From the IMG/VR virus record IMGVR_UViG_3300028920_000043, positions 32,001 through 96,000 of that record: 64,000 bases of DNA; one strand, given 5' to 3'. The notes below the pieces were generated by a model. The model had not been told where the DNA came from. It did no database searches and saw only the letters and a list, made by a program, of their open reading frames with translations. Every line of letters starts with the position of its first letter. The first letter of the stretch is position 1. The translations under genes and the position numbers were made by a program. The stretch is from a virus. Of this stretch, positions 1-64,000 are shown piece after piece.

Positions 1-493
1 CATGAATCCGAATGCCTTTTTCTTGAGTGATCCTAAATGCCTTGTCTAATCTTCCTATGGTTATTCGTTCCGGAACTTCGTTCTTTGCAAGACCACCAAA
101 TCCAATATAATCATATCCGGCATCCACATACTTTTGTAAAATATCTAAATCCTCAAACGGAGGATGCCAAACGGGTAAAGGCATCAATCCTTTCTTCTCC
201 ATGTACCGTTGATTCTTCCACGTCCCTTCTGGAGATCCGATAACATCGAGATTAACATATGTACCAATCTTATTCTTATACTCTTTTATGAACTCAATAT
301 ACTCATCGAGATTCACTTCTTTACCACGAGTATAAGCAGAGAACGCTCCTGAGTCCAAGAAGATTTTCTTTCTCTTCTTCTTGAAGTATTTAAGAAGCTT
401 TTTCTTCTCCAGGAAATTCTCAAGACCATTTGCATCCAAAAATCCAAGATCCTGAGACTCCCTGTGCATGGTTGCGGCAAGATAAATAATCAC
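1..493 (-). CDS. dpdA: DpdA, TGT-like 7-deazaguanine DNA transglycosylase (partial, runs off the window start)
   Basis: Missing from the ORF track. Manual translation from GTG at 493, just after the queC stop: MIIYLAATMHRESQ...KIFLDSGAFSAYTRG...YVNLDVIGS...PLPVWH...YIGFGGLA...GIRIH(G). DSG, LD, PVxH, GGL and IHG motifs are typical of the TGT/DpdA barrel. Adjacent to queC. Confidence 0.88.
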   Translation of the reverse strand, partial: MIIYLAATMHRESQDLGFLDANGLENFLEKKKLLKYFKKKRKKIFLDSGAFSAYTRGKEVNLDEYIEFIKEYKNKIGTYVNLDVIGSPEGTWKNQRYMEKKGLMPLPVWHPPFEDLDILQKYVDAGYDYIGFGGLAKNEVPERITIGRLDKAFRITQEKGIRIH

Positions 494-498
494 AATTA

Positions 499-1122
499 CT
501 ATTCTCCCTTCTTCTTGCTCTCCCGGTACTCATTCATTACCTGGCAATTGTTGCACTCGCCGCAGGGCTTTCCTTTGACAGGGAAGAAGCAATTGAAAAT
601 ATCATCCAGCGTGATTCCGTTCAACTCAAGCTCTTCGAATACCTCATTCTTCTTCATCTTGTCATGCCGGTTCTCCGCGAGCGGCACTCTGACTTTGACA
701 TTGTGAATATTCAGGTAGTCCACAAGCCCTTGCATCATCTGATAGAATATCAGAGTGCTGTCGGTGTAACTGTATGGGTCTTCCTCAACGTATCCGATTC
801 CTTTTGATCCGGAACACACTTCACCAGCATCGATGCTCGCCGCGTAGTTCAGTGCCAATGTGGTTATCAGCACGTTCCGAAAAGGAATGAATACCTTTCC
901 CCTATCGAATTTCAAACCATCGACCTTGACCACGTGAGGAGGTGCCAACATCAAGAGATTTGAGATATGCTCGCAAGCATGAATCTCCTCAGCGATATAC
1001 GGCTGACCATAATTGACAAAGCAAGGGTATACTACCTTGCCCTCCTTCTTCAGCCGCAATGCCACCAACGCACTGTCTGCGCCTCCTGACAACTCCACTA
1101 CCGACTTGAACTTCTTTTCCAT
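499..1122 (-). CDS. queC: 7-cyano-7-deazaguanine (preQ0) synthase
   Basis: N-terminal SGGADS PP-loop, NYGQ, IPFRN, C-terminal Zn motif C-x8-CGECNNC. Confidence 0.93.
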   Translation of the reverse strand: MEKKFKSVVELSGGADSALVALRLKKEGKVVYPCFVNYGQPYIAEEIHACEHISNLLMLAPPHVVKVDGLKFDRGKVFIPFRNVLITTLALNYAASIDAGEVCSGSKGIGYVEEDPYSYTDSTLIFYQMMQGLVDYLNIHNVKVRVPLAENRHDKMKKNEVFEELELNGITLDDIFNCFFPVKGKPCGECNNCQVMNEYRESKKKGE

Positions 1123-2018
1123 GCCAGCATCTCCTTTGCTAAGGTTTCATAAACTTTCGGATCCGTATAATTATACGTACTGATCTGAAACTTGTCTCCT
1201 AAATAAACATTATAATAGACTGAGTAGTTTCTTGTTTTCAAATACTCAACCAGTTTCTTATCATAATCAAAAGTCAAGATTGGGGCCGGACAATCTCCAT
1301 ACCGTCCCGGCATGAATTGAAAGAAAGAACTATTGGTATCAATGATACTTCTTACTTTTTCAATATCAAAGTGAAGAAGTGATTGCTGCAATGAAAAGAT
1401 CTGAGGGATAAGTGACGTGTTTGGCGTTTGATATTTCTTCGAGTACTCGTAGATGTTACAAAGATCCAATATAGTTCCTTTGTGTCGTACCAATAGGGTT
1501 CCGGCAATGAGATCCTTCTTTATGAAAATAATTCCCATCGTGGGCAAGCCACCCAATATCTTTCCCGAAGATCCAATGATAACATCCGCATTCCAATTTA
1601 TTTCGTAATAGCCTATTCCACTCGCGTAGTCCAAAAGATTCATACCAGATACCAACTCAGGCTCTTTGAACTCGCTCTTAGATGTTTCAAACGGACAGCA
1701 GATAAAACAGTCTCCGAACTCCCAACCGTTATAATCACAATATAAGTCCATAGTCTTATGAAATCTTTTATTGAATTCTCCCCGTTCTTCTTCACTGCGA
1801 AAAGAATTCAACGAAGGACCTATAGACGCGCATACCGTTTCTATTGCTACCGTGGTGCTTCCATTGGCAAACAATATCACAAACTCATCCGGTACCCGTA
1901 ACCGATCCCGTAATAACTCAACCGTGCGCTTGTATAAATCACAGAACTCAGCAGAGCGGTGATGGTAATTGAAAATCTCACCACCATAGAAAGGCCTGTT
2001 CACACCAAGATAAATCAT
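1098..2018 (-). CDS. PLP-dependent class V aminotransferase-like protein (SerC/AGT/PhnW fold)
   Basis: HHRSAEF, ETS, DYASGIG, DVIIGSSGKILGGLP (PLP lysine) and QTPNT motifs of fold-type I class V enzymes. Confidence 0.8.
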   Translation of the reverse strand: MIYLGVNRPFYGGEIFNYHHRSAEFCDLYKRTVELLRDRLRVPDEFVILFANGSTTVAIETVCASIGPSLNSFRSEEERGEFNKRFHKTMDLYCDYNGWEFGDCFICCPFETSKSEFKEPELVSGMNLLDYASGIGYYEINWNADVIIGSSGKILGGLPTMGIIFIKKDLIAGTLLVRHKGTILDLCNIYEYSKKYQTPNTSLIPQIFSLQQSLLHFDIEKVRSIIDTNSSFFQFMPGRYGDCPAPILTFDYDKKLVEYLKTRNYSVYYNVYLGDKFQISTYNYTDPKVYETLAKEMLAWKRSSSR

Positions 2019-2019
2019 C

Positions 2020-2910
2020 TCACTCTCCCACTAATTTCAAAAACTCGTTCCTCACTTGTGGATCGTCCCGAAAGACTCCTGTCATCGAACTGGTTACCAT
2101 CCAGCTATGTTGTTTCTCTACTCCGCGCGCCACCATGCATAAGTGCTGAGCCTTCACAACCACGCCCACTCCCTTTGGTTTCAAAACATCGTTGAGCGCA
2201 TTGGAGATCTGTGTTGTCAATCGTTCTTGTATCTGAAGACGTCTGGAAAAACATTCGACCAATCTCGCCAACTTACTGATCCCCACTACCTTTCCATCCG
2301 GTAGATATCCTATATGAATACTTCCATAGAACGGTAGCATATGATGCTCGCAATTTGAATAAAACTCAATTCCTTTTAATGCTACAATCTCATCATAGTC
2401 ACCACTTTCAGAAAAAACAGTACTGAGAATGTCCTTGGGTCTAATAAAGTACCCCCCATACAATCTATTCCATGATTTCACTACGCGCTTTGGCGTGTCC
2501 TTCAATCCTTCGCGTTCTGGATCTTCACCTATCGCTTGTAGAATTCTTATCACTGCATCCTCTGCTGGTGCTTCGTTCTGTGCGCGCTCCCAGGGAAAGA
2601 CCAACCATTCAGTCTTTCTCGATTCAAACAACGGAAAGAAGTGCGGGAATTGTCTGAAGCGCTTTCGTGTTTCTCCTGTGTCCTTTATGTCATCAATAAT
2701 CGCTACTACATTTGTAGCCTCACCTCCCATATCCACCAGATCATCCAGCAGTGTCCGATGGATCATCTTAGCGATGATTGCCGCTGGTGTTATTCCCCCA
2801 CGCGGCACGCCATAAATATATTTGATCTGATTTCCCATCGCTCGTATCTGTTCGGCTATTCTATCACACTCTTGGAATATTTCTGTCCAGTCAACGTTAT
2901 ACCTGTCCAT
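2020..2910 (-). CDS. folE: Fusion of a Gpt-like phosphoribosyltransferase (N-term) and GTP cyclohydrolase I (C-term)
   Basis: N-term YGVPRGG, IIDDIKDTGET (PRPP-binding motif), WLVFPWE. C-term GEDPEREGLKDTPKRV, CEHHMLPF, GISKLAR, LQIQERLT, HLCMVARGV. Confidence 0.92.
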   Translation of the reverse strand: MDRYNVDWTEIFQECDRIAEQIRAMGNQIKYIYGVPRGGITPAAIIAKMIHRTLLDDLVDMGGEATNVVAIIDDIKDTGETRKRFRQFPHFFPLFESRKTEWLVFPWERAQNEAPAEDAVIRILQAIGEDPEREGLKDTPKRVVKSWNRLYGGYFIRPKDILSTVFSESGDYDEIVALKGIEFYSNCEHHMLPFYGSIHIGYLPDGKVVGISKLARLVECFSRRLQIQERLTTQISNALNDVLKPKGVGVVVKAQHLCMVARGVEKQHSWMVTSSMTGVFRDDPQVRNEFLKLVGE

Positions 2911-3494
2911 TACTGCACTCCTATCATCTTTTGGGTTTGCAGACTCAACCTCCAGTCCGGGTATTCTTTACACAGCTCCACAACCTCCTCAATGTTTTTC
3001 TCTGAGCATGGTTGAAGATAGTGATATACGAACCGACCAAACTTCTTTGGAGTTGCCAAGTCCTTTCGATTCGGAAAGTCCTCGGTGACAACAATCTTAA
3101 TCTCGTCACCATAATCTTGCGCGTACTCTCCGCACTTTGGAGACACCGTGACCCAGGACAACCAATGGCCTATTCCAATGTCATATAGTCGGATTGTTCC
3201 ATTCGTTTCAATCGCTGTCTTCATTCCGTGTTCCAATCGCAATGGTTTGAGAATGTCCGCGTCCAATTGCAATGCAGGCTCACCACCTGTAAAGATAACG
3301 AAGTTACACGGGAAACTACAAATGCGCTCTATGAGCTGTTTGGCATCTGGAGATTCGTTTACCGTGTGGACTGTATCGCAAAAGTCACAGTTCAAATTGC
3401 ATCCGGCGAATCTCACAAAGACTGCGGGGCGTCCTGTATTCGCGCCTTCACCTTGCAACGAATAAAAGATCTCGGTTATATTATAACTCGTCAT
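2910..3494 (-). CDS. queE: 7-carboxy-7-deazaguanine synthase (radical SAM)
   Basis: EIFYSLQGEG, FVRFAGCNLNCDFCDT, TGGEP, IETNG, VSPK, WRLSLQTQK. Start moved to ATG 3494 (MTSYN), overlapping the queD end. Confidence 0.94.
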   Translation of the reverse strand: MTSYNITEIFYSLQGEGANTGRPAVFVRFAGCNLNCDFCDTVHTVNESPDAKQLIERICSFPCNFVIFTGGEPALQLDADILKPLRLEHGMKTAIETNGTIRLYDIGIGHWLSWVTVSPKCGEYAQDYGDEIKIVVTEDFPNRKDLATPKKFGRFVYHYLQPCSEKNIEEVVELCKEYPDWRLSLQTQKMIGVQ

Positions 3495-3825
3495 TGATCC
3501 AGGTACACTCATTGCCTTCATTCTCCTTTATAAGAACAATAGCGGCCCCCAGTTTTTTGCCAATCGTCACTGCCAGGTTTTCCATTGTCGGATTCTTATC
3601 CTTGAACTCTTCGAGATCATTGAGGTTGACGTGATCGAACCGCTTCAGGTATTCCTTAGCCTCTCTGCAATCAATCACGAAACCATGCTCATCCAGTTCA
3701 TCATCCTGGCATTGGAACGTAACTTCCAGATGATAATTGTGCCCGTGCTGATTCGCGCAAGGTCCAGAATAGTCACGCAAGAAATGCCCGGCACTTATTT
3801 CCTTAGTTACTGTTAAGTTAAACAT
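3481..3825 (-). CDS. queD: 6-carboxy-5,6,7,8-tetrahydropterin synthase
   Basis: SAGHFL, CANQHGHNY, FDHVNLND, NPTMENLA. Confidence 0.92.
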   Translation of the reverse strand: MFNLTVTKEISAGHFLRDYSGPCANQHGHNYHLEVTFQCQDDELDEHGFVIDCREAKEYLKRFDHVNLNDLEEFKDKNPTMENLAVTIGKKLGAAIVLIKENEGNECTWINDEL

Positions 3826-3827
3826 AC

Positions 3828-4748
3828 TTATCCTCCAAATAGATCATAAAGAGTTCTAACATCCTTCTGCTTCACCAATCCTTTTTCCAAACTATTAAAC
3901 TCATACGTTCGGTATTCTTTTAATACTTGCTTATATGTCAAGTCAAGTATGCCATCAATGTTCAATACTATCTTCCGTATTGTGGAATGCTCAAACTTCT
4001 TATCCAACTTCATGAGTTTTATATTTCGGCGTACTTTTTTCAGTTCCTTTTGTATTATTATATAAAACTTTTCCAGAGGTTCTCCAGAAAAATCATTTTC
4101 TTTTAAGAAAGTTATTAGATTCTTTTCTCCGATCAACCGTTCCGATATCTTACGAGCGCGCACCGGCCCCAATCCTTTGATGCCGTCTATGTTGTCTGAC
4201 GTGTCCCCAATCAATGCTCGTTCCAATATCCATAAGTTTTTAGTTATGCCATTCTGTTTGAAAAACTCATCCCCAATAACTGTTTCCCCATCCTTACTTA
4301 TCTTGACCTTCTTGGACAGCAACTGAATGAAATCCTTGTCACTGCCCCGTATGATTGCCTCATGCCCGTTCCGTTCCAACTCTCCGCACACTGCGGCGAT
4401 AATATCATCCCCCTCATTGCGCTTCAAAGAAAAACTATGGATATTGAGCGCTTTCAAAAGCTTTCGAGCATTATGGATACTTTCAAAATAGCGCTTCCAA
4501 TCAATCTCGTCTTTCTTTTCTCTACGCTGCGCTTTGTACTCTGGATAGATCTCACGTCTCTTCTCTGATCCGTCCCGACTGTCCCAACACACCACTACGC
4601 TATCACACTGGAGCTTCTCATAACAAGCTCGCATATCCTGAAACAAACCATAAGCAACTGTTGTATCTCTGCCATCATACGTGCAAAGACTACGAGTAAC
4701 AAATGATTTGAATGCTATCCAGTTTCCATCGTATACTAAAACTCTCAT
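3828..4748 (-). CDS. 5'-3' exonuclease / flap endonuclease (PolA N-terminal / T4 RNase H family)
   Basis: DGN, VCWDS, RREIYPEYKAQR, EGDDII, SDKDFIQL, ALIGDTSDNIDGIKGLGPVRA (H3TH motif). Confidence 0.92.
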   Translation of the reverse strand: MRVLVYDGNWIAFKSFVTRSLCTYDGRDTTVAYGLFQDMRACYEKLQCDSVVVCWDSRDGSEKRREIYPEYKAQRREKKDEIDWKRYFESIHNARKLLKALNIHSFSLKRNEGDDIIAAVCGELERNGHEAIIRGSDKDFIQLLSKKVKISKDGETVIGDEFFKQNGITKNLWILERALIGDTSDNIDGIKGLGPVRARKISERLIGEKNLITFLKENDFSGEPLEKFYIIIQKELKKVRRNIKLMKLDKKFEHSTIRKIVLNIDGILDLTYKQVLKEYRTYEFNSLEKGLVKQKDVRTLYDLFGG

Positions 4749-4760
4749 TTTTCAAAATCC

Positions 4761-4827
4761 CCTAGTTCATTCTGAAACTTTCAAATTGGACTAGTTCATT
4801 AGCTTTCATGCGTGAAAGCTTTTGAAC
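4761..4827. repeat. Palindromic repeat locus 1 (core 4802-4819, plus linker and partial unit)
   Basis: CTAGTTCATT-CTGAAACTTTCAAATTGGA-CTAGTTCATTAGCTTTCATGCGTGAAAGCTTTTGAAC, matching the loci at 42.4 and 60.5 kb. Confidence 0.95.
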
Positions 4828-5054
4828 CTCCCCAGCATGCCTGTTAAGAACGTTTTCTTTTCCTGTGTCTCTTCACCAGCAACTTCAATCTCAACGATGA
4901 CTTCACCATTGATCATGGCTACCAATACTTCGTTTCCGTTCTTGTGCATAGTGACAACATTCATCTTTATTTCGTGGATACCCTTTTTGAGTATTGCACG
5001 TTCCACTGCTTGCTCAATCTTATCTTTGATATTATCCAGCTCTGCTTTTTTCAT
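4806..5054 (-). CDS. Hypothetical protein (82 aa); its last codons lie inside the palindromic repeat
   Basis: GGGAG SD upstream; overlaps the helicase stop region. C-terminal FKSFHA* is encoded by the hairpin. Confidence 0.65.
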   Translation of the reverse strand: MKKAELDNIKDKIEQAVERAILKKGIHEIKMNVVTMHKNGNEVLVAMINGEVIVEIEVAGEETQEKKTFLTGMLGRFKSFHA

Positions 5055-6780
5055 GCTTTCTCCCCGTTGAGAAAATCAAACTCCTCAACTTCATCGGACT
5101 CCACTTATGAATATCGATTCTGGTCAGCTTAAAACTATCTGAGAATAACTTATTGAATAACTGCGCTTTCTTATGAAAGATCTCAAACACTCGTTCTTCC
5201 ACAGAGTCCTTTGCAAAAAAGTTAATGACCGTAATCACTTTTGCTTTTGAATTGAATCTTCTGGCTCTTCCGATACGCTGACGCATCCGCGCCGGATTGT
5301 ATGGTATGTCAAGATTGATAACAACGTTTGCTTCCGGAAAGTTCAATCCGCGCTCTCCAGCACCTGTCATTATAAGTATGGCCGTATGGCTTTTACTAGA
5401 TCGAAATCCCTGGTACTGTAAGGACCTATCAAAATCTTTCATGCCTCCATAAACATAAAAAGGCTTATATGCCTTCAACTCTTTAATCGCTTCCTTTACA
5501 AACATCTTGCTTTCCGAAAAGATAATTATTTTCTTTCCACGCAATTCATTCTCTAAAAGTATTTTCAGTTCTTCTATCTTTGCGGACTTCTCGTTCTTGT
5601 ATTCTGGAAAGATATTCAACGAAGAACAAACCTTTCGGAGATGAATTATCGTTGCCAGCAAGTTATCAGAATTGTACTCCTCCAAAACCCCATCTTTTAT
5701 TTCTTCATATACTTTCCTTTGTTGCTTAGTTAAGTCAATTGGATAATTGCTTATGACGATTCTCGGTAGTTGTTTGTCAATCTCGTCTGTGGTTCGTTGT
5801 AGGTAGTATGGATCTATTCGCGCTTTAACCTCCTCCAGACGTTTATAATCCACCACCTTCTTATACATGTAACCTGTCTTGTGGTTCTTCTTTTCTTCAA
5901 TCACCAAATGCCTGCGCTTGAAAAAATTATGACTCCAAAATAAATTACTATCCAGCAAGCGCATAATTCCATATAGATCTTCCAGTCCATTCTCGACTGG
6001 CGTTGCCGTCAAGCATATCTTGTATCTTGCATTCTTGAACTGCTTGTAGATTTGCTTGTGTGTTGCGGTACCGGTGTTTCGTATTCTTGATGCTTCATCA
6101 CAAATCACCATCCGCTTTCTATATCGCTTCAGTATTTGCATCCAGTAATGCTTATCACGGATCAGTAATTCATAATTAACCATCACCACCGGAACTTTAC
6201 GAGATTTCAAATTCCAAAGCTTTGAGTACTTCGCTTTTCGATCTGCCGGCTCTCCCATCATTCTCAATATGCCAATCTTCTTTTTGAATTTCTTTGTCAA
6301 GCATTCTTTTATTTCTTGCGCCCATTGAAACTTCAATGGACTGGGACAAAGAACAATAACGATATCTACATTCCGTTCTTCAACAGCACGAATCATCACT
6401 CCTATACTTTGCAATGTCTTTCCCAAACCAACATCATCTGCCAACAAACCACTTTCACTCTTATATAAAAAATCGATTCCTTGCTCTTGAAAGAGATATG
6501 GTTTTTTATTCTTGGTAAAAAACTGAGAGTAGTCAAAAGCAGGCTTCTGTTTCTTTGCCGCTTGCAACTTCTTCTTTCTTTCAAGCAATTTCCAATAAGG
6601 GCTGTCATCCTTGAGTCTAAAATCATACCCATACCGCTTCTTGAGGTATGCAAGATAAGACCAATGGATGAACGATCCGGAAGCGAGATCAATAAATATC
6701 CCCATCCGAGAACGTTCGGTTCTGGAGATTCCTTTTACATGAAAGAATCCGCATTGATAATAACTGACTTTGATTTTCAT
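5032..6780 (-). CDS. SNF2-family helicase/translocase
   Basis: LLADDVGLGKT, ICDEAS, LTATPVEN, GAGERGLNF, DIPYNPARMRQRIGRARR. Confidence 0.93.
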   Translation of the reverse strand: MKIKVSYYQCGFFHVKGISRTERSRMGIFIDLASGSFIHWSYLAYLKKRYGYDFRLKDDSPYWKLLERKKKLQAAKKQKPAFDYSQFFTKNKKPYLFQEQGIDFLYKSESGLLADDVGLGKTLQSIGVMIRAVEERNVDIVIVLCPSPLKFQWAQEIKECLTKKFKKKIGILRMMGEPADRKAKYSKLWNLKSRKVPVVMVNYELLIRDKHYWMQILKRYRKRMVICDEASRIRNTGTATHKQIYKQFKNARYKICLTATPVENGLEDLYGIMRLLDSNLFWSHNFFKRRHLVIEEKKNHKTGYMYKKVVDYKRLEEVKARIDPYYLQRTTDEIDKQLPRIVISNYPIDLTKQQRKVYEEIKDGVLEEYNSDNLLATIIHLRKVCSSLNIFPEYKNEKSAKIEELKILLENELRGKKIIIFSESKMFVKEAIKELKAYKPFYVYGGMKDFDRSLQYQGFRSSKSHTAILIMTGAGERGLNFPEANVVINLDIPYNPARMRQRIGRARRFNSKAKVITVINFFAKDSVEERVFEIFHKKAQLFNKLFSDSFKLTRIDIHKWSPMKLRSLIFSTGRKHEKSRAG

Positions 6781-6814
6781 TTCAATTCCATGCAGAAAGT
6801 AATCTTACAATTTT

Positions 6815-6842
6815 ATTATATTCCTGCTGAAATCGAAAGCAA
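6815..6842 (-). promoter_or_regulatory. Putative sigma70-type promoter for the helicase/exonuclease/deazaguanine genes
   Basis: Minus strand TTGCTT-N16-TATAAT about 35 nt upstream of the helicase ATG, with an A/T tract upstream resembling an UP element. Confidence 0.55.
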
Positions 6843-6899
6843 TAGAAAAATAAAAAAAACTAGGAAGGAGGGGATGCGTTCTTTTGGGCTTGCGTTGTT

Positions 6900-6998
6900 G
6901 TATTTATATTTATATTTTATATGTATTCATTTTTTATTTCTATATTCCATATACCATACACTATTGTATATTATATTATATATTATATTATATATAGA
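6900..6998. repeat. Extremely AT-rich low-complexity tract with TATAT/ATATT iterations
   Basis: tatttatatttatattttatatgtattc...tatattatattatatattatattatatatag in the gap between structural and DNA-metabolism modules. Confidence 0.8.
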
Positions 6999-7017
6999 GC
7001 GTCCAAGAAAAAACTCG

Positions 7018-10000
7018 TTAAGATACCCTACTGAAATAATAACCACCGGCGCCTTGCGCTTCTATTATACTACTTACTTCAATCTTCCAATGAACATAAT
7101 AAGGCTGTATGGCTTTTTTGACAGTCTTTTGGTATTCTGTTACGGTAGTGCTTAAAGTTTCGCCACTCCAAGAGAAGGGAGCAAATCCTTTGGTTGCCCT
7201 AGACACTACTACCGTCACTTCCATAATCACTTTTTCAGTACTTGGATTATAATCGAAAGAGAATGAAATACTTTTTGCCATGTAACTGTTAGCAGTATGA
7301 TTATAGGTTATGGAAGTAGATATGGATTCCTTGTAATACTGCTCACTTCCTGCTTTGTATCCGTAGAAAACAGCACTGGAGTTATTAGTATCGTGCAGAC
7401 TCTCATGGAATCGAATTGTGGCAATAGCATTATTTGTGTAGTATCCATTTCCTTTATCGTTGGGCCAACCACTCGTATTCAAATGAGTAAAATAACTGCC
7501 TATGTCAATGGTTCCTAAATATGGCCTTGCATTATTAACGATCTGAGACATGGATTGAAAATCGTCTTCCAAGAATGTAAGATCAACAGTCATTTGATCT
7601 CCTATTCTTGGCGGAGAAGTAGGATAGTATTGAGTATCGATTGTGAGTATTTTTCCTGCCTCTGAAAAGGTATAAGGATACGTGCTGAGACCTTCAGGCC
7701 ACGCAGTCCCGGTCTCCGCGGATTTGACCCATTCAACATACGCTTTTCTGTTCAGCCCTGACCGACCAGGCCATCCAGGAATTATCTTATAATAGTTATA
7801 AATTGATGACCCTGATTTCTTGGTCGATATATAAAAATATACATCATGGTCGGGACTGTTTATGGCGATGTCTTTTATACCGTTTGCTGTAATAGATTCT
7901 CCGTGGATATGTGCTTCAAAATCTGGCGCACTATAACCCAATAAAAGACCTTCTATTTGGTACCCATTATTGTTGATTGCTTCCAATGGGGAAACATAAA
8001 GAACGCAAGCATCTTCGTCCACGTATGCCCCGGTTGAGGCGTTCACTCTCAGCTTTCCATATTCAATGTTATCCGTATCCAAGGTTGATAGAATAGGCAC
8101 CATAAAGACATCGCCATCGTAAGGACTCGGCCACATGGTGGTAAACAACCATACTTTTGCAAGAGAATCCTTGTTTATTCTTATCAGGTCTCGGTAATTG
8201 GAATTCGTATAATTATAAATGTTGATAAAAAGACAGTCTTTGGATTCATTGTAAATAAGAGACGACCAATCTCCTTTCCACATATTATCATTGGAAGCAT
8301 ACCCATGAACCTCAACATCCGTCTCTACGTAATCAGCATCTCCGTTGAATAGTTTTTCTTTATTTATTTTTGCAAGGCGTACTTTGTCATCCCGCCACCG
8401 TCTCATGTATAGACAATACAGATAAGTACCATCATCACACATTGACCGGATATAAGTCTGGATTGTTCCGGCACTTTCTACGGTTGGCGCATCAGTCGGT
8501 TCTTTGAATAAATATAACTTGTCTCCCGCTTGAAGAAAGCTGGCCGGGGTTCCAAAAGCACTATAAAGAAATCCTTGAACCCAGTACATGTTATAAACAG
8601 TATAAGCGGCATAATTCTCGCCATCATGCTTTACAAACTCACCATTCCGGTAAACATATAAATAGTATCCTTGACATCTCCAATCAGAATAAAGATGATA
8701 CATGTTAGGAGAATCCCACCACACCTGTCCGTCTTCAAATGCGGGACTGACATACTCATCTCCTGTAGCAAAATATATCTTTACATAACTTGGATTGAAT
8801 ACATAAGTACTTAATACCGGAACGTAATTATCCCCAAGAATAACATTGTCTCTATGTCTTTCTGTTTGGTTATAATAATCTACTTCTTGAAGCCTTACAC
8901 CAGTATCCTGTTCATCAGTATCTTCCGGCCAAGTACACCTATATATCTTTCCATCATCTGCACTTTCAGAATTGAAATCTTTACAGATTCCGACCGACAT
9001 TAAATAATTACTATTCAGCTCGGTTTCATTCGCCAGAAGTTTTGTACTTCTGAGAATCTTGGTATGCTTCAAATAATAATTCTGATCTTGTTGATCATCC
9101 GCCGGATCCCTGCGAGATAGAATCTTAGACTGTATTGGAGTTATCTGAAGATGCGCGTGGCAATCCATCTGAATGGAATCGGTTTTATAGTACATAGAGA
9201 ACGGCTTAATCTCATTGGTATACAAAGCAATAGGTTGGCGTTCAGACATCAATGGACTCTTATCCAAAACTCTCACAATATTTGCTGATGTAAGTTCCGA
9301 TGGCAATGGAACGCTTCTCAATATCTCTGCATTGGTATATCCTGCAAACCATATGGCACTAGCAGATGACCAATCGAATATTCTTTGATCTCCATAAAGA
9401 CGTACCACTACCAAATGCGTGGAAGTGAGAACGTATAATCTATCAGATCCGTTGTATCTGATTATACTCTTTGAAGTGCCAGGCAAATCAAGAATCTTAT
9501 TGAGACTGAAAGTAGCCAACTGTGATCCAGCGTAATTCCAATATCCCAAACTCTCTACGGTCCCATAGGTGTATGAAATGTCTCCCCAGTTTCCTCCCCA
9601 TATTCTCACCGCTTGTTGAGGATAATTCTGACGCTTGGTAGTAGAGCTTCCAGGAACCAAAGTATACAGTCCATCAGATTTCAGTAGAACATAACAACTC
9701 ATGCTCTGTCCGTGTTGGGCCCAATAATTAGTACCGCTATCCCCGCTGTTATTAGCAGGCGTTCCTACTACTGCATCCAATATTCCATCTTCCGGATCGA
9801 AAGAATCCCCACTGTTCTTCAAGTAGTTTACTGTGTAGGATGGAGTAAAGGTTTTGCATACATGAGATATATCAAAGCTGATTTTGGTAGGAGTATTTGC
9901 CGGCCGCTCAGAAGCCGCCGGACCCGATACATTATAGATCACTCCGCCCACCAATGCCGGTAGTTTGTTTCTGGCGGGAAACCAACTGAATACTTCTGAG

Positions 10001-11397
10001 TAGCTCCCTACCGATGTATTATCAGAATGATATCCAATGGCTGTAAGCCTCTCGGGGGCTACAGTCAGCTTTTCAGGATTATCACTTGCAACCATTTCCC
10101 CTTTGAGTAAAGATAAAGAAAGATCGATGACTTTTACTTCTTGATCAAATAAGCCATATAAGAAATTTCTGTTCTGAATAAAATCTGTGATATACCAAGG
10201 CTCTACTTTCGCAAGAGTCGCCCCGCCTATCTGTTTACCAGTATGATCAAATATAGGATTGTTAAGTAATGTTCCGCCTTCGTCATACTTGGGAAACTGT
10301 AATGCCATTGCTTGAGCATCGTTGAATATAGTACTCGCTTTTATATCAGCAAAAGATATATCCAAATAACGCTTGCTATACTGACTCTGAAATATATCTT
10401 TGAATTTCTTTTTCTCAAACTTATTAAGATCCGCAGCACTCCACCAAGCCAGGTAACCATACCGTCCAAGATTAAAATCCAATGACGGATAATAAGTTCC
10501 CAGAAATAACTTGTGAAGCAAATTGACATAGTAAGAATTCATTGAGCGCGTGGGGATAAACTTGGCTAATTGAGATCCGTTATAGTATGTCCAGAAACTC
10601 GTGGAAGGAAAGTTTCGTTGGTTGCTATCGGTATCTTCAAACACCAATCCTATATCGGAAGTCAATACAACGTTTATTCCCGGACGTACTTTGAATAATG
10701 TAGGGCCGGAAACATAGGAAGGAGTGAACTCCACAAAGTCTGTTCCCAATGCACCGTAAAGAGGACCGGAAGGAGTTTGAGCACTTGTTATCGTGGGATA
10801 AAGGGTAACATCTACCTTATGCCCTACTGTCGGTGAGGAAGAAACAGTTAAAGTAAAAAAGAGATTATAGCCTATTGAGTTTCCAGGGGTAGTTTGAAAT
10901 GTTTGAGATCCAATAGTTATCGTAACCACTCCAGATTCAATCGCTGTTATCTCAGCAGTGAAATTACTTTGAACTGGATTCCCGTCATCATTCCACTTAT
11001 CTACATCAAAAGCTACTCCCAACGAATCTCCTGTCTTTGTCACCCATGGAACTCCATCACTGAAAGTTGCCTCTCCTATATAGCCTTCCCCGGCATATAA
11101 CATTCTACCATCTTTGGTAAATGCATTTGCCGTTCTGTCAGTATTATACGTGTTAAAAGGATCTGGATATATGCAAGGGATTATTAATTGATTATCCAAA
11201 AAGGTTTCAAAGAAGCGATCAAATTGTGGAACGAAACCAATCAGTGCTGCAGACTTTTCATCGTAGACAGGAAAGTGAATGTACTCTTGATACTTCCGAG
11301 TAACCATTCTGGCTACTCGTTCTCTATCAAGATATTCTTGAGGAAAATCAAAAGGTTTTAATGTAGGACCACCAGTGCTCATTCTGTTTACCGTCAA
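7018..11397 (-). CDS. Large virion tail-tip / host-attachment protein (1459 aa)
   Basis: Last gene of the tail module; rich in beta-strand residues (Y/S/T/G). No specific family recognised. Confidence 0.5.
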   Translation of the reverse strand: MTVNRMSTGGPTLKPFDFPQEYLDRERVARMVTRKYQEYIHFPVYDEKSAALIGFVPQFDRFFETFLDNQLIIPCIYPDPFNTYNTDRTANAFTKDGRMLYAGEGYIGEATFSDGVPWVTKTGDSLGVAFDVDKWNDDGNPVQSNFTAEITAIESGVVTITIGSQTFQTTPGNSIGYNLFFTLTVSSSPTVGHKVDVTLYPTITSAQTPSGPLYGALGTDFVEFTPSYVSGPTLFKVRPGINVVLTSDIGLVFEDTDSNQRNFPSTSFWTYYNGSQLAKFIPTRSMNSYYVNLLHKLFLGTYYPSLDFNLGRYGYLAWWSAADLNKFEKKKFKDIFQSQYSKRYLDISFADIKASTIFNDAQAMALQFPKYDEGGTLLNNPIFDHTGKQIGGATLAKVEPWYITDFIQNRNFLYGLFDQEVKVIDLSLSLLKGEMVASDNPEKLTVAPERLTAIGYHSDNTSVGSYSEVFSWFPARNKLPALVGGVIYNVSGPAASERPANTPTKISFDISHVCKTFTPSYTVNYLKNSGDSFDPEDGILDAVVGTPANNSGDSGTNYWAQHGQSMSCYVLLKSDGLYTLVPGSSTTKRQNYPQQAVRIWGGNWGDISYTYGTVESLGYWNYAGSQLATFSLNKILDLPGTSKSIIRYNGSDRLYVLTSTHLVVVRLYGDQRIFDWSSASAIWFAGYTNAEILRSVPLPSELTSANIVRVLDKSPLMSERQPIALYTNEIKPFSMYYKTDSIQMDCHAHLQITPIQSKILSRRDPADDQQDQNYYLKHTKILRSTKLLANETELNSNYLMSVGICKDFNSESADDGKIYRCTWPEDTDEQDTGVRLQEVDYYNQTERHRDNVILGDNYVPVLSTYVFNPSYVKIYFATGDEYVSPAFEDGQVWWDSPNMYHLYSDWRCQGYYLYVYRNGEFVKHDGENYAAYTVYNMYWVQGFLYSAFGTPASFLQAGDKLYLFKEPTDAPTVESAGTIQTYIRSMCDDGTYLYCLYMRRWRDDKVRLAKINKEKLFNGDADYVETDVEVHGYASNDNMWKGDWSSLIYNESKDCLFINIYNYTNSNYRDLIRINKDSLAKVWLFTTMWPSPYDGDVFMVPILSTLDTDNIEYGKLRVNASTGAYVDEDACVLYVSPLEAINNNGYQIEGLLLGYSAPDFEAHIHGESITANGIKDIAINSPDHDVYFYISTKKSGSSIYNYYKIIPGWPGRSGLNRKAYVEWVKSAETGTAWPEGLSTYPYTFSEAGKILTIDTQYYPTSPPRIGDQMTVDLTFLEDDFQSMSQIVNNARPYLGTIDIGSYFTHLNTSGWPNDKGNGYYTNNAIATIRFHESLHDTNNSSAVFYGYKAGSEQYYKESISTSITYNHTANSYMAKSISFSFDYNPSTEKVIMEVTVVVSRATKGFAPFSWSGETLSTTVTEYQKTVKKAIQPYYVHWKIEVSSIIEAQGAGGYYFSRVS

Positions 11398-11696
11398 GAA
11401 ATATTAGAGGCTACCAATGCCGCAGGAACCAGATTCATTATTCCAGAGGTAAGAAGATCACTGGCAACAAGGGGGTAATGAGTACTGAATGCTAATCCCA
11501 AATCTCTAGCATATAAATGATGGTGAATTGAAATGCCTCCACTATCTTCATCGGATACACCTCCACCACCTCCCGGGACCACTATTTCTTCTTCCGGCTC
11601 TTCTCGCAATGTAGATCTTCTGACACTCTCGAGACGATTAACGCGCTTCTCCAGCGCGCGTATATATGCCAGTACTTGATTGACATCTGTTCTCAT
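11394..11696 (-). CDS. Small hypothetical tail protein with N-terminal coiled coil
   Basis: IRALEKRVNRLE heptads, Gly linker; translationally coupled to both neighbours. Confidence 0.55.
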   Translation of the reverse strand: MRTDVNQVLAYIRALEKRVNRLESVRRSTLREEPEEEIVVPGGGGGVSDEDSGGISIHHHLYARDLGLAFSTHYPLVASDLLTSGIMNLVPAALVASNIS

Positions 11697-13924
11697 TATT
11701 TGTTCCTTAACGTGCCGGAAGTTTTGAATCCTTGAAGATCCAATGCCAAGCCTACAACAGTCAATTCCAATCCAGTGAATTCTGAATTCTCAAACTCATT
11801 CACTTTATCTCCCGGTCTCAATGTTGCATCGAATCTTGGATTCATCCACGTTGCCGAGAATGCCGCATCTTTTAATCCGGCCACTTCAGAATCAATGAAG
11901 GCAGCAAGCTCTTCGTAGTTATTGAATTTTATTTCCGTCTTCAAATTCAATCCAGTTTTGCCTGTCGTCTCCTCCCATTCTAAAGGATCAGTTTCCACAG
12001 TAGGTATTTTCGGCCTGTACTTACCATCCGGATCTGGTAGCATAGATTCAAACTTTAGTTGCGCTTTGAAATCCCCTTCGCGGTCTTCCGTGCGTTCTAT
12101 GGTAATGGGTACAGTGCCTTGACGTTCGGAATCATAATACAACCGAGCATTAGTCTTGAGAACGGCAGTCAAGAATATTCGTTTGGTAATCCAGGTATCC
12201 GGATTACTGGCCGTAATGTTATTATAGTTCGTTCCATCATACGAAGTGAAGTTAATTGCTTCTCGTACCACATTGAAAGTCGAGAATTCCAATGTTCCAG
12301 TTTTGGGATCGAACTTATAACCTGATTCGGTTCCAGATACTTCTTCATATACCTCTATGAGACTCGTGGTGGCCTTACTCGGATCTTGTCTGATTTCATT
12401 GACTATCACTTTCAACTTCGGATGAACACTTTTCTTCTTCTTGTCATCCCAGACTTCCGTGATCAGTTTCGGTAATGCCGTTGCCTGCTTTCCAGGAAAG
12501 AACCATGATGTTTCAATATCGAATGCCTCCGGAGTACCAAATATACCATCAAGATGTTCTTCGATTCTTTCGTAATCATAATCTTCTGGGATTCTCCAAC
12601 AGCGAAATACCTTACCGATGTTCTTACCGCTCGAGTCATTGGCATCTGTGGTCTTCAAACTCTTGGAGAGTTGTGCCATGGCCTGCGCCGTTGTCTTTCC
12701 CGCGGATCTCAAGTTGGCAAACTCAGTCTTGAAATTAGTGAAGTCTTCATCTGACCATGCCGGTTCCAATTCAATCGTTGTCTCTACTTCAATATTTCCT
12801 CCTACACCGTGGAGTCTGTTTACAACATCCGCAGCATTTTGACTGACACTCAAACTACCCACATTATATTCCGGATGATCCGTTACTCCGTTTCCGGAAA
12901 CACCAATCACTACTCGTCTTGTTTTTTCTTGCGCGTTCAATACTGCTGTTTGATACAACTCACTTGGGGAAGGAGTACCACTCGTTCCTGTAACTGCTGA
13001 CGGATTGTTCCGTGTATTTTCAGGACGTGTTGAAAACACGATTAAATCTGACTCTTTCTTTTTATGAAAGACATAACTGTTCATATCGTCCAAGTACCAA
13101 CTGTTCAATGGATCCGCGTCTTTCACTATTCTAGTAATGGCATTTGTGAAATTGGATCCCTCCAACTCATAATCAAAAGCATTATGACTTGAGTTCAGTT
13201 GAATCTCAGTCTCTTCGGGCAGACGAATGACTCCGGGCAATCGCTGACCGATTTCCAGAAACAACATATACTCCAGAACATCATCCAGAGTCCAAAACTG
13301 CGCCTTGTCCGAATCCTTAGAAAATACATGAACCTTTCTGGAATAAGGATTCAATAATCCTGTTCCGGACTCTGCGGATACGCTTACTTTATTGGGAGAC
13401 TTATCCGGCTTGCCATTCTCATTGAATACCAATCTCTGAAAAGGATTCTTGGCATAAGAAGTAACGTTCCTATCTTCATCATATTCCGTTGCCATCCATG
13501 AACCGTGCGCTTGCTTTGATGATAAGACAAACTTATAACCGACCGCACGAAAAGAATTGCCGTCCGCACTACTACCCAACTCGTTCGATGGCTCTAAAAT
13601 GATTCCGCGGAATAGTTGAATTGATCCGACCGGCAGATGCGCCCAATATGCTTTTATCTTTATCGGTGTTCCGATTACCGTACCGCCTTCGGAAAAGCGT
13701 TCCTGAGGAAACGATACTTCCGCAGTATTGTTCTCATCATTGATTCCCAAAGTGATTCCAGAAACCGATGCTACTGCTACACGATTCGGTGACAGCGTTG
13801 CTCGCCGTCCGAAGGTAGTATGATAAAATCCAGACCACCAAGACAAGCTACCGGTGCGTTCTGCTTGCACGTAGATTCTTGGAGGCTGAACCAAGGAAGG
13901 ACTGTATGTTAATCCAACACCCAT
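11696..13924 (-). CDS. Putative tail hub / Tal-like protein (742 aa)
   Basis: Position in the tail module. LFRGII, VNRLHGVG and C-terminal LRPGDKV...LTVVGLALD resemble hub-protein signatures. Confidence 0.5.
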   Translation of the reverse strand: MGVGLTYSPSLVQPPRIYVQAERTGSLSWWSGFYHTTFGRRATLSPNRVAVASVSGITLGINDENNTAEVSFPQERFSEGGTVIGTPIKIKAYWAHLPVGSIQLFRGIILEPSNELGSSADGNSFRAVGYKFVLSSKQAHGSWMATEYDEDRNVTSYAKNPFQRLVFNENGKPDKSPNKVSVSAESGTGLLNPYSRKVHVFSKDSDKAQFWTLDDVLEYMLFLEIGQRLPGVIRLPEETEIQLNSSHNAFDYELEGSNFTNAITRIVKDADPLNSWYLDDMNSYVFHKKKESDLIVFSTRPENTRNNPSAVTGTSGTPSPSELYQTAVLNAQEKTRRVVIGVSGNGVTDHPEYNVGSLSVSQNAADVVNRLHGVGGNIEVETTIELEPAWSDEDFTNFKTEFANLRSAGKTTAQAMAQLSKSLKTTDANDSSGKNIGKVFRCWRIPEDYDYERIEEHLDGIFGTPEAFDIETSWFFPGKQATALPKLITEVWDDKKKKSVHPKLKVIVNEIRQDPSKATTSLIEVYEEVSGTESGYKFDPKTGTLEFSTFNVVREAINFTSYDGTNYNNITASNPDTWITKRIFLTAVLKTNARLYYDSERQGTVPITIERTEDREGDFKAQLKFESMLPDPDGKYRPKIPTVETDPLEWEETTGKTGLNLKTEIKFNNYEELAAFIDSEVAGLKDAAFSATWMNPRFDATLRPGDKVNEFENSEFTGLELTVVGLALDLQGFKTSGTLRNK

Positions 13925-13929
13925 GATCT

Positions 13930-14161
13930 GGCTTCCTGGCTTTCACGCATGAAAGCTTTTGAACTAGCTCTGTCTTAAAACTTTCACGCATGAAAGCCGC
14001 ATAAAATAACTATTTTATCCGGTCATGCCTAACAAACTACCCGGTTTATTATGATTAAAAAATAAACGACCCACTCAGACCGTCTAGGCTTCTCCGTATT
14101 GCATCAATGACAAATCACTCAAGTATCGAAAAGCAGCGCGAAATACCATAGGATTTCGCAG
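13930..14161. repeat. Palindromic repeat locus 2 and long non-coding element copy A
   Basis: Cores at 13939-13956 and 13981-13997, followed by blocks colinear with 32456-32649. Confidence 0.9.
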
Positions 14162-14172
14162 GATTTCCCGCA

Positions 14173-16593
14173 CTATAGTACCGGCTCTCCGTTCAACGAT
14201 GTAACCGGGGCTGGTGCGCGTCCATCAAGATCCGCAGTATAGACATCTGTGTTTCCGTCATTCACCGTTCCGCTTGCGCGTCTTGCTCTAATCACAAACT
14301 GCCAGACCTCATGCTCTGCTGCTGTCAATCCACTTTCCGTATGCTCATAGAAATTGACACCATCGGAATACGCAACAGTGAAGAGTGGCGTATTATAATC
14401 TATCGTCCCAGTTCCACTGTCCGTGTAAACTGCAAAGTCCTCTGGTAGTGGTCGTGAGAAATCAGAAAAGTAAGCCCATGAAAAGTACGCTCCACCGTTT
14501 GGCCTTGCTTCAACATATAAATCAGTTGAGCCCACATCCGACCGATCTATCTCCTCATGAGGAAAGCCAGGCTTATTAGGCGGCTCGGTATCCGGAATCC
14601 ACAATACATGGCAATCCGTATTTCTTTCTATATGTCCTGCCGAATCCACTGCCCTTAATCCAAACCCCCATCCACCATTTGCCAATACTGGCGATGTCCA
14701 TTCCTGCACTCCCGCACTGACTTGATCTACAACGGTTCCCCAATCCGGAGGAGCATCATCTACTCCGGCATTATCATAAATATAAATCTTATCCAGATCG
14801 GAATCGGTTGGATCGATCCATGTTATCTTAATCTTTGGTCCCGCGATCTCCTCAAGAACTACATTGGTGACCGGTTCCGGAAAAGAATCAATCGTTACTG
14901 AAATATCTTTCACCGTGCTTTCGTTTCCTACTTCATCCACAGCAACGACTCGAAACTTATACGTGCCATCATCCAAATGCTCAGTCAAATGATAATATAG
15001 GACCCATTGAATCTCATAGACTATTCTTGCATCTTTCGATACTTCCAAATCCCTAGAATAGGCCAACTCCCCATCCCGGTGCATTTCCAAATCTGTTTCA
15101 AACAAAAGATCCGCAGTCTTGTCCAGGAGAGTATTCAAAGCATAGGCCATTTCTCCATCTGCAGTCTCTGTGAATCCTGCGTACTTGTAAACTACAGAAC
15201 CGTCCTTTTTCAGAGATCCTAAATAATCATAAGATATCTCTCCGTCTTCCTCAAGCTCTATAGAATAAGGCTCAGTTGATGGAGTAAAGCTTGCGATATG
15301 ACGAGCGATTCCATTGGAGAATCTAATCTCGTCATAGAATCCATCCATGGCTGAAAGCACTCCACCGTCAGATGTGGTGATGTTTGGAAATCTAAACTCG
15401 CCTGAGAAGTTAGAAAATGTTATAGAGAGTGGTGCCGTTCCAAGAAGATCACCATCCTTGAAAGCATACACAGTATTTCCAAACCGACAGATTTCAAAAT
15501 GTACCCACTCTTCTCCTGATCCAAACCCTGGTGACCAATCAATGCCCACTCCGAAAGGCGTATCCGCGGATTCTCCGTTTACAAAAATATCAGAATTGCC
15601 ACCAGCATTATAAGGGTAAACATAAATATAATTAGCAGCATCTTGTCTTTGGCTGAAGCCTGCCACTCTATCATCAGTTGAGTACAATGGGTAGAACCAA
15701 AAATCAATCGTCCAGTCACCATTCAAAAACCAATCATCAGAATCTGGAATAGCAAAATACGAAACACTGTCAAAGCGTTTCCATAGGGATCCAAGTCCAA
15801 ACTTCTTCACACTCTTAATCAGTTTGGCTTGAGGTAATCCTGATGAAGTAAATACGTGTCCGGTATCATCCGTAAATGGAGTCGGATTGTCTGTTGTTTT
15901 TGGCTGGACTAAAACTTTTGTATTTCCATCAACCGTGAACTTCGTAGTCGGCTTGGAAAAGTTTGTGGTGTATCGAGCATTATCACTAATCCGCAGAACT
16001 GCCATATGTCCTTGCCAGGGTCTTACAATATTCTGCTTTCTTGCAAGATGAAACGTTCCACCACTGAAACTAGGAATGGTATCGGAATCCGTAGCCGTTC
16101 CAATGCTCGTACCATCCACAAACATTTCATAAGACGTTCCTTGCTTCACTACTGCCAAATGATAATACGTGAACTGATTCAAGCTAGTTGCTTTTGAGAT
16201 ATCTATGATTGTTGCACCACCGCTGACCACCGTGAATCTCAGATTAGCCCCATCATACCAAAAGCCCCAAGCATTGTTGTCATCAATTCTATATCCACAG
16301 ATGCCATTATCAACCGGCCACGAAATCGGATTGTAATTGTTGAACACGTAAGTCTCAACCGTAAAGTCTGTTCCGGTGAGATCAAAATCAGAATCGGAAG
16401 GAGAGTTGAATCTATAACCACTGCTGAAGTACAGAATCCCTTCACCGTCCGTGAACGGATGGCGATATGCAGCGCACTGATTTTGACAAGTGACAGCATG
16501 ATCCGAAGTACTGAAATCTTTCAGACTCTGTTGCTTATCGTCTTCATCACAATGAAGAATCAGTTTGGTATATTCATCAATTCCGCCAGCCAT
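14173..16593 (-). CDS. Tail fibre/spike: 2 LamG (ConA-like) domains, 14-aa repeats, FN3-like domains
   Basis: DFTVETY / DWTIDFW, HLAVV, DEIRFSNGIAR LamG signatures; YKFRVVAVD.GNES and WGFGLRAVD FN3 signatures. Confidence 0.8.
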   Translation of the reverse strand: MAGGIDEYTKLILHCDEDDKQQSLKDFSTSDHAVTCQNQCAAYRHPFTDGEGILYFSSGYRFNSPSDSDFDLTGTDFTVETYVFNNYNPISWPVDNGICGYRIDDNNAWGFWYDGANLRFTVVSGGATIIDISKATSLNQFTYYHLAVVKQGTSYEMFVDGTSIGTATDSDTIPSFSGGTFHLARKQNIVRPWQGHMAVLRISDNARYTTNFSKPTTKFTVDGNTKVLVQPKTTDNPTPFTDDTGHVFTSSGLPQAKLIKSVKKFGLGSLWKRFDSVSYFAIPDSDDWFLNGDWTIDFWFYPLYSTDDRVAGFSQRQDAANYIYVYPYNAGGNSDIFVNGESADTPFGVGIDWSPGFGSGEEWVHFEICRFGNTVYAFKDGDLLGTAPLSITFSNFSGEFRFPNITTSDGGVLSAMDGFYDEIRFSNGIARHIASFTPSTEPYSIELEEDGEISYDYLGSLKKDGSVVYKYAGFTETADGEMAYALNTLLDKTADLLFETDLEMHRDGELAYSRDLEVSKDARIVYEIQWVLYYHLTEHLDDGTYKFRVVAVDEVGNESTVKDISVTIDSFPEPVTNVVLEEIAGPKIKITWIDPTDSDLDKIYIYDNAGVDDAPPDWGTVVDQVSAGVQEWTSPVLANGGWGFGLRAVDSAGHIERNTDCHVLWIPDTEPPNKPGFPHEEIDRSDVGSTDLYVEARPNGGAYFSWAYFSDFSRPLPEDFAVYTDSGTGTIDYNTPLFTVAYSDGVNFYEHTESGLTAAEHEVWQFVIRARRASGTVNDGNTDVYTADLDGRAPAPVTSLNGEPVL

Positions 16594-17224
16594 CGTCTAC
16601 TACCTCTTGGAATGCTGTATTAATAACAGAAGCATAAGCCTTTTCTATCTGAACTCCTGTCGGATTCAATTTCAAAAACTTAACTATTCTGTCAATTTCA
16701 TATTTCTTATTTCTCAATATTCTCTCGAAACTGCAATGGAGCACTGGATAAGCTCCATCATTCTCTCGTACCCAATTTATTATCTCCGTATAATCCCTCA
16801 AGCGATTGAGCATCGTCCCACTCAATGGAGCATCGTCAGCGTCTCGGTAGTGTATGGATTGCGCCATTGCAAACACATCTCTCCAGACACAGATGACATA
16901 AGGATTCCTCACTGATGAAATAATCTGCTCTATGTAAGTATAGAGTAACTGATCCTTCCAGCCCCATACGTTGTAAGTTTTGTTTCTTTCTTCAATAATC
17001 GGTTTTATCTTATCACCGATCTCGCTGTGCTTGCCTTCAAAAGCCAATGGGTAACTCTCCCGAGTAAACGTCCAGTCCTCATAATCGTAACCAAACCAGG
17101 ACGGCTCGAACTCTTCAGTCTTTCCCATGAAGATTCCGAGATGATCCATGATCTTCGCCACGCTGGACGTTCCACCCCTACCCAGCCCCATTACTAATAT
17201 AGTCTGACAGTTTGTATTTTCCAT
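16577..17224 (-). CDS. Sulfotransferase-family (P-loop, PAPS-binding) protein
   Basis: ILVMGLGRGGTS (5'-PSB loop), WGWKDQ, VWRDVFAMAQS (3'-PB), CSFERIL. Start moved to ATG 17224. Confidence 0.78.
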   Translation of the reverse strand: MENTNCQTILVMGLGRGGTSSVAKIMDHLGIFMGKTEEFEPSWFGYDYEDWTFTRESYPLAFEGKHSEIGDKIKPIIEERNKTYNVWGWKDQLLYTYIEQIISSVRNPYVICVWRDVFAMAQSIHYRDADDAPLSGTMLNRLRDYTEIINWVRENDGAYPVLHCSFERILRNKKYEIDRIVKFLKLNPTGVQIEKAYASVINTAFQEVVDDGWRN

Positions 17225-17783
17225 TATCGAAATCAACCAATCTCTTTCTGTTGAACCCAACCAATGCCTTCTCAACTCTACTCTCATCAATATCCAAAAA
17301 CGCCAACATCTTTTCAACTTCTCGTTTCGGATTCCGTATTAAGCGCTCGAAGCTCAATAGTAAAAATGGATACGAACTTTCAGAAATGAAATCCAAAATC
17401 TTTTGATATATTACCAAACGACTTCGGATGAACGATTTTGGAACATACTTAACCTTGTCTCTGTTTGTAACCGAATCAAATGCCGCTATAGGATCTCTGA
17501 ATACAAAAATCAATCTTGGGTTTCTAATCTCGTGAATAATCTCCAATCGATTAACCAAGAACGGATCCTTCCAACCCCAAATGTCAAACTGTTTATTCCG
17601 CTCTTCAATCTTAACGCGCATCTCATCCAGACTCTTTCCTACAAAATCTATATCCTCGAAATTTCCAGCCTCCTTGAATTGATAACCAAAGAATAATCCG
17701 GCACTGATGAGTATGCTGGCAATGGCAGAAGTGCCACCTCTTGCCGTTCCAAGAATAACAATTGTCTTTTCGTTAGTCAACAT
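17178..17783 (-). CDS. Sulfotransferase-family (P-loop, PAPS-binding) protein
   Basis: IVILGTARGGTS, NFED, WGWKDP, VFRDPIAAFDS, LSFERLIRNP. Paralog of the adjacent gene. Confidence 0.8.
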   Translation of the reverse strand: MLTNEKTIVILGTARGGTSAIASILISAGLFFGYQFKEAGNFEDIDFVGKSLDEMRVKIEERNKQFDIWGWKDPFLVNRLEIIHEIRNPRLIFVFRDPIAAFDSVTNRDKVKYVPKSFIRSRLVIYQKILDFISESSYPFLLLSFERLIRNPKREVEKMLAFLDIDESRVEKALVGFNRKRLVDFDNGKYKLSDYISNGAG

Positions 17784-20700
17784 TTACCAATACATCATCC
17801 AATAAAACATCAGGCGTTCCCCCTTGTCCCTGATCCCAATAAATACGATACTTAACAACATCCCCGGAATTAGATCCTTGCCACGTCAGAAATGCTTTAT
17901 CACCCACTTGAGAATAATCGAAAGTTCTGGTACTCCAGGTAAACGGTTTGGCAATTACATCTATAATATACTTGCCTCCGCGTGCCATGCCTCCTATTAC
18001 TCGTCTGAAATCATCTTCCTCTTTTATGTTCTCTGCATACAGCGCACCATTCCGATACACGTCAAATAATACTTGCCCTGCATACCCCGCTGGCTTGCTC
18101 GTGTAGTCCCAGGTTGCTATTACTGAATCTTGCGAAGCAGGATGTTGAATTACTTTTATCCAATCCATCCACTCCTCTATCATATCATACACGAAAGAAC
18201 CGTCCTTCACCGCGGACTGATTGTACTGATACAGCAAGTTTCCATCTTTGTAAAGGGGCCCAGTATACATGTAAAAGATCGGACCGTCTACCTGTAATAA
18301 TTGAATCAACTGATAGGCAAATGCTCCATTCTTCGCCACATCCAGAACTGTATCGTACACGATAGAACCATCTTTTATCAACGTCCCCTTGTAGGCATAT
18401 GCTATATTGCCATCGATCTCGAACCGGTTGATTATATCATATAGAATTCCACCATCTTTTTTGATGTCATTTAGAATTCTATAGAGTACTTGCGCGTCTT
18501 TGATGGGAACGCCTGAATATCGATATAATAGACTTCCATCTTTCACCACTGACTTAACATAATCATAAAGTACTTGTCCATCCTTCAGGTACTCATTAAT
18601 ATACTTGTAAAGAATTCCTCCATCGGCATGTGGGTATTGTTGATAGTAGTCATAGACAACTTCAGCATCCTTTACCAAATTGGAAAGATAATCATAAACA
18701 ACTTGACCGTCCTTACTTAATTCTTTTAGAATCTCATATAGTATATCGGAATCTTTTGAAAGCTTAGAATGATAGTCATATAGAATTGGTCCATCTGATT
18801 TTATCTTCCCATCGTAACCATATAAGATATCTCCATCACTTCCTATGAAGACATCCCCAATAGCGTAAGTAATAGGACCATCCGATGTCCACTCTTTTGT
18901 GTATTCAGAATTCGGTGGCGTAAAATCGGAAGTCCATCGGGCGATCCCTTTGCTGATCCGCGGTTCGTCTATCCTTCCAGCCAAATAATTCCCATCCCAG
19001 CGTCTGCCGTAGTAAACACCATTCATATCCACGCTGTTCGAATTCGACCAGTTGGATCCCTTCTGCACGCCATCCACAAAGAATTTAACGGTGCCGCTGG
19101 TCCTTATCATCGCCATGTGCATCCATTCGCCTATTTTTATATCTGAATCAGAAAACTTTGTTGACGATCCTCCCAGCATAACATCCCACCGATTACCCGC
19201 CTTGAATGGTTGAATATAAAGTTGATTGCTGGTAATAGAACTGATGAACATATCAGTGGCGGCTTGGGCGTCCAAAAGTAGCCACCCTTCAACTGTGAAA
19301 TCTCCTGTTCCAAAATTCCAATCATCGTGGTCGGCAATAGAAAGATAATCGGTGGTGCCATCAAATATACACGATCCTCTCCCAAATCTTCCGCAGGTTC
19401 TTACTTTTACATTTCCATAAGGTCTCAATGCTCGATTGCTGCTAGAGCTATCAATTACACCGCCACCATGTATTAATAACTTTGTGTAGGAATCAGCAGT
19501 GTACTTTGATGTTTCTGGTGTAAAGCCTGAAGTCCATCTGGCTATCCCTCTTGAGACTCTAAACTCCGTAATTCTGCCGGTCAAATCCATCGTACCGTTT
19601 CCCCACTCTCCTATTTTCTTTGCTTCATCCTTAGTCACGATACTACCAGAAACAGTAATATCAATATCCTTAACCCCGTTTATGAACGTCATCCAATTAT
19701 TACCGTTTCTAACAGCGGCGAAATGATTCCAAGTATTCAAGGTTAAGGAGGTAGACCCTATACCATTACCGCCCGGATCCGCATTTATTAAATTCCATGA
19801 ACTCCCGTTACCAGATACCCAAAGATTAATATTTCGCGTTCCTTGATAATGATAGTCAAATCCAAACCAGTAATCTGTCGATCCAGCAAATAGAGCGAAT
19901 CTGCCTTCTACCGTTGGATAAAACCAGAAATCAACGGTTAAGTCGTCTGATCCAAAATCAAAATCAGGAAAGTTTCTTATGGACAAATAATCATTGGATC
20001 CGCTAAAAATCATCTCCCATTGATTATCCACTAGAGGCTTCGTTACTTTTACATAAGCATCTCCGGAACCAGTAATCGTATGGGAAGACCCTGATGAATC
20101 TTCCGGTGTCGTATCGCCTTCCACATCGTTGGCGTGGATTAATAGTTTTGTGTAAGAATCAGAAGAATATTGAGTGGACTGTGGTGTAAATGCGGAAGTC
20201 CACCTAGCCACTCCTTTGGAAATTCTTATCTCGGTCAGATACCCTTTGAATACTCTGGAGGAATAATACGCGTCCCTACCAATCCCTAATAAGCTGTTTG
20301 GATCGTTTACAGAACTGCTTCCAATATCTGAAGAAGCACTTCCCGTTCCCATAGCAACGCCATTCAGGTAAGCCGTAACGGTGGAGCCATTTCTTACCAG
20401 AGCTATGTGGCTCCAAGCATCGAAAGTGACATTCTCTGCATCATAGGATCCGTAATCATCGGATCCAGAAAAGACAACCACTCTCCATTTACTTGAAGTA
20501 TGTCCTATAAAAATTCCTATAGTTGTATTACCAGAACCGGATCGAGTAGTAAGAATGTACGGATCGGATGCCCCCGATATAGGATATACCAAGAAATCTA
20601 AAGTGAAATCACCTGAACCCAATTCCCAATCTGCCGAATCTGGTGTAGTAAAATAATCTCCAGTTCCATCAAAAACCAGTATCCCTTTACCATCATTTAG

Positions 20701-21498
20701 CGGATGTGTTTTATCTGAATAAACATCTCCAACGGTTGTTACAAAATGTCCAGAATCACTTTCGTCTTTTGCGGCAACTGTCAGGTCTGGTTCATCAGTA
20801 TGGATTAATAGTAGTGTATTGGCATCTTCTGCATACTGTGAAGTCTCTGGAGTGAAACCAGACGTCCAACGGGCTATATCGGAAATTCGCATTTCCGTGA
20901 TATACCCTTTATAATATCCATTTCCGCCATCCCATGTAGCCCATCCAAGTCTAACAGAACCACCATAAGCCAAATCCAAATCGGTCGAAATACTAGAATC
21001 AGAATCTTCCAAAGTACCATCTACAAATAGGTAAAGATTACTTCCACTCCTTACCACTGCCACATGATGCCAAGTCCCAGTAGCGAAAGTATTCGTTGAT
21101 GTTAAAATTGGGTCACCTTCTGGTTGCCAATGAACACTTACCTTTTGAGCTTGTCCAACATTATTGTATCGAATAGCAAACCCATTAGCCCAACCGCCTT
21201 GAGTTGCTATAAAACTAGGATAGTTTGCAGAAGATCCATCGTCCTTAAACCAAAAGTCAATCGTAAAGGCATTGCTTCCAAAATTAAAATCATCCGAATC
21301 TGGTATGTGAAGATAGTCACCGGACCCATCAAAGTACAAAGCACCCCTCCCGTCCAATAAAGGATGGGAGAAGTGCTGTGCATCTCCATTTGCAGTTATG
21401 GTATGATTTTGTCCCGAGTAGTCTTGGAAATTCTGACCAGCGTCGGGACCATTGAAATGATCAAGAAGTTTCGTGTATTCATCGATTCCTACAGGCAT
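17773..21498 (-). CDS. Tail fibre with 4 LamG (ConA-like) domains, 17 x ~14-aa repeats and C-terminal FN3-like segment
   Basis: Four domains each end in (T/D)ExR(I/V)S(x)x(I/V)ARWTSxFTP, with FTIDFW and WHHVAVVR motifs; a KDGxhhYxY repeat array follows. Confidence 0.85.
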   Translation of the reverse strand: MPVGIDEYTKLLDHFNGPDAGQNFQDYSGQNHTITANGDAQHFSHPLLDGRGALYFDGSGDYLHIPDSDDFNFGSNAFTIDFWFKDDGSSANYPSFIATQGGWANGFAIRYNNVGQAQKVSVHWQPEGDPILTSTNTFATGTWHHVAVVRSGSNLYLFVDGTLEDSDSSISTDLDLAYGGSVRLGWATWDGGNGYYKGYITEMRISDIARWTSGFTPETSQYAEDANTLLLIHTDEPDLTVAAKDESDSGHFVTTVGDVYSDKTHPLNDGKGILVFDGTGDYFTTPDSADWELGSGDFTLDFLVYPISGASDPYILTTRSGSGNTTIGIFIGHTSSKWRVVVFSGSDDYGSYDAENVTFDAWSHIALVRNGSTVTAYLNGVAMGTGSASSDIGSSSVNDPNSLLGIGRDAYYSSRVFKGYLTEIRISKGVARWTSAFTPQSTQYSSDSYTKLLIHANDVEGDTTPEDSSGSSHTITGSGDAYVKVTKPLVDNQWEMIFSGSNDYLSIRNFPDFDFGSDDLTVDFWFYPTVEGRFALFAGSTDYWFGFDYHYQGTRNINLWVSGNGSSWNLINADPGGNGIGSTSLTLNTWNHFAAVRNGNNWMTFINGVKDIDITVSGSIVTKDEAKKIGEWGNGTMDLTGRITEFRVSRGIARWTSGFTPETSKYTADSYTKLLIHGGGVIDSSSSNRALRPYGNVKVRTCGRFGRGSCIFDGTTDYLSIADHDDWNFGTGDFTVEGWLLLDAQAATDMFISSITSNQLYIQPFKAGNRWDVMLGGSSTKFSDSDIKIGEWMHMAMIRTSGTVKFFVDGVQKGSNWSNSNSVDMNGVYYGRRWDGNYLAGRIDEPRISKGIARWTSDFTPPNSEYTKEWTSDGPITYAIGDVFIGSDGDILYGYDGKIKSDGPILYDYHSKLSKDSDILYEILKELSKDGQVVYDYLSNLVKDAEVVYDYYQQYPHADGGILYKYINEYLKDGQVLYDYVKSVVKDGSLLYRYSGVPIKDAQVLYRILNDIKKDGGILYDIINRFEIDGNIAYAYKGTLIKDGSIVYDTVLDVAKNGAFAYQLIQLLQVDGPIFYMYTGPLYKDGNLLYQYNQSAVKDGSFVYDMIEEWMDWIKVIQHPASQDSVIATWDYTSKPAGYAGQVLFDVYRNGALYAENIKEEDDFRRVIGGMARGGKYIIDVIAKPFTWSTRTFDYSQVGDKAFLTWQGSNSGDVVKYRIYWDQGQGGTPDVLLDDVLVNVD
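18168..18888 (-). repeat. Protein-level tandem repeat, 17 units of 14-15 aa (xKDGxhhYxY)
   Basis: SDGPILYDY, KDGQVVYDY, KDGQVLYDY, KDGSLLYRY, KDGNLLYQY and similar units. Confidence 0.9.
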
Positions 21499-21537
21499 CG
21501 TGACTCTCTCCTACGTCATCAGTTTGCTTCCGGATGT

Positions 21538-22053
21538 TTATGACCCGGCTGTCTGGCCTTTAAGTCTCAATGTCGCCGGAACTGACGCGTCTGCCTGAGT
21601 ACCTGCTGGAATCGTTTGCTTCAACCAAACTCCTTGTGCTGATCCGGCAGTCAAGCTGCCACTGTTGGCAACATCGATTGCCGCGCCTTCTGATGGAGCG
21701 TCAGCAAATACGATGTCACTGGGTGCAGTGAGCGGATTGGGAATACTCTTGGTATCATCGAGTGACGATGCCAATCCGATCTGAATCTGCCCAGCGTGCT
21801 CTTGTGCCTGAATCCAAACCTTCGATGCTGTGAGCGGTGTGGTTGCGTTCTTGTTCTTTGCGAATACCTTCTGGAACCGAATCACATCCGAACCGCCTGC
21901 TTCTTGTGCTGCGACTGTATAGAACACCTGACCCAATGTTCCATCCAGCTCTGTCTCTGAACCGTCTTCTCCGCCACCTGCCGGTGCACCATCACTGGGC
22001 GCCATCATTGACGAAAGAATCCACAATAGATCACTTGCGACTACTGGAGACAT
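21538..22053 (-). CDS. Virion structural protein (tail-associated)
   Basis: AGGAGG SD before MSPVVASDL. Ala/Gly/Ser-rich beta protein (RFQKVFAKN, GVWLKQTIPAG) of a type I recall from tail modules. Confidence 0.55.
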   Translation of the reverse strand: MSPVVASDLLWILSSMMAPSDGAPAGGGEDGSETELDGTLGQVFYTVAAQEAGGSDVIRFQKVFAKNKNATTPLTASKVWIQAQEHAGQIQIGLASSLDDTKSIPNPLTAPSDIVFADAPSEGAAIDVANSGSLTAGSAQGVWLKQTIPAGTQADASVPATLRLKGQTAGS

Positions 22054-23959
22054 TCGTTTCCTCCTTTCCAAGTTCTGTCAAACTTTTCACCTTGATATTG
22101 GGGCCATATAAAATTCCCGCATCGGTGATATTAAAAAACTCAATTTGCTTATAAGCGCTTGTCAATTCTACCAAGGTTTCTCGCATCTCGTTATAGAGCA
22201 GATTGGTAATTACTGCTCCGTCTTTAACATCCTTGGCAATCAATAAACCTTCTTTCTGAATATCCTCATATCTTATCGTCTCATCGTAATACTTTTTACC
22301 GCCGGTGTATGCCAAATCAACTCCACCAATAAGAATCTTTTTGCAACCCATACCGATCAAACAACTGATACCGGTAAATACAACGGATAAGGCAGATCCG
22401 AGAATCGTCAGTTTAACTTCATCCAGTATGTTAGGATGTACCGATCCAATTCCCATAGTATGGAAAAATCTCTTCTTACCCTTCCACGCTTTAATCACTT
22501 CAGGGTGAAGTACTGACGACGCCAGCATCTCATGCTTCGATGTATCCACTCCATCAAAATGCCTTACCACATTATCCTCTGGATGGATTGCAATAAAGTA
22601 GTCTGGCTCTATACCCCACTCACACATAATCCTGAAACCTGAATTAGCACCTATTACTATGCGCTTGGTTCTTCCCATCCCCAGAAATCCCTTCAAATCG
22701 TCTTTAATATTATTAACTGATGGTGCGGAGGAGATCAATACTCCCACCTTATCCTCAGACGATTTGAATAGATCATCCAGAGTTTTCGATTTGGAAAGCT
22801 CAGGTTTATTCCTCTTGAAGTTTTCTGCCCAAACATTCTTCCACGTATTCATGGTTAAATCATTCACCGCTTCTCTTGCATTTCCCAACGTAACTGGTAC
22901 CATAACTCTATTCTCATCAGCGCCAGTAAACTTCAAAACATCTTTGGCTCTGTTTTCATAAGTATGATTTTTTAGAACGTGACTTCTTGCTCGTGCAATC
23001 AACTGCTCACGTTCTTTTCTGTTCTTCATGTAGTGCTCTATGATCTTCGGTATCTCGTCTATCTCATCATAAAGTGCTACAATATCATCCGGAAATAGCT
23101 CCTTGACTGCTTCACGCTTTTTCCATGTCAGCAATAATGCTCCTGCCGCGGGCACTTCAAATACTCTCGGAGATACCGTGGTAGATAAAATCCCCGGATT
23201 GGTTCTTCCGTATTCAGAAACCATTTCGTTTCTGGGAATATCCAATGCTATCTTTGTACCGGCATCGAACTTCGCCATTTCTTCTATTGATACGCTTCCC
23301 CTTCTCCAAATAGAATTCAAATAATCCGACTTGAAATTTCTTCTTGAGTTTCCAACGATCTTCAAGCGGTACCGTTTCAATTCCTTTTCTAGCTTATCCA
23401 GTGCATCCATTCTTTCCGCGAATAATGATCCGCCAATTAAGACATCAGACAAATAGTTTCTGGGAACGCGGCGTGGGTAAAATACATTAGGATCCACAGC
23501 AGTGGGTAAGTACATCGTCTTATCTTCACCATGTACTTTTACTGTATTCTTTTCATTGGTAAAGACATAATCATAGTAAGGCGTGAATTCTTTTGAAACA
23601 TTTACCTGCTGAGGCTCATCTGTCAAATATACTGCTGTTTTGATTCCAAGCTTCTTTACATTGGTTATTATCCCAGTATGAATATTGGCACCATGAATGA
23701 CAAAGACAAAATCTATTGCATACCTCACGCAATAGTTCAAGATGCCTTGAGCAATAAGCTCAAAGAAATCATTCTTGGACATATTCAATTCTGGATCGAA
23801 TATCGAGTTTACTTGAATCGCTTTTTGAAAGAAATCCAAAACCCGATTGGTTTCATAATCCCAGACAGTATGCCCAAGACGCCGAAATGCTTCTGAAAAG
23901 CCTTCACCAACATCCTTCGTACTAAACGCAAATCCACTACCCACCATTAAAATATTCAT
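22031..23959 (-). CDS. CgeB/GT-B glycosyltransferase fused to a Maf (MAF_flag10/DUF115-like) domain
   Basis: N-term YLTDEP, SPRVFEVPAAG, HTYENRA. C-term SSAPS, GIEPDYF, SVVFTGISCLIGMGCKKILIGGVDLAY. Confidence 0.8.
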   Translation of the reverse strand: MNILMVGSGFAFSTKDVGEGFSEAFRRLGHTVWDYETNRVLDFFQKAIQVNSIFDPELNMSKNDFFELIAQGILNYCVRYAIDFVFVIHGANIHTGIITNVKKLGIKTAVYLTDEPQQVNVSKEFTPYYDYVFTNEKNTVKVHGEDKTMYLPTAVDPNVFYPRRVPRNYLSDVLIGGSLFAERMDALDKLEKELKRYRLKIVGNSRRNFKSDYLNSIWRRGSVSIEEMAKFDAGTKIALDIPRNEMVSEYGRTNPGILSTTVSPRVFEVPAAGALLLTWKKREAVKELFPDDIVALYDEIDEIPKIIEHYMKNRKEREQLIARARSHVLKNHTYENRAKDVLKFTGADENRVMVPVTLGNAREAVNDLTMNTWKNVWAENFKRNKPELSKSKTLDDLFKSSEDKVGVLISSAPSVNNIKDDLKGFLGMGRTKRIVIGANSGFRIMCEWGIEPDYFIAIHPEDNVVRHFDGVDTSKHEMLASSVLHPEVIKAWKGKKRFFHTMGIGSVHPNILDEVKLTILGSALSVVFTGISCLIGMGCKKILIGGVDLAYTGGKKYYDETIRYEDIQKEGLLIAKDVKDGAVITNLLYNEMRETLVELTSAYKQIEFFNITDAGILYGPNIKVKSLTELGKEETNVSSSRK

Positions 23960-24002
23960 CCTAATCTTCTCCTAGAAACTCAATTGCCAATTATCCTAAT
24001 CT

Positions 24003-24383
24003 TCACGCAATCGATCTTAAAAAGTTAGCACTGAATGTAGCCCAATGCCTGTCTTCAGTGCCGTAAGACAAGCCCTGAAAAAAACAATTAGAATATTCAT
24101 AGGTAAAATCATACAAGGATGCCGGAGCTGATACCGCCGATAGCTGTTCCAGTAACTGCTGTAAGTAGGCTATCAATGTCATCCTGCTCCGAGTCTCTTG
24201 GGTGATCCAACCCGCCACTGAAAGAGACTGTTGACCCCCTCCGAGATCTTTAATATAAACTCCTTCGGCTCTCGGTATTTGTTCCGTCAGCAAATTACGC
24301 TCAACATTAGGAACAGCATAAGAATGAGTTCCAATCTTTACTGTTCCAAACGTAACTACCGAACCGTGTTGAAGTATTGCCAT
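24003..24383 (-). CDS. Putative distal tail protein
   Basis: Directly after the tape measure gene; IPRAEGVYIKDLG motif; tube-like size. Confidence 0.5.
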   Translation of the reverse strand: MAILQHGSVVTFGTVKIGTHSYAVPNVERNLLTEQIPRAEGVYIKDLGGGQQSLSVAGWITQETRSRMTLIAYLQQLLEQLSAVSAPASLYDFTYEYSNCFFQGLSYGTEDRHWATFSANFLRSIA

Positions 24384-26785
24384 TATCCGCTCCAGTAAGC
24401 TCTGCGTTCACTCAATGACGTTTGTCCGGATCCCTCAACTTCAAACTGACGTAACCGAACTTGAATAGCACCCAGAGCTTTTCGTTCTGCTTCGGTATTA
24501 ATATACTGCTTCTGTTGATCAATGAGATCTAAAAATCCCTTATATGTTTCTTCTTTCATTGTACGCGACTTGCCCAGCAACTCGCGCAGCAGTTTTACCT
24601 GTGATAGTAATTGTGGTACTACATTTCTGTCCTCAACCACTGCCTCTCCCCCAGTCTTTGCTTCCTTAGGCGCTACTGCTTTCTTTGCTTCGACCGACGC
24701 TGCTTTCATTCGAGAGCCAGCCTCTTTTGCAATACCAGCACCGAAAGGCTGTCCCTTTCCTACATCGGATACCTTCTTCCAAAGATTACCAATTTCTTGT
24801 TGCATCAAAGGAGTAATTCCCTTAACTTTGTTCCGCATATCATCAATCTTAGACTGAGGAATGAGATCCGGCGCTTTGGTTTCGATAATTTGCCGGAGAC
24901 CCTCATTTATGGTCTCACCAGCTTTCTTAGCTTGAATCTTTGCTATCTTGGAAGAGTCACCTAGAAAATCAACCTTTCTTACCTTGATTACTTTTTCCAA
25001 ACGCAAAGCATAAATGGTCTGCTGTGCCTTCTTAATAAAAAAATTCAAGGCATTGTTTAACGATGTAGTAATAGCGGCTGACATTTTCCAAAACATTTGC
25101 TGAGCAGTTCCTGATACTACCTTAAACATTCCAATCATTCTTCCCTTGAAGCTCGCCATCTGTTGCCAAATCCAATTTATTGCTTCGGCAACTTGAGTAG
25201 CCATGCTCCAGAAGGCTACTTGTACCGTTGGTATTGCAGCCTTGATTAATTGAATTCCGATTATGATTCCTTCATAAATTTTCTTTCCTACCCACATTGC
25301 CGCAGAACCAATTCCTCTTATGGTAGAAGTAATGGAACTGATTACTTCTTTGTTCTTTGCTAAATCCTGCAACTTCAAACCAAGCTGAGTAACCCCTTCT
25401 ACAAAAGCACTACCTGACTCTTTTGCAGGACCAAACAAGTCGATACCAATAGCTCCGACCATATCGATTATTCCGCGTGCCAATGAAGAAACCGCTACCC
25501 ATATTTTATTCACCATGGTTCTGAAAGTTTCTGAAGTTCTGACAGACTTCGCCACGGCGCCTATCCAGGCTGCGGTTCTTCTTATGATATTTGACAGCTT
25601 CTGGGAATACGTCTCGAATACTTCAATGGAAAGAGCCTGCATTGCCGACTTGAGAATATGCAAAGCAGGAAACAATCCTTTATCCATTTCCTTCTGCATT
25701 GAAATTGTTCTTCCTTCAATACCCTGCAATCCTGCTTGATATTTTTTGATTGCTACCGATCCTTTATCCAGTAGCGCCTTTACTGCTGGACCACCACGTT
25801 CACCAAACAACTCGAAAGCTGTTGCCGAATCCAATCCGGCCTTCTCCATCTTCTGAATGATCTCGGTGAGCGAATTGGTTTTGGGATCGAGATCCGCAAC
25901 CTCAAGGCCGTACTTCTTCAATGCCTTGGTCAATGCGGGAGAGGCCTTATACAAAGCTGAAAACATTCTCCTCAAACCTGTGCCGGCCATGCCTCCCTTC
26001 AAACCTGACTCCGCAAGAACGTCCAATGCCGCGGCGGCTTCTTTCACGCTTGTCTTCGCTGTTGTGATTGCCGGAGCCACGAACTTAAATGCTTCCTTCA
26101 TTTCCATTATATTGGTATTGGCTTGCGCTGAAGCAACAGTAACAATATCCATTACTTCTCCAGCATCCTTCACTTTCTTTGCCAATGGGCCATAAATACG
26201 AGCAACGATATCCGCAGAATCCGCTAATGCTATATTATTCGCTTGTGCTCCTGCAAGTACCGTACTCATAGCACCAATTGTTTTATCCGCATTGAATCCA
26301 GCACGAGTCAATAACTCCATACCATCCGCGGCTTCTTTAGCAGTGAACTTTGTAGTCGCTCCTAGATCTTTCGCTTTTGCCCTCATTCTATCCAGAGCTT
26401 CCGCAGTATAATTTCCTGCGCCGACCATTACTCCTTTTATAATGTTCATCTGCTTTTCAAATGTACCACCTACATAGGTCATTCCGGCAAATGCTATGGT
26501 TCCGATTGTCCCCATTCTCTTTGCCGCTCGACCCAAGCCCTGCACTCCATTGGCGGCCGCTGTTATTCCCTTACTCAATCCTGCAAACGAAACCGCTGCA
26601 ACCTTTCTCATGGATGCCGCCATGAGTGTAAGCGATTTAGAAGCAACTGAAGCAGAGGCAGCAACAGTCCGTGCCATTCCGGATAGTGACGCCAACTTTG
26701 CCGCCGCCATTCTTATGCCAGTATTGAATTTCCTTACATTGGCAGAAACACGAACTGAAAGATCACCAATCACTTGTGCAGGCAT
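24383..26785 (-). CDS. Tail tape measure protein (TP901-like)
   Basis: AKDLGATTKFTAKEAADGM, GLKGGMAGTGLR, LFGERG; Ala-rich and helical; 800 aa. Confidence 0.95.
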   Translation of the reverse strand: MPAQVIGDLSVRVSANVRKFNTGIRMAAAKLASLSGMARTVAASASVASKSLTLMAASMRKVAAVSFAGLSKGITAAANGVQGLGRAAKRMGTIGTIAFAGMTYVGGTFEKQMNIIKGVMVGAGNYTAEALDRMRAKAKDLGATTKFTAKEAADGMELLTRAGFNADKTIGAMSTVLAGAQANNIALADSADIVARIYGPLAKKVKDAGEVMDIVTVASAQANTNIMEMKEAFKFVAPAITTAKTSVKEAAAALDVLAESGLKGGMAGTGLRRMFSALYKASPALTKALKKYGLEVADLDPKTNSLTEIIQKMEKAGLDSATAFELFGERGGPAVKALLDKGSVAIKKYQAGLQGIEGRTISMQKEMDKGLFPALHILKSAMQALSIEVFETYSQKLSNIIRRTAAWIGAVAKSVRTSETFRTMVNKIWVAVSSLARGIIDMVGAIGIDLFGPAKESGSAFVEGVTQLGLKLQDLAKNKEVISSITSTIRGIGSAAMWVGKKIYEGIIIGIQLIKAAIPTVQVAFWSMATQVAEAINWIWQQMASFKGRMIGMFKVVSGTAQQMFWKMSAAITTSLNNALNFFIKKAQQTIYALRLEKVIKVRKVDFLGDSSKIAKIQAKKAGETINEGLRQIIETKAPDLIPQSKIDDMRNKVKGITPLMQQEIGNLWKKVSDVGKGQPFGAGIAKEAGSRMKAASVEAKKAVAPKEAKTGGEAVVEDRNVVPQLLSQVKLLRELLGKSRTMKEETYKGFLDLIDQQKQYINTEAERKALGAIQVRLRQFEVEGSGQTSLSERRAYWSG

Positions 26786-26786
26786 A

Positions 26787-27122
26787 TCAACTCCTTGCTT
26801 TCGCTTTCGCTACATTCAAACACGCTTGCCGAGTGTCCATGACTATTGAACCATCCTGCTTATCCGGATCAACTCCATGCAGAATGAACCACGCTCTCAA
26901 TCCGTCTTCGGAATCGCAGTCTATAACATCCTTTCTTTTTGATGAAGGCAAAGAATCAGGATGTTCTGATAATGCCAATTCCAAATCTTCTTGATCTTCT
27001 CCTATCCGTTTGAGAAGCTCAAAAGCCATAGTAGAATCCAGGCTCTCGATATACTCAATGGACCATCCATAGGACGTAGCAAGTCTATGGATTAAATCGA
27101 CAAGGTTTATTCCGAAGGGTTT
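26787..27122 (-). CDS. Tail assembly chaperone, -1 frameshift extension (gpT-like part)
   Basis: This frame opens exactly at the slip site: KPFGINLVDLIHRLATSYGWSIEYIESLDSTMAFELL. The track ORF 26787..27029 is its C-terminal part. Confidence 0.75.
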   Translation of the reverse strand, partial: KPFGINLVDLIHRLATSYGWSIEYIESLDSTMAFELLKRIGEDQEDLELALSEHPDSLPSSKRKDVIDCDSEDGLRAWFILHGVDPDKQDGSIVMDTRQACLNVAKAKARS

Positions 27123-27442
27123 TCAGCTTCTGAATCTCCTTCGTTCTGTTTGGGCATTTTTCCCGAAATCAAGTCGGTAATTATTTCAACGTCTCCCATA
27201 TCCACGACTTTACTCACCCTCTCTTCAGTTATATCTGAATGAGTACGCCGTGCTGATGCCGTGAACAAACGAAGGATTAACTGCCACTGTTCGATGATAG
27301 GCGTTTGATCTCCTTCTGCGTTCAACTTCATCAGCTTTTCCAGATCTTCACCATGCTGCATCATCTGCTCTATGGTGTACGGGCGAAACGTTACTTGCTC
27401 ACTACCATCCTCCGACTTCAATACTACCCTTACCTTACTCAT
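27107..27442 (-). CDS. Tail assembly chaperone (gpG-like)
   Basis: Lies between tail tube and tape measure; ends ...EAENPSE* across the slippery heptamer. Confidence 0.8.
   Translation of the reverse strand: MSKVRVVLKSEDGSEQVTFRPYTIEQMMQHGEDLEKLMKLNAEGDQTPIIEQWQLILRLFTASARRTHSDITEERVSKVVDMGDVEIITDLISGKMPKQNEGDSEAENPSE
27116..27122 (-). promoter_or_regulatory. -1 programmed ribosomal frameshift site A AAC CCT
   Basis: X XXY YYZ heptamer in frame with the chaperone. The -1 frame has a TGA immediately before the site and is open to 26787. Confidence 0.75.
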
Positions 27443-27483
27443 AATAATCCTCTCCTTCGTTAAAAATGAAACATGCTACTTGC

Positions 27484-27882
27484 TTATGACGTTTGCTTCG
27501 TCATATCACTTCCCGGATCGATCTGCCGGAAGGTAAATGTACCGGTGACATAATCGGTCTGGGCTGAACTGATTTCGTGAGAAACCAATTTGCATCCCGC
27601 GATAGTACCGACCAAGCCACCACTGTTCTTTCCAACACCCAGAACCACATCGACCTTAGCACCATCCAAGATATCCTGGATATTGCCATACGTGTTGATT
27701 CTGATTGCCGTTGCTGTGATCTCAACCGACATATCGCCGAGTTCGATTGCCAAGGGTAAACGATAATCTCCACCGCGCAGTTCTTCCGGCGAACCATCAT
27801 AGCTCACAGTGCAATCTTGCAGGGTACCGATGTCATTGCCACCCATCTGCAATGTTCCAACTGAAAAACGATACTTAGCCAT
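27484..27882 (-). CDS. Major tail tube protein
   Basis: Position before the chaperones; 132-aa beta-rich protein; GAAGGAG SD. Confidence 0.65.
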   Translation of the reverse strand: MAKYRFSVGTLQMGGNDIGTLQDCTVSYDGSPEELRGGDYRLPLAIELGDMSVEITATAIRINTYGNIQDILDGAKVDVVLGVGKNSGGLVGTIAGCKLVSHEISSAQTDYVTGTFTFRQIDPGSDMTKQTS

Positions 27883-27903
27883 TTATAATCTCCTTCTCAA
27901 AGA

Positions 27904-29166
27904 TTAAGTTAACAAAGAGCTGACTGTCTCAATCCTAGAATCCCATGAGCATTCAAGAACTTCTTTATACAGATTTTCAGCTCTTAAATTTCTTTCAGAG
28001 CTATCTCGCTCTACTGCTTTCATTTTATCAACCAAATCATCCTCATCTACAACTGCAAATTCTTCTCCTTTATAATAATCAGAAGTACCCAAATAAAGAT
28101 CTTTATCCGCTTCCCGAAATCCTTTCACGCGCACCAAATAAGAATTGCCGTGGTTCAAATAGTCTCGGAATCCACCCCAATCTGTTTGAATCACTGGCTT
28201 CTTCATAGCACCGAATTGCAATCCGGGCAACCATGTACTTTCTCCCTTGGAAGCGCCGATACCACAATCCATTCTTGCCATGAGATGCGGCATTAAATTC
28301 GGATGAAGCGAAACATCACAGATCTTTATTGTAGGAATCTGTGAGTTAAGGAAATCAGACGTTATATCAGAATACTCTTTTTGTATCGTCCAATGATCCT
28401 TTATGAATCTCTTCCAACCATAAGGCCGATTTGAATACTTGGCAAACATTAAAAGAGCCACGTCCTTCCGGCCTTCAAAAGCACGAATAAAACTTCTTAC
28501 TATTTCCTTCACTCCTTTTCTCGCATTCCATGATCCAACGAATCCAAAAACAAACTTATCCTGCAATCCTTCAATCTTCATGGGTTCCACGTTTGGATTA
28601 TACTTGTTAATATCGACACCCAAACGAACTACCTTTACCGAGCATCCGGTTACTTTCAAATACTCGAATCTCACCTTGTCCAATGGCGTAGGCATCCAAA
28701 CTTCGTCCACCTGATCAAACCATTTCTTCATATACTTTGGAAACTTTCGGCTCTCCGTCATCGTCCACGCTATTTTTGTTTTTACTTTCCGCTTCCTTTC
28801 ATGCCACATCCAACCAGGGCCGGCAATCAATAGCATAGTAGCCTTTTTTGGATTGACTCTCCGGAATGTATAGCGTAGAATTCGCTGATACTCAAATGGA
28901 TCCAGATCTATCAGCGATGGTATTTTCTCAAGCTGTATGTGAAACTTATGACTCTCATCCAATCGTGTCAATACTTCTCTCGTATGCTCCGCATATCCTC
29001 CAAGAAAATCAGTGAAGCCTTTTATCAATAATGGAGTGCTGTCAATATTAGACAATGAAAAGAAATTAAATGTCCGATCATTACAAGTCACGGATTCCAA
29101 GCTCTCTGGATTGAGCGTTGGAAAATCAGACTTCTTTTGGTTTACTTTTCTTGTATCTAACTTCAT
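27904..29166 (-). CDS. GT-B (GT4-like) glycosyltransferase
   Basis: GGYAEHTRE, WTMTES, DEVWMP, FVFGFVGSWNARKG, GESTWLPGLQFGAMKKPVIQTDWGG. Confidence 0.85.
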   Translation of the reverse strand: MKLDTRKVNQKKSDFPTLNPESLESVTCNDRTFNFFSLSNIDSTPLLIKGFTDFLGGYAEHTREVLTRLDESHKFHIQLEKIPSLIDLDPFEYQRILRYTFRRVNPKKATMLLIAGPGWMWHERKRKVKTKIAWTMTESRKFPKYMKKWFDQVDEVWMPTPLDKVRFEYLKVTGCSVKVVRLGVDINKYNPNVEPMKIEGLQDKFVFGFVGSWNARKGVKEIVRSFIRAFEGRKDVALLMFAKYSNRPYGWKRFIKDHWTIQKEYSDITSDFLNSQIPTIKICDVSLHPNLMPHLMARMDCGIGASKGESTWLPGLQFGAMKKPVIQTDWGGFRDYLNHGNSYLVRVKGFREADKDLYLGTSDYYKGEEFAVVDEDDLVDKMKAVERDSSERNLRAENLYKEVLECSWDSRIETVSSLLT

Positions 29167-29648
29167 TTCATCTTATACACTTTCTTGAACCGACTCAATA
29201 ATACGCGCTCACCATATTTGATTGCCGGCCTCATAAACGGTTGTTTCTTTTGTCCTTTGACCCTCTTTCTTACTATCTCTGTTCCATCCGGCAACTCAAA
29301 TGCCATTGCTTCCTGCGTCTTCGGATAGATCCATTGCTTCTTCGGACCGTACATTCCAGTTCCATACTCAACAAAGTACGCATAAGGAATATCTGTCTTT
29401 CCTTGCATCCGTGTTCCAACATAACCCTCAAAAACATGAGGACCGCTTTTGGTCATCCAACTCTCAATGCTTGCTGCCAAAGCACCTGATTCACCAACCG
29501 GAGCTTTTTCAGTTGCTCGCGTCTCCACCGCCAGCAGTATTTGCTGAAATGCCATCTTTGCTTCCAATTGCTTTTGTTTGCGAACCATTGCAAACTTCCG
29601 CATGAGGCTTGGAAGCCCGATGACTTTTATCTCTACTACGCCTGCCAT
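29163..29648 (-). CDS. HK97 gp10-like tail completion / neck protein
   Basis: APVGESGALAASI, YAYFVEYGTG, GQKKQPFMRPA. Confidence 0.9.
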   Translation of the reverse strand: MAGVVEIKVIGLPSLMRKFAMVRKQKQLEAKMAFQQILLAVETRATEKAPVGESGALAASIESWMTKSGPHVFEGYVGTRMQGKTDIPYAYFVEYGTGMYGPKKQWIYPKTQEAMAFELPDGTEIVRKRVKGQKKQPFMRPAIKYGERVLLSRFKKVYKMK

Positions 29649-29995
29649 CAGTCGTTCTCGTCATCAGTATGCTGAATCTCATCAGCAAGAATTTCCAAAT
29701 GATGTCCTTGTCCACCTGCATCGTGAGGCTTAATTATTTTATACCTATCCGAGTTGACCCAGATCTCGTAGTTATTTTTTACTGGCGCATTGATAGAAGC
29801 GAAGATAACCACATCGGCATTTGTAACTTCACCAAACTCCTCCTGCTCCTCCTTAGCGCTTATGGGCTGAACTCGAACTCTAACCTCTGATGCTATGATC
29901 TGCAGAACATTCTTGGACTCACCGAACTCGTTTACCGATCCAGCAGTCCATTTCTTAATAACGGCCGTAGTATTCAATAAAGAACTGAAAGACAT
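29648..29995 (-). CDS. Head closure protein (SPP1 gp16-like)
   Basis: NEFGE, RVQPISAKE, RYKIIKPHDAGGQGHHLEI. Confidence 0.8.
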   Translation of the reverse strand: MSFSSLLNTTAVIKKWTAGSVNEFGESKNVLQIIASEVRVRVQPISAKEEQEEFGEVTNADVVIFASINAPVKNNYEIWVNSDRYKIIKPHDAGGQGHHLEILADEIQHTDDEND

Positions 29996-30012
29996 TTCTG
30001 ATTCCTCAAGAC

Positions 30013-30447
30013 TTATGGATCGTTGTTTGCTGGATCTTCCTCATACACCGTGTCAAAGTTTATTGGGTATGACCATATATCCAGATCAGAATCATATACC
30101 GCGAATCCTCCTCCCGACTTTACAAACAAGTTTACTACCAAGCCACCGGTGCTCAGTGCTACATTCTGTTTGTTTAGTAAGGTAATCAATCGCTCACCAA
30201 TATCACTCACCAATGTCTTGTAAGGCTGATCATCCGACCCCTTGACCCACGCAGTAATTATTATGGTGTCGCTTGCTGATGGAAATACAGCATGGCTCTC
30301 GCCAGGCGTCTCGCGTATAGTGATCATCGGATAAGTCATGTCCTTCTCAGGATCGACCCATCCGGTTTTGACTTTCTTAACAGGACTGGGATAGAGCTGG
30401 TTGTCCTGCATTATTCGCGTCAGGATATTTGGAATTAACAATGGCAT
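30013..30447 (-). CDS. Putative tail terminator
   Basis: YPMITI motif, size and position among head-tail joining genes. Confidence 0.55.
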   Translation of the reverse strand: MPLLIPNILTRIMQDNQLYPSPVKKVKTGWVDPEKDMTYPMITIRETPGESHAVFPSASDTIIITAWVKGSDDQPYKTLVSDIGERLITLLNKQNVALSTGGLVVNLFVKSGGGFAVYDSDLDIWSYPINFDTVYEEDPANNDP

Positions 30448-31097
30448 TATATTGCCTCCCCTACTATATCACCCGCACCACCATACCGAGACATGATGTC
30501 ATCCATCTCCTCTTCGATGACTTGCTTGGGCGATAACGTTTCACCGGTTGACTTTTTCTTGTAGGAGTATCGACCAATCGTCTCGGCTATGATGTCACCG
30601 GTTGCTTCTCCTCCTTTGAACGTCAACGCTTTCTTGACCACAAACAAAGTGGCGAGTGCTATAATATCATTCGGAACTGTTGGCCATCCGAATATGCCAG
30701 TGATCTCGATATTCAACAGTCCGCGTTTCTCCGGGGAGTAATCAGGGCTTATCGTCCTGACGTAAGAACCGTCCACTTGCAAGTCCGAAAGATCATCCGC
30801 CCAACTGGTCAGGCGGATGTATCCTTCTGAAGTGTAGATCTTCATATTTGCAGCATCAACTTCGTTGCCATCAATCTTCAGACTGGAAATAGATTGGATC
30901 GGACCATGGGTCTCTCGCTGATTGATGTCGATGAAGTTCGAGTCAATCGAATCTATCTCTATTGTTTCTGATTCGGTATTGCCGAACTTTCCAAGATTAG
31001 AATTCACAAAATCATCTGCTTCTTGGATCCATGTATCCGGAATATCCGCTTCGGCAATGCCATACTCTGTTACTTTTGTTTTATTTGTATATGGCAT
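30447..31097 (-). CDS. Head-tail adaptor/connector
   Basis: NIEITGIFGWPTVPNDI, ETIGRYSY. Confidence 0.75.
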   Translation of the reverse strand: MPYTNKTKVTEYGIAEADIPDTWIQEADDFVNSNLGKFGNTESETIEIDSIDSNFIDINQRETHGPIQSISSLKIDGNEVDAANMKIYTSEGYIRLTSWADDLSDLQVDGSYVRTISPDYSPEKRGLLNIEITGIFGWPTVPNDIIALATLFVVKKALTFKGGEATGDIIAETIGRYSYKKKSTGETLSPKQVIEEEMDDIMSRYGGAGDIVGEAI

Positions 31098-31108
31098 TTC
31101 CTATCTCC

Positions 31109-32146
31109 TCAAAAAATATCACCGCACTCCGCAAAAAAGCTTTCCATATCTTTCATCAGGTTCAGAAACTTTATGTTGTAATATTTTGGATTGAGAAGAT
31201 CAGAACGATCTGGAAACTCACTCATCAACTGTTTCCACAATGTCTGTACCGTTTCAATCACTCCCGTCTTTGGCGCATCGAATCCAATTAACTGTTTAAG
31301 CCTCTCTCCTGATATACTGTAACTTCTGACTTCCCTGCTGTCGTAGTCCGGAATCACTTCTATAGGAATATCCGGCTCTACTGTATGTATGCAATGCCGA
31401 ACATAATTTCCAAGCTCAGAAATACGGTAGTTCTTATGCATTACATTTACTGTCTGATACTTTATATTATCTATCGGCATTTCCAGTAGCTTTGTCCAAA
31501 CTTTCGCCACGTCTACAACGTTCACCAATGGACGCCAACACTCCCCTCCGGCTACCAACAAAATCCGACCAAGAAGTAATGCGTCCTTGACCATCGTATT
31601 CACCACCAGATCAAACCGCGGCCGGATAGATGCACCCATCACTGTCGCTTGCCGAAGCAATGTAGGTTTGAGTGTTCCGTGCTCCGCGATCTTTAACATT
31701 CCGCATTCCGCATTGTACTTTGCTTCCGCGTAGAATGATTTAGGATCTACAGGACTTTCTTCCGTGAGAATATTCGTATCCTGGAATCCATACACTGCGG
31801 CAGAAGACGCAAAGATGAAACGCTCAATTCCAGCCTTCGCGCACTCCTCCGCGAACTTCACAGCACCAACATTGTTTATGGCATCGTTGGCCTCCGGATT
31901 AAAATTCGCCATTGGATCGTTTGACAATCCAGCAAGATGGCAAACGGCATCAAAGCCTTTCAAATCCTCAGCGGTGAATGATCTGAAATCCTTTCGGATG
32001 AACTCAGGCCGACCACTCAGCTCATTTAGATATTCTGTTCCGAACATTCCTTTATCCACAATCGTTATGGCATAGCCTTCGCCAAGAAGAATGTCAGACA
32101 GCACTGTACCAATATATCCTAGACCACCTGTTACCAAAATCTTCAT
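31109..32146 (-). CDS. NAD-dependent nucleotide-sugar epimerase/dehydratase (extended SDR)
   Basis: ILVTGGLGYIG, HLAGLSNDP, ASSAAVYG, YAEAK, RFDLVVN. Confidence 0.92.
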   Translation of the reverse strand: MKILVTGGLGYIGTVLSDILLGEGYAITIVDKGMFGTEYLNELSGRPEFIRKDFRSFTAEDLKGFDAVCHLAGLSNDPMANFNPEANDAINNVGAVKFAEECAKAGIERFIFASSAAVYGFQDTNILTEESPVDPKSFYAEAKYNAECGMLKIAEHGTLKPTLLRQATVMGASIRPRFDLVVNTMVKDALLLGRILLVAGGECWRPLVNVVDVAKVWTKLLEMPIDNIKYQTVNVMHKNYRISELGNYVRHCIHTVEPDIPIEVIPDYDSREVRSYSISGERLKQLIGFDAPKTGVIETVQTLWKQLMSEFPDRSDLLNPKYYNIKFLNLMKDMESFFAECGDIF

Positions 32147-32162
32147 TTCCTGATCCGTCCTC

Positions 32163-32438
32163 TCATTTTGAATAGAATTCTTTTTCCTTCTCGTCAGAAG
32201 TACGTTTCCCTAATCCCGACACTCGCTCATTCTCAGCAGAGTTGAACCAGCGTCTCGATTTCTTTTCCCACGTCCAAGGACCATTGACATTAGAGTCCTT
32301 AAACAACACTTGAGGATTTCCGATCTTGCGTTCCATCTTGTGCTTGCACTTCGGACACGCAACAAGCGGATTCTCCTTCATAGAGTGAGTCACTTCTTTC
32401 TCGAAGTTGCATACCGGACAGTAATAATCATACCGCAT
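32163..32438 (-). CDS. FmdB-like zinc-ribbon protein
   Basis: YDYYCPVC...H...CPKC. Confidence 0.8.
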   Translation of the reverse strand: MRYDYYCPVCNFEKEVTHSMKENPLVACPKCKHKMERKIGNPQVLFKDSNVNGPWTWEKKSRRWFNSAENERVSGLGKRTSDEKEKEFYSK

Positions 32439-32455
32439 GAATTCCGCCTCCGCGC

Positions 32456-32649
32456 GGCTTCCTGGCTTTCACGCATGAAAGCCGCATAAATCGATAGGTT
32501 TCTCCGCACATACCTAAGAAAACCTATACTATTTCCACATCAACCGAATATATGACGCTCTCAGACCGCGCTGAGCGCTCCGGTATACGCCATATGATAA
32601 ATCACTCATGCCCTTACATTTCAGTAAGGAATAGCGTAGGATTTCGCAG
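32456..32649. repeat. Palindromic repeat locus 3 and long non-coding element copy B
   Basis: GGCTTCCTGGCTTTCACGCATGAAAGCCGCATAAA...CTCAGACCG...AAATCACTCA...TAGGATTTCGCAG shared with 13930-14161. Confidence 0.9.
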
Positions 32650-32657
32650 TGTCCTGA

Positions 32658-33152
32658 TTATTTGAACTGTATATCCCACACGTCCTTTCCCAGGACATCC
32701 CAAGAAATGCGTTCTTCATCAGGATTCTTTTTATTATATATCTCTGATCCGGTCGAGCAGAGAATAGTGTTCTGTTCCAAACTCATCCAGCCATGCCAGA
32801 TTGTGGGAGGCACCACAAGCAGTTTCGGAGTTCTCGCGTGAATGTTGAAAATCTTCACCCGGTCCATATTGATATCCGGATCCCCAGACTTAGCCACCAA
32901 TTCTGCTCCCGGGATATTATCTATCAATATGAACTTCGCGGATCCGTTGACAATGCAAAAGTAATCCCAGAGAATCCGGTGACGATGAAACGCCCTGACC
33001 GTCATCGATTGCATATCGCCTACCATATAGACCTGACCAAACTTCTCAAAGAACTCATCAGTCTCGTGGACGATTTCAAACAACCAACCGCGGTCATCCT
33101 CCATGACCTTCAAATCCACAAGCTTAACTCTATCCCACAAATCCATTTCCAT
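32658..33152 (-). CDS. rmlC: dTDP-4-dehydrorhamnose 3,5-epimerase-like cupin
   Basis: EDDRGWLFE, FGQVY, VRAFHRH, VPPTIWHGW. Confidence 0.75.
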   Translation of the reverse strand: MEMDLWDRVKLVDLKVMEDDRGWLFEIVHETDEFFEKFGQVYMVGDMQSMTVRAFHRHRILWDYFCIVNGSAKFILIDNIPGAELVAKSGDPDINMDRVKIFNIHARTPKLLVVPPTIWHGWMSLEQNTILCSTGSEIYNKKNPDEERISWDVLGKDVWDIQFK

Positions 33153-33172
33153 TCTCCTTACAAAAAATTATC

Positions 33173-34270
33173 CTAGAACTTCCTTCCTATAAAATAATGC
33201 AACCAAGTATTATCTCCCACCGCGAACTTTGCATTATCGTACTCAATAAAGTAACGCTTGAGTATCGACAAAGCAAACTTGGGCGGGAAGAAATATTGGA
33301 TCTCGTGCGGAATATAATCAACTGCTTCCGCTGCCCAGAAAATCAATCCCAGTACTCCGCCGGGTTTGAGTACTCTATTGTATTCACTTATTGCTGATTC
33401 TATTTCCTCCGGATGTATATGATCCAACGTTGACAGATCTAACACCAAATCGAATTTACCATACCAATCTTTTTTCAAGAACCTGACGTCTCCCACTTCC
33501 GCATGGATATCTGAGAAGTCCGCCTCATTGAATACATCAATATAATACTTTTCAATATCAATAGTATACTTCTCTCCGGTACATTTCAAACGTGGGAAAA
33601 CACCTCCGGGCGGGAATCCCATTATCTCGTTATATACGTCTGTCTTCAATACTGTTGGAAGAGCCTTTGAAATGTTCACGCAGTACTGACTGAACCAAAT
33701 ATACTCCTCCGTAATTCCTTGGCGCCATTTATGTGTTGCGAATACCTGCTTAGTCAATTCATAAATCTGATAATGACGTTTTCCAATAAACGAATCCTCT
33801 ACCGTTATTGATTCTTCCCTTACTAGAGTGTACCATGGGAGCTCTTTTTCAAGACGAGTAAAAAATCCATAGTGCTCTTGCCATGCTATAATTGACTCCA
33901 CCGCGATATACCTAGGACGGAAGCGCCGTACCAGATCTAAGAACGCAAGGTAACCGTATTCACTTTCGTCTTCGTTCTTTGTGAAGTAGCCACCACCCGC
34001 ACCGATATATAAAAGAATATCGCATTGCGTTACTTCTTTAACAAACTCACCATCTGTCTGGCATTTGAAATCAATATCTTCTCTGCAATCAAGATCTCGC
34101 GTATCATTTCCAATATACGCTTTGAAATCATCATCCAGATATTTATGAAGACGCGCAGAGCCACAGTTCAAATCAATAATGACTTTGTTCTTCGTCTTGT
34201 CTTTCAAATAATTAGCAATGGGAATGAATCTCTCATCCCATTTCTCAGTATCAAGATATTCCCAAGCCAT
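33173..34270 (-). CDS. Class I SAM-dependent methyltransferase with two tandem domains
   Basis: IIDLNCGSA in the N-terminal half; GDVR...FDLVLDLSTLDHI...RVLKPGG in the C-terminal half. Confidence 0.75.
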   Translation of the reverse strand: MAWEYLDTEKWDERFIPIANYLKDKTKNKVIIDLNCGSARLHKYLDDDFKAYIGNDTRDLDCREDIDFKCQTDGEFVKEVTQCDILLYIGAGGGYFTKNEDESEYGYLAFLDLVRRFRPRYIAVESIIAWQEHYGFFTRLEKELPWYTLVREESITVEDSFIGKRHYQIYELTKQVFATHKWRQGITEEYIWFSQYCVNISKALPTVLKTDVYNEIMGFPPGGVFPRLKCTGEKYTIDIEKYYIDVFNEADFSDIHAEVGDVRFLKKDWYGKFDLVLDLSTLDHIHPEEIESAISEYNRVLKPGGVLGLIFWAAEAVDYIPHEIQYFFPPKFALSILKRYFIEYDNAKFAVGDNTWLHYFIGRKF

Positions 34271-34981
34271 TTATCCCACCCTCAATCCTCTCCACTTACT
34301 ACTATCCAAAGACGTATCGGGAGGAACATTGAATTGGACATCTTGTATTGACATTTCTTTTACTTCCGGAGATAATCTCTTTGCCAGATCATAAAAGGAT
34401 TTTCTTGTGGTACCTATATGAATAAGTCCTAATATATCTTTCCTCACCGCTTTGATAATCTCCTTAGCAATAACATCCACGGTATCGAAGGATGTAAACT
34501 TATCAATGAATGCTCCCGGATAAGGCCATTTATCTTTAGAACAAAAAGATGTCCTAATAATTAAACCATTCGGATAATTCTCTACTGCTACTTCTCCCAA
34601 TCTTTTTGTCACTGCATAAAAATTAACTGGATGAGGTAAGTCATTTTCTTTATACATCCCTCCTTCTTTTAATCCATCGAAGACATAATCAGTAGATATA
34701 TAGATCAATGGAATATCATATGCCGAACAAATCTTGACCAGATTTTCGGTACCGACTTTATTTACTTGAATTGCCGCATCTTTGTTCTGATCACACACCG
34801 GAGGAGACGTAAGAGCAGCACAATGCAAAACCTTATCAGGTTTATGCATTACTATCTCCTTCTTTGCTTTGTCAAAGTTGGTAACATCCAGTATAGAACG
34901 TGCTGGATAGTACCATTCGGAACGCTGAGCTTTCAGCTCTGTTCCCAATAATCCTGAACCACCGGTTACTAAGACTTTCAT
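34271..34981 (-). CDS. rmlD: dTDP-4-dehydrorhamnose reductase-like SDR
   Basis: VLVTGGSGLLG, HCAA, YISTDYVFDG, PVNFYAVTK, IIRTS. Confidence 0.85.
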   Translation of the reverse strand: MKVLVTGGSGLLGTELKAQRSEWYYPARSILDVTNFDKAKKEIVMHKPDKVLHCAALTSPPVCDQNKDAAIQVNKVGTENLVKICSAYDIPLIYISTDYVFDGLKEGGMYKENDLPHPVNFYAVTKRLGEVAVENYPNGLIIRTSFCSKDKWPYPGAFIDKFTSFDTVDVIAKEIIKAVRKDILGLIHIGTTRKSFYDLAKRLSPEVKEMSIQDVQFNVPPDTSLDSSKWRGLRVG

Positions 34982-34985
34982 GGCA

Positions 34986-35546
34986 TTATCTCACTCTATG
35001 TTTTGCTATACTGCCTATGAATCCTACTTCATGTACTATATTGAATAAATGCTTTCTGGCAAACTCCAGAGTTATATTCATAGGCCCCAATTCATTTCTT
35101 AAGGTTGCAGGACTCTTGACATAGTGATACTCAAATCTTTCCAGAACGAAAGGTAAAGTACCCGCCGTAAACCATGCGTCTGAAAAGTTACAAGAAATAT
35201 GCTCAAATACAGTTTCCGAGAGTGCATACTTATGACCAGGACAAAGTGCCATATCATTTCGCGCACATGGTACCCAAAGTTCCAAACGAGCTCTATCTCT
35301 GCATACTCTCACTATCTCATGGAGTATAGGTTGAAGAGGATCGATATGCTCCAGAAAGTGAGAAGAATAAATCTCACCAACACAGTTATCTGGCAGTGGT
35401 ATTCCCTTTGTCAAATCACAAACATGATCCACTCCTGGAAGTTGGCAAAAATCGAATCCGAAATAGCCTTCACGTTTTTTGCTACCGCATCCCAAATCTA
35501 TCTTTTCTACATTATGCTCTTTCGGATCTATAAACCCTGATGGCAT
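34986..35546 (-). CDS. SAM-dependent methyltransferase (Methyltransf_11-like)
   Basis: IDLGCG, CDLTKGIPLPD, SSHFLEH, EIVRVC. Start moved to ATG 35546. Confidence 0.85.
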   Translation of the reverse strand: MPSGFIDPKEHNVEKIDLGCGSKKREGYFGFDFCQLPGVDHVCDLTKGIPLPDNCVGEIYSSHFLEHIDPLQPILHEIVRVCRDRARLELWVPCARNDMALCPGHKYALSETVFEHISCNFSDAWFTAGTLPFVLERFEYHYVKSPATLRNELGPMNITLEFARKHLFNIVHEVGFIGSIAKHRVR

Positions 35547-38254
35547 TCTCTGATCCTCTCTCTTGATTGTTTTCTTGTATTCAATTGCTTCTCCCATCTC
35601 TTTCGGAATATCAATGCATCAGAATCCGACTGCAGTCCCGAACGACTAAGAGACTCAAAATGAAATCCCTTAGACCAGGGAGTATACATAATCTTATATC
35701 CTTTTGATTTTGCTTTCATGCAGAAGTCAATATCGTTGAACTCAATCGCCATCTTCTCATCGAGTACAACTCCATCTTCCAATACTTTTATATTGATTAA
35801 TGCACAAGCAAACGTAACAGCGTCCACCTCCCTTACAAAGTTAACGGCTGAAGAATTACAATCGAATTGGTAGTAATCGTGAATAGCACCTATATCCGAT
35901 ACCAAGCTGACTCCTGCATGCTGAATTCTATAACCATTCAGTATCCATGAGAAGTTAAAGAACATAGGCGCTCCTAAAGAATGCTTCAAAGGATATAATA
36001 ATTGAGATCCGACTATGCCCACTTTCTCATCTTGTGTTACAATAGATAAGAGTTCATACAACCAACCTGGTCCAACTATCACGTCATCATTAAGCAACAC
36101 CACATGAGTATAGCCCTTGGGGATATTATCTAGCAAGAAATTATTCATCTTCGAATAATTGAACTGCTCCTTCCATTCCCAATTAGTATATCCATTTGCT
36201 TCGATGATCTTATGGTTCGCCATCGTTCCGGGTGAGTCGTCAATATGATGGTGCATAACAAAGACATGATAATCCAATCCGACCGTTTCACGTTGAACCG
36301 AATCCAAACACGCTTTGAAATGCTGCGTCTTGTCCTTCGTCAAGATAAGTATGGCTACTTTTGGCTTTCCAATCACATCTCGATAGACGCGATAGAATCC
36401 GGCAGTCGATGTAGGCAAAAGTGATCCCTTGAAGTTGACTCGCTTCATAGAATCACGAACTGCTTTCTTTGCAAACTCATGAGCAAGCAGTTGTGGTTCG
36501 GCGCGCCCTGACGATGTATTGCTTCCGTGTATTCGCCAGTCAACCAATATCTTTGGAATGTGTCCGATCTCGTTGTCCTTCAGTGCTTCGGTTATCCTCA
36601 AGATGAAATCATAGTCTTGAGATCCTTCATACTCCGGCCGCGGATAACCTACTTTCTTGATTAACTTTCGGTCAAAGCATTTGAAGTGATTAATAAACAT
36701 TCCTTGCCAAAAGAAATCACGATTCCAATCCGGCTTCAATACCTTCTCGAATACCTTACCGGATGCATCTATCTTCTGCTCGTTTGTATAAATCAAACGG
36801 TACCGCGGATTGTCCTCAGCAAACTTCTCTATGCTCGCGAGTAAATTGGTATGTGCAATGTCATCCGAATCCAGGAATCCAATGAAATCGCCAGTTGCTT
36901 CTTCCAATGCTTTCTTCGTTGCAACAGGTATGCCTGAATTCTTTTTCAGATTGAATAACTTTATCCGTTCATCCTTCTCACTTATATGCTCTAGCAAATC
37001 CGAAGTGGATTTATTTGAACCATCATTTACTATTATCAACTCCCAATTAGTATAGGTTTGATCCAATACGGAATTGACCATATCACGCAAATACTTTTCC
37101 GGAGTGTTGTAACAAGGAGTGATTATAGAAAACTTAAGATCGCCCGACCTCTTTTCTGGTTCATTGGATATAAAAGCCGTATCCACATTCTCAACTAAAT
37201 CCACTACCGGTTTGCATCTATCCGCATAATCAAAGAATGAAAAGCGTTTGGCGAATCTGGCGCTTATTTCCGCTTGTGTAGGATCGTCCGGAGCATTTAA
37301 TACTTTATTTACTTTATCCGCCAATATCTCAAAATCTTTTAAGGGTGCATAAGTTACCAATCCCCCAAATACTTCCTGATACACAGGCAGATCAAATGCA
37401 ACCACCGGTGTTCCACAATACAACGCTTCCGCCACTGTCAATCCAAACCCTTCAAAGCACGATGGTGCAGCAAATACCTTTGCGCGCTTCAATGCTTTGA
37501 ACTTATCTGCATCATTGCTACCATCAAAGTATCTGACTTCATATCCTTTTGACTGCGCCGCCGCCTCTATTGCTTCGCGCTCTCCATTGGCCATCTGAGT
37601 CGTAAAGATATCAAGATACGTCTGATCCTCTACACGTTTAAGGGATCTCACCAATTTCTGGAAGCCTTTGTGCGCCGCACTCCTTCCAACCATGAGAATG
37701 CTATTATCGCGTTTCTTGGGTTTTGGTGCCTTGTCTGCGGCTAAAGAATTGATTGCTGGAGGAATGATAAGCTGAGTAGCTTTAGATTCTGAATACCACT
37801 CATTAAAATACTTCTTACCTTCCTCTGTGGAATGAATAATTACTGAGGCATCACTGAGAGCATTTCTCGTACCCTTCCAGAAATCATCTACCGTGTCATA
37901 TCCTTCTCCACGATACTCACGCATCCAATTAGGAGTATCAAAGAATAAGGCTACTAATGGTATTTGCTTGGAACGGGCGAAGTATGAAGCGTGCTCAAGG
38001 CCTTTGTATGGAGTTCCAATTACAAAGTCAAACTCATGGAAAAGAAATTCCTTTCCCCAATTTTCTCCTTCTATCCATGAGATTCTTCTTACCGCTTCAT
38101 ACCCAAAGAAGTCGGAATGAAAGGATGGCATTAAGTTAGTTACATAGAAAACATCAATTCCACTGTTTGCCAATGACAATGCAAACAGTAAAGCATGATA
38201 ACGCCCTCCGGTATACTTGCCCCGGAAGTTCTCGGAAAATAAGATCGCTTTCAT
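35528..38254 (-). CDS. Trimodular glycosyltransferase GT4-GT2-GT2
   Basis: GGRYHA and EGFGLTVAEA (GT4); FSIITPCYN, NDGS, FLDSDD, QDYDF (GT2); ILILTKD, LLNDDV, AVTFAC, NDIDFC (second GT2). Confidence 0.92.
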   Translation of the reverse strand: MKAILFSENFRGKYTGGRYHALLFALSLANSGIDVFYVTNLMPSFHSDFFGYEAVRRISWIEGENWGKEFLFHEFDFVIGTPYKGLEHASYFARSKQIPLVALFFDTPNWMREYRGEGYDTVDDFWKGTRNALSDASVIIHSTEEGKKYFNEWYSESKATQLIIPPAINSLAADKAPKPKKRDNSILMVGRSAAHKGFQKLVRSLKRVEDQTYLDIFTTQMANGEREAIEAAAQSKGYEVRYFDGSNDADKFKALKRAKVFAAPSCFEGFGLTVAEALYCGTPVVAFDLPVYQEVFGGLVTYAPLKDFEILADKVNKVLNAPDDPTQAEISARFAKRFSFFDYADRCKPVVDLVENVDTAFISNEPEKRSGDLKFSIITPCYNTPEKYLRDMVNSVLDQTYTNWELIIVNDGSNKSTSDLLEHISEKDERIKLFNLKKNSGIPVATKKALEEATGDFIGFLDSDDIAHTNLLASIEKFAEDNPRYRLIYTNEQKIDASGKVFEKVLKPDWNRDFFWQGMFINHFKCFDRKLIKKVGYPRPEYEGSQDYDFILRITEALKDNEIGHIPKILVDWRIHGSNTSSGRAEPQLLAHEFAKKAVRDSMKRVNFKGSLLPTSTAGFYRVYRDVIGKPKVAILILTKDKTQHFKACLDSVQRETVGLDYHVFVMHHHIDDSPGTMANHKIIEANGYTNWEWKEQFNYSKMNNFLLDNIPKGYTHVVLLNDDVIVGPGWLYELLSIVTQDEKVGIVGSQLLYPLKHSLGAPMFFNFSWILNGYRIQHAGVSLVSDIGAIHDYYQFDCNSSAVNFVREVDAVTFACALINIKVLEDGVVLDEKMAIEFNDIDFCMKAKSKGYKIMYTPWSKGFHFESLSRSGLQSDSDALIFRKRWEKQLNTRKQSRERIRECHQGL

Positions 38255-38292
38255 TTAATATTATCCTTGTCTTCATTTTAGCAATCCAACAT

Positions 38293-38339
38293 AAAAGAAA
38301 AACGAAAGGAGAGCGGCTGGTGAGGGCCGCTCCCCTTCC
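38293..38339 (-). terminator. Rho-independent terminator after the major capsid gene
   Basis: Minus strand GGAGCGGC-CCTCACCA-GCCGCTCT stem followed by CCTTTCGTTTTTCTTTT. Confidence 0.8.
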
Positions 38340-38360
38340 TAGAGGCGGAACAGAATCCTA

Positions 38361-39332
38361 TTAGGATGCTGAGGGCTGTTCCAGACTGTCGACCAGGCAC
38401 AATGCGTCCTGCCACCTGACCACGAAGTCCAGGCGCTCAGAAACCACATAGCGCATCTGATCTGTTGCGATCTCCTCATCCGAACGAATCTTGATGAGGC
38501 GCCGATCACCAATAACCGGCGATTCTTTCAGAAGGACAATTGCTTTTCCTTCCGGAGCGAAACCACTCTCGACTACGGGCACGCCGTAGACGTTTGTGAT
38601 CTGGCCGGTGGTGATTGTTGCTGCCGGGCCGTACTTGTCGACCGTGTTGATCTTGCTGTCTTCGCGCAACTGGTACGCGGAGTAGCTGTTCACAACACAA
38701 ACCAGCCGACCTTTGTTCCGGCCGTACTTGCCGAGACGATAGATCGCCTCATTGATATGGCTTGTGGTCATGGGATTGCCACCCGCATCCACCGGCGTTG
38801 CGGCACCAGCTTCACCTGCATAGGTGAAAATACCTTTGAAGGCCAGCCGTGCATCTTTGCTGTACCACGTGGTACTGGTAGCCGCGCTCTCATCATTGGT
38901 GAGAGGCGTGTGGGACGGATCGCCTTCCATGAAAGCCATCTCTTCAGCTTCCGCTGCCGCCAGCGAAAACTCTTCCAGGATGATATCCACAATATCAGGC
39001 TGGGAATCTTCAATCAGCTCTGTATCCAGGAGAACCTGAGACATGAGCTTCTTGGCAATCATCTGAACCGTGCCAGATGTGATACCGGTCTCAACTGCCG
39101 TGCTGCCTTCAGTTGCATAGTACACCTTGGCGCCTGAGGTCTTCTTCGGCAGATTGAAAGTCTTGGCCGGCATCTTGATTTCCCGGAACAACTGCCGTCC
39201 GAAATTGAGATCTCGGATATTGTCAATGATTTCCATTGCCAACGGGGTCGGCAGGAAATCCGGCAGATCCGAAGTGCCAAGAGCCTTCTGAAGAACCATA
39301 TCAGACTGGCTCGCTTTTTTCTTGCGCTTCAT
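38361..39332 (-). CDS. Major capsid protein (HK97 fold)
   Basis: LPTPLAMEIID, AKKLMSQV..ELIEDS, EEMAFMEGD, YGVPVVES, ERLDF; follows protease/scaffold. Confidence 0.93.
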   Translation of the reverse strand: MKRKKKASQSDMVLQKALGTSDLPDFLPTPLAMEIIDNIRDLNFGRQLFREIKMPAKTFNLPKKTSGAKVYYATEGSTAVETGITSGTVQMIAKKLMSQVLLDTELIEDSQPDIVDIILEEFSLAAAEAEEMAFMEGDPSHTPLTNDESAATSTTWYSKDARLAFKGIFTYAGEAGAATPVDAGGNPMTTSHINEAIYRLGKYGRNKGRLVCVVNSYSAYQLREDSKINTVDKYGPAATITTGQITNVYGVPVVESGFAPEGKAIVLLKESPVIGDRRLIKIRSDEEIATDQMRYVVSERLDFVVRWQDALCLVDSLEQPSAS

Positions 39333-39439
39333 CGAATGATACCTCCGTCTTGGTTAAAAAAGGTTTTGAAATAATGACCAACTACAATCACTTACTTACC
39401 GTTTTGTTTTTCAGCCTCCGCTTTTATTTAACGTTTGGC

Positions 39440-40825
39440 TTATTCGCCACGGTGTCCGGTGATATAGCTGTCCATCATTTTCTTCTTGAAAGCCTTCTGT
39501 TTGCTTTCGTCCATTTTCTTGAACTCGTCGGACTCCACAAACTCCTGTGCATCCTCCCAGCTCATTTCTTCATCGGAGTCATCTTCTTCGTCCTCTGCAT
39601 CCTCTGACTTGTTGATCTCCGACTTGCGAATCCGACCCTTGCGATCCGGAACGATCTGGAGTTTCTTGCACATCTTTTCACTGACCATGTCTGCCAGCTT
39701 CTCCATGTCAAGCTCTTCCTTCTCGTCACCGGCTTCAGATTTCTTGATCTTCTTGTCCTTTTTGGACTTTGAAGATTTCTTGACGGATTTCTTGTCCTTC
39801 TCGTCATCATCTCCATCTTCCAGGCCAACAAGAAGGTTTGTCAGATTCTGAAGCTCCTTGCGGGCTTCTTTATCCTTAACCATTCCCATCAGCTTGCCAA
39901 CGGACATGAGAGATTTGGACAGAGTAGAAAGACCTTTCTCAACATCATCTTTCTCGTCCTTGTCGTCATCTGACTCCTCATCGTCCGATGAATCATCATC
40001 CGATGAATCATCTTCCTCAGAGTCATCTGAATCTTCCTCATCCGAATCATCGGAATCGTCTTCCTCATCATCCGAGTCATCGTCTTCCTCCTCTTCATCA
40101 CCGGCCTTCTCATCATCTTCCTTCTTCGCGTCATCGTCACCGGCTTTGTCATCGTCCTTCTCGTCCTCTTTCTCTTCGTCCTCTTTCTTTTTGTCCTTCT
40201 CGTCCTTCTCGTCCTCTTCCTGCTTCTTGAGGTCTTTCTTTTTCTGCTCCTCATCCTCCTCATTCTTCTGTTTGATCTGCTTGCGAACTTCGCTGATCTT
40301 GCCTGCCATGAGTGTACCTCCTTCTTCCTTCCAATCAGTAATGGCTTTTTCGATATACCAGCGAATACTTTTGGCTTTAGGATTCGCTGGAACGGATACA
40401 AGTGAAACCTCGGTCAAGTACATCTCCTTGATGACCTGAATGACCTTCTTTGCTTCTTCGATATATTCCTCAGCGGCGTCAAGAACTTTTCCCTTGATGG
40501 AGAACTTGTTAAGAACTCCTTCTGTAATCTTTTTCCAGATTGCGGGAACAGTTTTGGAGATTAAAACCTTGATCCACAAACCATTATCCTTGACCTTGCT
40601 CTTCAAAACCTTACCAATTTCCTCATCAAGGTTATGGTTTCTCAAGACCGTAGAATTGTGTTCAAGATCTTTCTCGGAATTCTTGAGCGCCTCTTTGAGA
40701 ATCTTATCTCCCTGAAGGTCGATGTCCGTGGTAGCCGCGTAGCCTTCAATAATCCAAAGCCCTTCTTCGTCTTCATAAGACTTAATGATGTTTAGATCAA
40801 CATCAAAAGGGATTGCTACCTTCAT
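39440..40825 (-). CDS. Prohead protease fused to an acidic scaffold-like region
   Basis: IEGYAAT...DLQGD, NHN, FSIKG, EVSLVSVPANP; followed by a long D/E/K/S low-complexity tract. Confidence 0.92.
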   Translation of the reverse strand: MKVAIPFDVDLNIIKSYEDEEGLWIIEGYAATTDIDLQGDKILKEALKNSEKDLEHNSTVLRNHNLDEEIGKVLKSKVKDNGLWIKVLISKTVPAIWKKITEGVLNKFSIKGKVLDAAEEYIEEAKKVIQVIKEMYLTEVSLVSVPANPKAKSIRWYIEKAITDWKEEGGTLMAGKISEVRKQIKQKNEEDEEQKKKDLKKQEEDEKDEKDKKKEDEEKEDEKDDDKAGDDDAKKEDDEKAGDEEEEDDDSDDEEDDSDDSDEEDSDDSEEDDSSDDDSSDDEESDDDKDEKDDVEKGLSTLSKSLMSVGKLMGMVKDKEARKELQNLTNLLVGLEDGDDDEKDKKSVKKSSKSKKDKKIKKSEAGDEKEELDMEKLADMVSEKMCKKLQIVPDRKGRIRKSEINKSEDAEDEEDDSDEEMSWEDAQEFVESDEFKKMDESKQKAFKKKMMDSYITGHRGE

Positions 40826-40922
40826 CTTAACCTCCTTAAAAACTTTTGAACCACAAGAGTTCTCGGCGTCGCTCGATTAAAAATAAGAGTTCTCGATTTC
40901 TTCAATTCAAAATCCTATATTA

Positions 40923-42407
40923 TCATTTCGTAATATTGCCCGAGATTCTTAAATCTATCTCTCGGTTCTTTATTAAATCCAGCAGACGTTTGCGAATATC
41001 CAACTGCTCAGATCCTGATAGTCTCCAATATTCATAGCCTTCCGGAATTCGTTTTTTGATCTCACTGGGTAGTGCGGAAACGCCAAGAGGCGTAGTATAC
41101 TCTTTATCTATTACTGACTGTGTCAGTATTGAAGGCATTTGGTCGATGGGTTTCACTGCTAACCATAATGGTCCGCGTATATGATTGCAACTCGGAAGTG
41201 CCTGTTCCTTCCGCAGAAATGAGAATAACTTGCTTTCCAAAACATCCAAGGTCAGCTCTGTTATCTCTTGTTTCTGGAACCACATCTCGAATTGAATAGT
41301 ATTACTTCCCAACCGTCTGTCTACATATCCTGAAATCGTTCCTAACAGATCATATAAGGAAGAAACACCTGTCTCACTGTAAAGAGTTTCTTTATCAAAT
41401 GTACTTGCTAAGCCCTCCTCTCTTTCTCGTTGTTCTAACATGGCATCAAATGCTTGATAGCCTATTATAGGTTTACACAATTTATAAAAAGATTTCAGTG
41501 CTTCAGTACCAACAGTTATCCTTCTCAGGATAATGCGAAAGTTCAAAGCACTGCCCTTTAAGAAATACTCATGAGAAAGGAATTGTTGAATACCAAAGTC
41601 TATTGATCCAGAATCCACTACTGAAATGATTCCGGCAGTCTTATCTTCAGCATCAATAAATCCCTCATGCTTCATGGTGTCGATAGATTCTGGGATTCCT
41701 TTTTGAGCAAAGACCGATGTATTTATGACTCCGGATTGACTTGTTTCCGAAATCCATTTCCCACTCTCCCAATCTATCCTCCAATTATCAGAATCCAAAT
41801 CGTTCTGTTTTGCACGTTCAAGCGTATCGGTAGGCTTTTCAAAGGAAAGACGTTTCTGATCCTCCAATTTCCAGCATAAGCATTTCTTGCTGTCCTTGGA
41901 TGTGATTTTAAGATATGATTTAACTGAAGCATCTTTATAGATATGATGAACGCAAAAAAGAAAGTCATTCGATTCCGATGGATATTGAGAATACAAATCT
42001 CCTGCTTTTGCAAAATCTAAATCCCCCGGATTCCGCAGATCGATCTCAAAACCTTTTTCCGATACATACGAATAATTCAGAAGCTTTCGATATAGAATCA
42101 TATTGCTAATTATTCGATCTGATGCCGCTATGATATATCTGCCTGCTTTATCTATCTCGAGAGCTCCTGTTACCACGCGCTTTACAGCATCAAGAGATTT
42201 CGCTTTTATAATGAGTGAGGGCCCCTTCGCTGTTTGTTTTAGAATCAAAAACTCTTGACTATCGTAAGGCTTTGAATCCCCACGCCCATTGGACATTGCA
42301 GTAAGTTGAGTAATGGCAGTGTCTTCATTGGATCCGAGACTTTTTATCGTACCATCCGGTTGCAATGTCAAATAATTATTACTTGCAAGGGCAACCTCTA
42401 CACCCAT
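40923..42407 (-). CDS. Hypothetical head-module protein, possible degenerate LigD phosphoesterase-like domain
   Basis: FCVHH, CWKL, HEGFI, AGIISVVDSG, FLKG, WLAVK occur in the same order as LigD-PE motifs. Confidence 0.4.
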   Translation of the reverse strand: MGVEVALASNNYLTLQPDGTIKSLGSNEDTAITQLTAMSNGRGDSKPYDSQEFLILKQTAKGPSLIIKAKSLDAVKRVVTGALEIDKAGRYIIAASDRIISNMILYRKLLNYSYVSEKGFEIDLRNPGDLDFAKAGDLYSQYPSESNDFLFCVHHIYKDASVKSYLKITSKDSKKCLCWKLEDQKRLSFEKPTDTLERAKQNDLDSDNWRIDWESGKWISETSQSGVINTSVFAQKGIPESIDTMKHEGFIDAEDKTAGIISVVDSGSIDFGIQQFLSHEYFLKGSALNFRIILRRITVGTEALKSFYKLCKPIIGYQAFDAMLEQREREEGLASTFDKETLYSETGVSSLYDLLGTISGYVDRRLGSNTIQFEMWFQKQEITELTLDVLESKLFSFLRKEQALPSCNHIRGPLWLAVKPIDQMPSILTQSVIDKEYTTPLGVSALPSEIKKRIPEGYEYWRLSGSEQLDIRKRLLDLIKNREIDLRISGNITK

Positions 42408-42424
42408 GATTATTCCTCAAATTA

Positions 42425-42533
42425 TTCAAATTGAGCTAGTTCATTAGCTTTCATGCGTGAAAGCTTTTGAACTGGCTCTGTCCGAAACTTTCAAATTGGC
42501 CTAGTTCATTAGCTTTCATGCGTGAAAGCCAGT
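42425..42533. repeat. Palindromic repeat locus 4 (two units, 65-bp period)
   Basis: Cores GCTTTCATGCGTGAAAGC at 42447-42464 and 42512-42529. Confidence 0.95.
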
Positions 42534-42591
42534 AATCTGGGAATCTTTGTGTTTATATCTTAATCGAACAGTCCCAGGTTATTCTTAAATT

Positions 42592-42762
42592 TTATCCTTC
42601 AGTCTCTTCGCCAAATTCCTTAGGACGTTTTTTTCTACGTTTTAAGAGCCAAAGCTGAGACTCATCAGACGAATCCAATAAACCTACAACTCCTGGTTCC
42701 CGTTCTTTCTCATACTTCAACTGATCTTGATACATCTCATCAAACTTTTTCTTTGCCATCAT
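42592..42762 (-). CDS. Small protein (56 aa) directly downstream of MuF-ART; candidate immunity protein
   Basis: Below the ORF-track cutoff. MMAKKKFDEMYQDQLKYEKEREPGVVGLLDSSDESQLWLLKRRKKRPKEFGEETEG*, with an AGGA SD. Confidence 0.55.
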   Translation of the reverse strand: MMAKKKFDEMYQDQLKYEKEREPGVVGLLDSSDESQLWLLKRRKKRPKEFGEETEG

Positions 42763-42776
42763 AGATTTCCTATAGA

Positions 42777-45086
42777 TTAAGGCTGCGTCAAAGATAATAC
42801 CTTCAATGCTTTCTTACCCAAAAGAACGAACTCCTGCTCACCACTGTATCCAATACCCATCGGAGCTAATGCTCCCACTTCAGAGGCCGGAACCTCAACT
42901 TTCAAAACCATTCCATGAGCATCCTCAGCAAAACTCTTTGCTACACTCCTTGTCTGTGAAAAGCTGGATCCGGGAGATACTGCTAACTTCTTTCCTTCCA
43001 GCTTAGAAAGCGCTTGTACGACACCTCCAGGAGTCTTACCATAGGGAGATTGCTCAATAAGAGTAACCAATTCGTTATTCCCCAATCCCCTATAGAGTGT
43101 TATGGACTTCTTTCCACCCACTTTCAACAATTCTTTTGTGCCAGCTTCAGCGTAGTTTATAATGGAATTCAAGGTTGTCTCTACTTCTTCTTTAGTGAGA
43201 TTATATTTACGCATACTATCCTCAATAAATCTCTCATAGAAACCCTCAAATTTCTGTAGCTGTCCTTTATCCTTATCAATAAATCCAGTCATCTTTGAAT
43301 GAAATACAGGCCTCTTTGCTTTTAATGACATTGCTTTTCTCAGCATTAATTGTTGAGGCTCTTGGAAGCGCGTCCAATTAACAATAATCTCATGAGAAAA
43401 TCCAGACATGCTTCTTGCTTTGTTAGGATCAATTCCTGCTTTAACGTAATAATCAAATAACTCCTTACTGGTACTCTTTGCTGCTTCTCTATAATCCACA
43501 GGTGTCAGGGCTCTAGAAACAAAACTTTTGCTTACTCCTTGCTTTGCTATGGTATCAGCAATAGTCTGTTCCAAAGTTCTCTTCGGTTTCGGTTTTGCCT
43601 TTGGTTTCGGCTTGGGTTTCGGTTTTGGTTTTGGAACCACGTTTGCTTTAGGAATAACAACAGTGCTTCCTTGTCCCTTCTGGTACCCTGGTGGTATTAT
43701 ATTCTTATCAGCAAACTGATATGGAACCCAAGTACAACGGCAACGAGTATGTAAAGGTAATTGACCATAAGCTTTATTAATATCATAAATAGTATTTGCT
43801 TTTGGTTTGCAATACTTACAAGTCCGCTCATCCCAATGAATCAGCCACCGGACTTTAGTGACCCCCATTTTCTTATAACGATAAAGCTTCCCTTCATTAC
43901 TGGCACGTAAGACTTCTGTACGAGCAACACGTCCCGCCCAGTCCTTGTTGGTTATCGTATATGGTGCGGAGCCATCCTTCGGAACCACGCGCAATGGAGC
44001 ATTATATACTTCTTGAATTCTTTTCTTTAATTGTGGTACCGTCTCCCCCAGACGAATACCATCAATTAATTGAACCTTCAACCGTGAGTTTATATCTGCT
44101 GCTACTTTAGTTGATATAGCCGCGGATCTAGCACGAATAAAACGCAGTTCATTAGATGCTGGTGCTTTCCAAACAACCTTCAAACGTCCTTCGGCAATTG
44201 CCTTCTTATCCCCCTTAACAAATGCCTTGGCGGAATTCGCTGTAATGACCTTCTCCATCTCTTTCGGATTGATAGTGGAAATAACTTCAATATCCGAAAG
44301 CTTCGCCTTTTTCAACTCTGCTGGTAGCTTGAAATCCTTATATAAGTATCCGTCATCCTCTCTCCATGTGTAAGATACAAAGAACTCCTTGCCTTTTATA
44401 GAATCGATTATCTTATCCAAATCATCCTTTAATGATTTTCTGAATAGCCGCTCCAATGTAGCAATCGATTCTCTTTCCCACTTACGAAGTACGCGCTGAA
44501 TCTGATCGGATGTCTTTTCTTCTAAATCTTCAGTTTCTGCAAAGTAAAGATCATAATCCTTGGGCTTCTCTCCTTCCAATACCAATTCGGTATCGTCTTG
44601 CTTCTTTATTGATTTTTTCTTATCACTTATCAACATCAATTTAGCAAGATTCGGAAGATCGGTATACTTTATCTCTTTATCTGCGATCTGAATCCGTGAG
44701 GATGATTTCAATCCAACGGTATGCAAACCCATAAGTGCTTTTATTGTTTTCCGAAACTCAGCACTTTCCGTGAGAGAAAGCATACTATCATATTCCGGAA
44801 AAGAATTCAGAACCTGAAGAACTCCTGAGTTACTGAGTTTACATTTTATCCACGTCTGTTCTGGATTGAGTTTCCAGTTTCGCATTAATGAAAAAATACT
44901 ATCGAATTTACTGGAGCCCAAAACTATAGAAAAGTTATCAGGATTAATAACAATCAAGTCCGCCGGACCCGTATCGTATTCCCAATCCTCTACAGACTTG
45001 GAAAACTCGGATGAACGATAGCACAGATCCTGTCCTATCCCTACCGTACCATCGTTCCAAGGATTATTGAGTAAAGTATATTTCAT
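42777..45086 (-). CDS. MuF (SPP1 gp7-like) head morphogenesis protein with C-terminal ADP-ribosyltransferase domain
   Basis: RVARTEVLRASNEG, DERTCKYC, PLHTRCRC (MuF); (PK)n linker; LYRG...SSFS...GEQEFVL (R-S-ExE ART). Confidence 0.85.
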   Translation of the reverse strand: MKYTLLNNPWNDGTVGIGQDLCYRSSEFSKSVEDWEYDTGPADLIVINPDNFSIVLGSSKFDSIFSLMRNWKLNPEQTWIKCKLSNSGVLQVLNSFPEYDSMLSLTESAEFRKTIKALMGLHTVGLKSSSRIQIADKEIKYTDLPNLAKLMLISDKKKSIKKQDDTELVLEGEKPKDYDLYFAETEDLEEKTSDQIQRVLRKWERESIATLERLFRKSLKDDLDKIIDSIKGKEFFVSYTWREDDGYLYKDFKLPAELKKAKLSDIEVISTINPKEMEKVITANSAKAFVKGDKKAIAEGRLKVVWKAPASNELRFIRARSAAISTKVAADINSRLKVQLIDGIRLGETVPQLKKRIQEVYNAPLRVVPKDGSAPYTITNKDWAGRVARTEVLRASNEGKLYRYKKMGVTKVRWLIHWDERTCKYCKPKANTIYDINKAYGQLPLHTRCRCTWVPYQFADKNIIPPGYQKGQGSTVVIPKANVVPKPKPKPKPKPKAKPKPKRTLEQTIADTIAKQGVSKSFVSRALTPVDYREAAKSTSKELFDYYVKAGIDPNKARSMSGFSHEIIVNWTRFQEPQQLMLRKAMSLKAKRPVFHSKMTGFIDKDKGQLQKFEGFYERFIEDSMRKYNLTKEEVETTLNSIINYAEAGTKELLKVGGKKSITLYRGLGNNELVTLIEQSPYGKTPGGVVQALSKLEGKKLAVSPGSSFSQTRSVAKSFAEDAHGMVLKVEVPASEVGALAPMGIGYSGEQEFVLLGKKALKVLSLTQP

Positions 45087-45107
45087 TGATCTTCTTCGAG
45101 TAATAGA

Positions 45108-45569
45108 TTACTGAGCAGAGTAAATAATTGTTTCCGTAACTGCCTCAGAGCTATTATTGTTTTTTCTCTTAAGTGTCAGATGAGAATATCCTTCCAACTT
45201 GACACTCTGAATAACTGTGGCACCCCCTGCTTGATTAAAAGTCAATGTTGCCAGGGCTGTAACATTGTCAACAGTGGTACCTCCATCCGAAGAATTCCAG
45301 ACTTCAATTACATAAGTACCATCTGGAGAAGAACCAAAGACTGCTTTTCCTTGAATAACAATTGAGTCTATTCCCAGTTCCGCACAGTCAATTTCTGCCA
45401 AGGCTTCAGCGCCCGCGGCAAGAGCATTTTCTGCTACTGCGGATTGATTGATTCTGTGCTTTCCTTTCGAGTAACGTTTAGAATGTGATTGCGGATTCCA
45501 AACATCCTTCTCAACTACGTCCTGTCCTGCTACCGGCTTATTTTGAAGATCAAGATCGCTCAAGTCCAC
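45108..45569 (-). CDS. Hypothetical virion protein
   Basis: AGGAG SD; beta-rich; lies in the structural block. Confidence 0.5.
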   Translation of the reverse strand: MDLSDLDLQNKPVAGQDVVEKDVWNPQSHSKRYSKGKHRINQSAVAENALAAGAEALAEIDCAELGIDSIVIQGKAVFGSSPDGTYVIEVWNSSDGGTTVDNVTALATLTFNQAGGATVIQSVKLEGYSHLTLKRKNNNSSEAVTETIIYSAQ

Positions 45570-45587
45570 AATAATCTCCTTTCCACA

Positions 45588-45872
45588 TTAAATATGTTTA
45601 TTGATTTCTTTAGTTGCCTCTTCTCCGCGTCCTTTCCATCCAGGCATTTCAACATATACCTGAAAGCGCCAAGTTCCAGATATATCCAAATCATTTTCTT
45701 CAGTGATATAATAGACATAAGACGTATTTTCTATAGTACCATCCCATATCACTTCAATACCATTTGGCTTTCTTACGTAGATCTTGGTGACTGTTGCTCC
45801 GCATGCCACCAAATCATGCTCAGTATCCAAAGTAAATTTAGTACCGATGTCGCCAACAAATACTTCACCCAT
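45588..45872 (-). CDS. BppU N-terminal-like small structural protein
   Basis: VGDIGT, RKPNG, YYITEENDLDISGTWRFQVYVE. Confidence 0.6.
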   Translation of the reverse strand: MGEVFVGDIGTKFTLDTEHDLVACGATVTKIYVRKPNGIEVIWDGTIENTSYVYYITEENDLDISGTWRFQVYVEMPGWKGRGEEATKEINKHI

Positions 45873-45888
45873 GGTATAATCCTCTCAC

Positions 45889-46065
45889 TTAATTGTCATT
45901 GAATATTCTTGATCTTAACTCAACAAGAGTAGTGATTATAGAATCATCTGAAACTTCTGTAGTAATGACAGATTTCAATGGAACCTCCAGAGTTATTTCG
46001 CTTTCCAAGTCTACTTCAAAAGTTAAACGGCTTTTTAATGACACTATCTCTTTGCATACGGTCAT
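45889..46065 (-). CDS. Small protein (58 aa) built from ~10-aa repeats
   Basis: Below the cutoff; TAATG coupling to the upstream gene. MTVCKEIVSLKSRLTFEVDLESEITLEVPLKSVITTEVSDDSIITTLVELRSRIFNDN*. Confidence 0.6.
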   Translation of the reverse strand: MTVCKEIVSLKSRLTFEVDLESEITLEVPLKSVITTEVSDDSIITTLVELRSRIFNDN

Positions 46066-47696
46066 TAGAATATCCTTGATTTCAATACAATCACTTCTCT
46101 ACATACAACTCCACCTTCATAATCATAAAGGATATTTCCATCCTTCTGTACTTCTGGTGCTCCTTCATAATCATAAAGGATATTGGCGTCCTTTATTGTT
46201 GGCTCTATCGGTATTAAAATTGTTATCTGCCGATGCTGAGTATGCCCATCGACAGTAAGCCAAATATCGTATACTCCTGACTTATAAAAGATAACTGTGA
46301 GTTCATTCTCATTTCCCGTCTTGACTGTCTGACCCAACCAATCTTTAACTACCCACGAATAAGTCGAGCCTTCATCATCTGTCTGGAACGTCACTTGTTC
46401 CGCGGTAATCGTGAACTCGTCCCACGTAAACATCAACCGAACTATTTTTTCCAGCTCAGTTGTTTGTGGAGCGAATCCATCGTTCCAATGAACAAGTTGC
46501 TTTATGTTGTAATACTCATGATCTTCACTGAATACATACTGCCATGTATCCGTCTTGCTCAACCCGGATTCAACTACCACATTATCAATCTTATAATCTA
46601 CTGACGTTACTCGATTATTCGGATCAACTATGTCCGGTATAAAAGTAACGAGATCGCCAGCGAACGGATCAACAGGTAACCAATCGAATCCAGGAGTAAC
46701 TGACCATGTTTGCTGTGTAACTGTCCTCTCTTTATAATCTGTCTGAAAAGCAAAACCATCCCACCACTTGACTTCAATCCGCACCGTATGTGGTCCTGGT
46801 GTTACAAACGTCCACTTAAACAGTGCTGACCAGCTCGTATTCCAATCTACTTTTACATCACCGTCCACCAACCACCGCACTTCTGAATCCACCGGGTTCT
46901 CTGGATCGGTGTCGGTCGATGTATTAGTAAACGTGACTTCCTGTCCCGGATTCGGATTATAGTCGTCTGCAACAAAATCCGCATCCGCAGGATTCCAATA
47001 TACTGCTATCCCCCACTCCTCATAATCATCCGCATTGGACTTGTCAAATGCATATGCTCGGATAGTATAATTTCCACCACCAAGCCAATACGAAGAATAC
47101 CCAACGAAATTAGTCTTCCCCATATATTCTGTATATTCGGCAGGATGTCCTACAAAATCTAAATAGTACCGAACTTTCAGAATATCATTTATGGCATTTA
47201 TTGTTTGCCCATAACGTACCAACCATTGATATATCGTTATTCCATGAGCAACCCAACTATGCACGTCATTTAATGACGCGGCGCCAATGGTTATGTTCTC
47301 CTCAAAGAAAGGAGTAAGGTCAGGATCGACAAAGTTAGCATTCGGCGGGAAGTTAACCTTGATCTGAAAATCTTGAACATAAACATCCGCCGCAGTGAGA
47401 ACAATCTCAATGGCACCCCATTCAGTTAATGAAAGACTATTTCTATCCGAATCTCCTTTCCAAGCAACTATAAGTATCTTGTCACCAGCCGCCGCGCTTC
47501 CACTCTGGGTTAGGAAATCGGCATCACCCAGGTTGAAGGAATAGTAACCGCCGGAAGCGGTCTGGCGGACATTGTTCCACTTGGACGAAGAAGACGTTGG
47601 GTTGACCTTGTAGAAGAAAGCCTGATAATATATCCCGTCTTCGACAACATCCGCATTGTTATATGTAAAGCCAGCAAAGCTGATATTGAGCGCCAC
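46065..47696 (-). CDS. PKD/Ig-like multidomain virion protein
   Basis: ADFVAD...EVTFTNTSTD...W..DG...F.TPGPHTVRIEV and YSWVV...F.KSGVYDIWLTVDG PKD patterns. Confidence 0.65.
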   Translation of the reverse strand: MALNISFAGFTYNNADVVEDGIYYQAFFYKVNPTSSSSKWNNVRQTASGGYYSFNLGDADFLTQSGSAAAGDKILIVAWKGDSDRNSLSLTEWGAIEIVLTAADVYVQDFQIKVNFPPNANFVDPDLTPFFEENITIGAASLNDVHSWVAHGITIYQWLVRYGQTINAINDILKVRYYLDFVGHPAEYTEYMGKTNFVGYSSYWLGGGNYTIRAYAFDKSNADDYEEWGIAVYWNPADADFVADDYNPNPGQEVTFTNTSTDTDPENPVDSEVRWLVDGDVKVDWNTSWSALFKWTFVTPGPHTVRIEVKWWDGFAFQTDYKERTVTQQTWSVTPGFDWLPVDPFAGDLVTFIPDIVDPNNRVTSVDYKIDNVVVESGLSKTDTWQYVFSEDHEYYNIKQLVHWNDGFAPQTTELEKIVRLMFTWDEFTITAEQVTFQTDDEGSTYSWVVKDWLGQTVKTGNENELTVIFYKSGVYDIWLTVDGHTQHRQITILIPIEPTIKDANILYDYEGAPEVQKDGNILYDYEGGVVCREVIVLKSRIF

Positions 47697-47700
47697 ACTC

Positions 47701-48048
47701 TTAACCCCAAGGCAGAATCATTACTGAACCGTATACGTTCTTGATCCAGTAAGCAGTGTATTCATAATAAATCCCGTCGATGTAAATCAATTCAAAATTA
47801 TTCGGACTGGCCGGCGGCGTCACACCCGGTATATAAGTCTTGAACGCGCCTTCCCCGCCGAAATACGTGTTGGCAACTTCAACGCAACCCGGGGCATATG
47901 TCGCTTCCAAATAGTCGATGATGCTTTTTATTCTCTGGCCGGTCACCGGCGTCGAAATAAGCTGCCAGTCAACGTCTATCTCGACCACACCCGCCGGCGC
48001 GCCGCCGCTTTTCGGCATTGCCCCCATTACTGGCGCTATTGTTTGCAT
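47701..48048 (-). CDS. Hypothetical structural protein
   Basis: Tightly packed ORF within the operon. Confidence 0.5.
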   Translation of the reverse strand: MQTIAPVMGAMPKSGGAPAGVVEIDVDWQLISTPVTGQRIKSIIDYLEATYAPGCVEVANTYFGGEGAFKTYIPGVTPPASPNNFELIYIDGIYYEYTAYWIKNVYGSVMILPWG

Positions 48049-48057
48049 AATTCACCA

Positions 48058-50025
48058 TTATATTTTCGTGCTCAATCTTCTTACTACCAAGTCAGTTTCA
48101 GCATCAACAGGGACCGTCCCGTCATCTTTGTATAACCATTTTCTGGCAATTACAACTGAAGTGTCCTTCCTATAATAAATCTCACTCCAGTGGTTTGGGT
48201 CGGTAGTTTTATCCAAAACAATATCAATATCCCGAAGGTCCGTGGTGTATCCAAGATTCTGTGTTGTTATGTCGGTAATATTCAGCTGGGATACATATGG
48301 CTCTTTATACTGAAGTGGCAGTCTCAATCTTGTAAAATAAATTGGATTTGCACCGCCTACCTCTGATAAGCGGACAGCGATAACCTCTGTACCAAATCCC
48401 ATAAACACGCCCTCTGCCGCCCAGTTTGCATCGTTCAATGTCTTCCACGCTCCCCACGTCACACCGCCATCCTCTGAAACTCTGAATTCATATAGGGAAG
48501 TACCACTCCCAGACTCCTCAGCATAAAAACCAGTCAACCCATTTACAAAAGATATTGGTTGAGCCAGCATAATAATAGAACCGTTTGGATCTATTCTTAA
48601 CCTACCGGGACCAAAAGTGGTGATTTCAAATTCAGCATCCGTAAGAATAAAAGAATTGGTATCATCCCTGTTAGCCGGATATTGAAAATCCCATTGGAGT
48701 ATTCCTTCATATAACAATTCATCCGTAGAATAGAGCATTGGTTCATTCTGGTTGAATTGGTTATCCAAAAAGAACTTTCTATTGGATTCATTTATAAATA
48801 TTTGGTTAGTGGTCATTGTAAAAGAATTAACACGCTCAGGACTGGCTCCCAAATAAACATCTTCTGGATCGGTTAGCGTTCCACTCACCCTACAACGGAA
48901 TCCAGAAAGTGGATTGAACCACATATAGGTACTCGGTCCCCATTGAAGGACTAGCAACCTCTTGGAATTCCGACATTCAATTTCTAAATCTCCACCAGAC
49001 TCCCATACCCCTTGCATGTACGCGGCTACTGATCCATCATCCAAAAGACGGTAATAATGATTTGAATAGCCATAGGCATTAATCACAGTTATCTTTTGGT
49101 ATATGTCCATCCTCAATATAGACCTGTCCAAAGTATGCACTGCTGAATTTAACCCGCAGACACCTTTTAGAGTTGCTCGAGCTTTTGAATCATCGTCTAT
49201 GAGTTCAATCTCAACTTCCCCGTAGATATAAACATTGCCTCCAAATAATCCGTTTGATTGAGCACCTGTCCAATCCGATAAATCAACGGTAATTTTTCCA
49301 AGTCCCATTATTTCCATATTGGTAAACCCTACAGTGTTTGTCGGCAGGGTTGTCGGCTTCTGGAAAGTAATCAGAGTATCAGCGTGAAGGTGCATTGATT
49401 CACTATTCTGCATACAGTACCCGGTCCATTCTTCGACCGTTATTTGATAAAGATGTAAAGCGTAATCCCCTAACTCTGGACGATACTTATTGGTGAGTCT
49501 AGTACACATTGAGCTACCGTTATCTATTCTTGATATGTATAAATTACCAATCTCACCAACACATCTATAAAAATAAATATAGGTCCAATTCACTCCAACG
49601 CCGCTGGTTGTTATTTTTATAGGTTCTGCCCCAACTGCATAATCCCCACTGCCTCCTATTTCCACATAGGTAAACTGACGCATATAAAAAGTGGATCCAT
49701 CGGTGTGTAGTATAATCTGCGCCCCATTCCCAGCGCCGTCCTCATCCATTATTAATCTGGCGCCAAGGCTATAGTAAGCACCTCCCTGATTGCCTGTAAA
49801 GTTTCCATATAAATCTAAAACACCACCGCTACCCATATGTAGTGTAGCATCATTATTAATCGTCATTGTCTTTGCATCGTTGCCGGAAGCTTGACTGATT
49901 AATACTTCATTCCCAGTGGTCGTTGCAATTACAACATCATCCCCAGAAGTTGGAACGATCCCTCCTGTCCATGTCGTACCTTGATGATATAATCCACCAG
50001 CGGCGGTTGATATTACTGTCGGCAT
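48058..50025 (-). CDS. Beta-rich virion protein with G8-like N-terminus, paralog 1
   Basis: TWTGGIVPTSGDDVVIA; homologous over most of its length to the next gene. Confidence 0.6.
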   Translation of the reverse strand: MPTVISTAAGGLYHQGTTWTGGIVPTSGDDVVIATTTGNEVLISQASGNDAKTMTINNDATLHMGSGGVLDLYGNFTGNQGGAYYSLGARLIMDEDGAGNGAQIILHTDGSTFYMRQFTYVEIGGSGDYAVGAEPIKITTSGVGVNWTYIYFYRCVGEIGNLYISRIDNGSSMCTRLTNKYRPELGDYALHLYQITVEEWTGYCMQNSESMHLHADTLITFQKPTTLPTNTVGFTNMEIMGLGKITVDLSDWTGAQSNGLFGGNVYIYGEVEIELIDDDSKARATLKGVCGLNSAVHTLDRSILRMDIYQKITVINAYGYSNHYYRLLDDGSVAAYMQGVWESGGDLEIECRNSKRLLVLQWGPSTYMWFNPLSGFRCRVSGTLTDPEDVYLGASPERVNSFTMTTNQIFINESNRKFFLDNQFNQNEPMLYSTDELLYEGILQWDFQYPANRDDTNSFILTDAEFEITTFGPGRLRIDPNGSIIMLAQPISFVNGLTGFYAEESGSGTSLYEFRVSEDGGVTWGAWKTLNDANWAAEGVFMGFGTEVIAVRLSEVGGANPIYFTRLRLPLQYKEPYVSQLNITDITTQNLGYTTDLRDIDIVLDKTTDPNHWSEIYYRKDTSVVIARKWLYKDDGTVPVDAETDLVVRRLSTKI

Positions 50026-51915
50026 TTATTTAACCCTGTCCCAAATTCGTCTCAGAAGGTTATAAAGTGAATCGACACGGAAGCCGGTTCTGGCTGAAAC
50101 AGCGGCATCAGCGGCTATGTCGTTCACAAGTTTTCCAAAAGTACCTCCGGCAACATGCTCTAGGTTTGGTTCCTCCCAAATACGATCTGGCTGGTCAACA
50201 GTAAGCCCTAATGTCTGAGTTCCCATCTGCGTCAATGATAACTGGGACGTATAGAGGTCTCTGTACTCAATTGGCAATCTCAATTCAGAAATAGATGCTG
50301 CTGAACCTGCTGTCTCTTTTACTCGTATATTTATAGACTCATTTCCAAATCCTTGATATCCAGATTCCGCTCCCCAGTTTGCATCATTTAGTGTCTTGAA
50401 CGGTGACCAGGTTACTCCCCCGTCTTGTGATATGGAATATTCTAACGTAACTGTTCCGGTCGTACTCGACACTATTCCGGCAATTCCCGCCACAAAAGAA
50501 ACAGGTTGAACAAAAAGCATTGCCGTTCCATATGGATCAATATCAATTCTTAAATTACTGAGGCTCCATTGAGCATTGGTCAGTTCAAAGAAATCAGGAT
50601 CATCTCGATTATACGGATACTTGAATGACCAATAAATCTGCGCTTCTTTTAGACCTTCATCTGTTGCATAAATCACCGGATCATATTGATTGATTGGCTC
50701 ATTAATGTCTAGATCAGTTCCAGTTTCATTTACAATAAGAAAATCTGCCTTCATGCTGAAATCATTAACGAAATCTCCACTAGAATCTAACCTAACATCT
50801 CCCGTACAGGTTCCGGTAAGATATAATCTGAATCCGTCTTTCTGTACCCAATGATTCCGCATGAGATTAATATAAGAAGTATCTCCAGCAGGATCGCAAA
50901 AGATCTGAACTATTCCAGCGCTATACCAATAAATATTCAAGTTTATATAATCGGGTACACCATTCAAAGTATGTCTGAAGATTAAACTGGAATCATCATA
51001 AAATGATGAATAAATTGCTTTCTGTGTTTCAATATCATAGGTAGCTTGCTCATGGCAACGGAGATCAGCACCCGGATTTGAGTCATAGGTAAAAGAAGGT
51101 GTTGCTGGATTAATATCAACATCAATATATACTGAACCAAATATACCAAAGGATACAATTAAATAATTGGTGGGCGCGCCGGTATATCCAGTATAATCGA
51201 GATGAACTTTTCCCTCCCCAAAAAGATTTCCAACATATAAACCATGCTGGTCCGATAATGATACCGGATTTCTATAGGTCAGCAAAGTATCAGCGTGGAG
51301 ATAAGCTTGCCCGCGCCAAGCACGCCTTTGCCAATACTCCATAGTAATCTGACCCAAGTGCATCGGATAATCAGCCAGGTCATCCTGGTAAAGATTACTT
51401 ACATATAAAACTCCTGAAGCGTGTCTGACGTTATGAATTCTGACATTGTGGATTTCTCCGACAACGTTAATACACCAGACATATTCCAGATACCCTGCTG
51501 AACTGTGAATCCAGATTGGTTCGTTAGAAACTGTGTATGCTCCGGGTCCAGTCCAATCTACTTCTGAATATACATCCATTTCAAAAGTAGCAGGACTCAC
51601 TTTGAAATCCAATTCAAACCCATTACCAAATCCATCCTCTACCATTTCAAACCGACTTCCTGTATTCGTCCAGCTGACCCCGGCGACTCCTAAAAAGTTT
51701 CCATACATTTCAAGCTTACCGGTTGAATCTCCTCTTAAAATAGCGCCTAGATTTATAGTTAAGTTTTTGGCTTGACGAGTGTCCGTAATAACAACTTTAT
51801 TTCCCCCAGTCGTTGCTATCACCACATCGTCCGAAGAGAGTGGGACAATACCCCCTATCCAGGTACCCCCAACTCCATAATCACCACCAGAAGATGTTGA
51901 AATAATAGTTCCCAT
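50026..51915 (-). CDS. Beta-rich virion protein with G8-like N-terminus, paralog 2
   Basis: TWIGGIVPLSSDDVVIA; shares HADTL, YPxNRDD and DGGVTW..KTLNDANW.AE with paralog 1. Confidence 0.6.
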   Translation of the reverse strand: MGTIISTSSGGDYGVGGTWIGGIVPLSSDDVVIATTGGNKVVITDTRQAKNLTINLGAILRGDSTGKLEMYGNFLGVAGVSWTNTGSRFEMVEDGFGNGFELDFKVSPATFEMDVYSEVDWTGPGAYTVSNEPIWIHSSAGYLEYVWCINVVGEIHNVRIHNVRHASGVLYVSNLYQDDLADYPMHLGQITMEYWQRRAWRGQAYLHADTLLTYRNPVSLSDQHGLYVGNLFGEGKVHLDYTGYTGAPTNYLIVSFGIFGSVYIDVDINPATPSFTYDSNPGADLRCHEQATYDIETQKAIYSSFYDDSSLIFRHTLNGVPDYINLNIYWYSAGIVQIFCDPAGDTSYINLMRNHWVQKDGFRLYLTGTCTGDVRLDSSGDFVNDFSMKADFLIVNETGTDLDINEPINQYDPVIYATDEGLKEAQIYWSFKYPYNRDDPDFFELTNAQWSLSNLRIDIDPYGTAMLFVQPVSFVAGIAGIVSSTTGTVTLEYSISQDGGVTWSPFKTLNDANWGAESGYQGFGNESINIRVKETAGSAASISELRLPIEYRDLYTSQLSLTQMGTQTLGLTVDQPDRIWEEPNLEHVAGGTFGKLVNDIAADAAVSARTGFRVDSLYNLLRRIWDRVK

Positions 51916-52344
51916 TTATCTTAATCTCTTCCAGATATTTCTTACATAAGTATAAACACTCAAAACGCGAGAGAGTACCAATGGAATATCACTTGCATGA
52001 GCTCCCGTCTGATTTATCACTCCGCCGAATGATCCGCCAATCTGATGATCTACGGTAGGCTCATCCCAAATCTCGTTCGGCATATCTTCTATCTTCAAAG
52101 CAGTTTCAGTAGAGCCGTAAACATAGCGCTCTCCACCCATTAAACTCGCCCCACCATCCGCTGTAAAAACATAAGTAATACTAGCATCCAAAGCAGTGGC
52201 ATTATAAAAATAATGTCCACCATCTATTTCGGTCATGGCAACGGCAGTCAAAACTTGGGTCCCATCTGTTTGCCAAGCGTCAAGCGTAGGAGATAATCCT
52301 GTCTTTGGTGATCCGTTCTCTGTAAAGAATGCCGTTATGTGCAT
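51916..52344 (-). CDS. Small virion protein
   Basis: PKTGLSP, MTEIDGGHY; C-terminal IWDEP..DH..GGSFG motif shared with the 629-aa gene. Confidence 0.55.
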   Translation of the reverse strand: MHITAFFTENGSPKTGLSPTLDAWQTDGTQVLTAVAMTEIDGGHYFYNATALDASITYVFTADGGASLMGGERYVYGSTETALKIEDMPNEIWDEPTVDHQIGGSFGGVINQTGAHASDIPLVLSRVLSVYTYVRNIWKRLR

Positions 52345-52860
52345 CTAAAATATCCTTGATAGATTCGGATCCGTTAGTATATGTTCTGCCACTGTATTAT
52401 CTGGAAATTCTCCTCCGATCTTCAATCCTACTTTATGATAACACACAGAAACAAACTCCGTACAAACATGCTTTGCCGGATCGTCATTCATTGGCGCTTT
52501 TCCCAAAGTTCCAAGAATTATTCTCCATAGATAATTTACTATATGAAAATAATCATAGCCCTTGCCAATGAATGTTTCAGCAAGAGCAATAATCTTCTCG
52601 GCTTTCTTTTTTGAAAGCTTGGAACGCATACAAGCAACACGGCGTCCAAGCCCTGTTACCTTTTTAAGCGAATACTTTTTTATTCCCATTAAATGCGCAC
52701 CAATACAAAATCCATCTCCCACATAAATTTCAGCGTGAGAGAATTTCGATCTGGTCACCAATTGAATAATAACCGACAATGGAATCCACCAAGAACCGGT
52801 TAAAAGAATATCTCCCGGTTTCAATAAATCTTCCTGTTCCTTAGTTATCATAATCCACAC
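52345..52860 (-). CDS. Permuted papain-like NlpC/P60 protein (YiiX/YebB type)
   Basis: LKPGDILL, SKFSHAEIYVG (His before Cys), GKGYDY, CTEFV. Confidence 0.82.
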   Translation of the reverse strand: MWIMITKEQEDLLKPGDILLTGSWWIPLSVIIQLVTRSKFSHAEIYVGDGFCIGAHLMGIKKYSLKKVTGLGRRVACMRSKLSKKKAEKIIALAETFIGKGYDYFHIVNYLWRIILGTLGKAPMNDDPAKHVCTEFVSVCYHKVGLKIGGEFPDNTVAEHILTDPNLSRIF

Positions 52861-52864
52861 TCCT

Positions 52865-53959
52865 TTAGCATGTATCTTCCCTATGCATAGTAAGCGCGCA
52901 ACTCACTTTCCATGCATGATCCTCTCCATGAGTTTCTGCCGTTGCCTTCAACCGCATCCCCTGTCCTATTCTAGCGGTATCAGCAGATTGTAACATCTCG
53001 AATCCCCAGCCTAATAAATGGACATGGTTGACAAATCTACCGAATACTATCTCGCTGGTAAACATATTGTAGCGCCCCTGTGCCTGAGCATTCGCTGCTA
53101 TATTCTCGAATGCTTTGGATGTTGAATTCCAATCCGCATCCCAATAAGCAACCGGAGGTACTCCCAAATCCGTATCGGGTATATAAATCAATCCATCTCT
53201 TGGATCGGTCATGTCGTTTGTTGGCTGTATAGTTCCGTCTCCAGCGGCTGGCACAATAAGATATCCCCCATATAAATTATAATAAGTATTTTCTCCAGCA
53301 GAGTAGGGGGTTAAAATCGGAACCATCTCAAGAGTGATAGAATCAAACTCGGCATCCCTCCAAATAATGTATCCTTCGTGAATCCACGTTTCGTTTTCTA
53401 TTATATTGAAATCAAGATAGCAGTGTTGTTTCCAAATAAATACGGAACCACTTGAAGATTTTTCGGACTCATCATCTCCCGTATTAGACACCGTAAATGA
53501 AGTGGTGCCGGGCATTGATAAAACAACTGCCGTTTCAACATCGTAAGCATTATCAGCACAATCTATGACTACTATATCACCAACTCTTAATTTGGTTTCC
53601 TTATCACATTTTATAGTAGCAATATTTGAAGCCCTGGAAACGTGAGTGATGGATATGTCAGCAATATGCTCTATGATAAAATCATCACCACCGCCTTTTT
53701 TGGTTATGTCAGATATATCATCCGCCTGTCCTGTGAAGTATGTTTCTAATCCCAATGGACGAGATGTTTCGTGAATCCTCATCTTATTAGAAGAGTCCCG
53801 CGGATCTTCATCAGTTACCGTACCTATAGCAACTATGCTTTCCGAATTAATAGAATGTTCATTATTATTCGGGCATACGGTAGGGGCTTCTTCTCGGTAA
53901 TCTGTTTCAACATTGGCCGCTTCCGTATTACAGTATAGTCTATATTTTTTCAATTCCAT
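52865..53959 (-). CDS. Hypothetical virion protein
   Basis: Operon position; beta-rich, with a segment resembling an FCCH/Wedge-type insertion (RASNIATI...LRVGDIVVI...FTV). Confidence 0.45.
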   Translation of the reverse strand: MELKKYRLYCNTEAANVETDYREEAPTVCPNNNEHSINSESIVAIGTVTDEDPRDSSNKMRIHETSRPLGLETYFTGQADDISDITKKGGGDDFIIEHIADISITHVSRASNIATIKCDKETKLRVGDIVVIDCADNAYDVETAVVLSMPGTTSFTVSNTGDDESEKSSSGSVFIWKQHCYLDFNIIENETWIHEGYIIWRDAEFDSITLEMVPILTPYSAGENTYYNLYGGYLIVPAAGDGTIQPTNDMTDPRDGLIYIPDTDLGVPPVAYWDADWNSTSKAFENIAANAQAQGRYNMFTSEIVFGRFVNHVHLLGWGFEMLQSADTARIGQGMRLKATAETHGEDHAWKVSCALTMHREDTC

Positions 53960-53969
53960 GGTTTCAATC

Positions 53970-55709
53970 CTATACGATCTTAAAAGAATGAAGAGCAGAT
54001 TTACTGCCTGTAGTTTTTACCTGTATTTCAATAATAGCTGGATCTACCGGAAGATTGGAGATGTCTGAAGTTTCATATATCGCCTTTTCTTCTGCGGTGT
54101 AAATTATCTTTGCTATTTCTAAGCTGTTGTCCAAGTCCCACAGTCTTACTTCCGCTTGTCCGGATGTACTTGACCTGCTTCCGACTATTCTGAATGCTTG
54201 AATAGCGGCTACAGCCGTCCCATCATAAATCTGAGAAGATATAACCTGCCAACTTGATGAAGTCCATTCCAACTTATCTTCTTTGGTACTGGTATTGAAA
54301 TATGAAAAGTTAGAATAGACACCGGACAGTTTTCCCAGAATAAATTCCAGCGGCGTTTCTTCTTTGTTGAATGGAGCCACGCGCAGCACGTGTCTCAATG
54401 CCGCCTTCGGGGTATTGGAATAGGAACTCTTTGTTTCAAAAGTCAACCGATACAAAACACGAATTTCTTGGAATGGTAAATTGGTTGTGTCCAATCCAGC
54501 AAAGCTGTTAGTGAGAATCGCGCCAACCAATGAATCGTGATACCGTTCTCCAAGTATAACAAACACCGGTTCGGAAGTGCATGTTGACGCGCAAATCCAA
54601 ACTGCCGTGAATCCATCCGATGGAACATCTTCCAGAGACCACGTGCCGCCGGTATCTTTGTTGTATTGAATTCTGGACGTTCCCTCTTTCAACGGGAATG
54701 CCGTGGCGTCCGCCCTTCTCCAATCTGGACTTGAACCCGATTTGTAAAATACCGGGGCATATAGTACCGTGGATAATTTCTGTTCAAAGGGTTCTGTTGG
54801 TGTCGCATCATTAACAATAGATATTCTTATATCTTCATCAGCCAGCACTCCGTCCGTCAAGGACATCTGAGCATCTGAATCCGTTGTTCCATCTCCTCCT
54901 GTTGTATAGTTTCCTATCTCTAATCCAGATTCAAGCCACGCGCCTCTTGTCAAGTGCAAATATTTATGAGTTGCCCATGACATTACAAGTCCGTGCCGTT
55001 CCTCAGCAATAAACAAGGATTCATTTGCTGTGGCGTTCCAATAAACAAGGGCTACTTGAGCGGTCGATCCTATATCCCAAACTGTTTGGCTTGCCGTCAA
55101 TACTGCTGAACTGTTATAATAAATAAACCAAAGTCCTTCCGTATCATCTATAACAACATTTTCACTTGATTCTTTTGTATAACGTTCTCCCATTAAAAAG
55201 ACATCGAAACTGGAATCTGTTGGAGAAATTGTGAATGTTCTTGAACCATCATTAAAAGAAATTTGGGAATCCGTTCTATTCGGAAATCCCATCGGTTCAT
55301 CATCCGGATGTAATTCTCCGATAACGTCTGCTTCTATTTCAAACCAAACTGCGGATGCTGTAGTATTAACAAAACAAATAAAGAACTTTTTACTATCAGA
55401 GTTTAACCATAAGTTTCCTACTTTGAAAGTTCTGTCAATGTTTGCTGTATCCACGCCATCATTGTTTGCCGTTGGATTTGACGTTGTTACATAAGGATTA
55501 TCAGCAATAGGGCTCCATGCTTTATTATCATCGTCATACTTTCTCCATATTCTAGATTCACCGGAGGCGGGAATTTCCACAAGAATAGAACCCTTTGGTG
55601 CAGGTTCACCGCCTCCGGTAGTCGGGTCTGTGGCAGAGTAGAAAATACCAAATACATCATCTACTGCCAATCCCACGTCAACACTAAAAGCATCATTTAT
55701 GTCAGGCAT
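53970..55709 (-). CDS. Fibre-like virion protein
   Basis: DPTTGGGEPAPKGS and PTANND...F.VG..W.N......F.C motifs typical of fibre segments. Confidence 0.55.
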   Translation of the reverse strand: MPDINDAFSVDVGLAVDDVFGIFYSATDPTTGGGEPAPKGSILVEIPASGESRIWRKYDDDNKAWSPIADNPYVTTSNPTANNDGVDTANIDRTFKVGNLWLNSDSKKFFICFVNTTASAVWFEIEADVIGELHPDDEPMGFPNRTDSQISFNDGSRTFTISPTDSSFDVFLMGERYTKESSENVVIDDTEGLWFIYYNSSAVLTASQTVWDIGSTAQVALVYWNATANESLFIAEERHGLVMSWATHKYLHLTRGAWLESGLEIGNYTTGGDGTTDSDAQMSLTDGVLADEDIRISIVNDATPTEPFEQKLSTVLYAPVFYKSGSSPDWRRADATAFPLKEGTSRIQYNKDTGGTWSLEDVPSDGFTAVWICASTCTSEPVFVILGERYHDSLVGAILTNSFAGLDTTNLPFQEIRVLYRLTFETKSSYSNTPKAALRHVLRVAPFNKEETPLEFILGKLSGVYSNFSYFNTSTKEDKLEWTSSSWQVISSQIYDGTAVAAIQAFRIVGSRSSTSGQAEVRLWDLDNSLEIAKIIYTAEEKAIYETSDISNLPVDPAIIEIQVKTTGSKSALHSFKIV

Positions 55710-55748
55710 TAAAATCTTCTTTTCAAAATCTTAAACGGAGTTAAGATT

Positions 55749-57602
55749 TTATTCAGCGTTTGCTATTCTCGTACCTCTCCAGTCGATGTTCTCTGTAGCG
55801 GTAACTCGTAAACGCATATTCCCACCACTGACATCGACTGAAATAGAAAGTCCAGAAATACTGGAACCTGTTTTCAATTTGGCATACTGGGTTGAATCCA
55901 CTGACCCGGATCCATCGTGCAAGGCATGAACTTCATATGCTTCACGTTTCGTTCCGGTTGCATTGGACATTACTGTGACAAGCCACCACGCCTCACAGTA
56001 ACTTGCTGTGGCAACCTGATCCATTGTCAATCCAGAAGAAGCGTCCTGATTGTCTGCGCTGAACTTCTTTGGAGCGTTGATAGTAACATCCAACTCGGTG
56101 TCACCAATACTGCCTGCCTTGACGTAAAGCTGATTGGATCCATTCTCACCAATCGTATCATCGTCAATCTTAACGGCAACACCGTTTGAGGTCACACTAA
56201 TAACAGTAGCCAGGTTCACCCCACCAGTCGCATCAGGCTTCACCTGAAGATCATCTGATCCATTATCCTCCAGACCATTACCAGCGAAGTCTGCCGGTTC
56301 AATATCCAACAGATAAGAACTAACTCCGTTCTGCTTCAGACCGTCACCGGCAATCTCACTTGCATCAATCTCAAGATCATCAGCATTGACTTGAACACCC
56401 TTGTTTGCATCGCCAACATTGATAGTATTACCACTCTTGGTAAGACCGGCGCCGGCGATAACCTGACCCGCTCCAGAGAACTGAACCCATGTAATATTGG
56501 TTGTACCAACTGTTATGGGCTCGTCCGTAGTACACAGATAACCATTATCAGCTTGAGTAGTGCCTTCTTCCACAAACGTATAGGCTGCCGCGAACTCGTC
56601 TGCTTCGTCATTATCCGTTGCTCTTGTCAATTGCCATGGAGTACCACCATCACCAACAGTGGTCAGGACATAAATACCATTATACGGGGCATTACCCCCA
56701 GTTTCATTCTTGATCAGAACGCGGTCACCCTGTACCAGGGTAATGTCATCCTGCGAAGGGAAAGCACCGTTGGTGTTTTTAGTAAGGGTAGCGCCAACAC
56801 CTAATGTTCCATTGTTATAGGTATATGCATCTACCAATGCCGCAGTCGTTGCTGCCCTTGAGGATCCTTTACCGTGTAAGCCTTGCGCTATATTATCAAC
56901 GTAGAGTTTATTTGCCACATCGGTGTCGCTGGTTGGCGCATCGACCACCGTCATAGCACCGCCAGTCTCAACGTTGATAGCACCACCGGATTGAATCGTT
57001 ATTGTTCCGTTGGTTTGACCATCCTGCTGAACAACTGCATCCAAATCCGTTTGGTGTGGATTCGTTGTATCATCAGCGTGAGTTTTCAAAGCGCCATCAA
57101 GATCTGACGCCTTGGCCATTACCGTACTGTCAACGGAAATATAATTCGTATTTGATACATCTGAATCAGCACCAATGGCATCATCTAACGCTTCAATGTT
57201 GTCATTGACATCCTCTCCGGCAACAATCGGATTGTTTGTACGAGAATTGGCAGCGGGGTCAGCACCAATTTCGGCATCAAGTTTTCCGGCGGCAGTTTCA
57301 AGAGAATCATCATTGGCAATATGATGAGTACTTGAATAACTGGGCAAAACATTCCCGGTTGAATCCTTGCCCATGAAAGTATTCTGATAGCCATCTTCAA
57401 GACTGGCACCAGAGCTGTCAACGATCAAGGTCCAATCCGTATTCCCTGCACCTGTCTTATGGTATGTGGATCCATTAGTTCTCAGGTACAGAGATCCGAT
57501 AGGTGCTTCAACTCCTCCTCCTGATGTTGGATCATCTACACCATCAAGAACCTCAACATCATTTTCTAAAATTAGGCCTTCGCCTATTTTGAACTTACCC
57601 AT
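55749..57602 (-). CDS. Fibre / head-decoration protein
   Basis: HADDTTNPH, APTSDTDVANKLYVD, GDRVLIKNE...NGIY, TDEPITVGTTNITWVQFSGAG..AGAGLTKSGNT. Confidence 0.72.
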   Translation of the reverse strand: MGKFKIGEGLILENDVEVLDGVDDPTSGGGVEAPIGSLYLRTNGSTYHKTGAGNTDWTLIVDSSGASLEDGYQNTFMGKDSTGNVLPSYSSTHHIANDDSLETAAGKLDAEIGADPAANSRTNNPIVAGEDVNDNIEALDDAIGADSDVSNTNYISVDSTVMAKASDLDGALKTHADDTTNPHQTDLDAVVQQDGQTNGTITIQSGGAINVETGGAMTVVDAPTSDTDVANKLYVDNIAQGLHGKGSSRAATTAALVDAYTYNNGTLGVGATLTKNTNGAFPSQDDITLVQGDRVLIKNETGGNAPYNGIYVLTTVGDGGTPWQLTRATDNDEADEFAAAYTFVEEGTTQADNGYLCTTDEPITVGTTNITWVQFSGAGQVIAGAGLTKSGNTINVGDANKGVQVNADDLEIDASEIAGDGLKQNGVSSYLLDIEPADFAGNGLEDNGSDDLQVKPDATGGVNLATVISVTSNGVAVKIDDDTIGENGSNQLYVKAGSIGDTELDVTINAPKKFSADNQDASSGLTMDQVATASYCEAWWLVTVMSNATGTKREAYEVHALHDGSGSVDSTQYAKLKTGSSISGLSISVDVSGGNMRLRVTATENIDWRGTRIANAE

Positions 57603-57612
57603 TGGATGTCTC

Positions 57613-57960
57613 CTATAACATAAATCGTAAAAATTTTACTGTTATGGTTACCCCTTCATTATTGGTTATTGTCAACGTCATATCAGATCCATCACTTGTT
57701 ACCACCAGGTCATAGTCAATATCCTCTCCAGCTATAGAATATCTGGAGTAATCACAACTGGTAGAACGTGCTCTCGCCAAAACTTCTAATGATTGAGACT
57801 TCAAACCCCCATTATCAATATTGATAATCCACTTTATAGTTTTAGACAGAGATAAGGATACGGTGTCCACATCCTCCGTTCCTGAAGCGGCAATATTAAC
57901 CGTTCCACGGATTCCTGCACCGCCACCGCCGACTTGTCTAAGCTGAACATTTATTCCCAT
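57613..57960 (-). CDS. Small fibre-associated protein, similar to the C-terminal domain of the 617-aa fibre
   Basis: VDTV...KWII...SLEVLA...Y..Y...GSDMTLTIT parallels MDQV...WWLV...AYEVHA...QY...GGNMRLRVT. Confidence 0.55.
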   Translation of the reverse strand: MGINVQLRQVGGGGAGIRGTVNIAASGTEDVDTVSLSLSKTIKWIINIDNGGLKSQSLEVLARARSTSCDYSRYSIAGEDIDYDLVVTSDGSDMTLTITNNEGVTITVKFLRFML

Positions 57961-57977
57961 CTAACTCACCAATACTG

Positions 57978-58208
57978 TTATGGCTGGGCGTCAATGTATG
58001 CTTGCAAGGCGGCACCGTCTGTAATAATATTGGAAATTGCCGTCTGTTCCGATTCTGGGATCTTCGACTGAATGATCCCATAGATGTTGGCATCGTTCAA
58101 AACTGCAAGCCCGCTGAACAATGAATTCCGAATTCCGTTGATAGCGTTCTCACACTGTTCCGCAAGTAATTTCTCATCGTCTGTCAAACCACTCTTGTCA
58201 ATAGTCAT
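57978..58208 (-). CDS. Hypothetical protein
   Basis: GAGGA SD; helical 76-aa ORF. Confidence 0.55.
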   Translation of the reverse strand: MTIDKSGLTDDEKLLAEQCENAINGIRNSLFSGLAVLNDANIYGIIQSKIPESEQTAISNIITDGAALQAYIDAQP

Positions 58209-58249
58209 TTTTGTTTATCCTCGGCACTGATAGTCCTTTTTCTGTTTGT

Positions 58250-58603
58250 TTATAAATCAGCTCCGGTAAGATCCTTCAACTCTCTCCGAAGTAATTTTAC
58301 TGCTGTTGGATTGACCGCATCATCCGGAATAGTCTTGCACATCTCTTCCAACTTCAAATCGATTTCTGCTTGAGTGGGAGTTTTGCCACTCTTATTAGTT
58401 TGACGAATGACCCACTCACGAAGAGAAAACATCACTTTCTTGAGTTTCTTTTCGAGTGCTTCTTGATCCACGACTTTCTTTATGCCGGGATATTTTACAT
58501 AAAGCCAATCAACCGCTTTCCCCAAAAGCCAAAGCAAAATCATAAATGCAAATGTTATTACTGCCGGCTGAGACACCAATGATTTCAAAAACTCAACCAT
58601 CAC
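58250..58603 (-). CDS. Putative holin-like membrane protein
   Basis: Single N-terminal TM segment, basic C-terminal region, GGAGGTGG SD. Confidence 0.5.
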   Translation of the reverse strand: MMVEFLKSLVSQPAVITFAFMILLWLLGKAVDWLYVKYPGIKKVVDQEALEKKLKKVMFSLREWVIRQTNKSGKTPTQAEIDLKLEEMCKTIPDDAVNPTAVKLLRRELKDLTGADL

Positions 58604-58622
58604 TCCACCTCCATTAAAAAAA

Positions 58623-58934
58623 TTAGGCTTTCTTGCCGTTCAAACTTCGTAGAATAGATATCTGCTCATCTGCCTTAAGCAGCATCTTCAAATGCTCTTC
58701 CTTCTGAAACTTATGCGCTTCAGCATGGCGCTCATCTGCCTTCTCTATTCTTATGTGTAACTCATTAAGAGATTTTGTATGCTCTCCCAAGGACTCTGTG
58801 TTCTTTTCAAGTTGTTTGGTCATATTGGTAATAATATGCTTTACCATCCAGACGCAAAGCAAGAAAATTCCGACTGATAGCGCCATACCCAGGCCTACAT
58901 CCTTAACAGCCTGGTATATCGACAGTCCATCCAT
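58623..58934 (-). CDS. Putative holin-like (BhlA/UviB-type) membrane protein
   Basis: N-terminal TM segment followed by a coiled coil. Confidence 0.5.
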   Translation of the reverse strand: MDGLSIYQAVKDVGLGMALSVGIFLLCVWMVKHIITNMTKQLEKNTESLGEHTKSLNELHIRIEKADERHAEAHKFQKEEHLKMLLKADEQISILRSLNGKKA

Positions 58935-58950
58935 TGGTTCTCCTTTCAGA

Positions 58951-60498
58951 TTAAGCTACATCATTGAATAAACTGGAAAGTAAGTATTCCATCTCTCGTG
59001 GATCCACATCAAAATCCATGAAAAGTTTTTCACCATCCATACTAATAATATCCTTCATCTTATCCTCAGCCGTCACCGATGGCTTGACAGCTGGTTGAGA
59101 TTGAACGGGCTTAATCGGATTTCCACCTTGCGTCTGCTGTCCGGGAACGAAAGGAGCATCTCCCCACGGTACAGGTCCAAGTCCCTTCAATGCTCGAACT
59201 TCATTAATGGTATTGACCGCGTTCTGCACATAAGTCTTATCTATATTTGCTTGCGTTTCTACATCAGCGCGGTCAATATCATCAAAATCCGCTACCACAT
59301 CATAAATACCAAGACCATCCTGAACGATCTCTTTGGTATATGTATAGGATTCCAAGGCTAAAATAGGCTTGATTGCGTTTGCTTTGAATACTTCAATCTG
59401 CTGAACTGAATTGAGACGCCCAGTTCCCACATCTCTTATTCCAAGAACAATCGGTTGCATGGAATAACATGACATAACTTTCTGAAGCAACCATCTTGCA
59501 TACTCCATGAACTCCATGTCTTTATTCTTGCCCGTTAGATCGAGAAATTCTGGTTTAGTTCCCACAAATGCCATTTTATGAGAGCGCCCTTTGAATTGAG
59601 CCCTCCACCAATCGGCAAAACGTTTCAGTGCCGGCTTCTTCATTCCTCCCAAACCAACAATGCCGGACGGCATTGCATTGTTCTGAAAGAACTCGAGATT
59701 GTGGCGATCAGCAAACAGATCGGCAGCGATTGTTTGCTTCAATGATTCCAGGGGTGACAATCCATAAACTGATCCGGGTTGCGGATATTGGATCATGTAG
59801 ATCAGTTCATCCTTTTGAAACTCTGCGGCAGGTTCTCTGGGATTTTCAGGAAGGTATTGTAGATATGCCCGATTCGGAATAAGATTGCCATGCTTGTTTA
59901 TATTTTTTCGTATGTATCTTGATTCTTGATTATAGATCTCTGCCAACTTTCCGGTTGTATCTTTTACTTTCTCCATGCACCCAGAATCCGATACCAATAA
60001 ATCCAGTATCGTCTTCTTTCTGATATCCATGAAGCTTTCTTTTTCGAGATTAGGATCTTCAAAGAAGTCCATAACCGCATCCATATTTCTCTTGGTCTTA
60101 TCCGGAATGCCTGTTGCTTCAGGACGCTTGGGACGGACCCTTACATGGACTGCTGTTGCCGTCTTTACTATGAGATCAATTATTGCACGAGACCAGGAAT
60201 GGCTCCGATAGACTCCCCACATGAGATCAAGGGAGACCAAAGGTTCTCTAGGTACCCCATTTCTTCCCCCGTACCCCATTGCAGTCCGTAACTGCTGATT
60301 AATCGTTCCGCGCCGATTGCTCGAATCTCCTCGGGGCTTACCAAAATCGGGTCCGGTATCATTGTCGTCCGCCTTTATCATCTCTGCCTTTCTTTCGATA
60401 TGAACAGCAGGCACCGGCAAGACTTTTGTTTCCTCAGCTTCTGTTTCTGATCCAGGAGATGATCCCAGACGCTTGAAGAATGTAATAATTTTACTCAT
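58951..60498 (-). CDS. Portal protein (HK97-like)
   Basis: YGLSPLE, FFQNNAMPSG, DMEFME, TINEVR..GLGPVPWGD. Start moved to ATG 60498 because the track's TTG lies in the repeat. Confidence 0.95.
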   Translation of the reverse strand: MSKIITFFKRLGSSPGSETEAEETKVLPVPAVHIERKAEMIKADDNDTGPDFGKPRGDSSNRRGTINQQLRTAMGYGGRNGVPREPLVSLDLMWGVYRSHSWSRAIIDLIVKTATAVHVRVRPKRPEATGIPDKTKRNMDAVMDFFEDPNLEKESFMDIRKKTILDLLVSDSGCMEKVKDTTGKLAEIYNQESRYIRKNINKHGNLIPNRAYLQYLPENPREPAAEFQKDELIYMIQYPQPGSVYGLSPLESLKQTIAADLFADRHNLEFFQNNAMPSGIVGLGGMKKPALKRFADWWRAQFKGRSHKMAFVGTKPEFLDLTGKNKDMEFMEYARWLLQKVMSCYSMQPIVLGIRDVGTGRLNSVQQIEVFKANAIKPILALESYTYTKEIVQDGLGIYDVVADFDDIDRADVETQANIDKTYVQNAVNTINEVRALKGLGPVPWGDAPFVPGQQTQGGNPIKPVQSQPAVKPSVTAEDKMKDIISMDGEKLFMDFDVDPREMEYLLSSLFNDVA

Positions 60499-60514
60499 TG
60501 AAGATCCCCAAATA

Positions 60515-60627
60515 TTCAAGCAGAGCTAGTTCAAAAGCTTTCACGCATGAAAGCTAACCATCCAGTCCAATTTGAAACTTTCAAGCAGAGCTAGTTCAAA
60601 AGCTTTCACGCATGAAAGCTAATGAAC
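60515..60627. repeat. Palindromic repeat locus 5 (two units, 65-bp period, opposite orientation to loci 1 and 4)
   Basis: TTCAAGCAGAGCTAGTTCAAAAGCTTTCACGCATGAAAGCTAA occurs twice; cores at 60537-60554 and 60602-60619. Confidence 0.95.
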
Positions 60628-60658
60628 CGGTTAAAAATCTTATATAATTCTTATATAA

Positions 60659-60847
60659 TTATGATCGATCAGACCCAGGAGAATCCTTAAACTTATCCTT
60701 AAGGGATTCCACAAGATCTTTAAGCTCAATAAGGTTCTGATGAAAACCTCTCAATTCTATTATGACTATCAGCCCCAAGAGAGCATTAAGAAACCAAAAA
60801 ATCAAAAAGCATGTAAAGAATAAAGCATTCATATTAAGCAAATCCAA
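60659..60847 (-). CDS. Small membrane protein
   Basis: Hydrophobic N-terminal TM segment; overlaps the terminase stop. Confidence 0.5.
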   Translation of the reverse strand: MDLLNMNALFFTCFLIFWFLNALLGLIVIIELRGFHQNLIELKDLVESLKDKFKDSPGSDRS

Positions 60848-62498
60848 TATCCGATCCGGACTCCGTTATGACATCATAAATAGAACCACTTACTGCGTCC
60901 CATACATCCTTAGTTCCTTTAGAGCCATCTTCAAAGCGCTTAGGATGATCTACTTTCTTTCCCCCTTTATCTTCTAACCCTTTCGCTTCTTTAACCAAAA
61001 CAGGATGGTATGGAATCAAGGCACGGTTATCTAGTATGCAAGCCTGTACTTCCTCAAAAACAGTCAAGCCTCTATCAACAGATAATAAATCGACATCGTA
61101 ACCGCGTTCCTCTAACTGTTGTCTGGTATCTAAAGATAATGCTTGGTCAAATGTTATTACTCCAAACTGCATACCCAAACCGGATAGCTGATAGATAAGC
61201 TCTCGCACCACTCGAAGTTTTACATTCTTATTGGGTTCGGGCTTCCACCATGCTATTATATCCGTCTGAATTATCGGCTCTTCCCAGTCCTCTTCCTCTT
61301 CATCGTCCTTCCTCTTCTTACCTGTTACGCTTTTCCAACCCTCCAGATGTGAAACAGCAAAAGCACAAGGATCTTTTATTGATCCCAGGTCACCATGGGC
61401 ACAATAAATAGTTCCGCGTTGAGGTCTGAAATTTGGATCCAACTGCTTCTTAGTAATACTGAAATTATAAGACAAATCTTTTCTAAAATATTCGTCCAAG
61501 CTCTCTACTTGCTCTTCTGTTCCCCAAACCGAATTAACTGATCTGGTGGGAATGGCAGCAAAGTTTCGCCTGGCTTTGATTGGATTCTTTTTGAATTCTG
61601 ATTTGAAATCATCCTTGGATACCTTCTCATTTATTTCCCATGTAGCTTTCTGAGACACAAAAGCAGAATCTTTCTCTTTTCTTAACTCCTCAAACTTTTG
61701 CATCTCAAAACCATCAACCGATCTTGGTGAGGTAATGCCGATGAGTTTATAATGATTTGGAAAACGTGTGAAGCATGAGTCATAAAACGTATCCCAGCAT
61801 GCCTCCGCGTTTGGCTTGTCATTTACATCCGTGAAATATGCAAGCTCATCCAGTATACCAACTCTAACAGCATACCCCAACCAAGAAATCGATCTTGAGT
61901 TACCAGATAATACAAAGAGATTCTTATTGAATCTAATCTCTCCCCCGAATGGTAAAAACTCACCGAGATCCAACCCTTTGAATGAGTGCTCGACTTGTCT
62001 GAACCATTCAGAATGTTTTAACCGATTAACTGTAGAACCAAAGACAACATCCTGGGCTTGGCGACCGGCAGTCGATGTATTTATATAAAATATGGGATCA
62101 CCGGGCGCCAAACCATAAAAGGATTGAGGACTTCTGTAGCCCAAATCAATATAGGCCTGACGAGCCATAATACAAGCAACGGCAAAACTTTTACCACTCC
62201 CCTTTCCCCATAATAAAACAGCCTGTCTCACATTTGGCTGATCAATGGCTATAAGGGTATCCAAAACTTTATTGAAAATCTTGCCGCCCTTCGCCGGTGG
62301 GAATAAAGGCTTACTCCAACGTTCCAAGGCCATAAATTCCCTTCCGAGATAAAACTCTTCAGCGTCAACTGGATACTCCTCATAAACGCCTTGTTCTTCT
62401 TTTATTCCCGTGGCGATTTGAGAGAGCATCCAACTAGGACTTACACGCTTCTCTTCTCGGCGTTTTTGTGCTGTAGGCCTATCCTGCAGAATTCCCAT
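60834..62498 (-). CDS. terL: Terminase large subunit
   Basis: Walker A WGKGSGKS, Walker B GILDELA, ITSP, nuclease AHGDLG...FDQ...KVDHP...KDVWDA. Confidence 0.92.
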   Translation of the reverse strand: MGILQDRPTAQKRREEKRVSPSWMLSQIATGIKEEQGVYEEYPVDAEEFYLGREFMALERWSKPLFPPAKGGKIFNKVLDTLIAIDQPNVRQAVLLWGKGSGKSFAVACIMARQAYIDLGYRSPQSFYGLAPGDPIFYINTSTAGRQAQDVVFGSTVNRLKHSEWFRQVEHSFKGLDLGEFLPFGGEIRFNKNLFVLSGNSRSISWLGYAVRVGILDELAYFTDVNDKPNAEACWDTFYDSCFTRFPNHYKLIGITSPRSVDGFEMQKFEELRKEKDSAFVSQKATWEINEKVSKDDFKSEFKKNPIKARRNFAAIPTRSVNSVWGTEEQVESLDEYFRKDLSYNFSITKKQLDPNFRPQRGTIYCAHGDLGSIKDPCAFAVSHLEGWKSVTGKKRKDDEEEEDWEEPIIQTDIIAWWKPEPNKNVKLRVVRELIYQLSGLGMQFGVITFDQALSLDTRQQLEERGYDVDLLSVDRGLTVFEEVQACILDNRALIPYHPVLVKEAKGLEDKGGKKVDHPKRFEDGSKGTKDVWDAVSGSIYDVITESGSDIGFA

Positions 62499-62500
62499 GA

Positions 62501-63745
62501 TTACTCCTTAGCAGATGTCGACTCCGGTTCCTTTTCTTTTTCTTTCTCTGGCTCTTTGGTTTTGCTTGGTTTCTTCTTCAAATCCTTATCGAAGAATATT
62601 TGACCTGCTTGATACTGCTCAGCAGAGAAAGTACAGATTCTCTCGAGAATCTTAACCGCCCTCTTTCCCGTATCTTCAAGAGAGAGTGTGGTTTTCAATT
62701 TAGAAAGCTTATCAGCTTTCTGTTTCTGCGCTTTCTTATCCTTGCCGTCTGATTCCGATGCCACTATAACTTCAATGGCTTTCTTTATGTAATCGCTCTC
62801 ATCTCCCCACTTAGCATAGGTAAGAAGATCCCCATACGTTTCCCGAAGTACCGGAAGATCGTAAGCGATACAAGGCTTATCAAGGCATAATGCCTCTCCC
62901 GGTGGCATACCAAATCCCTCAAACGATGACGGAAATAGTAATGCCTTTGATTCTGCCAGATGATGAAACTTAGCCTCATCCCCAATCTCATCGATAAGGG
63001 AAATCTTCACATCCGACTTTCTTGCCAGGGATTCCAATGAACTTCGGATTTCAGGTTTCAGAAATCCACCGATCATTACCAACTCAAAATCCTTTCCCTG
63101 GCGCTTGAGCTCCGCGGCTACCCTTACAGGGGTCTTATAATTCTTATGCTCGATGAATCTGGAAATAAAGATGAGCTTGTCTTTTTCCTGCACATCCTTT
63201 ATTTCCGAAATGATTTTGGAATTGAGCGGGGTATTGAGAACGTAAAATGTCATCGGATTGGCCTCATCCAAATATTCCACCGCATACTTTTTACCGATCT
63301 CGGTGGAACAGAATATTCCGGAACAGCCCATTGCGGAAAACTTGATACCGCGCCATTGCTGTTCAACGTGCTTTGGAATATCACCGTTATACTTAACGCT
63401 GTATTCCCAGTTCGGAACATCAAAGATGAGAAGTAGCAGATGCTTCAGAAAGCGCTTTGCAAAGAACTTCGCACGTTCCGCGGCATCGAATGGAACTCCC
63501 ATGACAAAATCATAGTCATTGACTCGATTCTCAATCTGCTTTTCCCACTTCTCTGAGGTTACCACGCCAACGCTGGAATCCAACACACTCAGTACCGGTG
63601 ATGGTCTTTCCGTCAAGACATCAACTCCAATACCCTGACCTACCAGAGCATTAGCAAGAAGACATGCATGATATTTTCCACCGGCATAGAACTTATAGTT
63701 ACTGTTCATAAATAGGGCTACTTTACCCTTTTTGCCGAAACCCAT
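62501..63745 (-). CDS. GT4-family glycosyltransferase
   Basis: GGKYHA, ISRFIEHKN, FPSSFEGFGMPPGEA, YDLPV; paralog of the GT4 domain at 38254. Start moved to MGFG after GAGGAGG. Confidence 0.88.
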   Translation of the reverse strand: MGFGKKGKVALFMNSNYKFYAGGKYHACLLANALVGQGIGVDVLTERPSPVLSVLDSSVGVVTSEKWEKQIENRVNDYDFVMGVPFDAAERAKFFAKRFLKHLLLLIFDVPNWEYSVKYNGDIPKHVEQQWRGIKFSAMGCSGIFCSTEIGKKYAVEYLDEANPMTFYVLNTPLNSKIISEIKDVQEKDKLIFISRFIEHKNYKTPVRVAAELKRQGKDFELVMIGGFLKPEIRSSLESLARKSDVKISLIDEIGDEAKFHHLAESKALLFPSSFEGFGMPPGEALCLDKPCIAYDLPVLRETYGDLLTYAKWGDESDYIKKAIEVIVASESDGKDKKAQKQKADKLSKLKTTLSLEDTGKRAVKILERICTFSAEQYQAGQIFFDKDLKKKPSKTKEPEKEKEKEPESTSAKE

Positions 63746-63746
63746 T

Positions 63747-64000
63747 CTAATCCTCCTCATACCTAAATGGTTTCAACTCGTCAATAATCTTCAGACGTAT
63801 CTTGTAATTAGAATATTTCTTTCCTATTAACTTTATCTTCTTTAGACGCCTAACCTCCTCTGTTATGTTTGACTGCCCTTTGAATACACGCCGAGCAGAT
63901 GAGCGTGCCAATCTCCTTTCCTTTACCGGCCAGTCAGGTGTTACCGGCCATTCATTATGCTTTTTAACTAACGCATAAATCTCTGTCCGTTTCCAATCCT
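63747..64000 (-). CDS. Partial hypothetical protein (C-terminus only)
   Basis: Open frame from the window edge: DWKRTEIYALVKKHNEWPVTPDWPVKERR...KPFRYEED*. Confidence 0.5.
   Translation of the reverse strand, partial: DWKRTEIYALVKKHNEWPVTPDWPVKERRLARSSARRVFKGQSNITEEVRRLKKIKLIGKKYSNYKIRLKIIDELKPFRYEED

Follow-up and report, generated by a model that had tools for sequence, protein, structure and literature searches.

Dispersed intergenic palindromes in a tailed phage as candidate docking sites for its own ParB-family protein

One palindrome recurs at gene boundaries throughout this phage DNA, which raises the question of what reads it. The window (the whole stretch of 64,000 nucleotides analysed here) belongs to an IMG/VR phage record of 111 kb that is 80% complete. 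It bears eight copies of the 18-bp core GCTTTCA-YGCR-TGAAAGC, against 0.02 expected from shuffles, at the five loci reported by the first-pass annotation (Table 1). Allowing up to one mismatch gave nine matches in the window, where shuffles predict 0.02; one of them, at 52601, is an unrelated hairpin and was set aside from the core family. The whole record, which that annotation had proposed to scan, contains 15 near-identical cores at 11 loci, all intergenic.

Most cores are embedded in a nested palindrome of 40-70 bp. The full unit reads CTAGTTCA-WW-AGCTTTCA-YGCR-TGAAAGCT-WW-TGAACTAG, and a linker palindrome, TTGAAA-G-TTTCAA, is present, both as previously described. The outer arm TGAACTAG occurs 10 times in the genome, nine of them adjoining a core. 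Tandem cores have the 65-bp period claimed earlier at Loci 4 and 5, and are 41 bp apart at Locus 2. Both orientations occur, as had been noted: on the coding strand the centre reads CGCA in 5 of the 15 copies and TGCG in 10. The asymmetric centre (C..A) and the AA/AA bulges are constant in all 15 copies of this genome. These features would not be selected by a symmetric dimer, and their constancy suggests copy-and-paste spread.

The sites are placed after a stop codon and before the ribosome-binding site of the gene that follows. All five window loci lie 14-50 nt 5' of a minus-strand start, the genes behind them encoding a 5'-3' exonuclease, a 742-aa protein, a Zn-ribbon protein, a 494-aa protein and the portal. 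The earlier placement just upstream of gene starts is therefore correct for these loci, but not for two copies at the left end of the genome, which lie inside a non-coding region of about 900 nt with no gene start adjoining. That the loci fill most of the longer gaps was overstated, since the motif is borne by 5 of the 16 window gaps of at least 40 nt and by 4 of the 9 of at least 100 nt. The core of Locus 1 contains the stop codon of an 82-aa ORF, and the exonuclease gene that follows is succeeded by a 7-deazaguanine cluster. At Locus 2, 14 nt separate the end of the proximal core from the start of the 742-aa gene, whose previous naming as tail hub finds no Pfam or PHROG match. Locus 3 is followed by the Zn-ribbon gene (91 aa) and a sugar-epimerase gene, and Locus 4, whose units are joined by a TGAAAGTTTC-type linker, by the 494-aa gene, the head protease and the major head protein. 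Locus 5, with the TTGAAA-G-TTTCAA linker, lies between the large terminase and portal genes. Two colinear non-coding leaders end in cores of Loci 2 and 3. Copy 1 holds two terminator-like hairpins, and an Rfam search of both leaders matched no family.

Table 1. Positions of the palindrome loci, the associated leaders and the ParB gene. Window coordinates are given unless stated otherwise.
Feature	Position	Strand	Description
Locus 1	4761..4829	.	single core 4802-4819, both outer arms
Locus 1 linker palindrome	4773-4785		
Locus 1 additional outer arm	4762-4769		
Locus 2	13925..13998	.	cores 13939-13956 and 13980-13997 (the latter with 1 mismatch, first base A), 41 bp apart
Non-coding leader, copy 1	13998..14172	-	conserved, ~190 nt, ends in Locus 2 distal core
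Locus 3	32465..32482	.	lone core without outer arms
Non-coding leader, copy 2	32483..32657	-	conserved, ~190 nt, ends in Locus 3 core
Locus 4	42408..42535	.	two full units 65 bp apart, cores 42447-42464 and 42512-42529
Locus 5	60520..60630	.	two full units 65 bp apart, cores 60537-60554 and 60602-60619
ParB-family protein, 401 aa	genome 12052-13257	-	outside window, ~19 kb before its first base (plus-strand map)

The record contains exactly one ParB-type gene, the product of which belongs to the ParB family by sequence and fold. It matches HTH_ParB in Pfam (4e-11) and, weakly and under the cut-off, ParB_N (23.6 bits). Searches with phmmer against solved structures returned ParB, Spo0J and Noc (7bnk, 4umk, 6t1f, 6sdk, 7ol9), and the alignments cover the GERR and N..R.DL..E box. 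In the AF2 model, block means of pLDDT mostly exceed 85 across residues 140-320, and the top Foldseek matches of this model are ParB, Noc, Spo0J and KorB (KorB structures 8qa8 and 8qa9). Within the GERRxR and ENxxRxDLxxxE boxes, G194, R196, R197 and N231 are invariant among 40 homologues and R234, L237 and E241 nearly so, while the third arginine of GERRxR is a threonine in the phage protein. The N-terminal 130 residues form a lysine-rich, then acidic, disordered tail without the ParA-binding LG(R/K)GL motif found in chromosomal ParB. A PF13614 profile search for a ParA partner gave no match in the 80%-complete record, and these two findings speak against a ParABS partition system. The gene sits in a recombination module, with RecA, RuvC and a UvsY-like protein as neighbours, and palindrome sites flank its operon (genome positions 13805 and 13764 upstream, 11482 downstream).

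The half-site of the palindrome, GCTTTCAC, has 6 of 8 bases in common with the consensus parS, TGTTTCAC (parS and NBS sequences from PMC7383237). Such a match has a chance probability of about 0.004 per register and is suggestive only. The half-sites are split by two extra base pairs, giving 8-2-8 versus 8-0-8 for parS, a spacing that no chromosomal parS or NBS site has (PMC7383237).

A motif check in a relative had also been proposed, and the comparison made here rests on a single genome, G003. It shares a syntenic replication module (33-65% amino acid identity), and its ParB is 47% identical. G003 bears 29 copies of a different palindrome, AGTTTAA-YGYR-TTAAACT, with identical 8-2-8 geometry; both arms are altered symmetrically with respect to this phage, and the half-site, AGTTTAAC, again agrees with parS at 6 of 8 bases. 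Almost all copies are placed in the interval from a stop codon to the following ribosome-binding site. Their arms are invariant and the central two to four bases vary (CGCG, CGCA, CCTA, CGTG, TGTG), as expected if a dimer contacts the arms. The two phage ParBs differ (E/T/D versus K/I/N) at the recognition-helix positions aligned to residues 173, 179 and 184, which set specificity in Caulobacter ParB (PMC7383237). Site and ParB change together in this one relative, and with a single genome compared, common descent could equally account for palindrome and ParB occurring together. At about 30 loci from more remote relatives, related by polymerase or RecA, neither this ParB nor a palindrome family was found. 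Between the two phages the positions of the sites have turned over, except next to the ParB operon; there, one G003 copy lies in the orthologous gap, flanked by the UvsY-like gene and the 437- and 321-aa homologues. Since this position is kept though the palindrome sequence differs, the family is an old one that has evolved in concert.

These features point to the palindromes as double-stranded DNA docking sites, comparable to parS loading sites, for the phage's own orphan ParB, a reading to which we assign a probability of about 0.5. On this reading, a dimer of the protein would recognise both 8-bp half-sites, GCTTTCAC and its near mirror, over the 2-bp spacer. Extra, weaker half-sites may be supplied by the outer TGAACTAG arms and by the TTGAAA linkers, and the tandem loci would then become nucleation platforms. 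Bound or CTP-clamped ParB could gate transcription into the next module, like KorB at OB or the L5 repressor at stoperators; we infer such gating because the sites lie only at gene boundaries, in places just past terminator-like hairpins. Genome compaction is a possible second effect. Among the functions suggested by the first-pass annotation, the operator or activator option is therefore favoured, with a candidate reader encoded outside the window. ParB-fold clamps regulate genes from dispersed sites on other mobile elements, including KorB (PMC11790492), BisD (PMC12409273) and VirB (PMC10770331).

Among known systems, the nearest counterparts are KorB with its OB operators and the mycobacteriophage stoperators. 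On the IncP-1 plasmid RK2, as proposed for this phage, a ParB-fold HTH protein reads a short palindrome scattered over the mobile genome, at or near operon heads; KorB clamps on CTP, slides and represses promoters (PMC11790492, PMC13768133). However, KorB has a ParA partner, IncC, and the clamp-locking KorA and TrbA, none of which was found in this phage. OB is also a 13-bp site without the 8-2-8 split, whereas the phage sites are nested 40-70-bp arrays placed between stop codon and ribosome-binding site, and its element is a plasmid rather than a lytic-looking tailed phage. The chromosomal ParB-parS and Noc-NBS systems involve the same protein family, and the phage half-site shares TTTCAC with parS, but the phage has no ParA, and its sites have two extra central base pairs and are dispersed genome-wide at gene boundaries, whereas chromosomal sites cluster near the origin (PMC7383237). 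The SAS/ESAS of Cluster K mycobacteriophages are likewise a conserved repeat just 5' of many gene starts, although SAS is an asymmetric 13-bp motif that includes the ribosome-binding site, has one orientation and has no proposed ParB-family reader (PMC3203893).

The stoperators of Cluster A mycobacteriophages (L5 gp71) also occur in dozens of copies, for the most part within short gaps between genes; a single phage protein binds them and blocks elongating RNA polymerase, and between related phages the motif varies in step with that protein (PMC9283540, PMC6550527). They are, however, asymmetric 13-bp sites in one orientation for the monomeric immunity repressor of a temperate phage (PMC9283540, PMC6550527), whereas the phage sites are palindromic, occur in both orientations and have ParB as candidate reader. 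No lysogeny gene (repressor or integrase) was found in the 80%-complete record. Identity with stoperators was rejected on these grounds, and the likeness is functional only. In the linear plasmid-prophage N15, separated sopC inverted repeats within phage gene regions are bound by SopB, so that a phage genome again carries dispersed inverted repeats for its own ParB-family protein. N15 nevertheless has SopA, a ParA, and its four sites, versus 15-29 here, are used for plasmid partition in lysogeny.

The same boundary palindromes could instead act in mRNA, as intercistronic or 5'-untranslated hairpins that are processed (the full units by host RNase III), stabilise 5' ends or bind a sequence-specific translational regulator that recognises RNA. 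We consider this unlikely, though several observations suit it. Except for the two left-end copies, which are away from any gene start, the sites lie in transcribed intergenic space 2-50 nt 5' of a ribosome-binding site. In G003 all nine asymmetric copies read CGCA on the coding strand and none TGCG, and in this genome two copies have a G-U-compatible change. This placement, strand bias and variant fit an RNA-level role equally well. At two loci the 5' arm can alternatively pair with a downstream AGGAAG Shine-Dalgarno-like sequence. In the early mRNAs of T7 and SP82, RNase III processes intercistronic stem-loops that have an internal loop, measure about 20 bp and lie 5' of ribosome-binding sites. 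The full units fold in a manner like the T7 R-sites (8 bp, a 2x2 loop, then 8-11 bp; -13 to -23 kcal/mol), so the RNase III stems proposed earlier are possible for these 19-bp units. As a rule for every copy, a stem of about 20 bp of double-stranded RNA was rejected, only full units satisfying it: core-only stems (7-8 bp, -7.9 kcal/mol) and the G003 hairpins (9 A-U-rich pairs, -4.1 kcal/mol) are too short, and the copy at 11482 has lost its stem (-1.5) without compensation. T7 and SP82 sites vary in sequence and keep one orientation, whereas the phage palindromes are fixed in sequence and occur in both, which in this genome would give different loops (CGCA or UGCG) and bulges (AA/AA or UU/UU). 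Moreover, stems of identical sequence recur 15 or 29 times without compensatory variation, which argues for recognition of sequence rather than structure. Rfam gave no match, and the 80%-complete record yielded no phage RNase III gene.

The sites may also be operators of another DNA-binding protein, of phage or host, with ParB serving unrelated ends such as replication or recombination with RecA, RuvC and the UvsY-like protein. The location of ParB among recombination genes suits this, and the nested TGAA half-sites with 10-12-bp phasing would fit any dimer or tetramer. An HTH regulator could be concealed among the early and middle proteins, the majority of which match nothing in Pfam or PHROG. 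This reading nonetheless seems quite improbable: in each of the two phages the half-sites resemble parS in particular and the ParB operon is flanked by sites, and no sequence-specific DNA binder other than ParB was recognised.

It is very improbable that the palindromes are selfish or recombinogenic repeats with no regulatory role, either REP- or MITE-like copy-and-paste elements or recombination sequences at module junctions. The copies are near-identical even in their non-palindromic centre and bulges, the whole unit occurs inverted, and the repeated cassette of G003 often takes in the ribosome-binding site (families D5, D7 and D8). The turnover of site positions outside the ParB operon fits the recombination sites suggested earlier, but no tyrosine recombinase or integrase was found in the 80%-complete record. 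The search of the record for a RAYT/Y1 transposase (PF01797) was likewise negative. The REP/HUH option is further weakened by the orthologous position that bears a different palindrome in the relative. There are no target-site duplications and no terminal GTAG, the flanks reading CTAG. Nor is this a circulating element, as IMG/VR gave only three single exact matches and no matching flanks occur in 185,579 species genomes.

That the palindromes are themselves promoters or terminators, for host RNA polymerase or a phage factor, is scarcely credible, although they head functional modules and a promoter must be nearby at Locus 2, where the sites come after terminator-like hairpins. In the site-bearing window regions, a sigma-70-type promoter scan (-35 and -10 hexamers spaced by 16-18 bp) gave no coding-strand site within cores and an intrinsic-terminator scan did not report the cores. 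The core stem (-7.9 kcal/mol) is followed by at most four U, in one orientation only, and both orientations occur. In G003 the whole gap from stop codon to ribosome-binding site is taken up by the palindrome, so that a promoter would not fit. The 80%-complete record yielded no sigma factor gene.

Mimicry of a host CRISPR repeat (Racr), raised by the first-pass annotation, gained no support from an exact-core scan of the 185,579 species genomes: the 89 stretches obtained are nearly all single, none has the phage unit flanks, and none of the flanks listed resembles a CRISPR array. The only enrichment in that scan was an unrelated repeat in Thermohalobaculum.

Docking of the orphan ParB leads to a broader proposal, which we put forward tentatively: a partner-less ParB clamp, loaded at parS-derived 8-2-8 boundary palindromes, may be a genome-wide transcription gate in a lytic-looking tailed phage, site and protein co-evolving. 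A variant, in which the clamp would guide 7-deazaguanine modification by the phage DpdA along the DNA, is less likely. In the literature searched, control or organisation of gene modules by ParB is described for plasmids and not for such phages. If docking and gating are true, they would amount to a KorB-like or stoperator-like circuit in a phage.

A pattern search allowing at most one mismatch located the 18-bp palindrome GCTTTCA-YGCR-TGAAAGC (the core) at the five window loci listed in the table, and a ninth match, at 52601, proved to be an unrelated hairpin. The number of core matches expected in shuffled window sequence was 0.02. The whole record of 111,210 bp, which is 80% complete according to CheckV, carries 15 cores at 11 loci, and about 120 of its 151 called ORFs are on the minus strand. 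When read on this coding strand, the five loci displayed the nested unit, the linker palindrome (TTGAAA-G-TTTCAA) and the tandem periods of 65 bp and 41 bp reported in the first-pass annotation. Once the 15 copies were oriented to a CGCA centre, their flanks could be aligned, and the unit consists, in order, of an 11-bp outer arm (GAGCTAGTTCA), AAA, the core, TAA, the mirrored outer arm and ATTTGAAA, with TGAA present in all three nested layers. In 13 of the 15 copies, the AA/AA bulges accompany the asymmetric centre, indicating that whole units were inverted. Both orientations do indeed occur, the coding strand showing CGCA in five copies and TGCG in ten. Nine of the ten genomic occurrences of TGAACTAG adjoin a core, and the half-site TGAAAGC is not enriched outside the units (about 20 copies versus 14.5 expected).

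All window loci are situated 14-50 nt 5' of a start codon, in agreement with the earlier claim that they lie just upstream of gene starts, and core 4802 contains the stop codon of an 82-aa ORF. The idea that they fill most of the longer intergenic gaps was overstated, as the motif is present in only 5 of the 16 window gaps of at least 40 nt. Although two of the three reading frames through the core are open, no copy occurs within a gene body, and the function of the core therefore seems to be tied to gene boundaries and not to mere tiling of the genome. Some operon boundaries lack a site, since a strong intrinsic-terminator-like hairpin (14 pairs, including 9 G-C, and a U tract) is found 3' of the major head protein gene without an adjoining palindrome. 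ARAGORN also called a putative tRNA-Ser (GCT), which may be due to chance, within a 655-aa ORF (48058-50025).

Positions of the palindrome loci and associated features in the window and in the whole record (genome)
Feature	Position	Strand	Description
Locus 1	window 4802		downstream: 5'-3' exonuclease gene, then 7-deazaguanine cluster
Locus 2	window 13939, 13980		downstream: 742-aa protein gene
Locus 3	window 32465		downstream: Zn-ribbon protein gene, then sugar epimerase gene
Locus 4	window 42447, 42512		downstream: 494-aa protein gene, then head protease and major head protein genes
Locus 5	window 60537, 60602		downstream: portal gene, directly after large terminase gene
~190-nt non-coding element	window 13998-14172 and 32483-32657	minus	two colinear diverged copies
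Terminator-like hairpin	window 38304-38339	minus	3' of major head protein gene
Putative tRNA-Ser (GCT)	window 48897-48989	minus	within 655-aa ORF
167-aa gene	genome 11512-12015	minus	downstream of ParB gene; 49% identical in G003
ParB gene	genome 12052-13257	minus	401 aa; Pfam HTH_ParB 4e-11, weak ParB_N
Left-end non-coding region	genome about 109,950-110,900		~900 nt, at the record's transcriptional start

The 47 kb flanking the window were scanned for a candidate reader of the cores. The ParB gene, which gives the sole ParB_N match in the record, belongs to a three-gene unit with two cores upstream (13805 and 13764) and one directly downstream (11482). Its product can be aligned with ParB, Spo0J and Noc chains of solved structure over the GERR box, the N..R.DL..E box and the helix-turn-helix. 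An AlphaFold model built with 40 homologues is confident at residues 140-320, and its best structural matches are Myxococcus ParB, Noc, Thermus Spo0J, Caulobacter ParB and KorB. Residues 1-130 form a disordered tail, in which a histone-H1-like lysine/alanine-rich stretch is followed by a long acidic run; this tail may bind DNA non-specifically or promote condensates. The 167-aa neighbour resembles UvsY-like recombination mediators in a protein atlas, which is a lead only, and does not look like a KorA-like partner. The proximity of RecA, RuvC and UvsY-like genes places ParB within a recombination module. Family searches of the 80% complete record for ParA, sigma-70 region 2 and RNase III gave no match.

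The published sites read TGTTTCAC-GTGAAACA for consensus parS and TATTTCCC-GGGAAATA for Noc (PMC7383237). The phage half-site GCTTTCAC retains TTTCAC, i.e. 6 of the 8 bases of the parS half-site, whereas its two halves are split by a central GC, resulting in an 8-2-8 geometry in place of the 8-0-8 of parS. A 6/8 match has a chance probability of about 0.004 per register, and the likeness is therefore suggestive but not decisive of half-sites derived from parS with altered spacing.

An exhaustive HMMER search yielded 5,849 ParB homologues, only two of which are close (47% and 40% identity). The 40% homologue has a similar N-terminal tail, and the other a shorter one. The 47% homologue is encoded by G003, a 76-kb IMG/VR contig (IMGVR_UViG_3300013103_000005) whose replication module is syntenic with that of this phage (33-65% amino-acid identity). 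It carries 29 copies of AGTTTAA-YGYR-TTAAACT, also of 8-2-8 geometry, in which both arms are altered symmetrically and the half-site AGTTTAAC again matches parS at 6 of 8 bases. Nearly all copies are located 0-3 nt past a stop codon or include that codon, at a distance of 8-24 nt from the following start; often a TAA in the palindrome arm is what terminates the upstream gene. No variation occurs in the arms, whereas the centres are CGCG (17), CGCA (9), CCTA (1), CGTG (1) and TGTG (1). All nine asymmetric copies have CGCA on the coding strand (TGCG, none), which is a strand bias. One copy occupies the orthologous gap, bounded by the UvsY-like gene and the homologues of 437/321 aa, and another heads the ParB unit, with one extra small ORF between. 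The remaining positions are unshared, and thus the sites turn over. The recognition helices of the two ParBs differ at positions aligning with the Caulobacter specificity residues 173, 179 and 184 (PMC7383237).

Relatives were sought through ParB, portal, polymerase and RecA, and G003 was the only usable one. At about 30 loci from polymerase or RecA relatives that are more distant, this ParB is absent, as is any palindrome family, and these loci are consequently uninformative on co-variation. Against cultured phages, megablast of 6 kb found no match and tblastn of ParB found only 36% partial matches in cyanophages. The exact core gave three single matches in IMG/VR, and in both of the records scanned further the core remains single when 3 mismatches are allowed. 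The proposal that the motif mimics a CRISPR repeat (Racr) found no support when 185,579 species genomes were scanned for the exact core, as nearly all matches were single and none had the phage flanks. About 25 of the 89 genome-collection matches correspond to the 18-mer with a CGCG centre that is highly repeated in Thermohalobaculum genomes. It often adjoins an ATCAA/TTGAT motif, its flanks are unlike the phage unit, and it apparently represents an unrelated family of repeats or binding sites in an alphaproteobacterium.

Taken together, we propose, with a probability of roughly one half, that ParB dimers nucleate on the 8-2-8 cores and gate the entry of transcription into the module that follows. 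Nucleation would be assisted by the half-sites of the outer arms and linkers, gating could proceed with or without CTP-driven clamping, and the lysine-rich tail might, as a second effect, cause compaction. The locus 2 sites follow two terminator-like hairpins, so that a promoter would lie close to or over them, which is the position of an operator or roadblock.

Action of the cores at the RNA level is considerably less probable. The strict placement adjoining ribosome-binding sites, the RNase III-like dimensions of the full units, the uniform strand orientation of the asymmetric G003 copies (9/9) and one G-U-compatible variant are consistent with it. However, this genome contains cores in both orientations, the left-end copies are situated away from genes, and stem sequences are identical across copies with zero compensatory variation, the variant copies being too few for informative counting. 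The hairpins are also weak (core, -7.9 kcal/mol; G003, -4.1; uncompensated 11482 copy, -1.5). These features favour a DNA-level site. Recognition of such a site by a DNA-binding protein other than ParB is a slightly weaker candidate still. It is improbable that the cores are selfish or recombinogenic repeats; searches of the 80% complete record for the RAYT/HUH (Y1 transposase) enzyme and the tyrosine recombinase envisaged in the first-pass annotation found neither family. Promoters or terminators are the least credible option, the cores being missed by both a sigma-70-type promoter scan and a terminator scan.

Two further regions are associated with cores. The ~190-nt elements lie ahead of the cores of loci 2 and 3, in which they terminate; their conserved blocks include CTGCGAAATCCTA, TGAGTGATTT, CGGTCTGAG and TTTATGCGG, and the locus 2 copy contains two terminator-like hairpins. 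Rfam searches of both elements (E <= 1) and of the whole window (gathering threshold) returned no family. At both loci, the 5' arm of the core can alternatively pair with a downstream Shine-Dalgarno-like AGGAAG, a possible expression platform. At the left end, two cores 156 bp apart, with no gene adjoining, are embedded in a longer diverged repeat. A second palindrome, ATACCSGGTAT, has three genome copies, two inside this region (110,460 and 110,751) and one just outside (109,802). The region could represent an origin, an early control region or a centromere-like cluster.

Phages commonly encode orphan ParB proteins, the roles of which are largely uncharacterised; a survey that recorded numerous orphans of the ParB fold among phages and other mobile elements did not assign DNA sites to them (PMC12704722). 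Established precedents for ParB-type regulation are KorB and its OB sites (PMC11790492, PMC13768133), BisD (PMC12409273) and VirB (PMC10770331), and phage stoperators offer a precedent for a motif that tracks its repressor between relatives (PMC9283540, PMC6550527). A likeness to the ParB-dependent thymine dioxygenase systems was set aside because the ParBs there have no DNA-binding domain (PMC13229309). Our literature search found no description of an orphan ParB with dispersed palindromes in a tailed phage. The present case is distinguished by half-sites that are apparently derived from parS and separated by a 2-bp spacer, by the nesting of the arrays, and by strict placement at gene boundaries.

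A single ParB gene together with a single short site, whose half-sites are parS-like but differently spaced, makes a testable pair, for which G003 represents a natural specificity swap. Should the cores act in RNA instead, they would constitute an unusually uniform family of intercistronic signals. If ParB binding is true, it would reveal how recognition by ParB can accommodate 2 bp inserted between the half-sites, and would supply two orthogonal ParB/site pairs useful in DNA labelling. It would also extend the CTP-clamp regulation of plasmids and integrative elements (KorB, BisD, VirB) to phage gene control.

Follow-up and report, generated by a model that had tools for sequence, protein, structure and literature searches.

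Glycosyltransferase genes beside the capsid, tube and distal tail genes of a marine-sediment phage: probable self-glycosylation of the virion

Chloroviruses (PBCV-1 and its relatives) glycosylate their capsids with virus-encoded cytosolic enzymes, for example the multi-domain protein A064R (glycosyltransferase, glycosyltransferase, methyltransferase), and their glycans, which are N-linked, methylated and contain deoxyhexoses, are built independently of host membrane machinery. Enzymes of the Maf family, such as PseD/PseE of Campylobacter and Maf of Magnetospirillum, are cytoplasmic, lipid-independent O-glycosyltransferases of a protein, flagellin, and normally use CMP-nonulosonic acids. Among phages, virion glycosylation by phage-encoded soluble glycosyltransferases (GTs) is described for mycobacteriophages Che8, Corndog and Myrna (PMC12363180, PMC11256854, PMC12619734), where the sugars are reported to sit at the C-terminal ends of the subunits that form the capsid and the tail tube (PMC12619734, citing Freeman 2023). 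The Corndog GT genes gp37 and gp38 are located between the portal and protease genes, inside the head-gene block, which bears out the precedent invoked by the first-pass annotation of the DNA studied here, namely GTs encoded among virion genes (PMC12363180).

We analyzed a window of 64,000 nucleotides (positions 32,001 to 96,000 of IMG/VR record IMGVR_UViG_3300028920_000043) from an uncultured marine-sediment bacteriophage whose record spans 111 kb, at a completeness of about 80%. All of the modifying enzymes named below are encoded on the minus strand within a single, co-directional late structural operon, in which their genes abut or overlap virion genes (Table 1). Seven GT domains are spread over four genes, linked respectively to terL, the capsid gene, the tail tube gene and the tape measure gene; the same operon encodes two methyltransferases, an RmlD-like reductase, a cupin, an SDR and two paralogous sulfotransferases. 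The initial description, of modifying enzymes woven through the structural operon with about seven transferase domains mostly abutting or overlapping their neighbours, is thus confirmed by the gene coordinates, and profile matches uphold its GT and tailoring-enzyme assignments. We consider it reasonably probable that the phage glycosylates its virion proteins by a soluble route that needs no lipid carrier, as mycobacteriophages and chloroviruses do, but with enzymes unrelated to theirs. Virion proteins would then be glycosylated in the host cytoplasm, with no lipid carrier, by soluble GTs transcribed together with the late structural genes.

Table 1. Features of the late operon, in window coordinates and by descending position.
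Feature	Coordinates	Strand	Evidence and remarks
GT4 glycosyltransferase, 419 aa	62501..63760	-	PF00534, 64.3 bits; directly upstream of terL, which it abuts
Large terminase (terL)	60834..62498	-	phrog_2, E 4e-11
Portal protein	58951..60519	-	PF04860, 142.9 bits; phrog_2662
Mu-F-like minor head protein	42777..45086	-	PF04233; phrog_115
Prohead serine protease (S78)	39440..40825	-	PF04586, 45.7 bits
HK97-fold major capsid protein (MCP)	38361..39332	-	PF05065, 71 bits
Terminator-like hairpin and T-run	38304..38339	-	between capsid gene and GT gene
Three-domain GT (GT4, GT2, GT2), 908 aa	35528..38254	-	PF00534, 73.6 bits; PF00535, 117.2 bits
SAM methyltransferase, 203 aa	34986..35597	-	PF08241, 24.3 bits (cut-off 21.2); weak NCBIfam match to oligosaccharide methyltransferase MftM
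RmlD-like NAD(P)H sugar 4-reductase, short, 236 aa	34271..34981	-	PF04321, 137 bits; TIGR01214, 136 bits, under equivalog cut-off; motifs STDYVFDG, YxxxK
365-aa protein with C-terminal SAM methyltransferase domain	33173..34270	-	PF08241, 35.8 bits; PF13649, 33.6 bits; N-terminal 220 aa unassigned
Cupin, RmlC/FdtA class	32658..33152	-	PF05523 (FdtA), 33.8 bits; PF00908 (RmlC), 29.3 bits; HRH motif
Small Zn-ribbon protein	32163..32438	-	PF09723; preceded by intergenic palindrome at 32465-32482
Extended SDR, nucleotide-sugar epimerase/reductase type, 345 aa	31109..32146	-	PF01370, 110.5 bits; nearest structures 6WJB, 6VO6
Head-tail adaptor	30447..31097	-	phrog_442
HK97 gp10-like tail-completion/neck protein	29163..29648	-	PF04883, weak
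Divergent GT-B (GT4-like) glycosyltransferase	27904..29166	-	PF13692, 29.5 bits; directly upstream of tail tube gene
Tail tube protein	27484..27882	-	PF18906, weak; phrog_290
Tape measure protein	24383..26785	-	PF10145, 116 bits
CgeB-like GT and Maf/MptE-like domain fusion, 642 aa	22031..23959	-	PF13524, 86.1 bits; PF01973, 75.6 bits
177-aa protein (p177) travelling with Maf fusion	21538..22071	-	phrog_13135
Fibre protein, four LamG (concanavalin-like) domains	17773..21498	-	PF13385, 226 bits, 4 stretches
Sulfotransferase-fold protein 1, 201 aa	17178..17783	-	PF13469, 30.3 bits; PF00685, 27.8 bits; both above cut-offs; GTARGGTS loop
Sulfotransferase-fold protein 2, tandem paralog	16577..17317	-	PF13469, 19.2 bits, below cut-off; likely start 17224
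Second LamG-domain fibre protein, 806 aa	14173..16593	-	PF13385, 70 bits

The likeness to the mycobacteriophages lies in the soluble phage GTs, which here flank the capsid and tube genes, and in the Ser-rich tail of the capsid protein. The differences are considerable: the mycobacteriophage enzymes are small GT-A-like proteins, whereas here we find a GT4-GT2-GT2 protein, a GT-B protein and a CgeB/Maf fusion, together with sugar-nucleotide tailoring genes, two methyltransferases, sulfotransferases and a third position at the tail tip. The hosts differ as well (actinobacterial versus a marine-sediment bacterium). Corndog gp35-38 have no sequence similarity to any protein of the window, so that the recruitment was independent.

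The capsid-adjacent position is conserved. We scored 45 relatives, all members of a well-supported MCP clade, and eight outgroup genomes: a GT gene follows the capsid gene, in first or second place, in 41 of the 45 and in 0 of the 8, with identities of the GT homologs falling as low as 36%. Thus, the arrangement is not due to chance, and because some 40 related phages keep a GT beside the capsid gene, such viruses probably give their own particles a sugar coat. What follows the GT varies by lineage. Type A relatives have CgeB-like GTs, a GT2, a methyltransferase, a DegT aminotransferase and a GNAT protein; this phage has RmlD/cupin/SDR genes and methyltransferases, in the order GT, methyltransferase, RmlD-like, methyltransferase, cupin, Zn-ribbon, SDR (which corrects the order given in the first-pass annotation). 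From gene order across the clade, the capsid-to-neck slot appears to be a glycan locus whose content varies while its position stays fixed.

The proposed acceptor in the head is the capsid protein itself. Every MCP in the clade has a short tail rich in Ser/Thr at its C-terminus, which in this phage is Ser-rich (…SLEQPSAS), whereas the outgroup MCP C-terminus is different and has no short Ser-ending tail; in the structural model, residues 316-323 form a coil past the final strand, and pLDDT is low at the very end. The GT4 domain of the 908-aa enzyme would start the glycan, most likely on this unstructured tail, and its two GT2 domains, similar to chondroitin polymerase, would extend it. The similarity to that polymerase (2Z86/2Z87) covers residues 375-609, relatives confirm the third domain as a GT2, and the catalytic motifs are intact (E268-x7-E276, DSD462, NDD722, DID841). 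Hydrophobic stretches number at most one per GT, and that one borderline, so no GT resembles a multi-pass membrane enzyme. The hairpin past the capsid gene (14-bp stem with 9 G-C pairs and a T-rich tail, as found by a consensus scan) is a strong terminator-like element that fits low, enzyme-level expression of the GT.

These features also bear on a different and rather improbable account, in which the targets are non-virion proteins or small molecules (the Maf fusion acting, for instance, on host flagellin or pilin), or in which the GT-fold proteins are minor, glycan-binding, lectin-like virion parts with little or no catalysis. Maf homologs do act on flagellin, the lectin-like LamG fibres adjoin, and the SDR-like family c6, which follows the GT in type B relatives and of which the phage SDR is a remote homolog, keeps the nucleotide-binding glycines but lacks any invariant Tyr or Lys, a hint that some members are non-catalytic. 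However, the catalytic motifs are intact in all three domains of the 908-aa protein and in the terL-adjacent GT4, the terminator argues for sub-stoichiometric expression, and if no sugar were transferred, the tailoring and methylating enzymes would be pointless.

A GT4-like gene does precede the tail tube gene, as first annotated. Its start is overlapped by 4 nt by the end of the gp10-like gene, whose product (cluster c15) is conserved in relatives. The Pfam score of this GT barely exceeds the cut-off; its GT-B fold is confirmed by an AF2 model (pTM 0.76) and Foldseek, where the best match is the chlorovirus NY-2A GT 3OY2 (E 4e-14; 15% identity, a likeness at the level of fold only), followed by GlgM, PimA, PglA and SdgB. 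Chloroviruses resemble this phage both in that match and in encoding a multi-domain GT and methyltransferases, although they are giant viruses of eukaryotes, their capsid is of the double-jelly-roll kind and their glycans are N-linked. A GT4-like gene lies upstream of the tube gene in six of seven scorable relatives (GT orthologs at 33-40%, tube orthologs at 39-52%); the tube C-termini of relatives are not consistently Ser/Thr-rich. We take gene adjacency to indicate coupling to a structural module, not the identity of the acceptor; the virion target is our inference.

The tailoring genes allow a further comparison, with the RmlABCD dTDP-L-rhamnose and FdtA pathways. The RmlD-like core and the cupin are clustered as in those pathways, and the complete relative G032 retains the block, with orthologs of the RmlD-like protein (42%, 241 aa), the cupin (34%, adjoining the RmlD-like gene) and the SDR (37%). 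Unlike those pathways, the phage has neither RmlA nor a canonical RmlB motif, its RmlD-like protein has a short length of 236-241 aa and scores under the equivalog cut-off, and its cupin fits sugar 3,5-epimerases and 3,4-ketoisomerases alike. The SDR carries the motifs SSAAVYG and YAEAK (YxxxK) of epimerases/reductases and lacks the TDE motif of dehydratases and any canonical 4,6-dehydratase motif. Neither the 111-kb record nor one complete relative holds an NTP_transferase, a CMP-sugar synthetase or NeuB, and no APS kinase was found. The proposal that the phage makes its own deoxysugar donors is therefore not supported; from this gene content, it most likely tailors nucleotide sugars of the host. 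Host nucleotide sugars would serve as donors, some of them converted into 6-deoxyhexoses by the RmlD-like reductase, the RmlC/FdtA-like cupin and the epimerase-type SDR of a mobile phage cassette, and the glycan would then be O-methylated by the two methyltransferases and perhaps sulfated by the two sulfotransferases with host PAPS.

Such genes are also the usual content of surface-polysaccharide loci (GT4, GT2, RmlD/RmlC-like, DegT, GNAT). It is conceivable, though unlikely, that at a late stage of infection the enzymes remodel a glycan of the host envelope (LPS or capsule, S-layer glycan, teichoic acid), which might prevent superinfection or the re-adsorption of progeny to lysed cells, their place in the operon reflecting late timing only. 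In keeping with this, the GT2-GT2 part matches, at 31-33%, short records labelled Listeria and Enterococcus, which may represent genes for glycosylation of the cell wall, and G032 encodes a GT9 heptosyltransferase-like protein. Yet a general domain scan found no initiating phosphoglycosyltransferase, flippase, polymerase or ABC exporter among the proteins scanned, the GTs appear soluble, and the linkage of GTs to the capsid gene (in 41 of 45 divergent genomes) and to the tube gene would be left unexplained.

In G032 the sugar cassette and a sulfotransferase are located away from the structural genes, in a DNA-metabolism region with a ThyA-like gene and an exonuclease as neighbours. Moreover, the present phage already modifies its DNA, by a 7-deazaguanine cluster at 499-3825. 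Both would suit a transfer of sugars to phage DNA (hypermodified bases) as a defence against restriction, and phage GTs that glycosylate DNA are known (bioRxiv 10.1101/2023.12.21.572611). We nevertheless regard this as very improbable, since the GTs lie in the head and tail modules, not among replication genes, and no ThyA/hydroxymethylase-like gene occurs within the 111 kb of the phage. Furthermore, we know of no multi-domain polymerase-like GT, Maf protein or sulfotransferase that modifies DNA.

In the comparison across relatives that the first-pass annotation proposed as a check, GTs stay beside the same structural genes at the capsid, the tube and the distal tail before the LamG fibre; the terL-linked GT4, the sulfotransferases and the sugar cassette do not. 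The notion of one enzyme set per module accordingly survives for the GTs at those three positions, and not for the RmlD/cupin/SDR cassette or the sulfotransferase, given their placement in G032. The GT4 gene preceding terL is present as annotated and is paralogous to the GT4 domain in the enzyme beside the capsid gene (29% identity over 370 aa to its residues 3-359; EGFG..E motif), with no counterpart in any relative compared. The adjoining terL was recognised only through phrog_2; its homologs adjoin the portal gene in 47 related loci. Both sulfotransferases do lie between the LamG fibre genes as described, the second falling below the cut-off by itself and identified as a 35%-identical paralog of the first; with such borderline Pfam scores and no APS kinase, the suggestion of a sulfated coat is weakened.

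Several observations count against virion self-glycosylation: the place of the cassette in G032, the tube C-termini, an additional match of the GT4 domains to PF20706 ('GT4 in conflict systems'), the absence of NeuB and CMP-synthetase, the borderline sulfotransferase scores and the incompleteness of the record.

At the tail tip, the CgeB-GT/Maf fusion encoded before the LamG fibre would, like the GT-B enzyme encoded before the tube gene, glycosylate tail parts. Its MptE-like/Maf domain is clear, as in the flagellin enzymes, and has a weak NCBIfam match to PseD; unlike those enzymes it is fused to a CgeB-like GT, within a phage tail module, in a genome without a nonulosonic-acid synthase or CMP-synthetase. 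No solved structure was matched by its sequence, and only 7 proteins with this fusion architecture were found. The fusion follows the tape measure gene, as annotated, but the Dit gene reported with it was not recognised, the ORF in between (126 aa) having no match. The fusion has the same neighbours in G032/G033 and L101, with p177 homologs located after it in G032 and L101, and the order Dit-like gene, Maf fusion, p177, LamG fibre is repeated in three lineages.

The gene map of the late region was confirmed by Pfam, PHROGs and NCBIfam, and is given in transcription order in the table below. All the long open reading frames (ORFs) of the window lie on the minus strand. The first-pass annotation had described a set of transferases distributed among the structural genes, and this description holds: seven glycosyltransferase (GT) domains are present, as judged by Pfam and by fold. 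The individual enzymes were recovered as well, although those behind the capsid gene are arranged a little differently from what was proposed, and no Dit gene was recognised.

Genes of the late operon, listed in the direction of transcription
Feature	Position	Strand
GT4	62501-63760	-
terL	60834-62498	-
Portal	58951-60519	-
Large ORFs without assignment, ~12 kb	46065-57602	-
Mu-F-like minor head protein	42777-45086	-
S78 protease	39440-40825	-
HK97 capsid protein	38361-39332	-
908-aa GT4-GT2-GT2	35528-38254	-
Methyltransferase	34986-35597	-
Short RmlD-like reductase	34271-34981	-
365-aa protein with methyltransferase domain	33173-34270	-
RmlC/FdtA-class cupin	32658-33152	-
Zn-ribbon protein	32163-32438	-
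SDR	31109-32146	-
Neck genes	29163-31097	-
GT4-like	27904-29166	-
Tail tube	27484-27882	-
Tape measure	24383-26785	-
CgeB-like GT/Maf fusion	22031-23959	-
Four-LamG fibre	17773-21498	-
Two sulfotransferase-fold proteins	17178-17783, 16577-17317	-
Second LamG fibre	14173-16593	-

The 908-aa GT that follows the gene for the major capsid protein (MCP) has intact catalytic motifs in all three of its domains, and its GT2-GT2 part is similar to chondroitin polymerase, a bifunctional enzyme. The idea that the GT-fold proteins are non-catalytic, lectin-like parts is contradicted by these intact motifs. Starting from an alignment of capsid homologs (A1), we obtained 79 IMG/VR loci and 3 MAG loci, which were compared by tblastn, ORF mapping and clustering. 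In nearly all of these relatives, the capsid gene is followed, in first or second place, by a gene for a GT of 390-940 aa; a Pfam scan of 34 such ORFs found GT4 in 22 and GT2 in 14. The clade counts that follow rest on a quick capsid tree, in which the window forms a deep branch of its own within a clade of 56 members (support 100). Of the 45 scorable genomes of this clade, 41 have a GT next to the capsid gene; none of the 8 outgroup genomes does.

The genes that come after this GT differ from one lineage to another. In the relatives of type A, the stretch from the GT to the neck genes encodes CgeB-like GTs, a GT2, a methyltransferase, a DegT/DnrJ/EryC1 aminotransferase and a GNAT protein, and in those of type B the GT is followed by a GT2 and an SDR-like protein of the family c6, which hhalign identifies as a remote homolog of the window SDR. 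The region bounded by the capsid and neck genes thus keeps its position, and its set of glycan-building genes varies.

The c6 proteins themselves (alignment A3; for example L092:3248-4147) are about 300 aa long, begin with the SDR Rossmann motif GGLGYLG, and have PDB 6VO6 as their nearest structure. No invariant catalytic Tyr or Lys is found among 12 members, and a c6 protein may, from its sequence, be a non-catalytic nucleotide-sugar-binding protein. In two related loci (L062 and L066) the capsid gene seems to be split into two ORFs, represented by tblastn pieces that cover query residues 26-115 and 150-318; a frameshift could produce this pattern, and so could an intervening intron or intein.

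A second GT lies beside the tail tube gene. Its Pfam score is marginal, and a model built from six orthologs (pTM 0.76) has a GT-B fold; in the PDB, a glycosyltransferase of chlorovirus NY-2A matches it best, and GlgM, PimA, PglA and SdgB come next. Orthologs of this enzyme are 33-40% identical to it, and the tube gene lies 50-420 nt downstream in 6 of the 7 scorable relatives.

At the distal tail, a Dit-like gene, the 642-aa GT/Maf fusion, a homolog of the 177-aa protein that travels with the fusion, and a LamG fibre occur in the same order in the window, in the related genomes G032 and G033, and in the related locus L101. The Maf domain of the fusion scores 75.6 bits against PF01973 (cut-off, 34.6), the whole protein has no match by sequence among solved structures, and its architecture is rare, being found in 7 proteins of a 5.8-billion-protein collection. 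The Maf family is known from the cytoplasmic glycosylation of flagellin. The families PF03102 and PF02348 (nonulosonic-acid synthesis and CMP activation) have no match in the 111,210-bp IMG/VR record (about 80% complete according to CheckV), of which the window covers bases 32001-96000, or in the relatives G032, G031 and G018; PF02348, the sole family checked in G040, has none there, and the same is true of PF03102, the sole family checked in the L101 record. In other clade members, proteins of 334-390 aa encoded between c6 and the neck genes (L066:14225-15397; G031 45066-45215) give weak matches of MptE/Maf type that fall short of the cut-off, and these sequences may indicate that Maf-like enzymes recur in the head module too.

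The check proposed earlier was whether the GTs stay beside the same structural genes in relatives. They do so at the capsid, the tube and the distal tail, and not at terL: the GT4 that precedes terL, which is paralogous to the GT4 domain of the 908-aa GT, has no counterpart before terL in any relative.

The sugar cassette consists of the RmlD-like protein, the cupin and the SDR. The RmlD-like protein carries the motifs STDYVFDG and YxxxK and passes the Pfam cut-off (PF04321, 137 bits), but it is short and falls under the NCBIfam equivalog cut-off. The cupin, which has an HRH motif, scores slightly higher against FdtA (PF05523, 33.8 bits) than against RmlC (PF00908, 29.3 bits), passing the Pfam cut-offs but not the NCBIfam equivalog cut-off. 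The SDR has the motifs SSAAVYG and YAEAK, as in epimerases and reductases, and its closest structures are epimerases; it is the sole candidate for an RmlB 4,6-dehydratase, and the TDE motif of that enzyme is absent from it. For the RmlA nucleotidyltransferase (PF00483), the phage record and four relatives gave no match above the cut-off, and NTP_transferase, CMP-sugar synthetase, NeuB and APS kinase likewise went undetected in the record and in four to five relatives. Given these motifs and the undetected activation genes, the cassette is thus a late-step tailoring set, which would turn 4-keto-6-deoxy intermediates of the host into 6-deoxyhexoses. The earlier suggestion that the phage makes its own deoxysugar donors is not supported: neither the activating enzymes nor an SDR with the TDE motif was found.

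The two putative sulfotransferases are tandem paralogs, 35% identical, with a GxxRGGTS loop, a candidate 5'-phosphosulfate-binding loop. The first narrowly passes PF13469 and PF00685, and the second qualifies solely as its paralog. As a source of PAPS, no APS kinase was detected in the phage records, and we assume that PAPS is supplied by the host.

The placement of these accessory genes can be compared with that in G032, a complete, terminally repeated relative of 109,578 bp. Its orthologs of the RmlD-like protein (42% identity), the cupin (34%) and the SDR (37%) are kept as one block at 43.4-46.2 kb, beside the genes for an exonuclease and for a ThyA-like protein that contains an intein. Roughly 55 kb separate this block from the capsid gene. 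A sulfotransferase lies at 34 kb. We therefore regard the cassette, like the sulfotransferases, as a mobile accessory that is not matched to a structural module. The G032 SDR is also the true ortholog of the window SDR (345 aa), which we had taken for a positional ortholog of c6. The ThyA-like gene of G032 (46562-48847, or L089:6562-8847) lies directly downstream of the cassette, and its intein contains an HNH domain.

This context in G032 gives low-level support to the possibility that the sugars go onto phage DNA. We consider that destination unlikely, because no ThyA-like gene is present in the 111 kb of the phage record and the phage has a different route of DNA modification, a 7-deazaguanine cluster at 499-3825. 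The cluster comprises a QueC-like gene, a FolE with a PRTase-like N-terminus, a radical-SAM QueE-like gene and a 306-aa protein that weakly matches class-V aminotransferases; a 5'-3' exonuclease gene follows at 3828-4748.

From the sequences, we favour a soluble, carrier-independent glycosylation of virion proteins. At three structural positions relatives keep the GT next to its structural gene, the GTs look soluble, a Maf-family domain is present, and no gene for lipid-linked polysaccharide assembly was found among the proteins scanned. A strong terminator-like hairpin separates the capsid gene from the 908-aa GT, which would fit expression of the GT at the level of an enzyme. Furthermore, every MCP of the clade carries a short Ser/Thr-rich C-terminal tail, modelled in the window MCP as a coil beyond the last strand, whereas the outgroup C-terminus is different and has no short Ser-ending tail. 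The tube C-termini were considered as Ser/Thr-rich acceptors too, and were set aside because they are not consistently Ser/Thr-rich in relatives. The same enzyme families would agree with remodelling of a glycan of the host envelope, but the tight linkage to capsid and tube genes would then be unexplained, and we think this quite improbable.

If virion proteins are indeed the acceptors, then the GT4 domain might prime the glycan and the GT2-GT2 part extend the chain, as the likeness of the latter to chondroitin polymerase suggests; methylation, and perhaps sulfation, would follow. In its fullest form, our proposal is that a large uncultured phage clade keeps a hypervariable virion-glycan locus at a fixed capsid-neck site, similar to a bacterial O-antigen locus, and that in the lineage of the window the system has expanded to three target-specific GTs (for head, tube and tail tip) that would yield a methylated, sulfated 6-deoxyhexose glycan, the first sulfated coat on a tailed phage. 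We offer it tentatively, as a possibility that we ourselves rather doubt.

To our knowledge, virus-encoded virion glycosylation has been shown only in mycobacteriophages and giant algal viruses. The closest known system is that of the mycobacteriophages, and the capsid glycosylation of chloroviruses is the other functional parallel. The precedent cited for GTs among virion genes is sound: in Corndog, gp37 and gp38, with weak GT2 and GT25 matches, are located between the portal and protease genes. According to secondary sources, the glycans are on the C-termini of capsid and tube proteins (PMC12363180, PMC12619734, PMC11256854). A BLASTP comparison of Corndog gp35-38 with all window proteins gave nothing below E 0.2, so the two systems are analogous and were recruited independently; no mycobacteriophage appears among the tblastn matches of the 908-aa GT. 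The system described here differs in its GT families and in having tailoring, Maf and sulfotransferase parts.

If virion proteins are glycosylated in the way favoured here, sugar coats on phage particles would be an ancient, clade-defining trait of environmental phages, with enzymes recruited independently, and would involve soluble, carrier-independent protein GTs and a rare GT/Maf fusion. Since a fixed locus carries varying sets of enzymes, the chemistry of the coat would be diverse and would evolve fast, and such a coat would bear on phage adsorption, persistence in sediment, and evasion of recognition by hosts or grazers.

One capsid homolog bears a Lokiarchaeota MAG label, which raised the possibility of an archaeal virus; the other MAG labels are Chloroherpeton and Bacteroidales. 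The replication genes outside the window are of bacterial type (a PolA-UDG fusion, DnaB helicase, RecA and ParB), and we conclude that the virus is a bacteriophage. Cultured relatives are lacking: megablast gave no match, and in INPHARED the MCP comes nearest to T5-like phages, at 25%.

The six large ORFs between the portal and Mu-F-like genes (364-655 aa) have no Pfam family and no homologs in the related loci. The ORFs at 50026-51915 and 48058-50025 are paralogs of each other, and a third (55749-57602) matches PHROG tail-fibre and head-decoration families. Pfam and PHROGs reveal no hidden enzymes there, and Atlas gives weak phage-fibre and beta-helix leads; these ORFs may be lineage-specific head fibres or ejected proteins. 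ARAGORN places a tRNA-Ser(GCT) at 48897-48989 on the minus strand, within the 655-aa ORF at 48058-50025, so that one of the two calls must be mistaken, the tRNA itself or the ORF at that place.

Finally, an 18-bp palindrome, GCTTTCA-N4-TGAAAGC, occurs nine times in the window, versus 0.02 copies expected (at 4802, 13939, 13980, 32465, 42447, 42512, 52601, 60537 and 60602). The copy at 52601 has one mismatch and lies inside an ORF. The other eight are in gaps immediately upstream of gene starts, one of them within the glycan island, where it separates the cupin gene from those for the Zn-ribbon protein and the SDR, and the copies may mark the transcription units of the late region.
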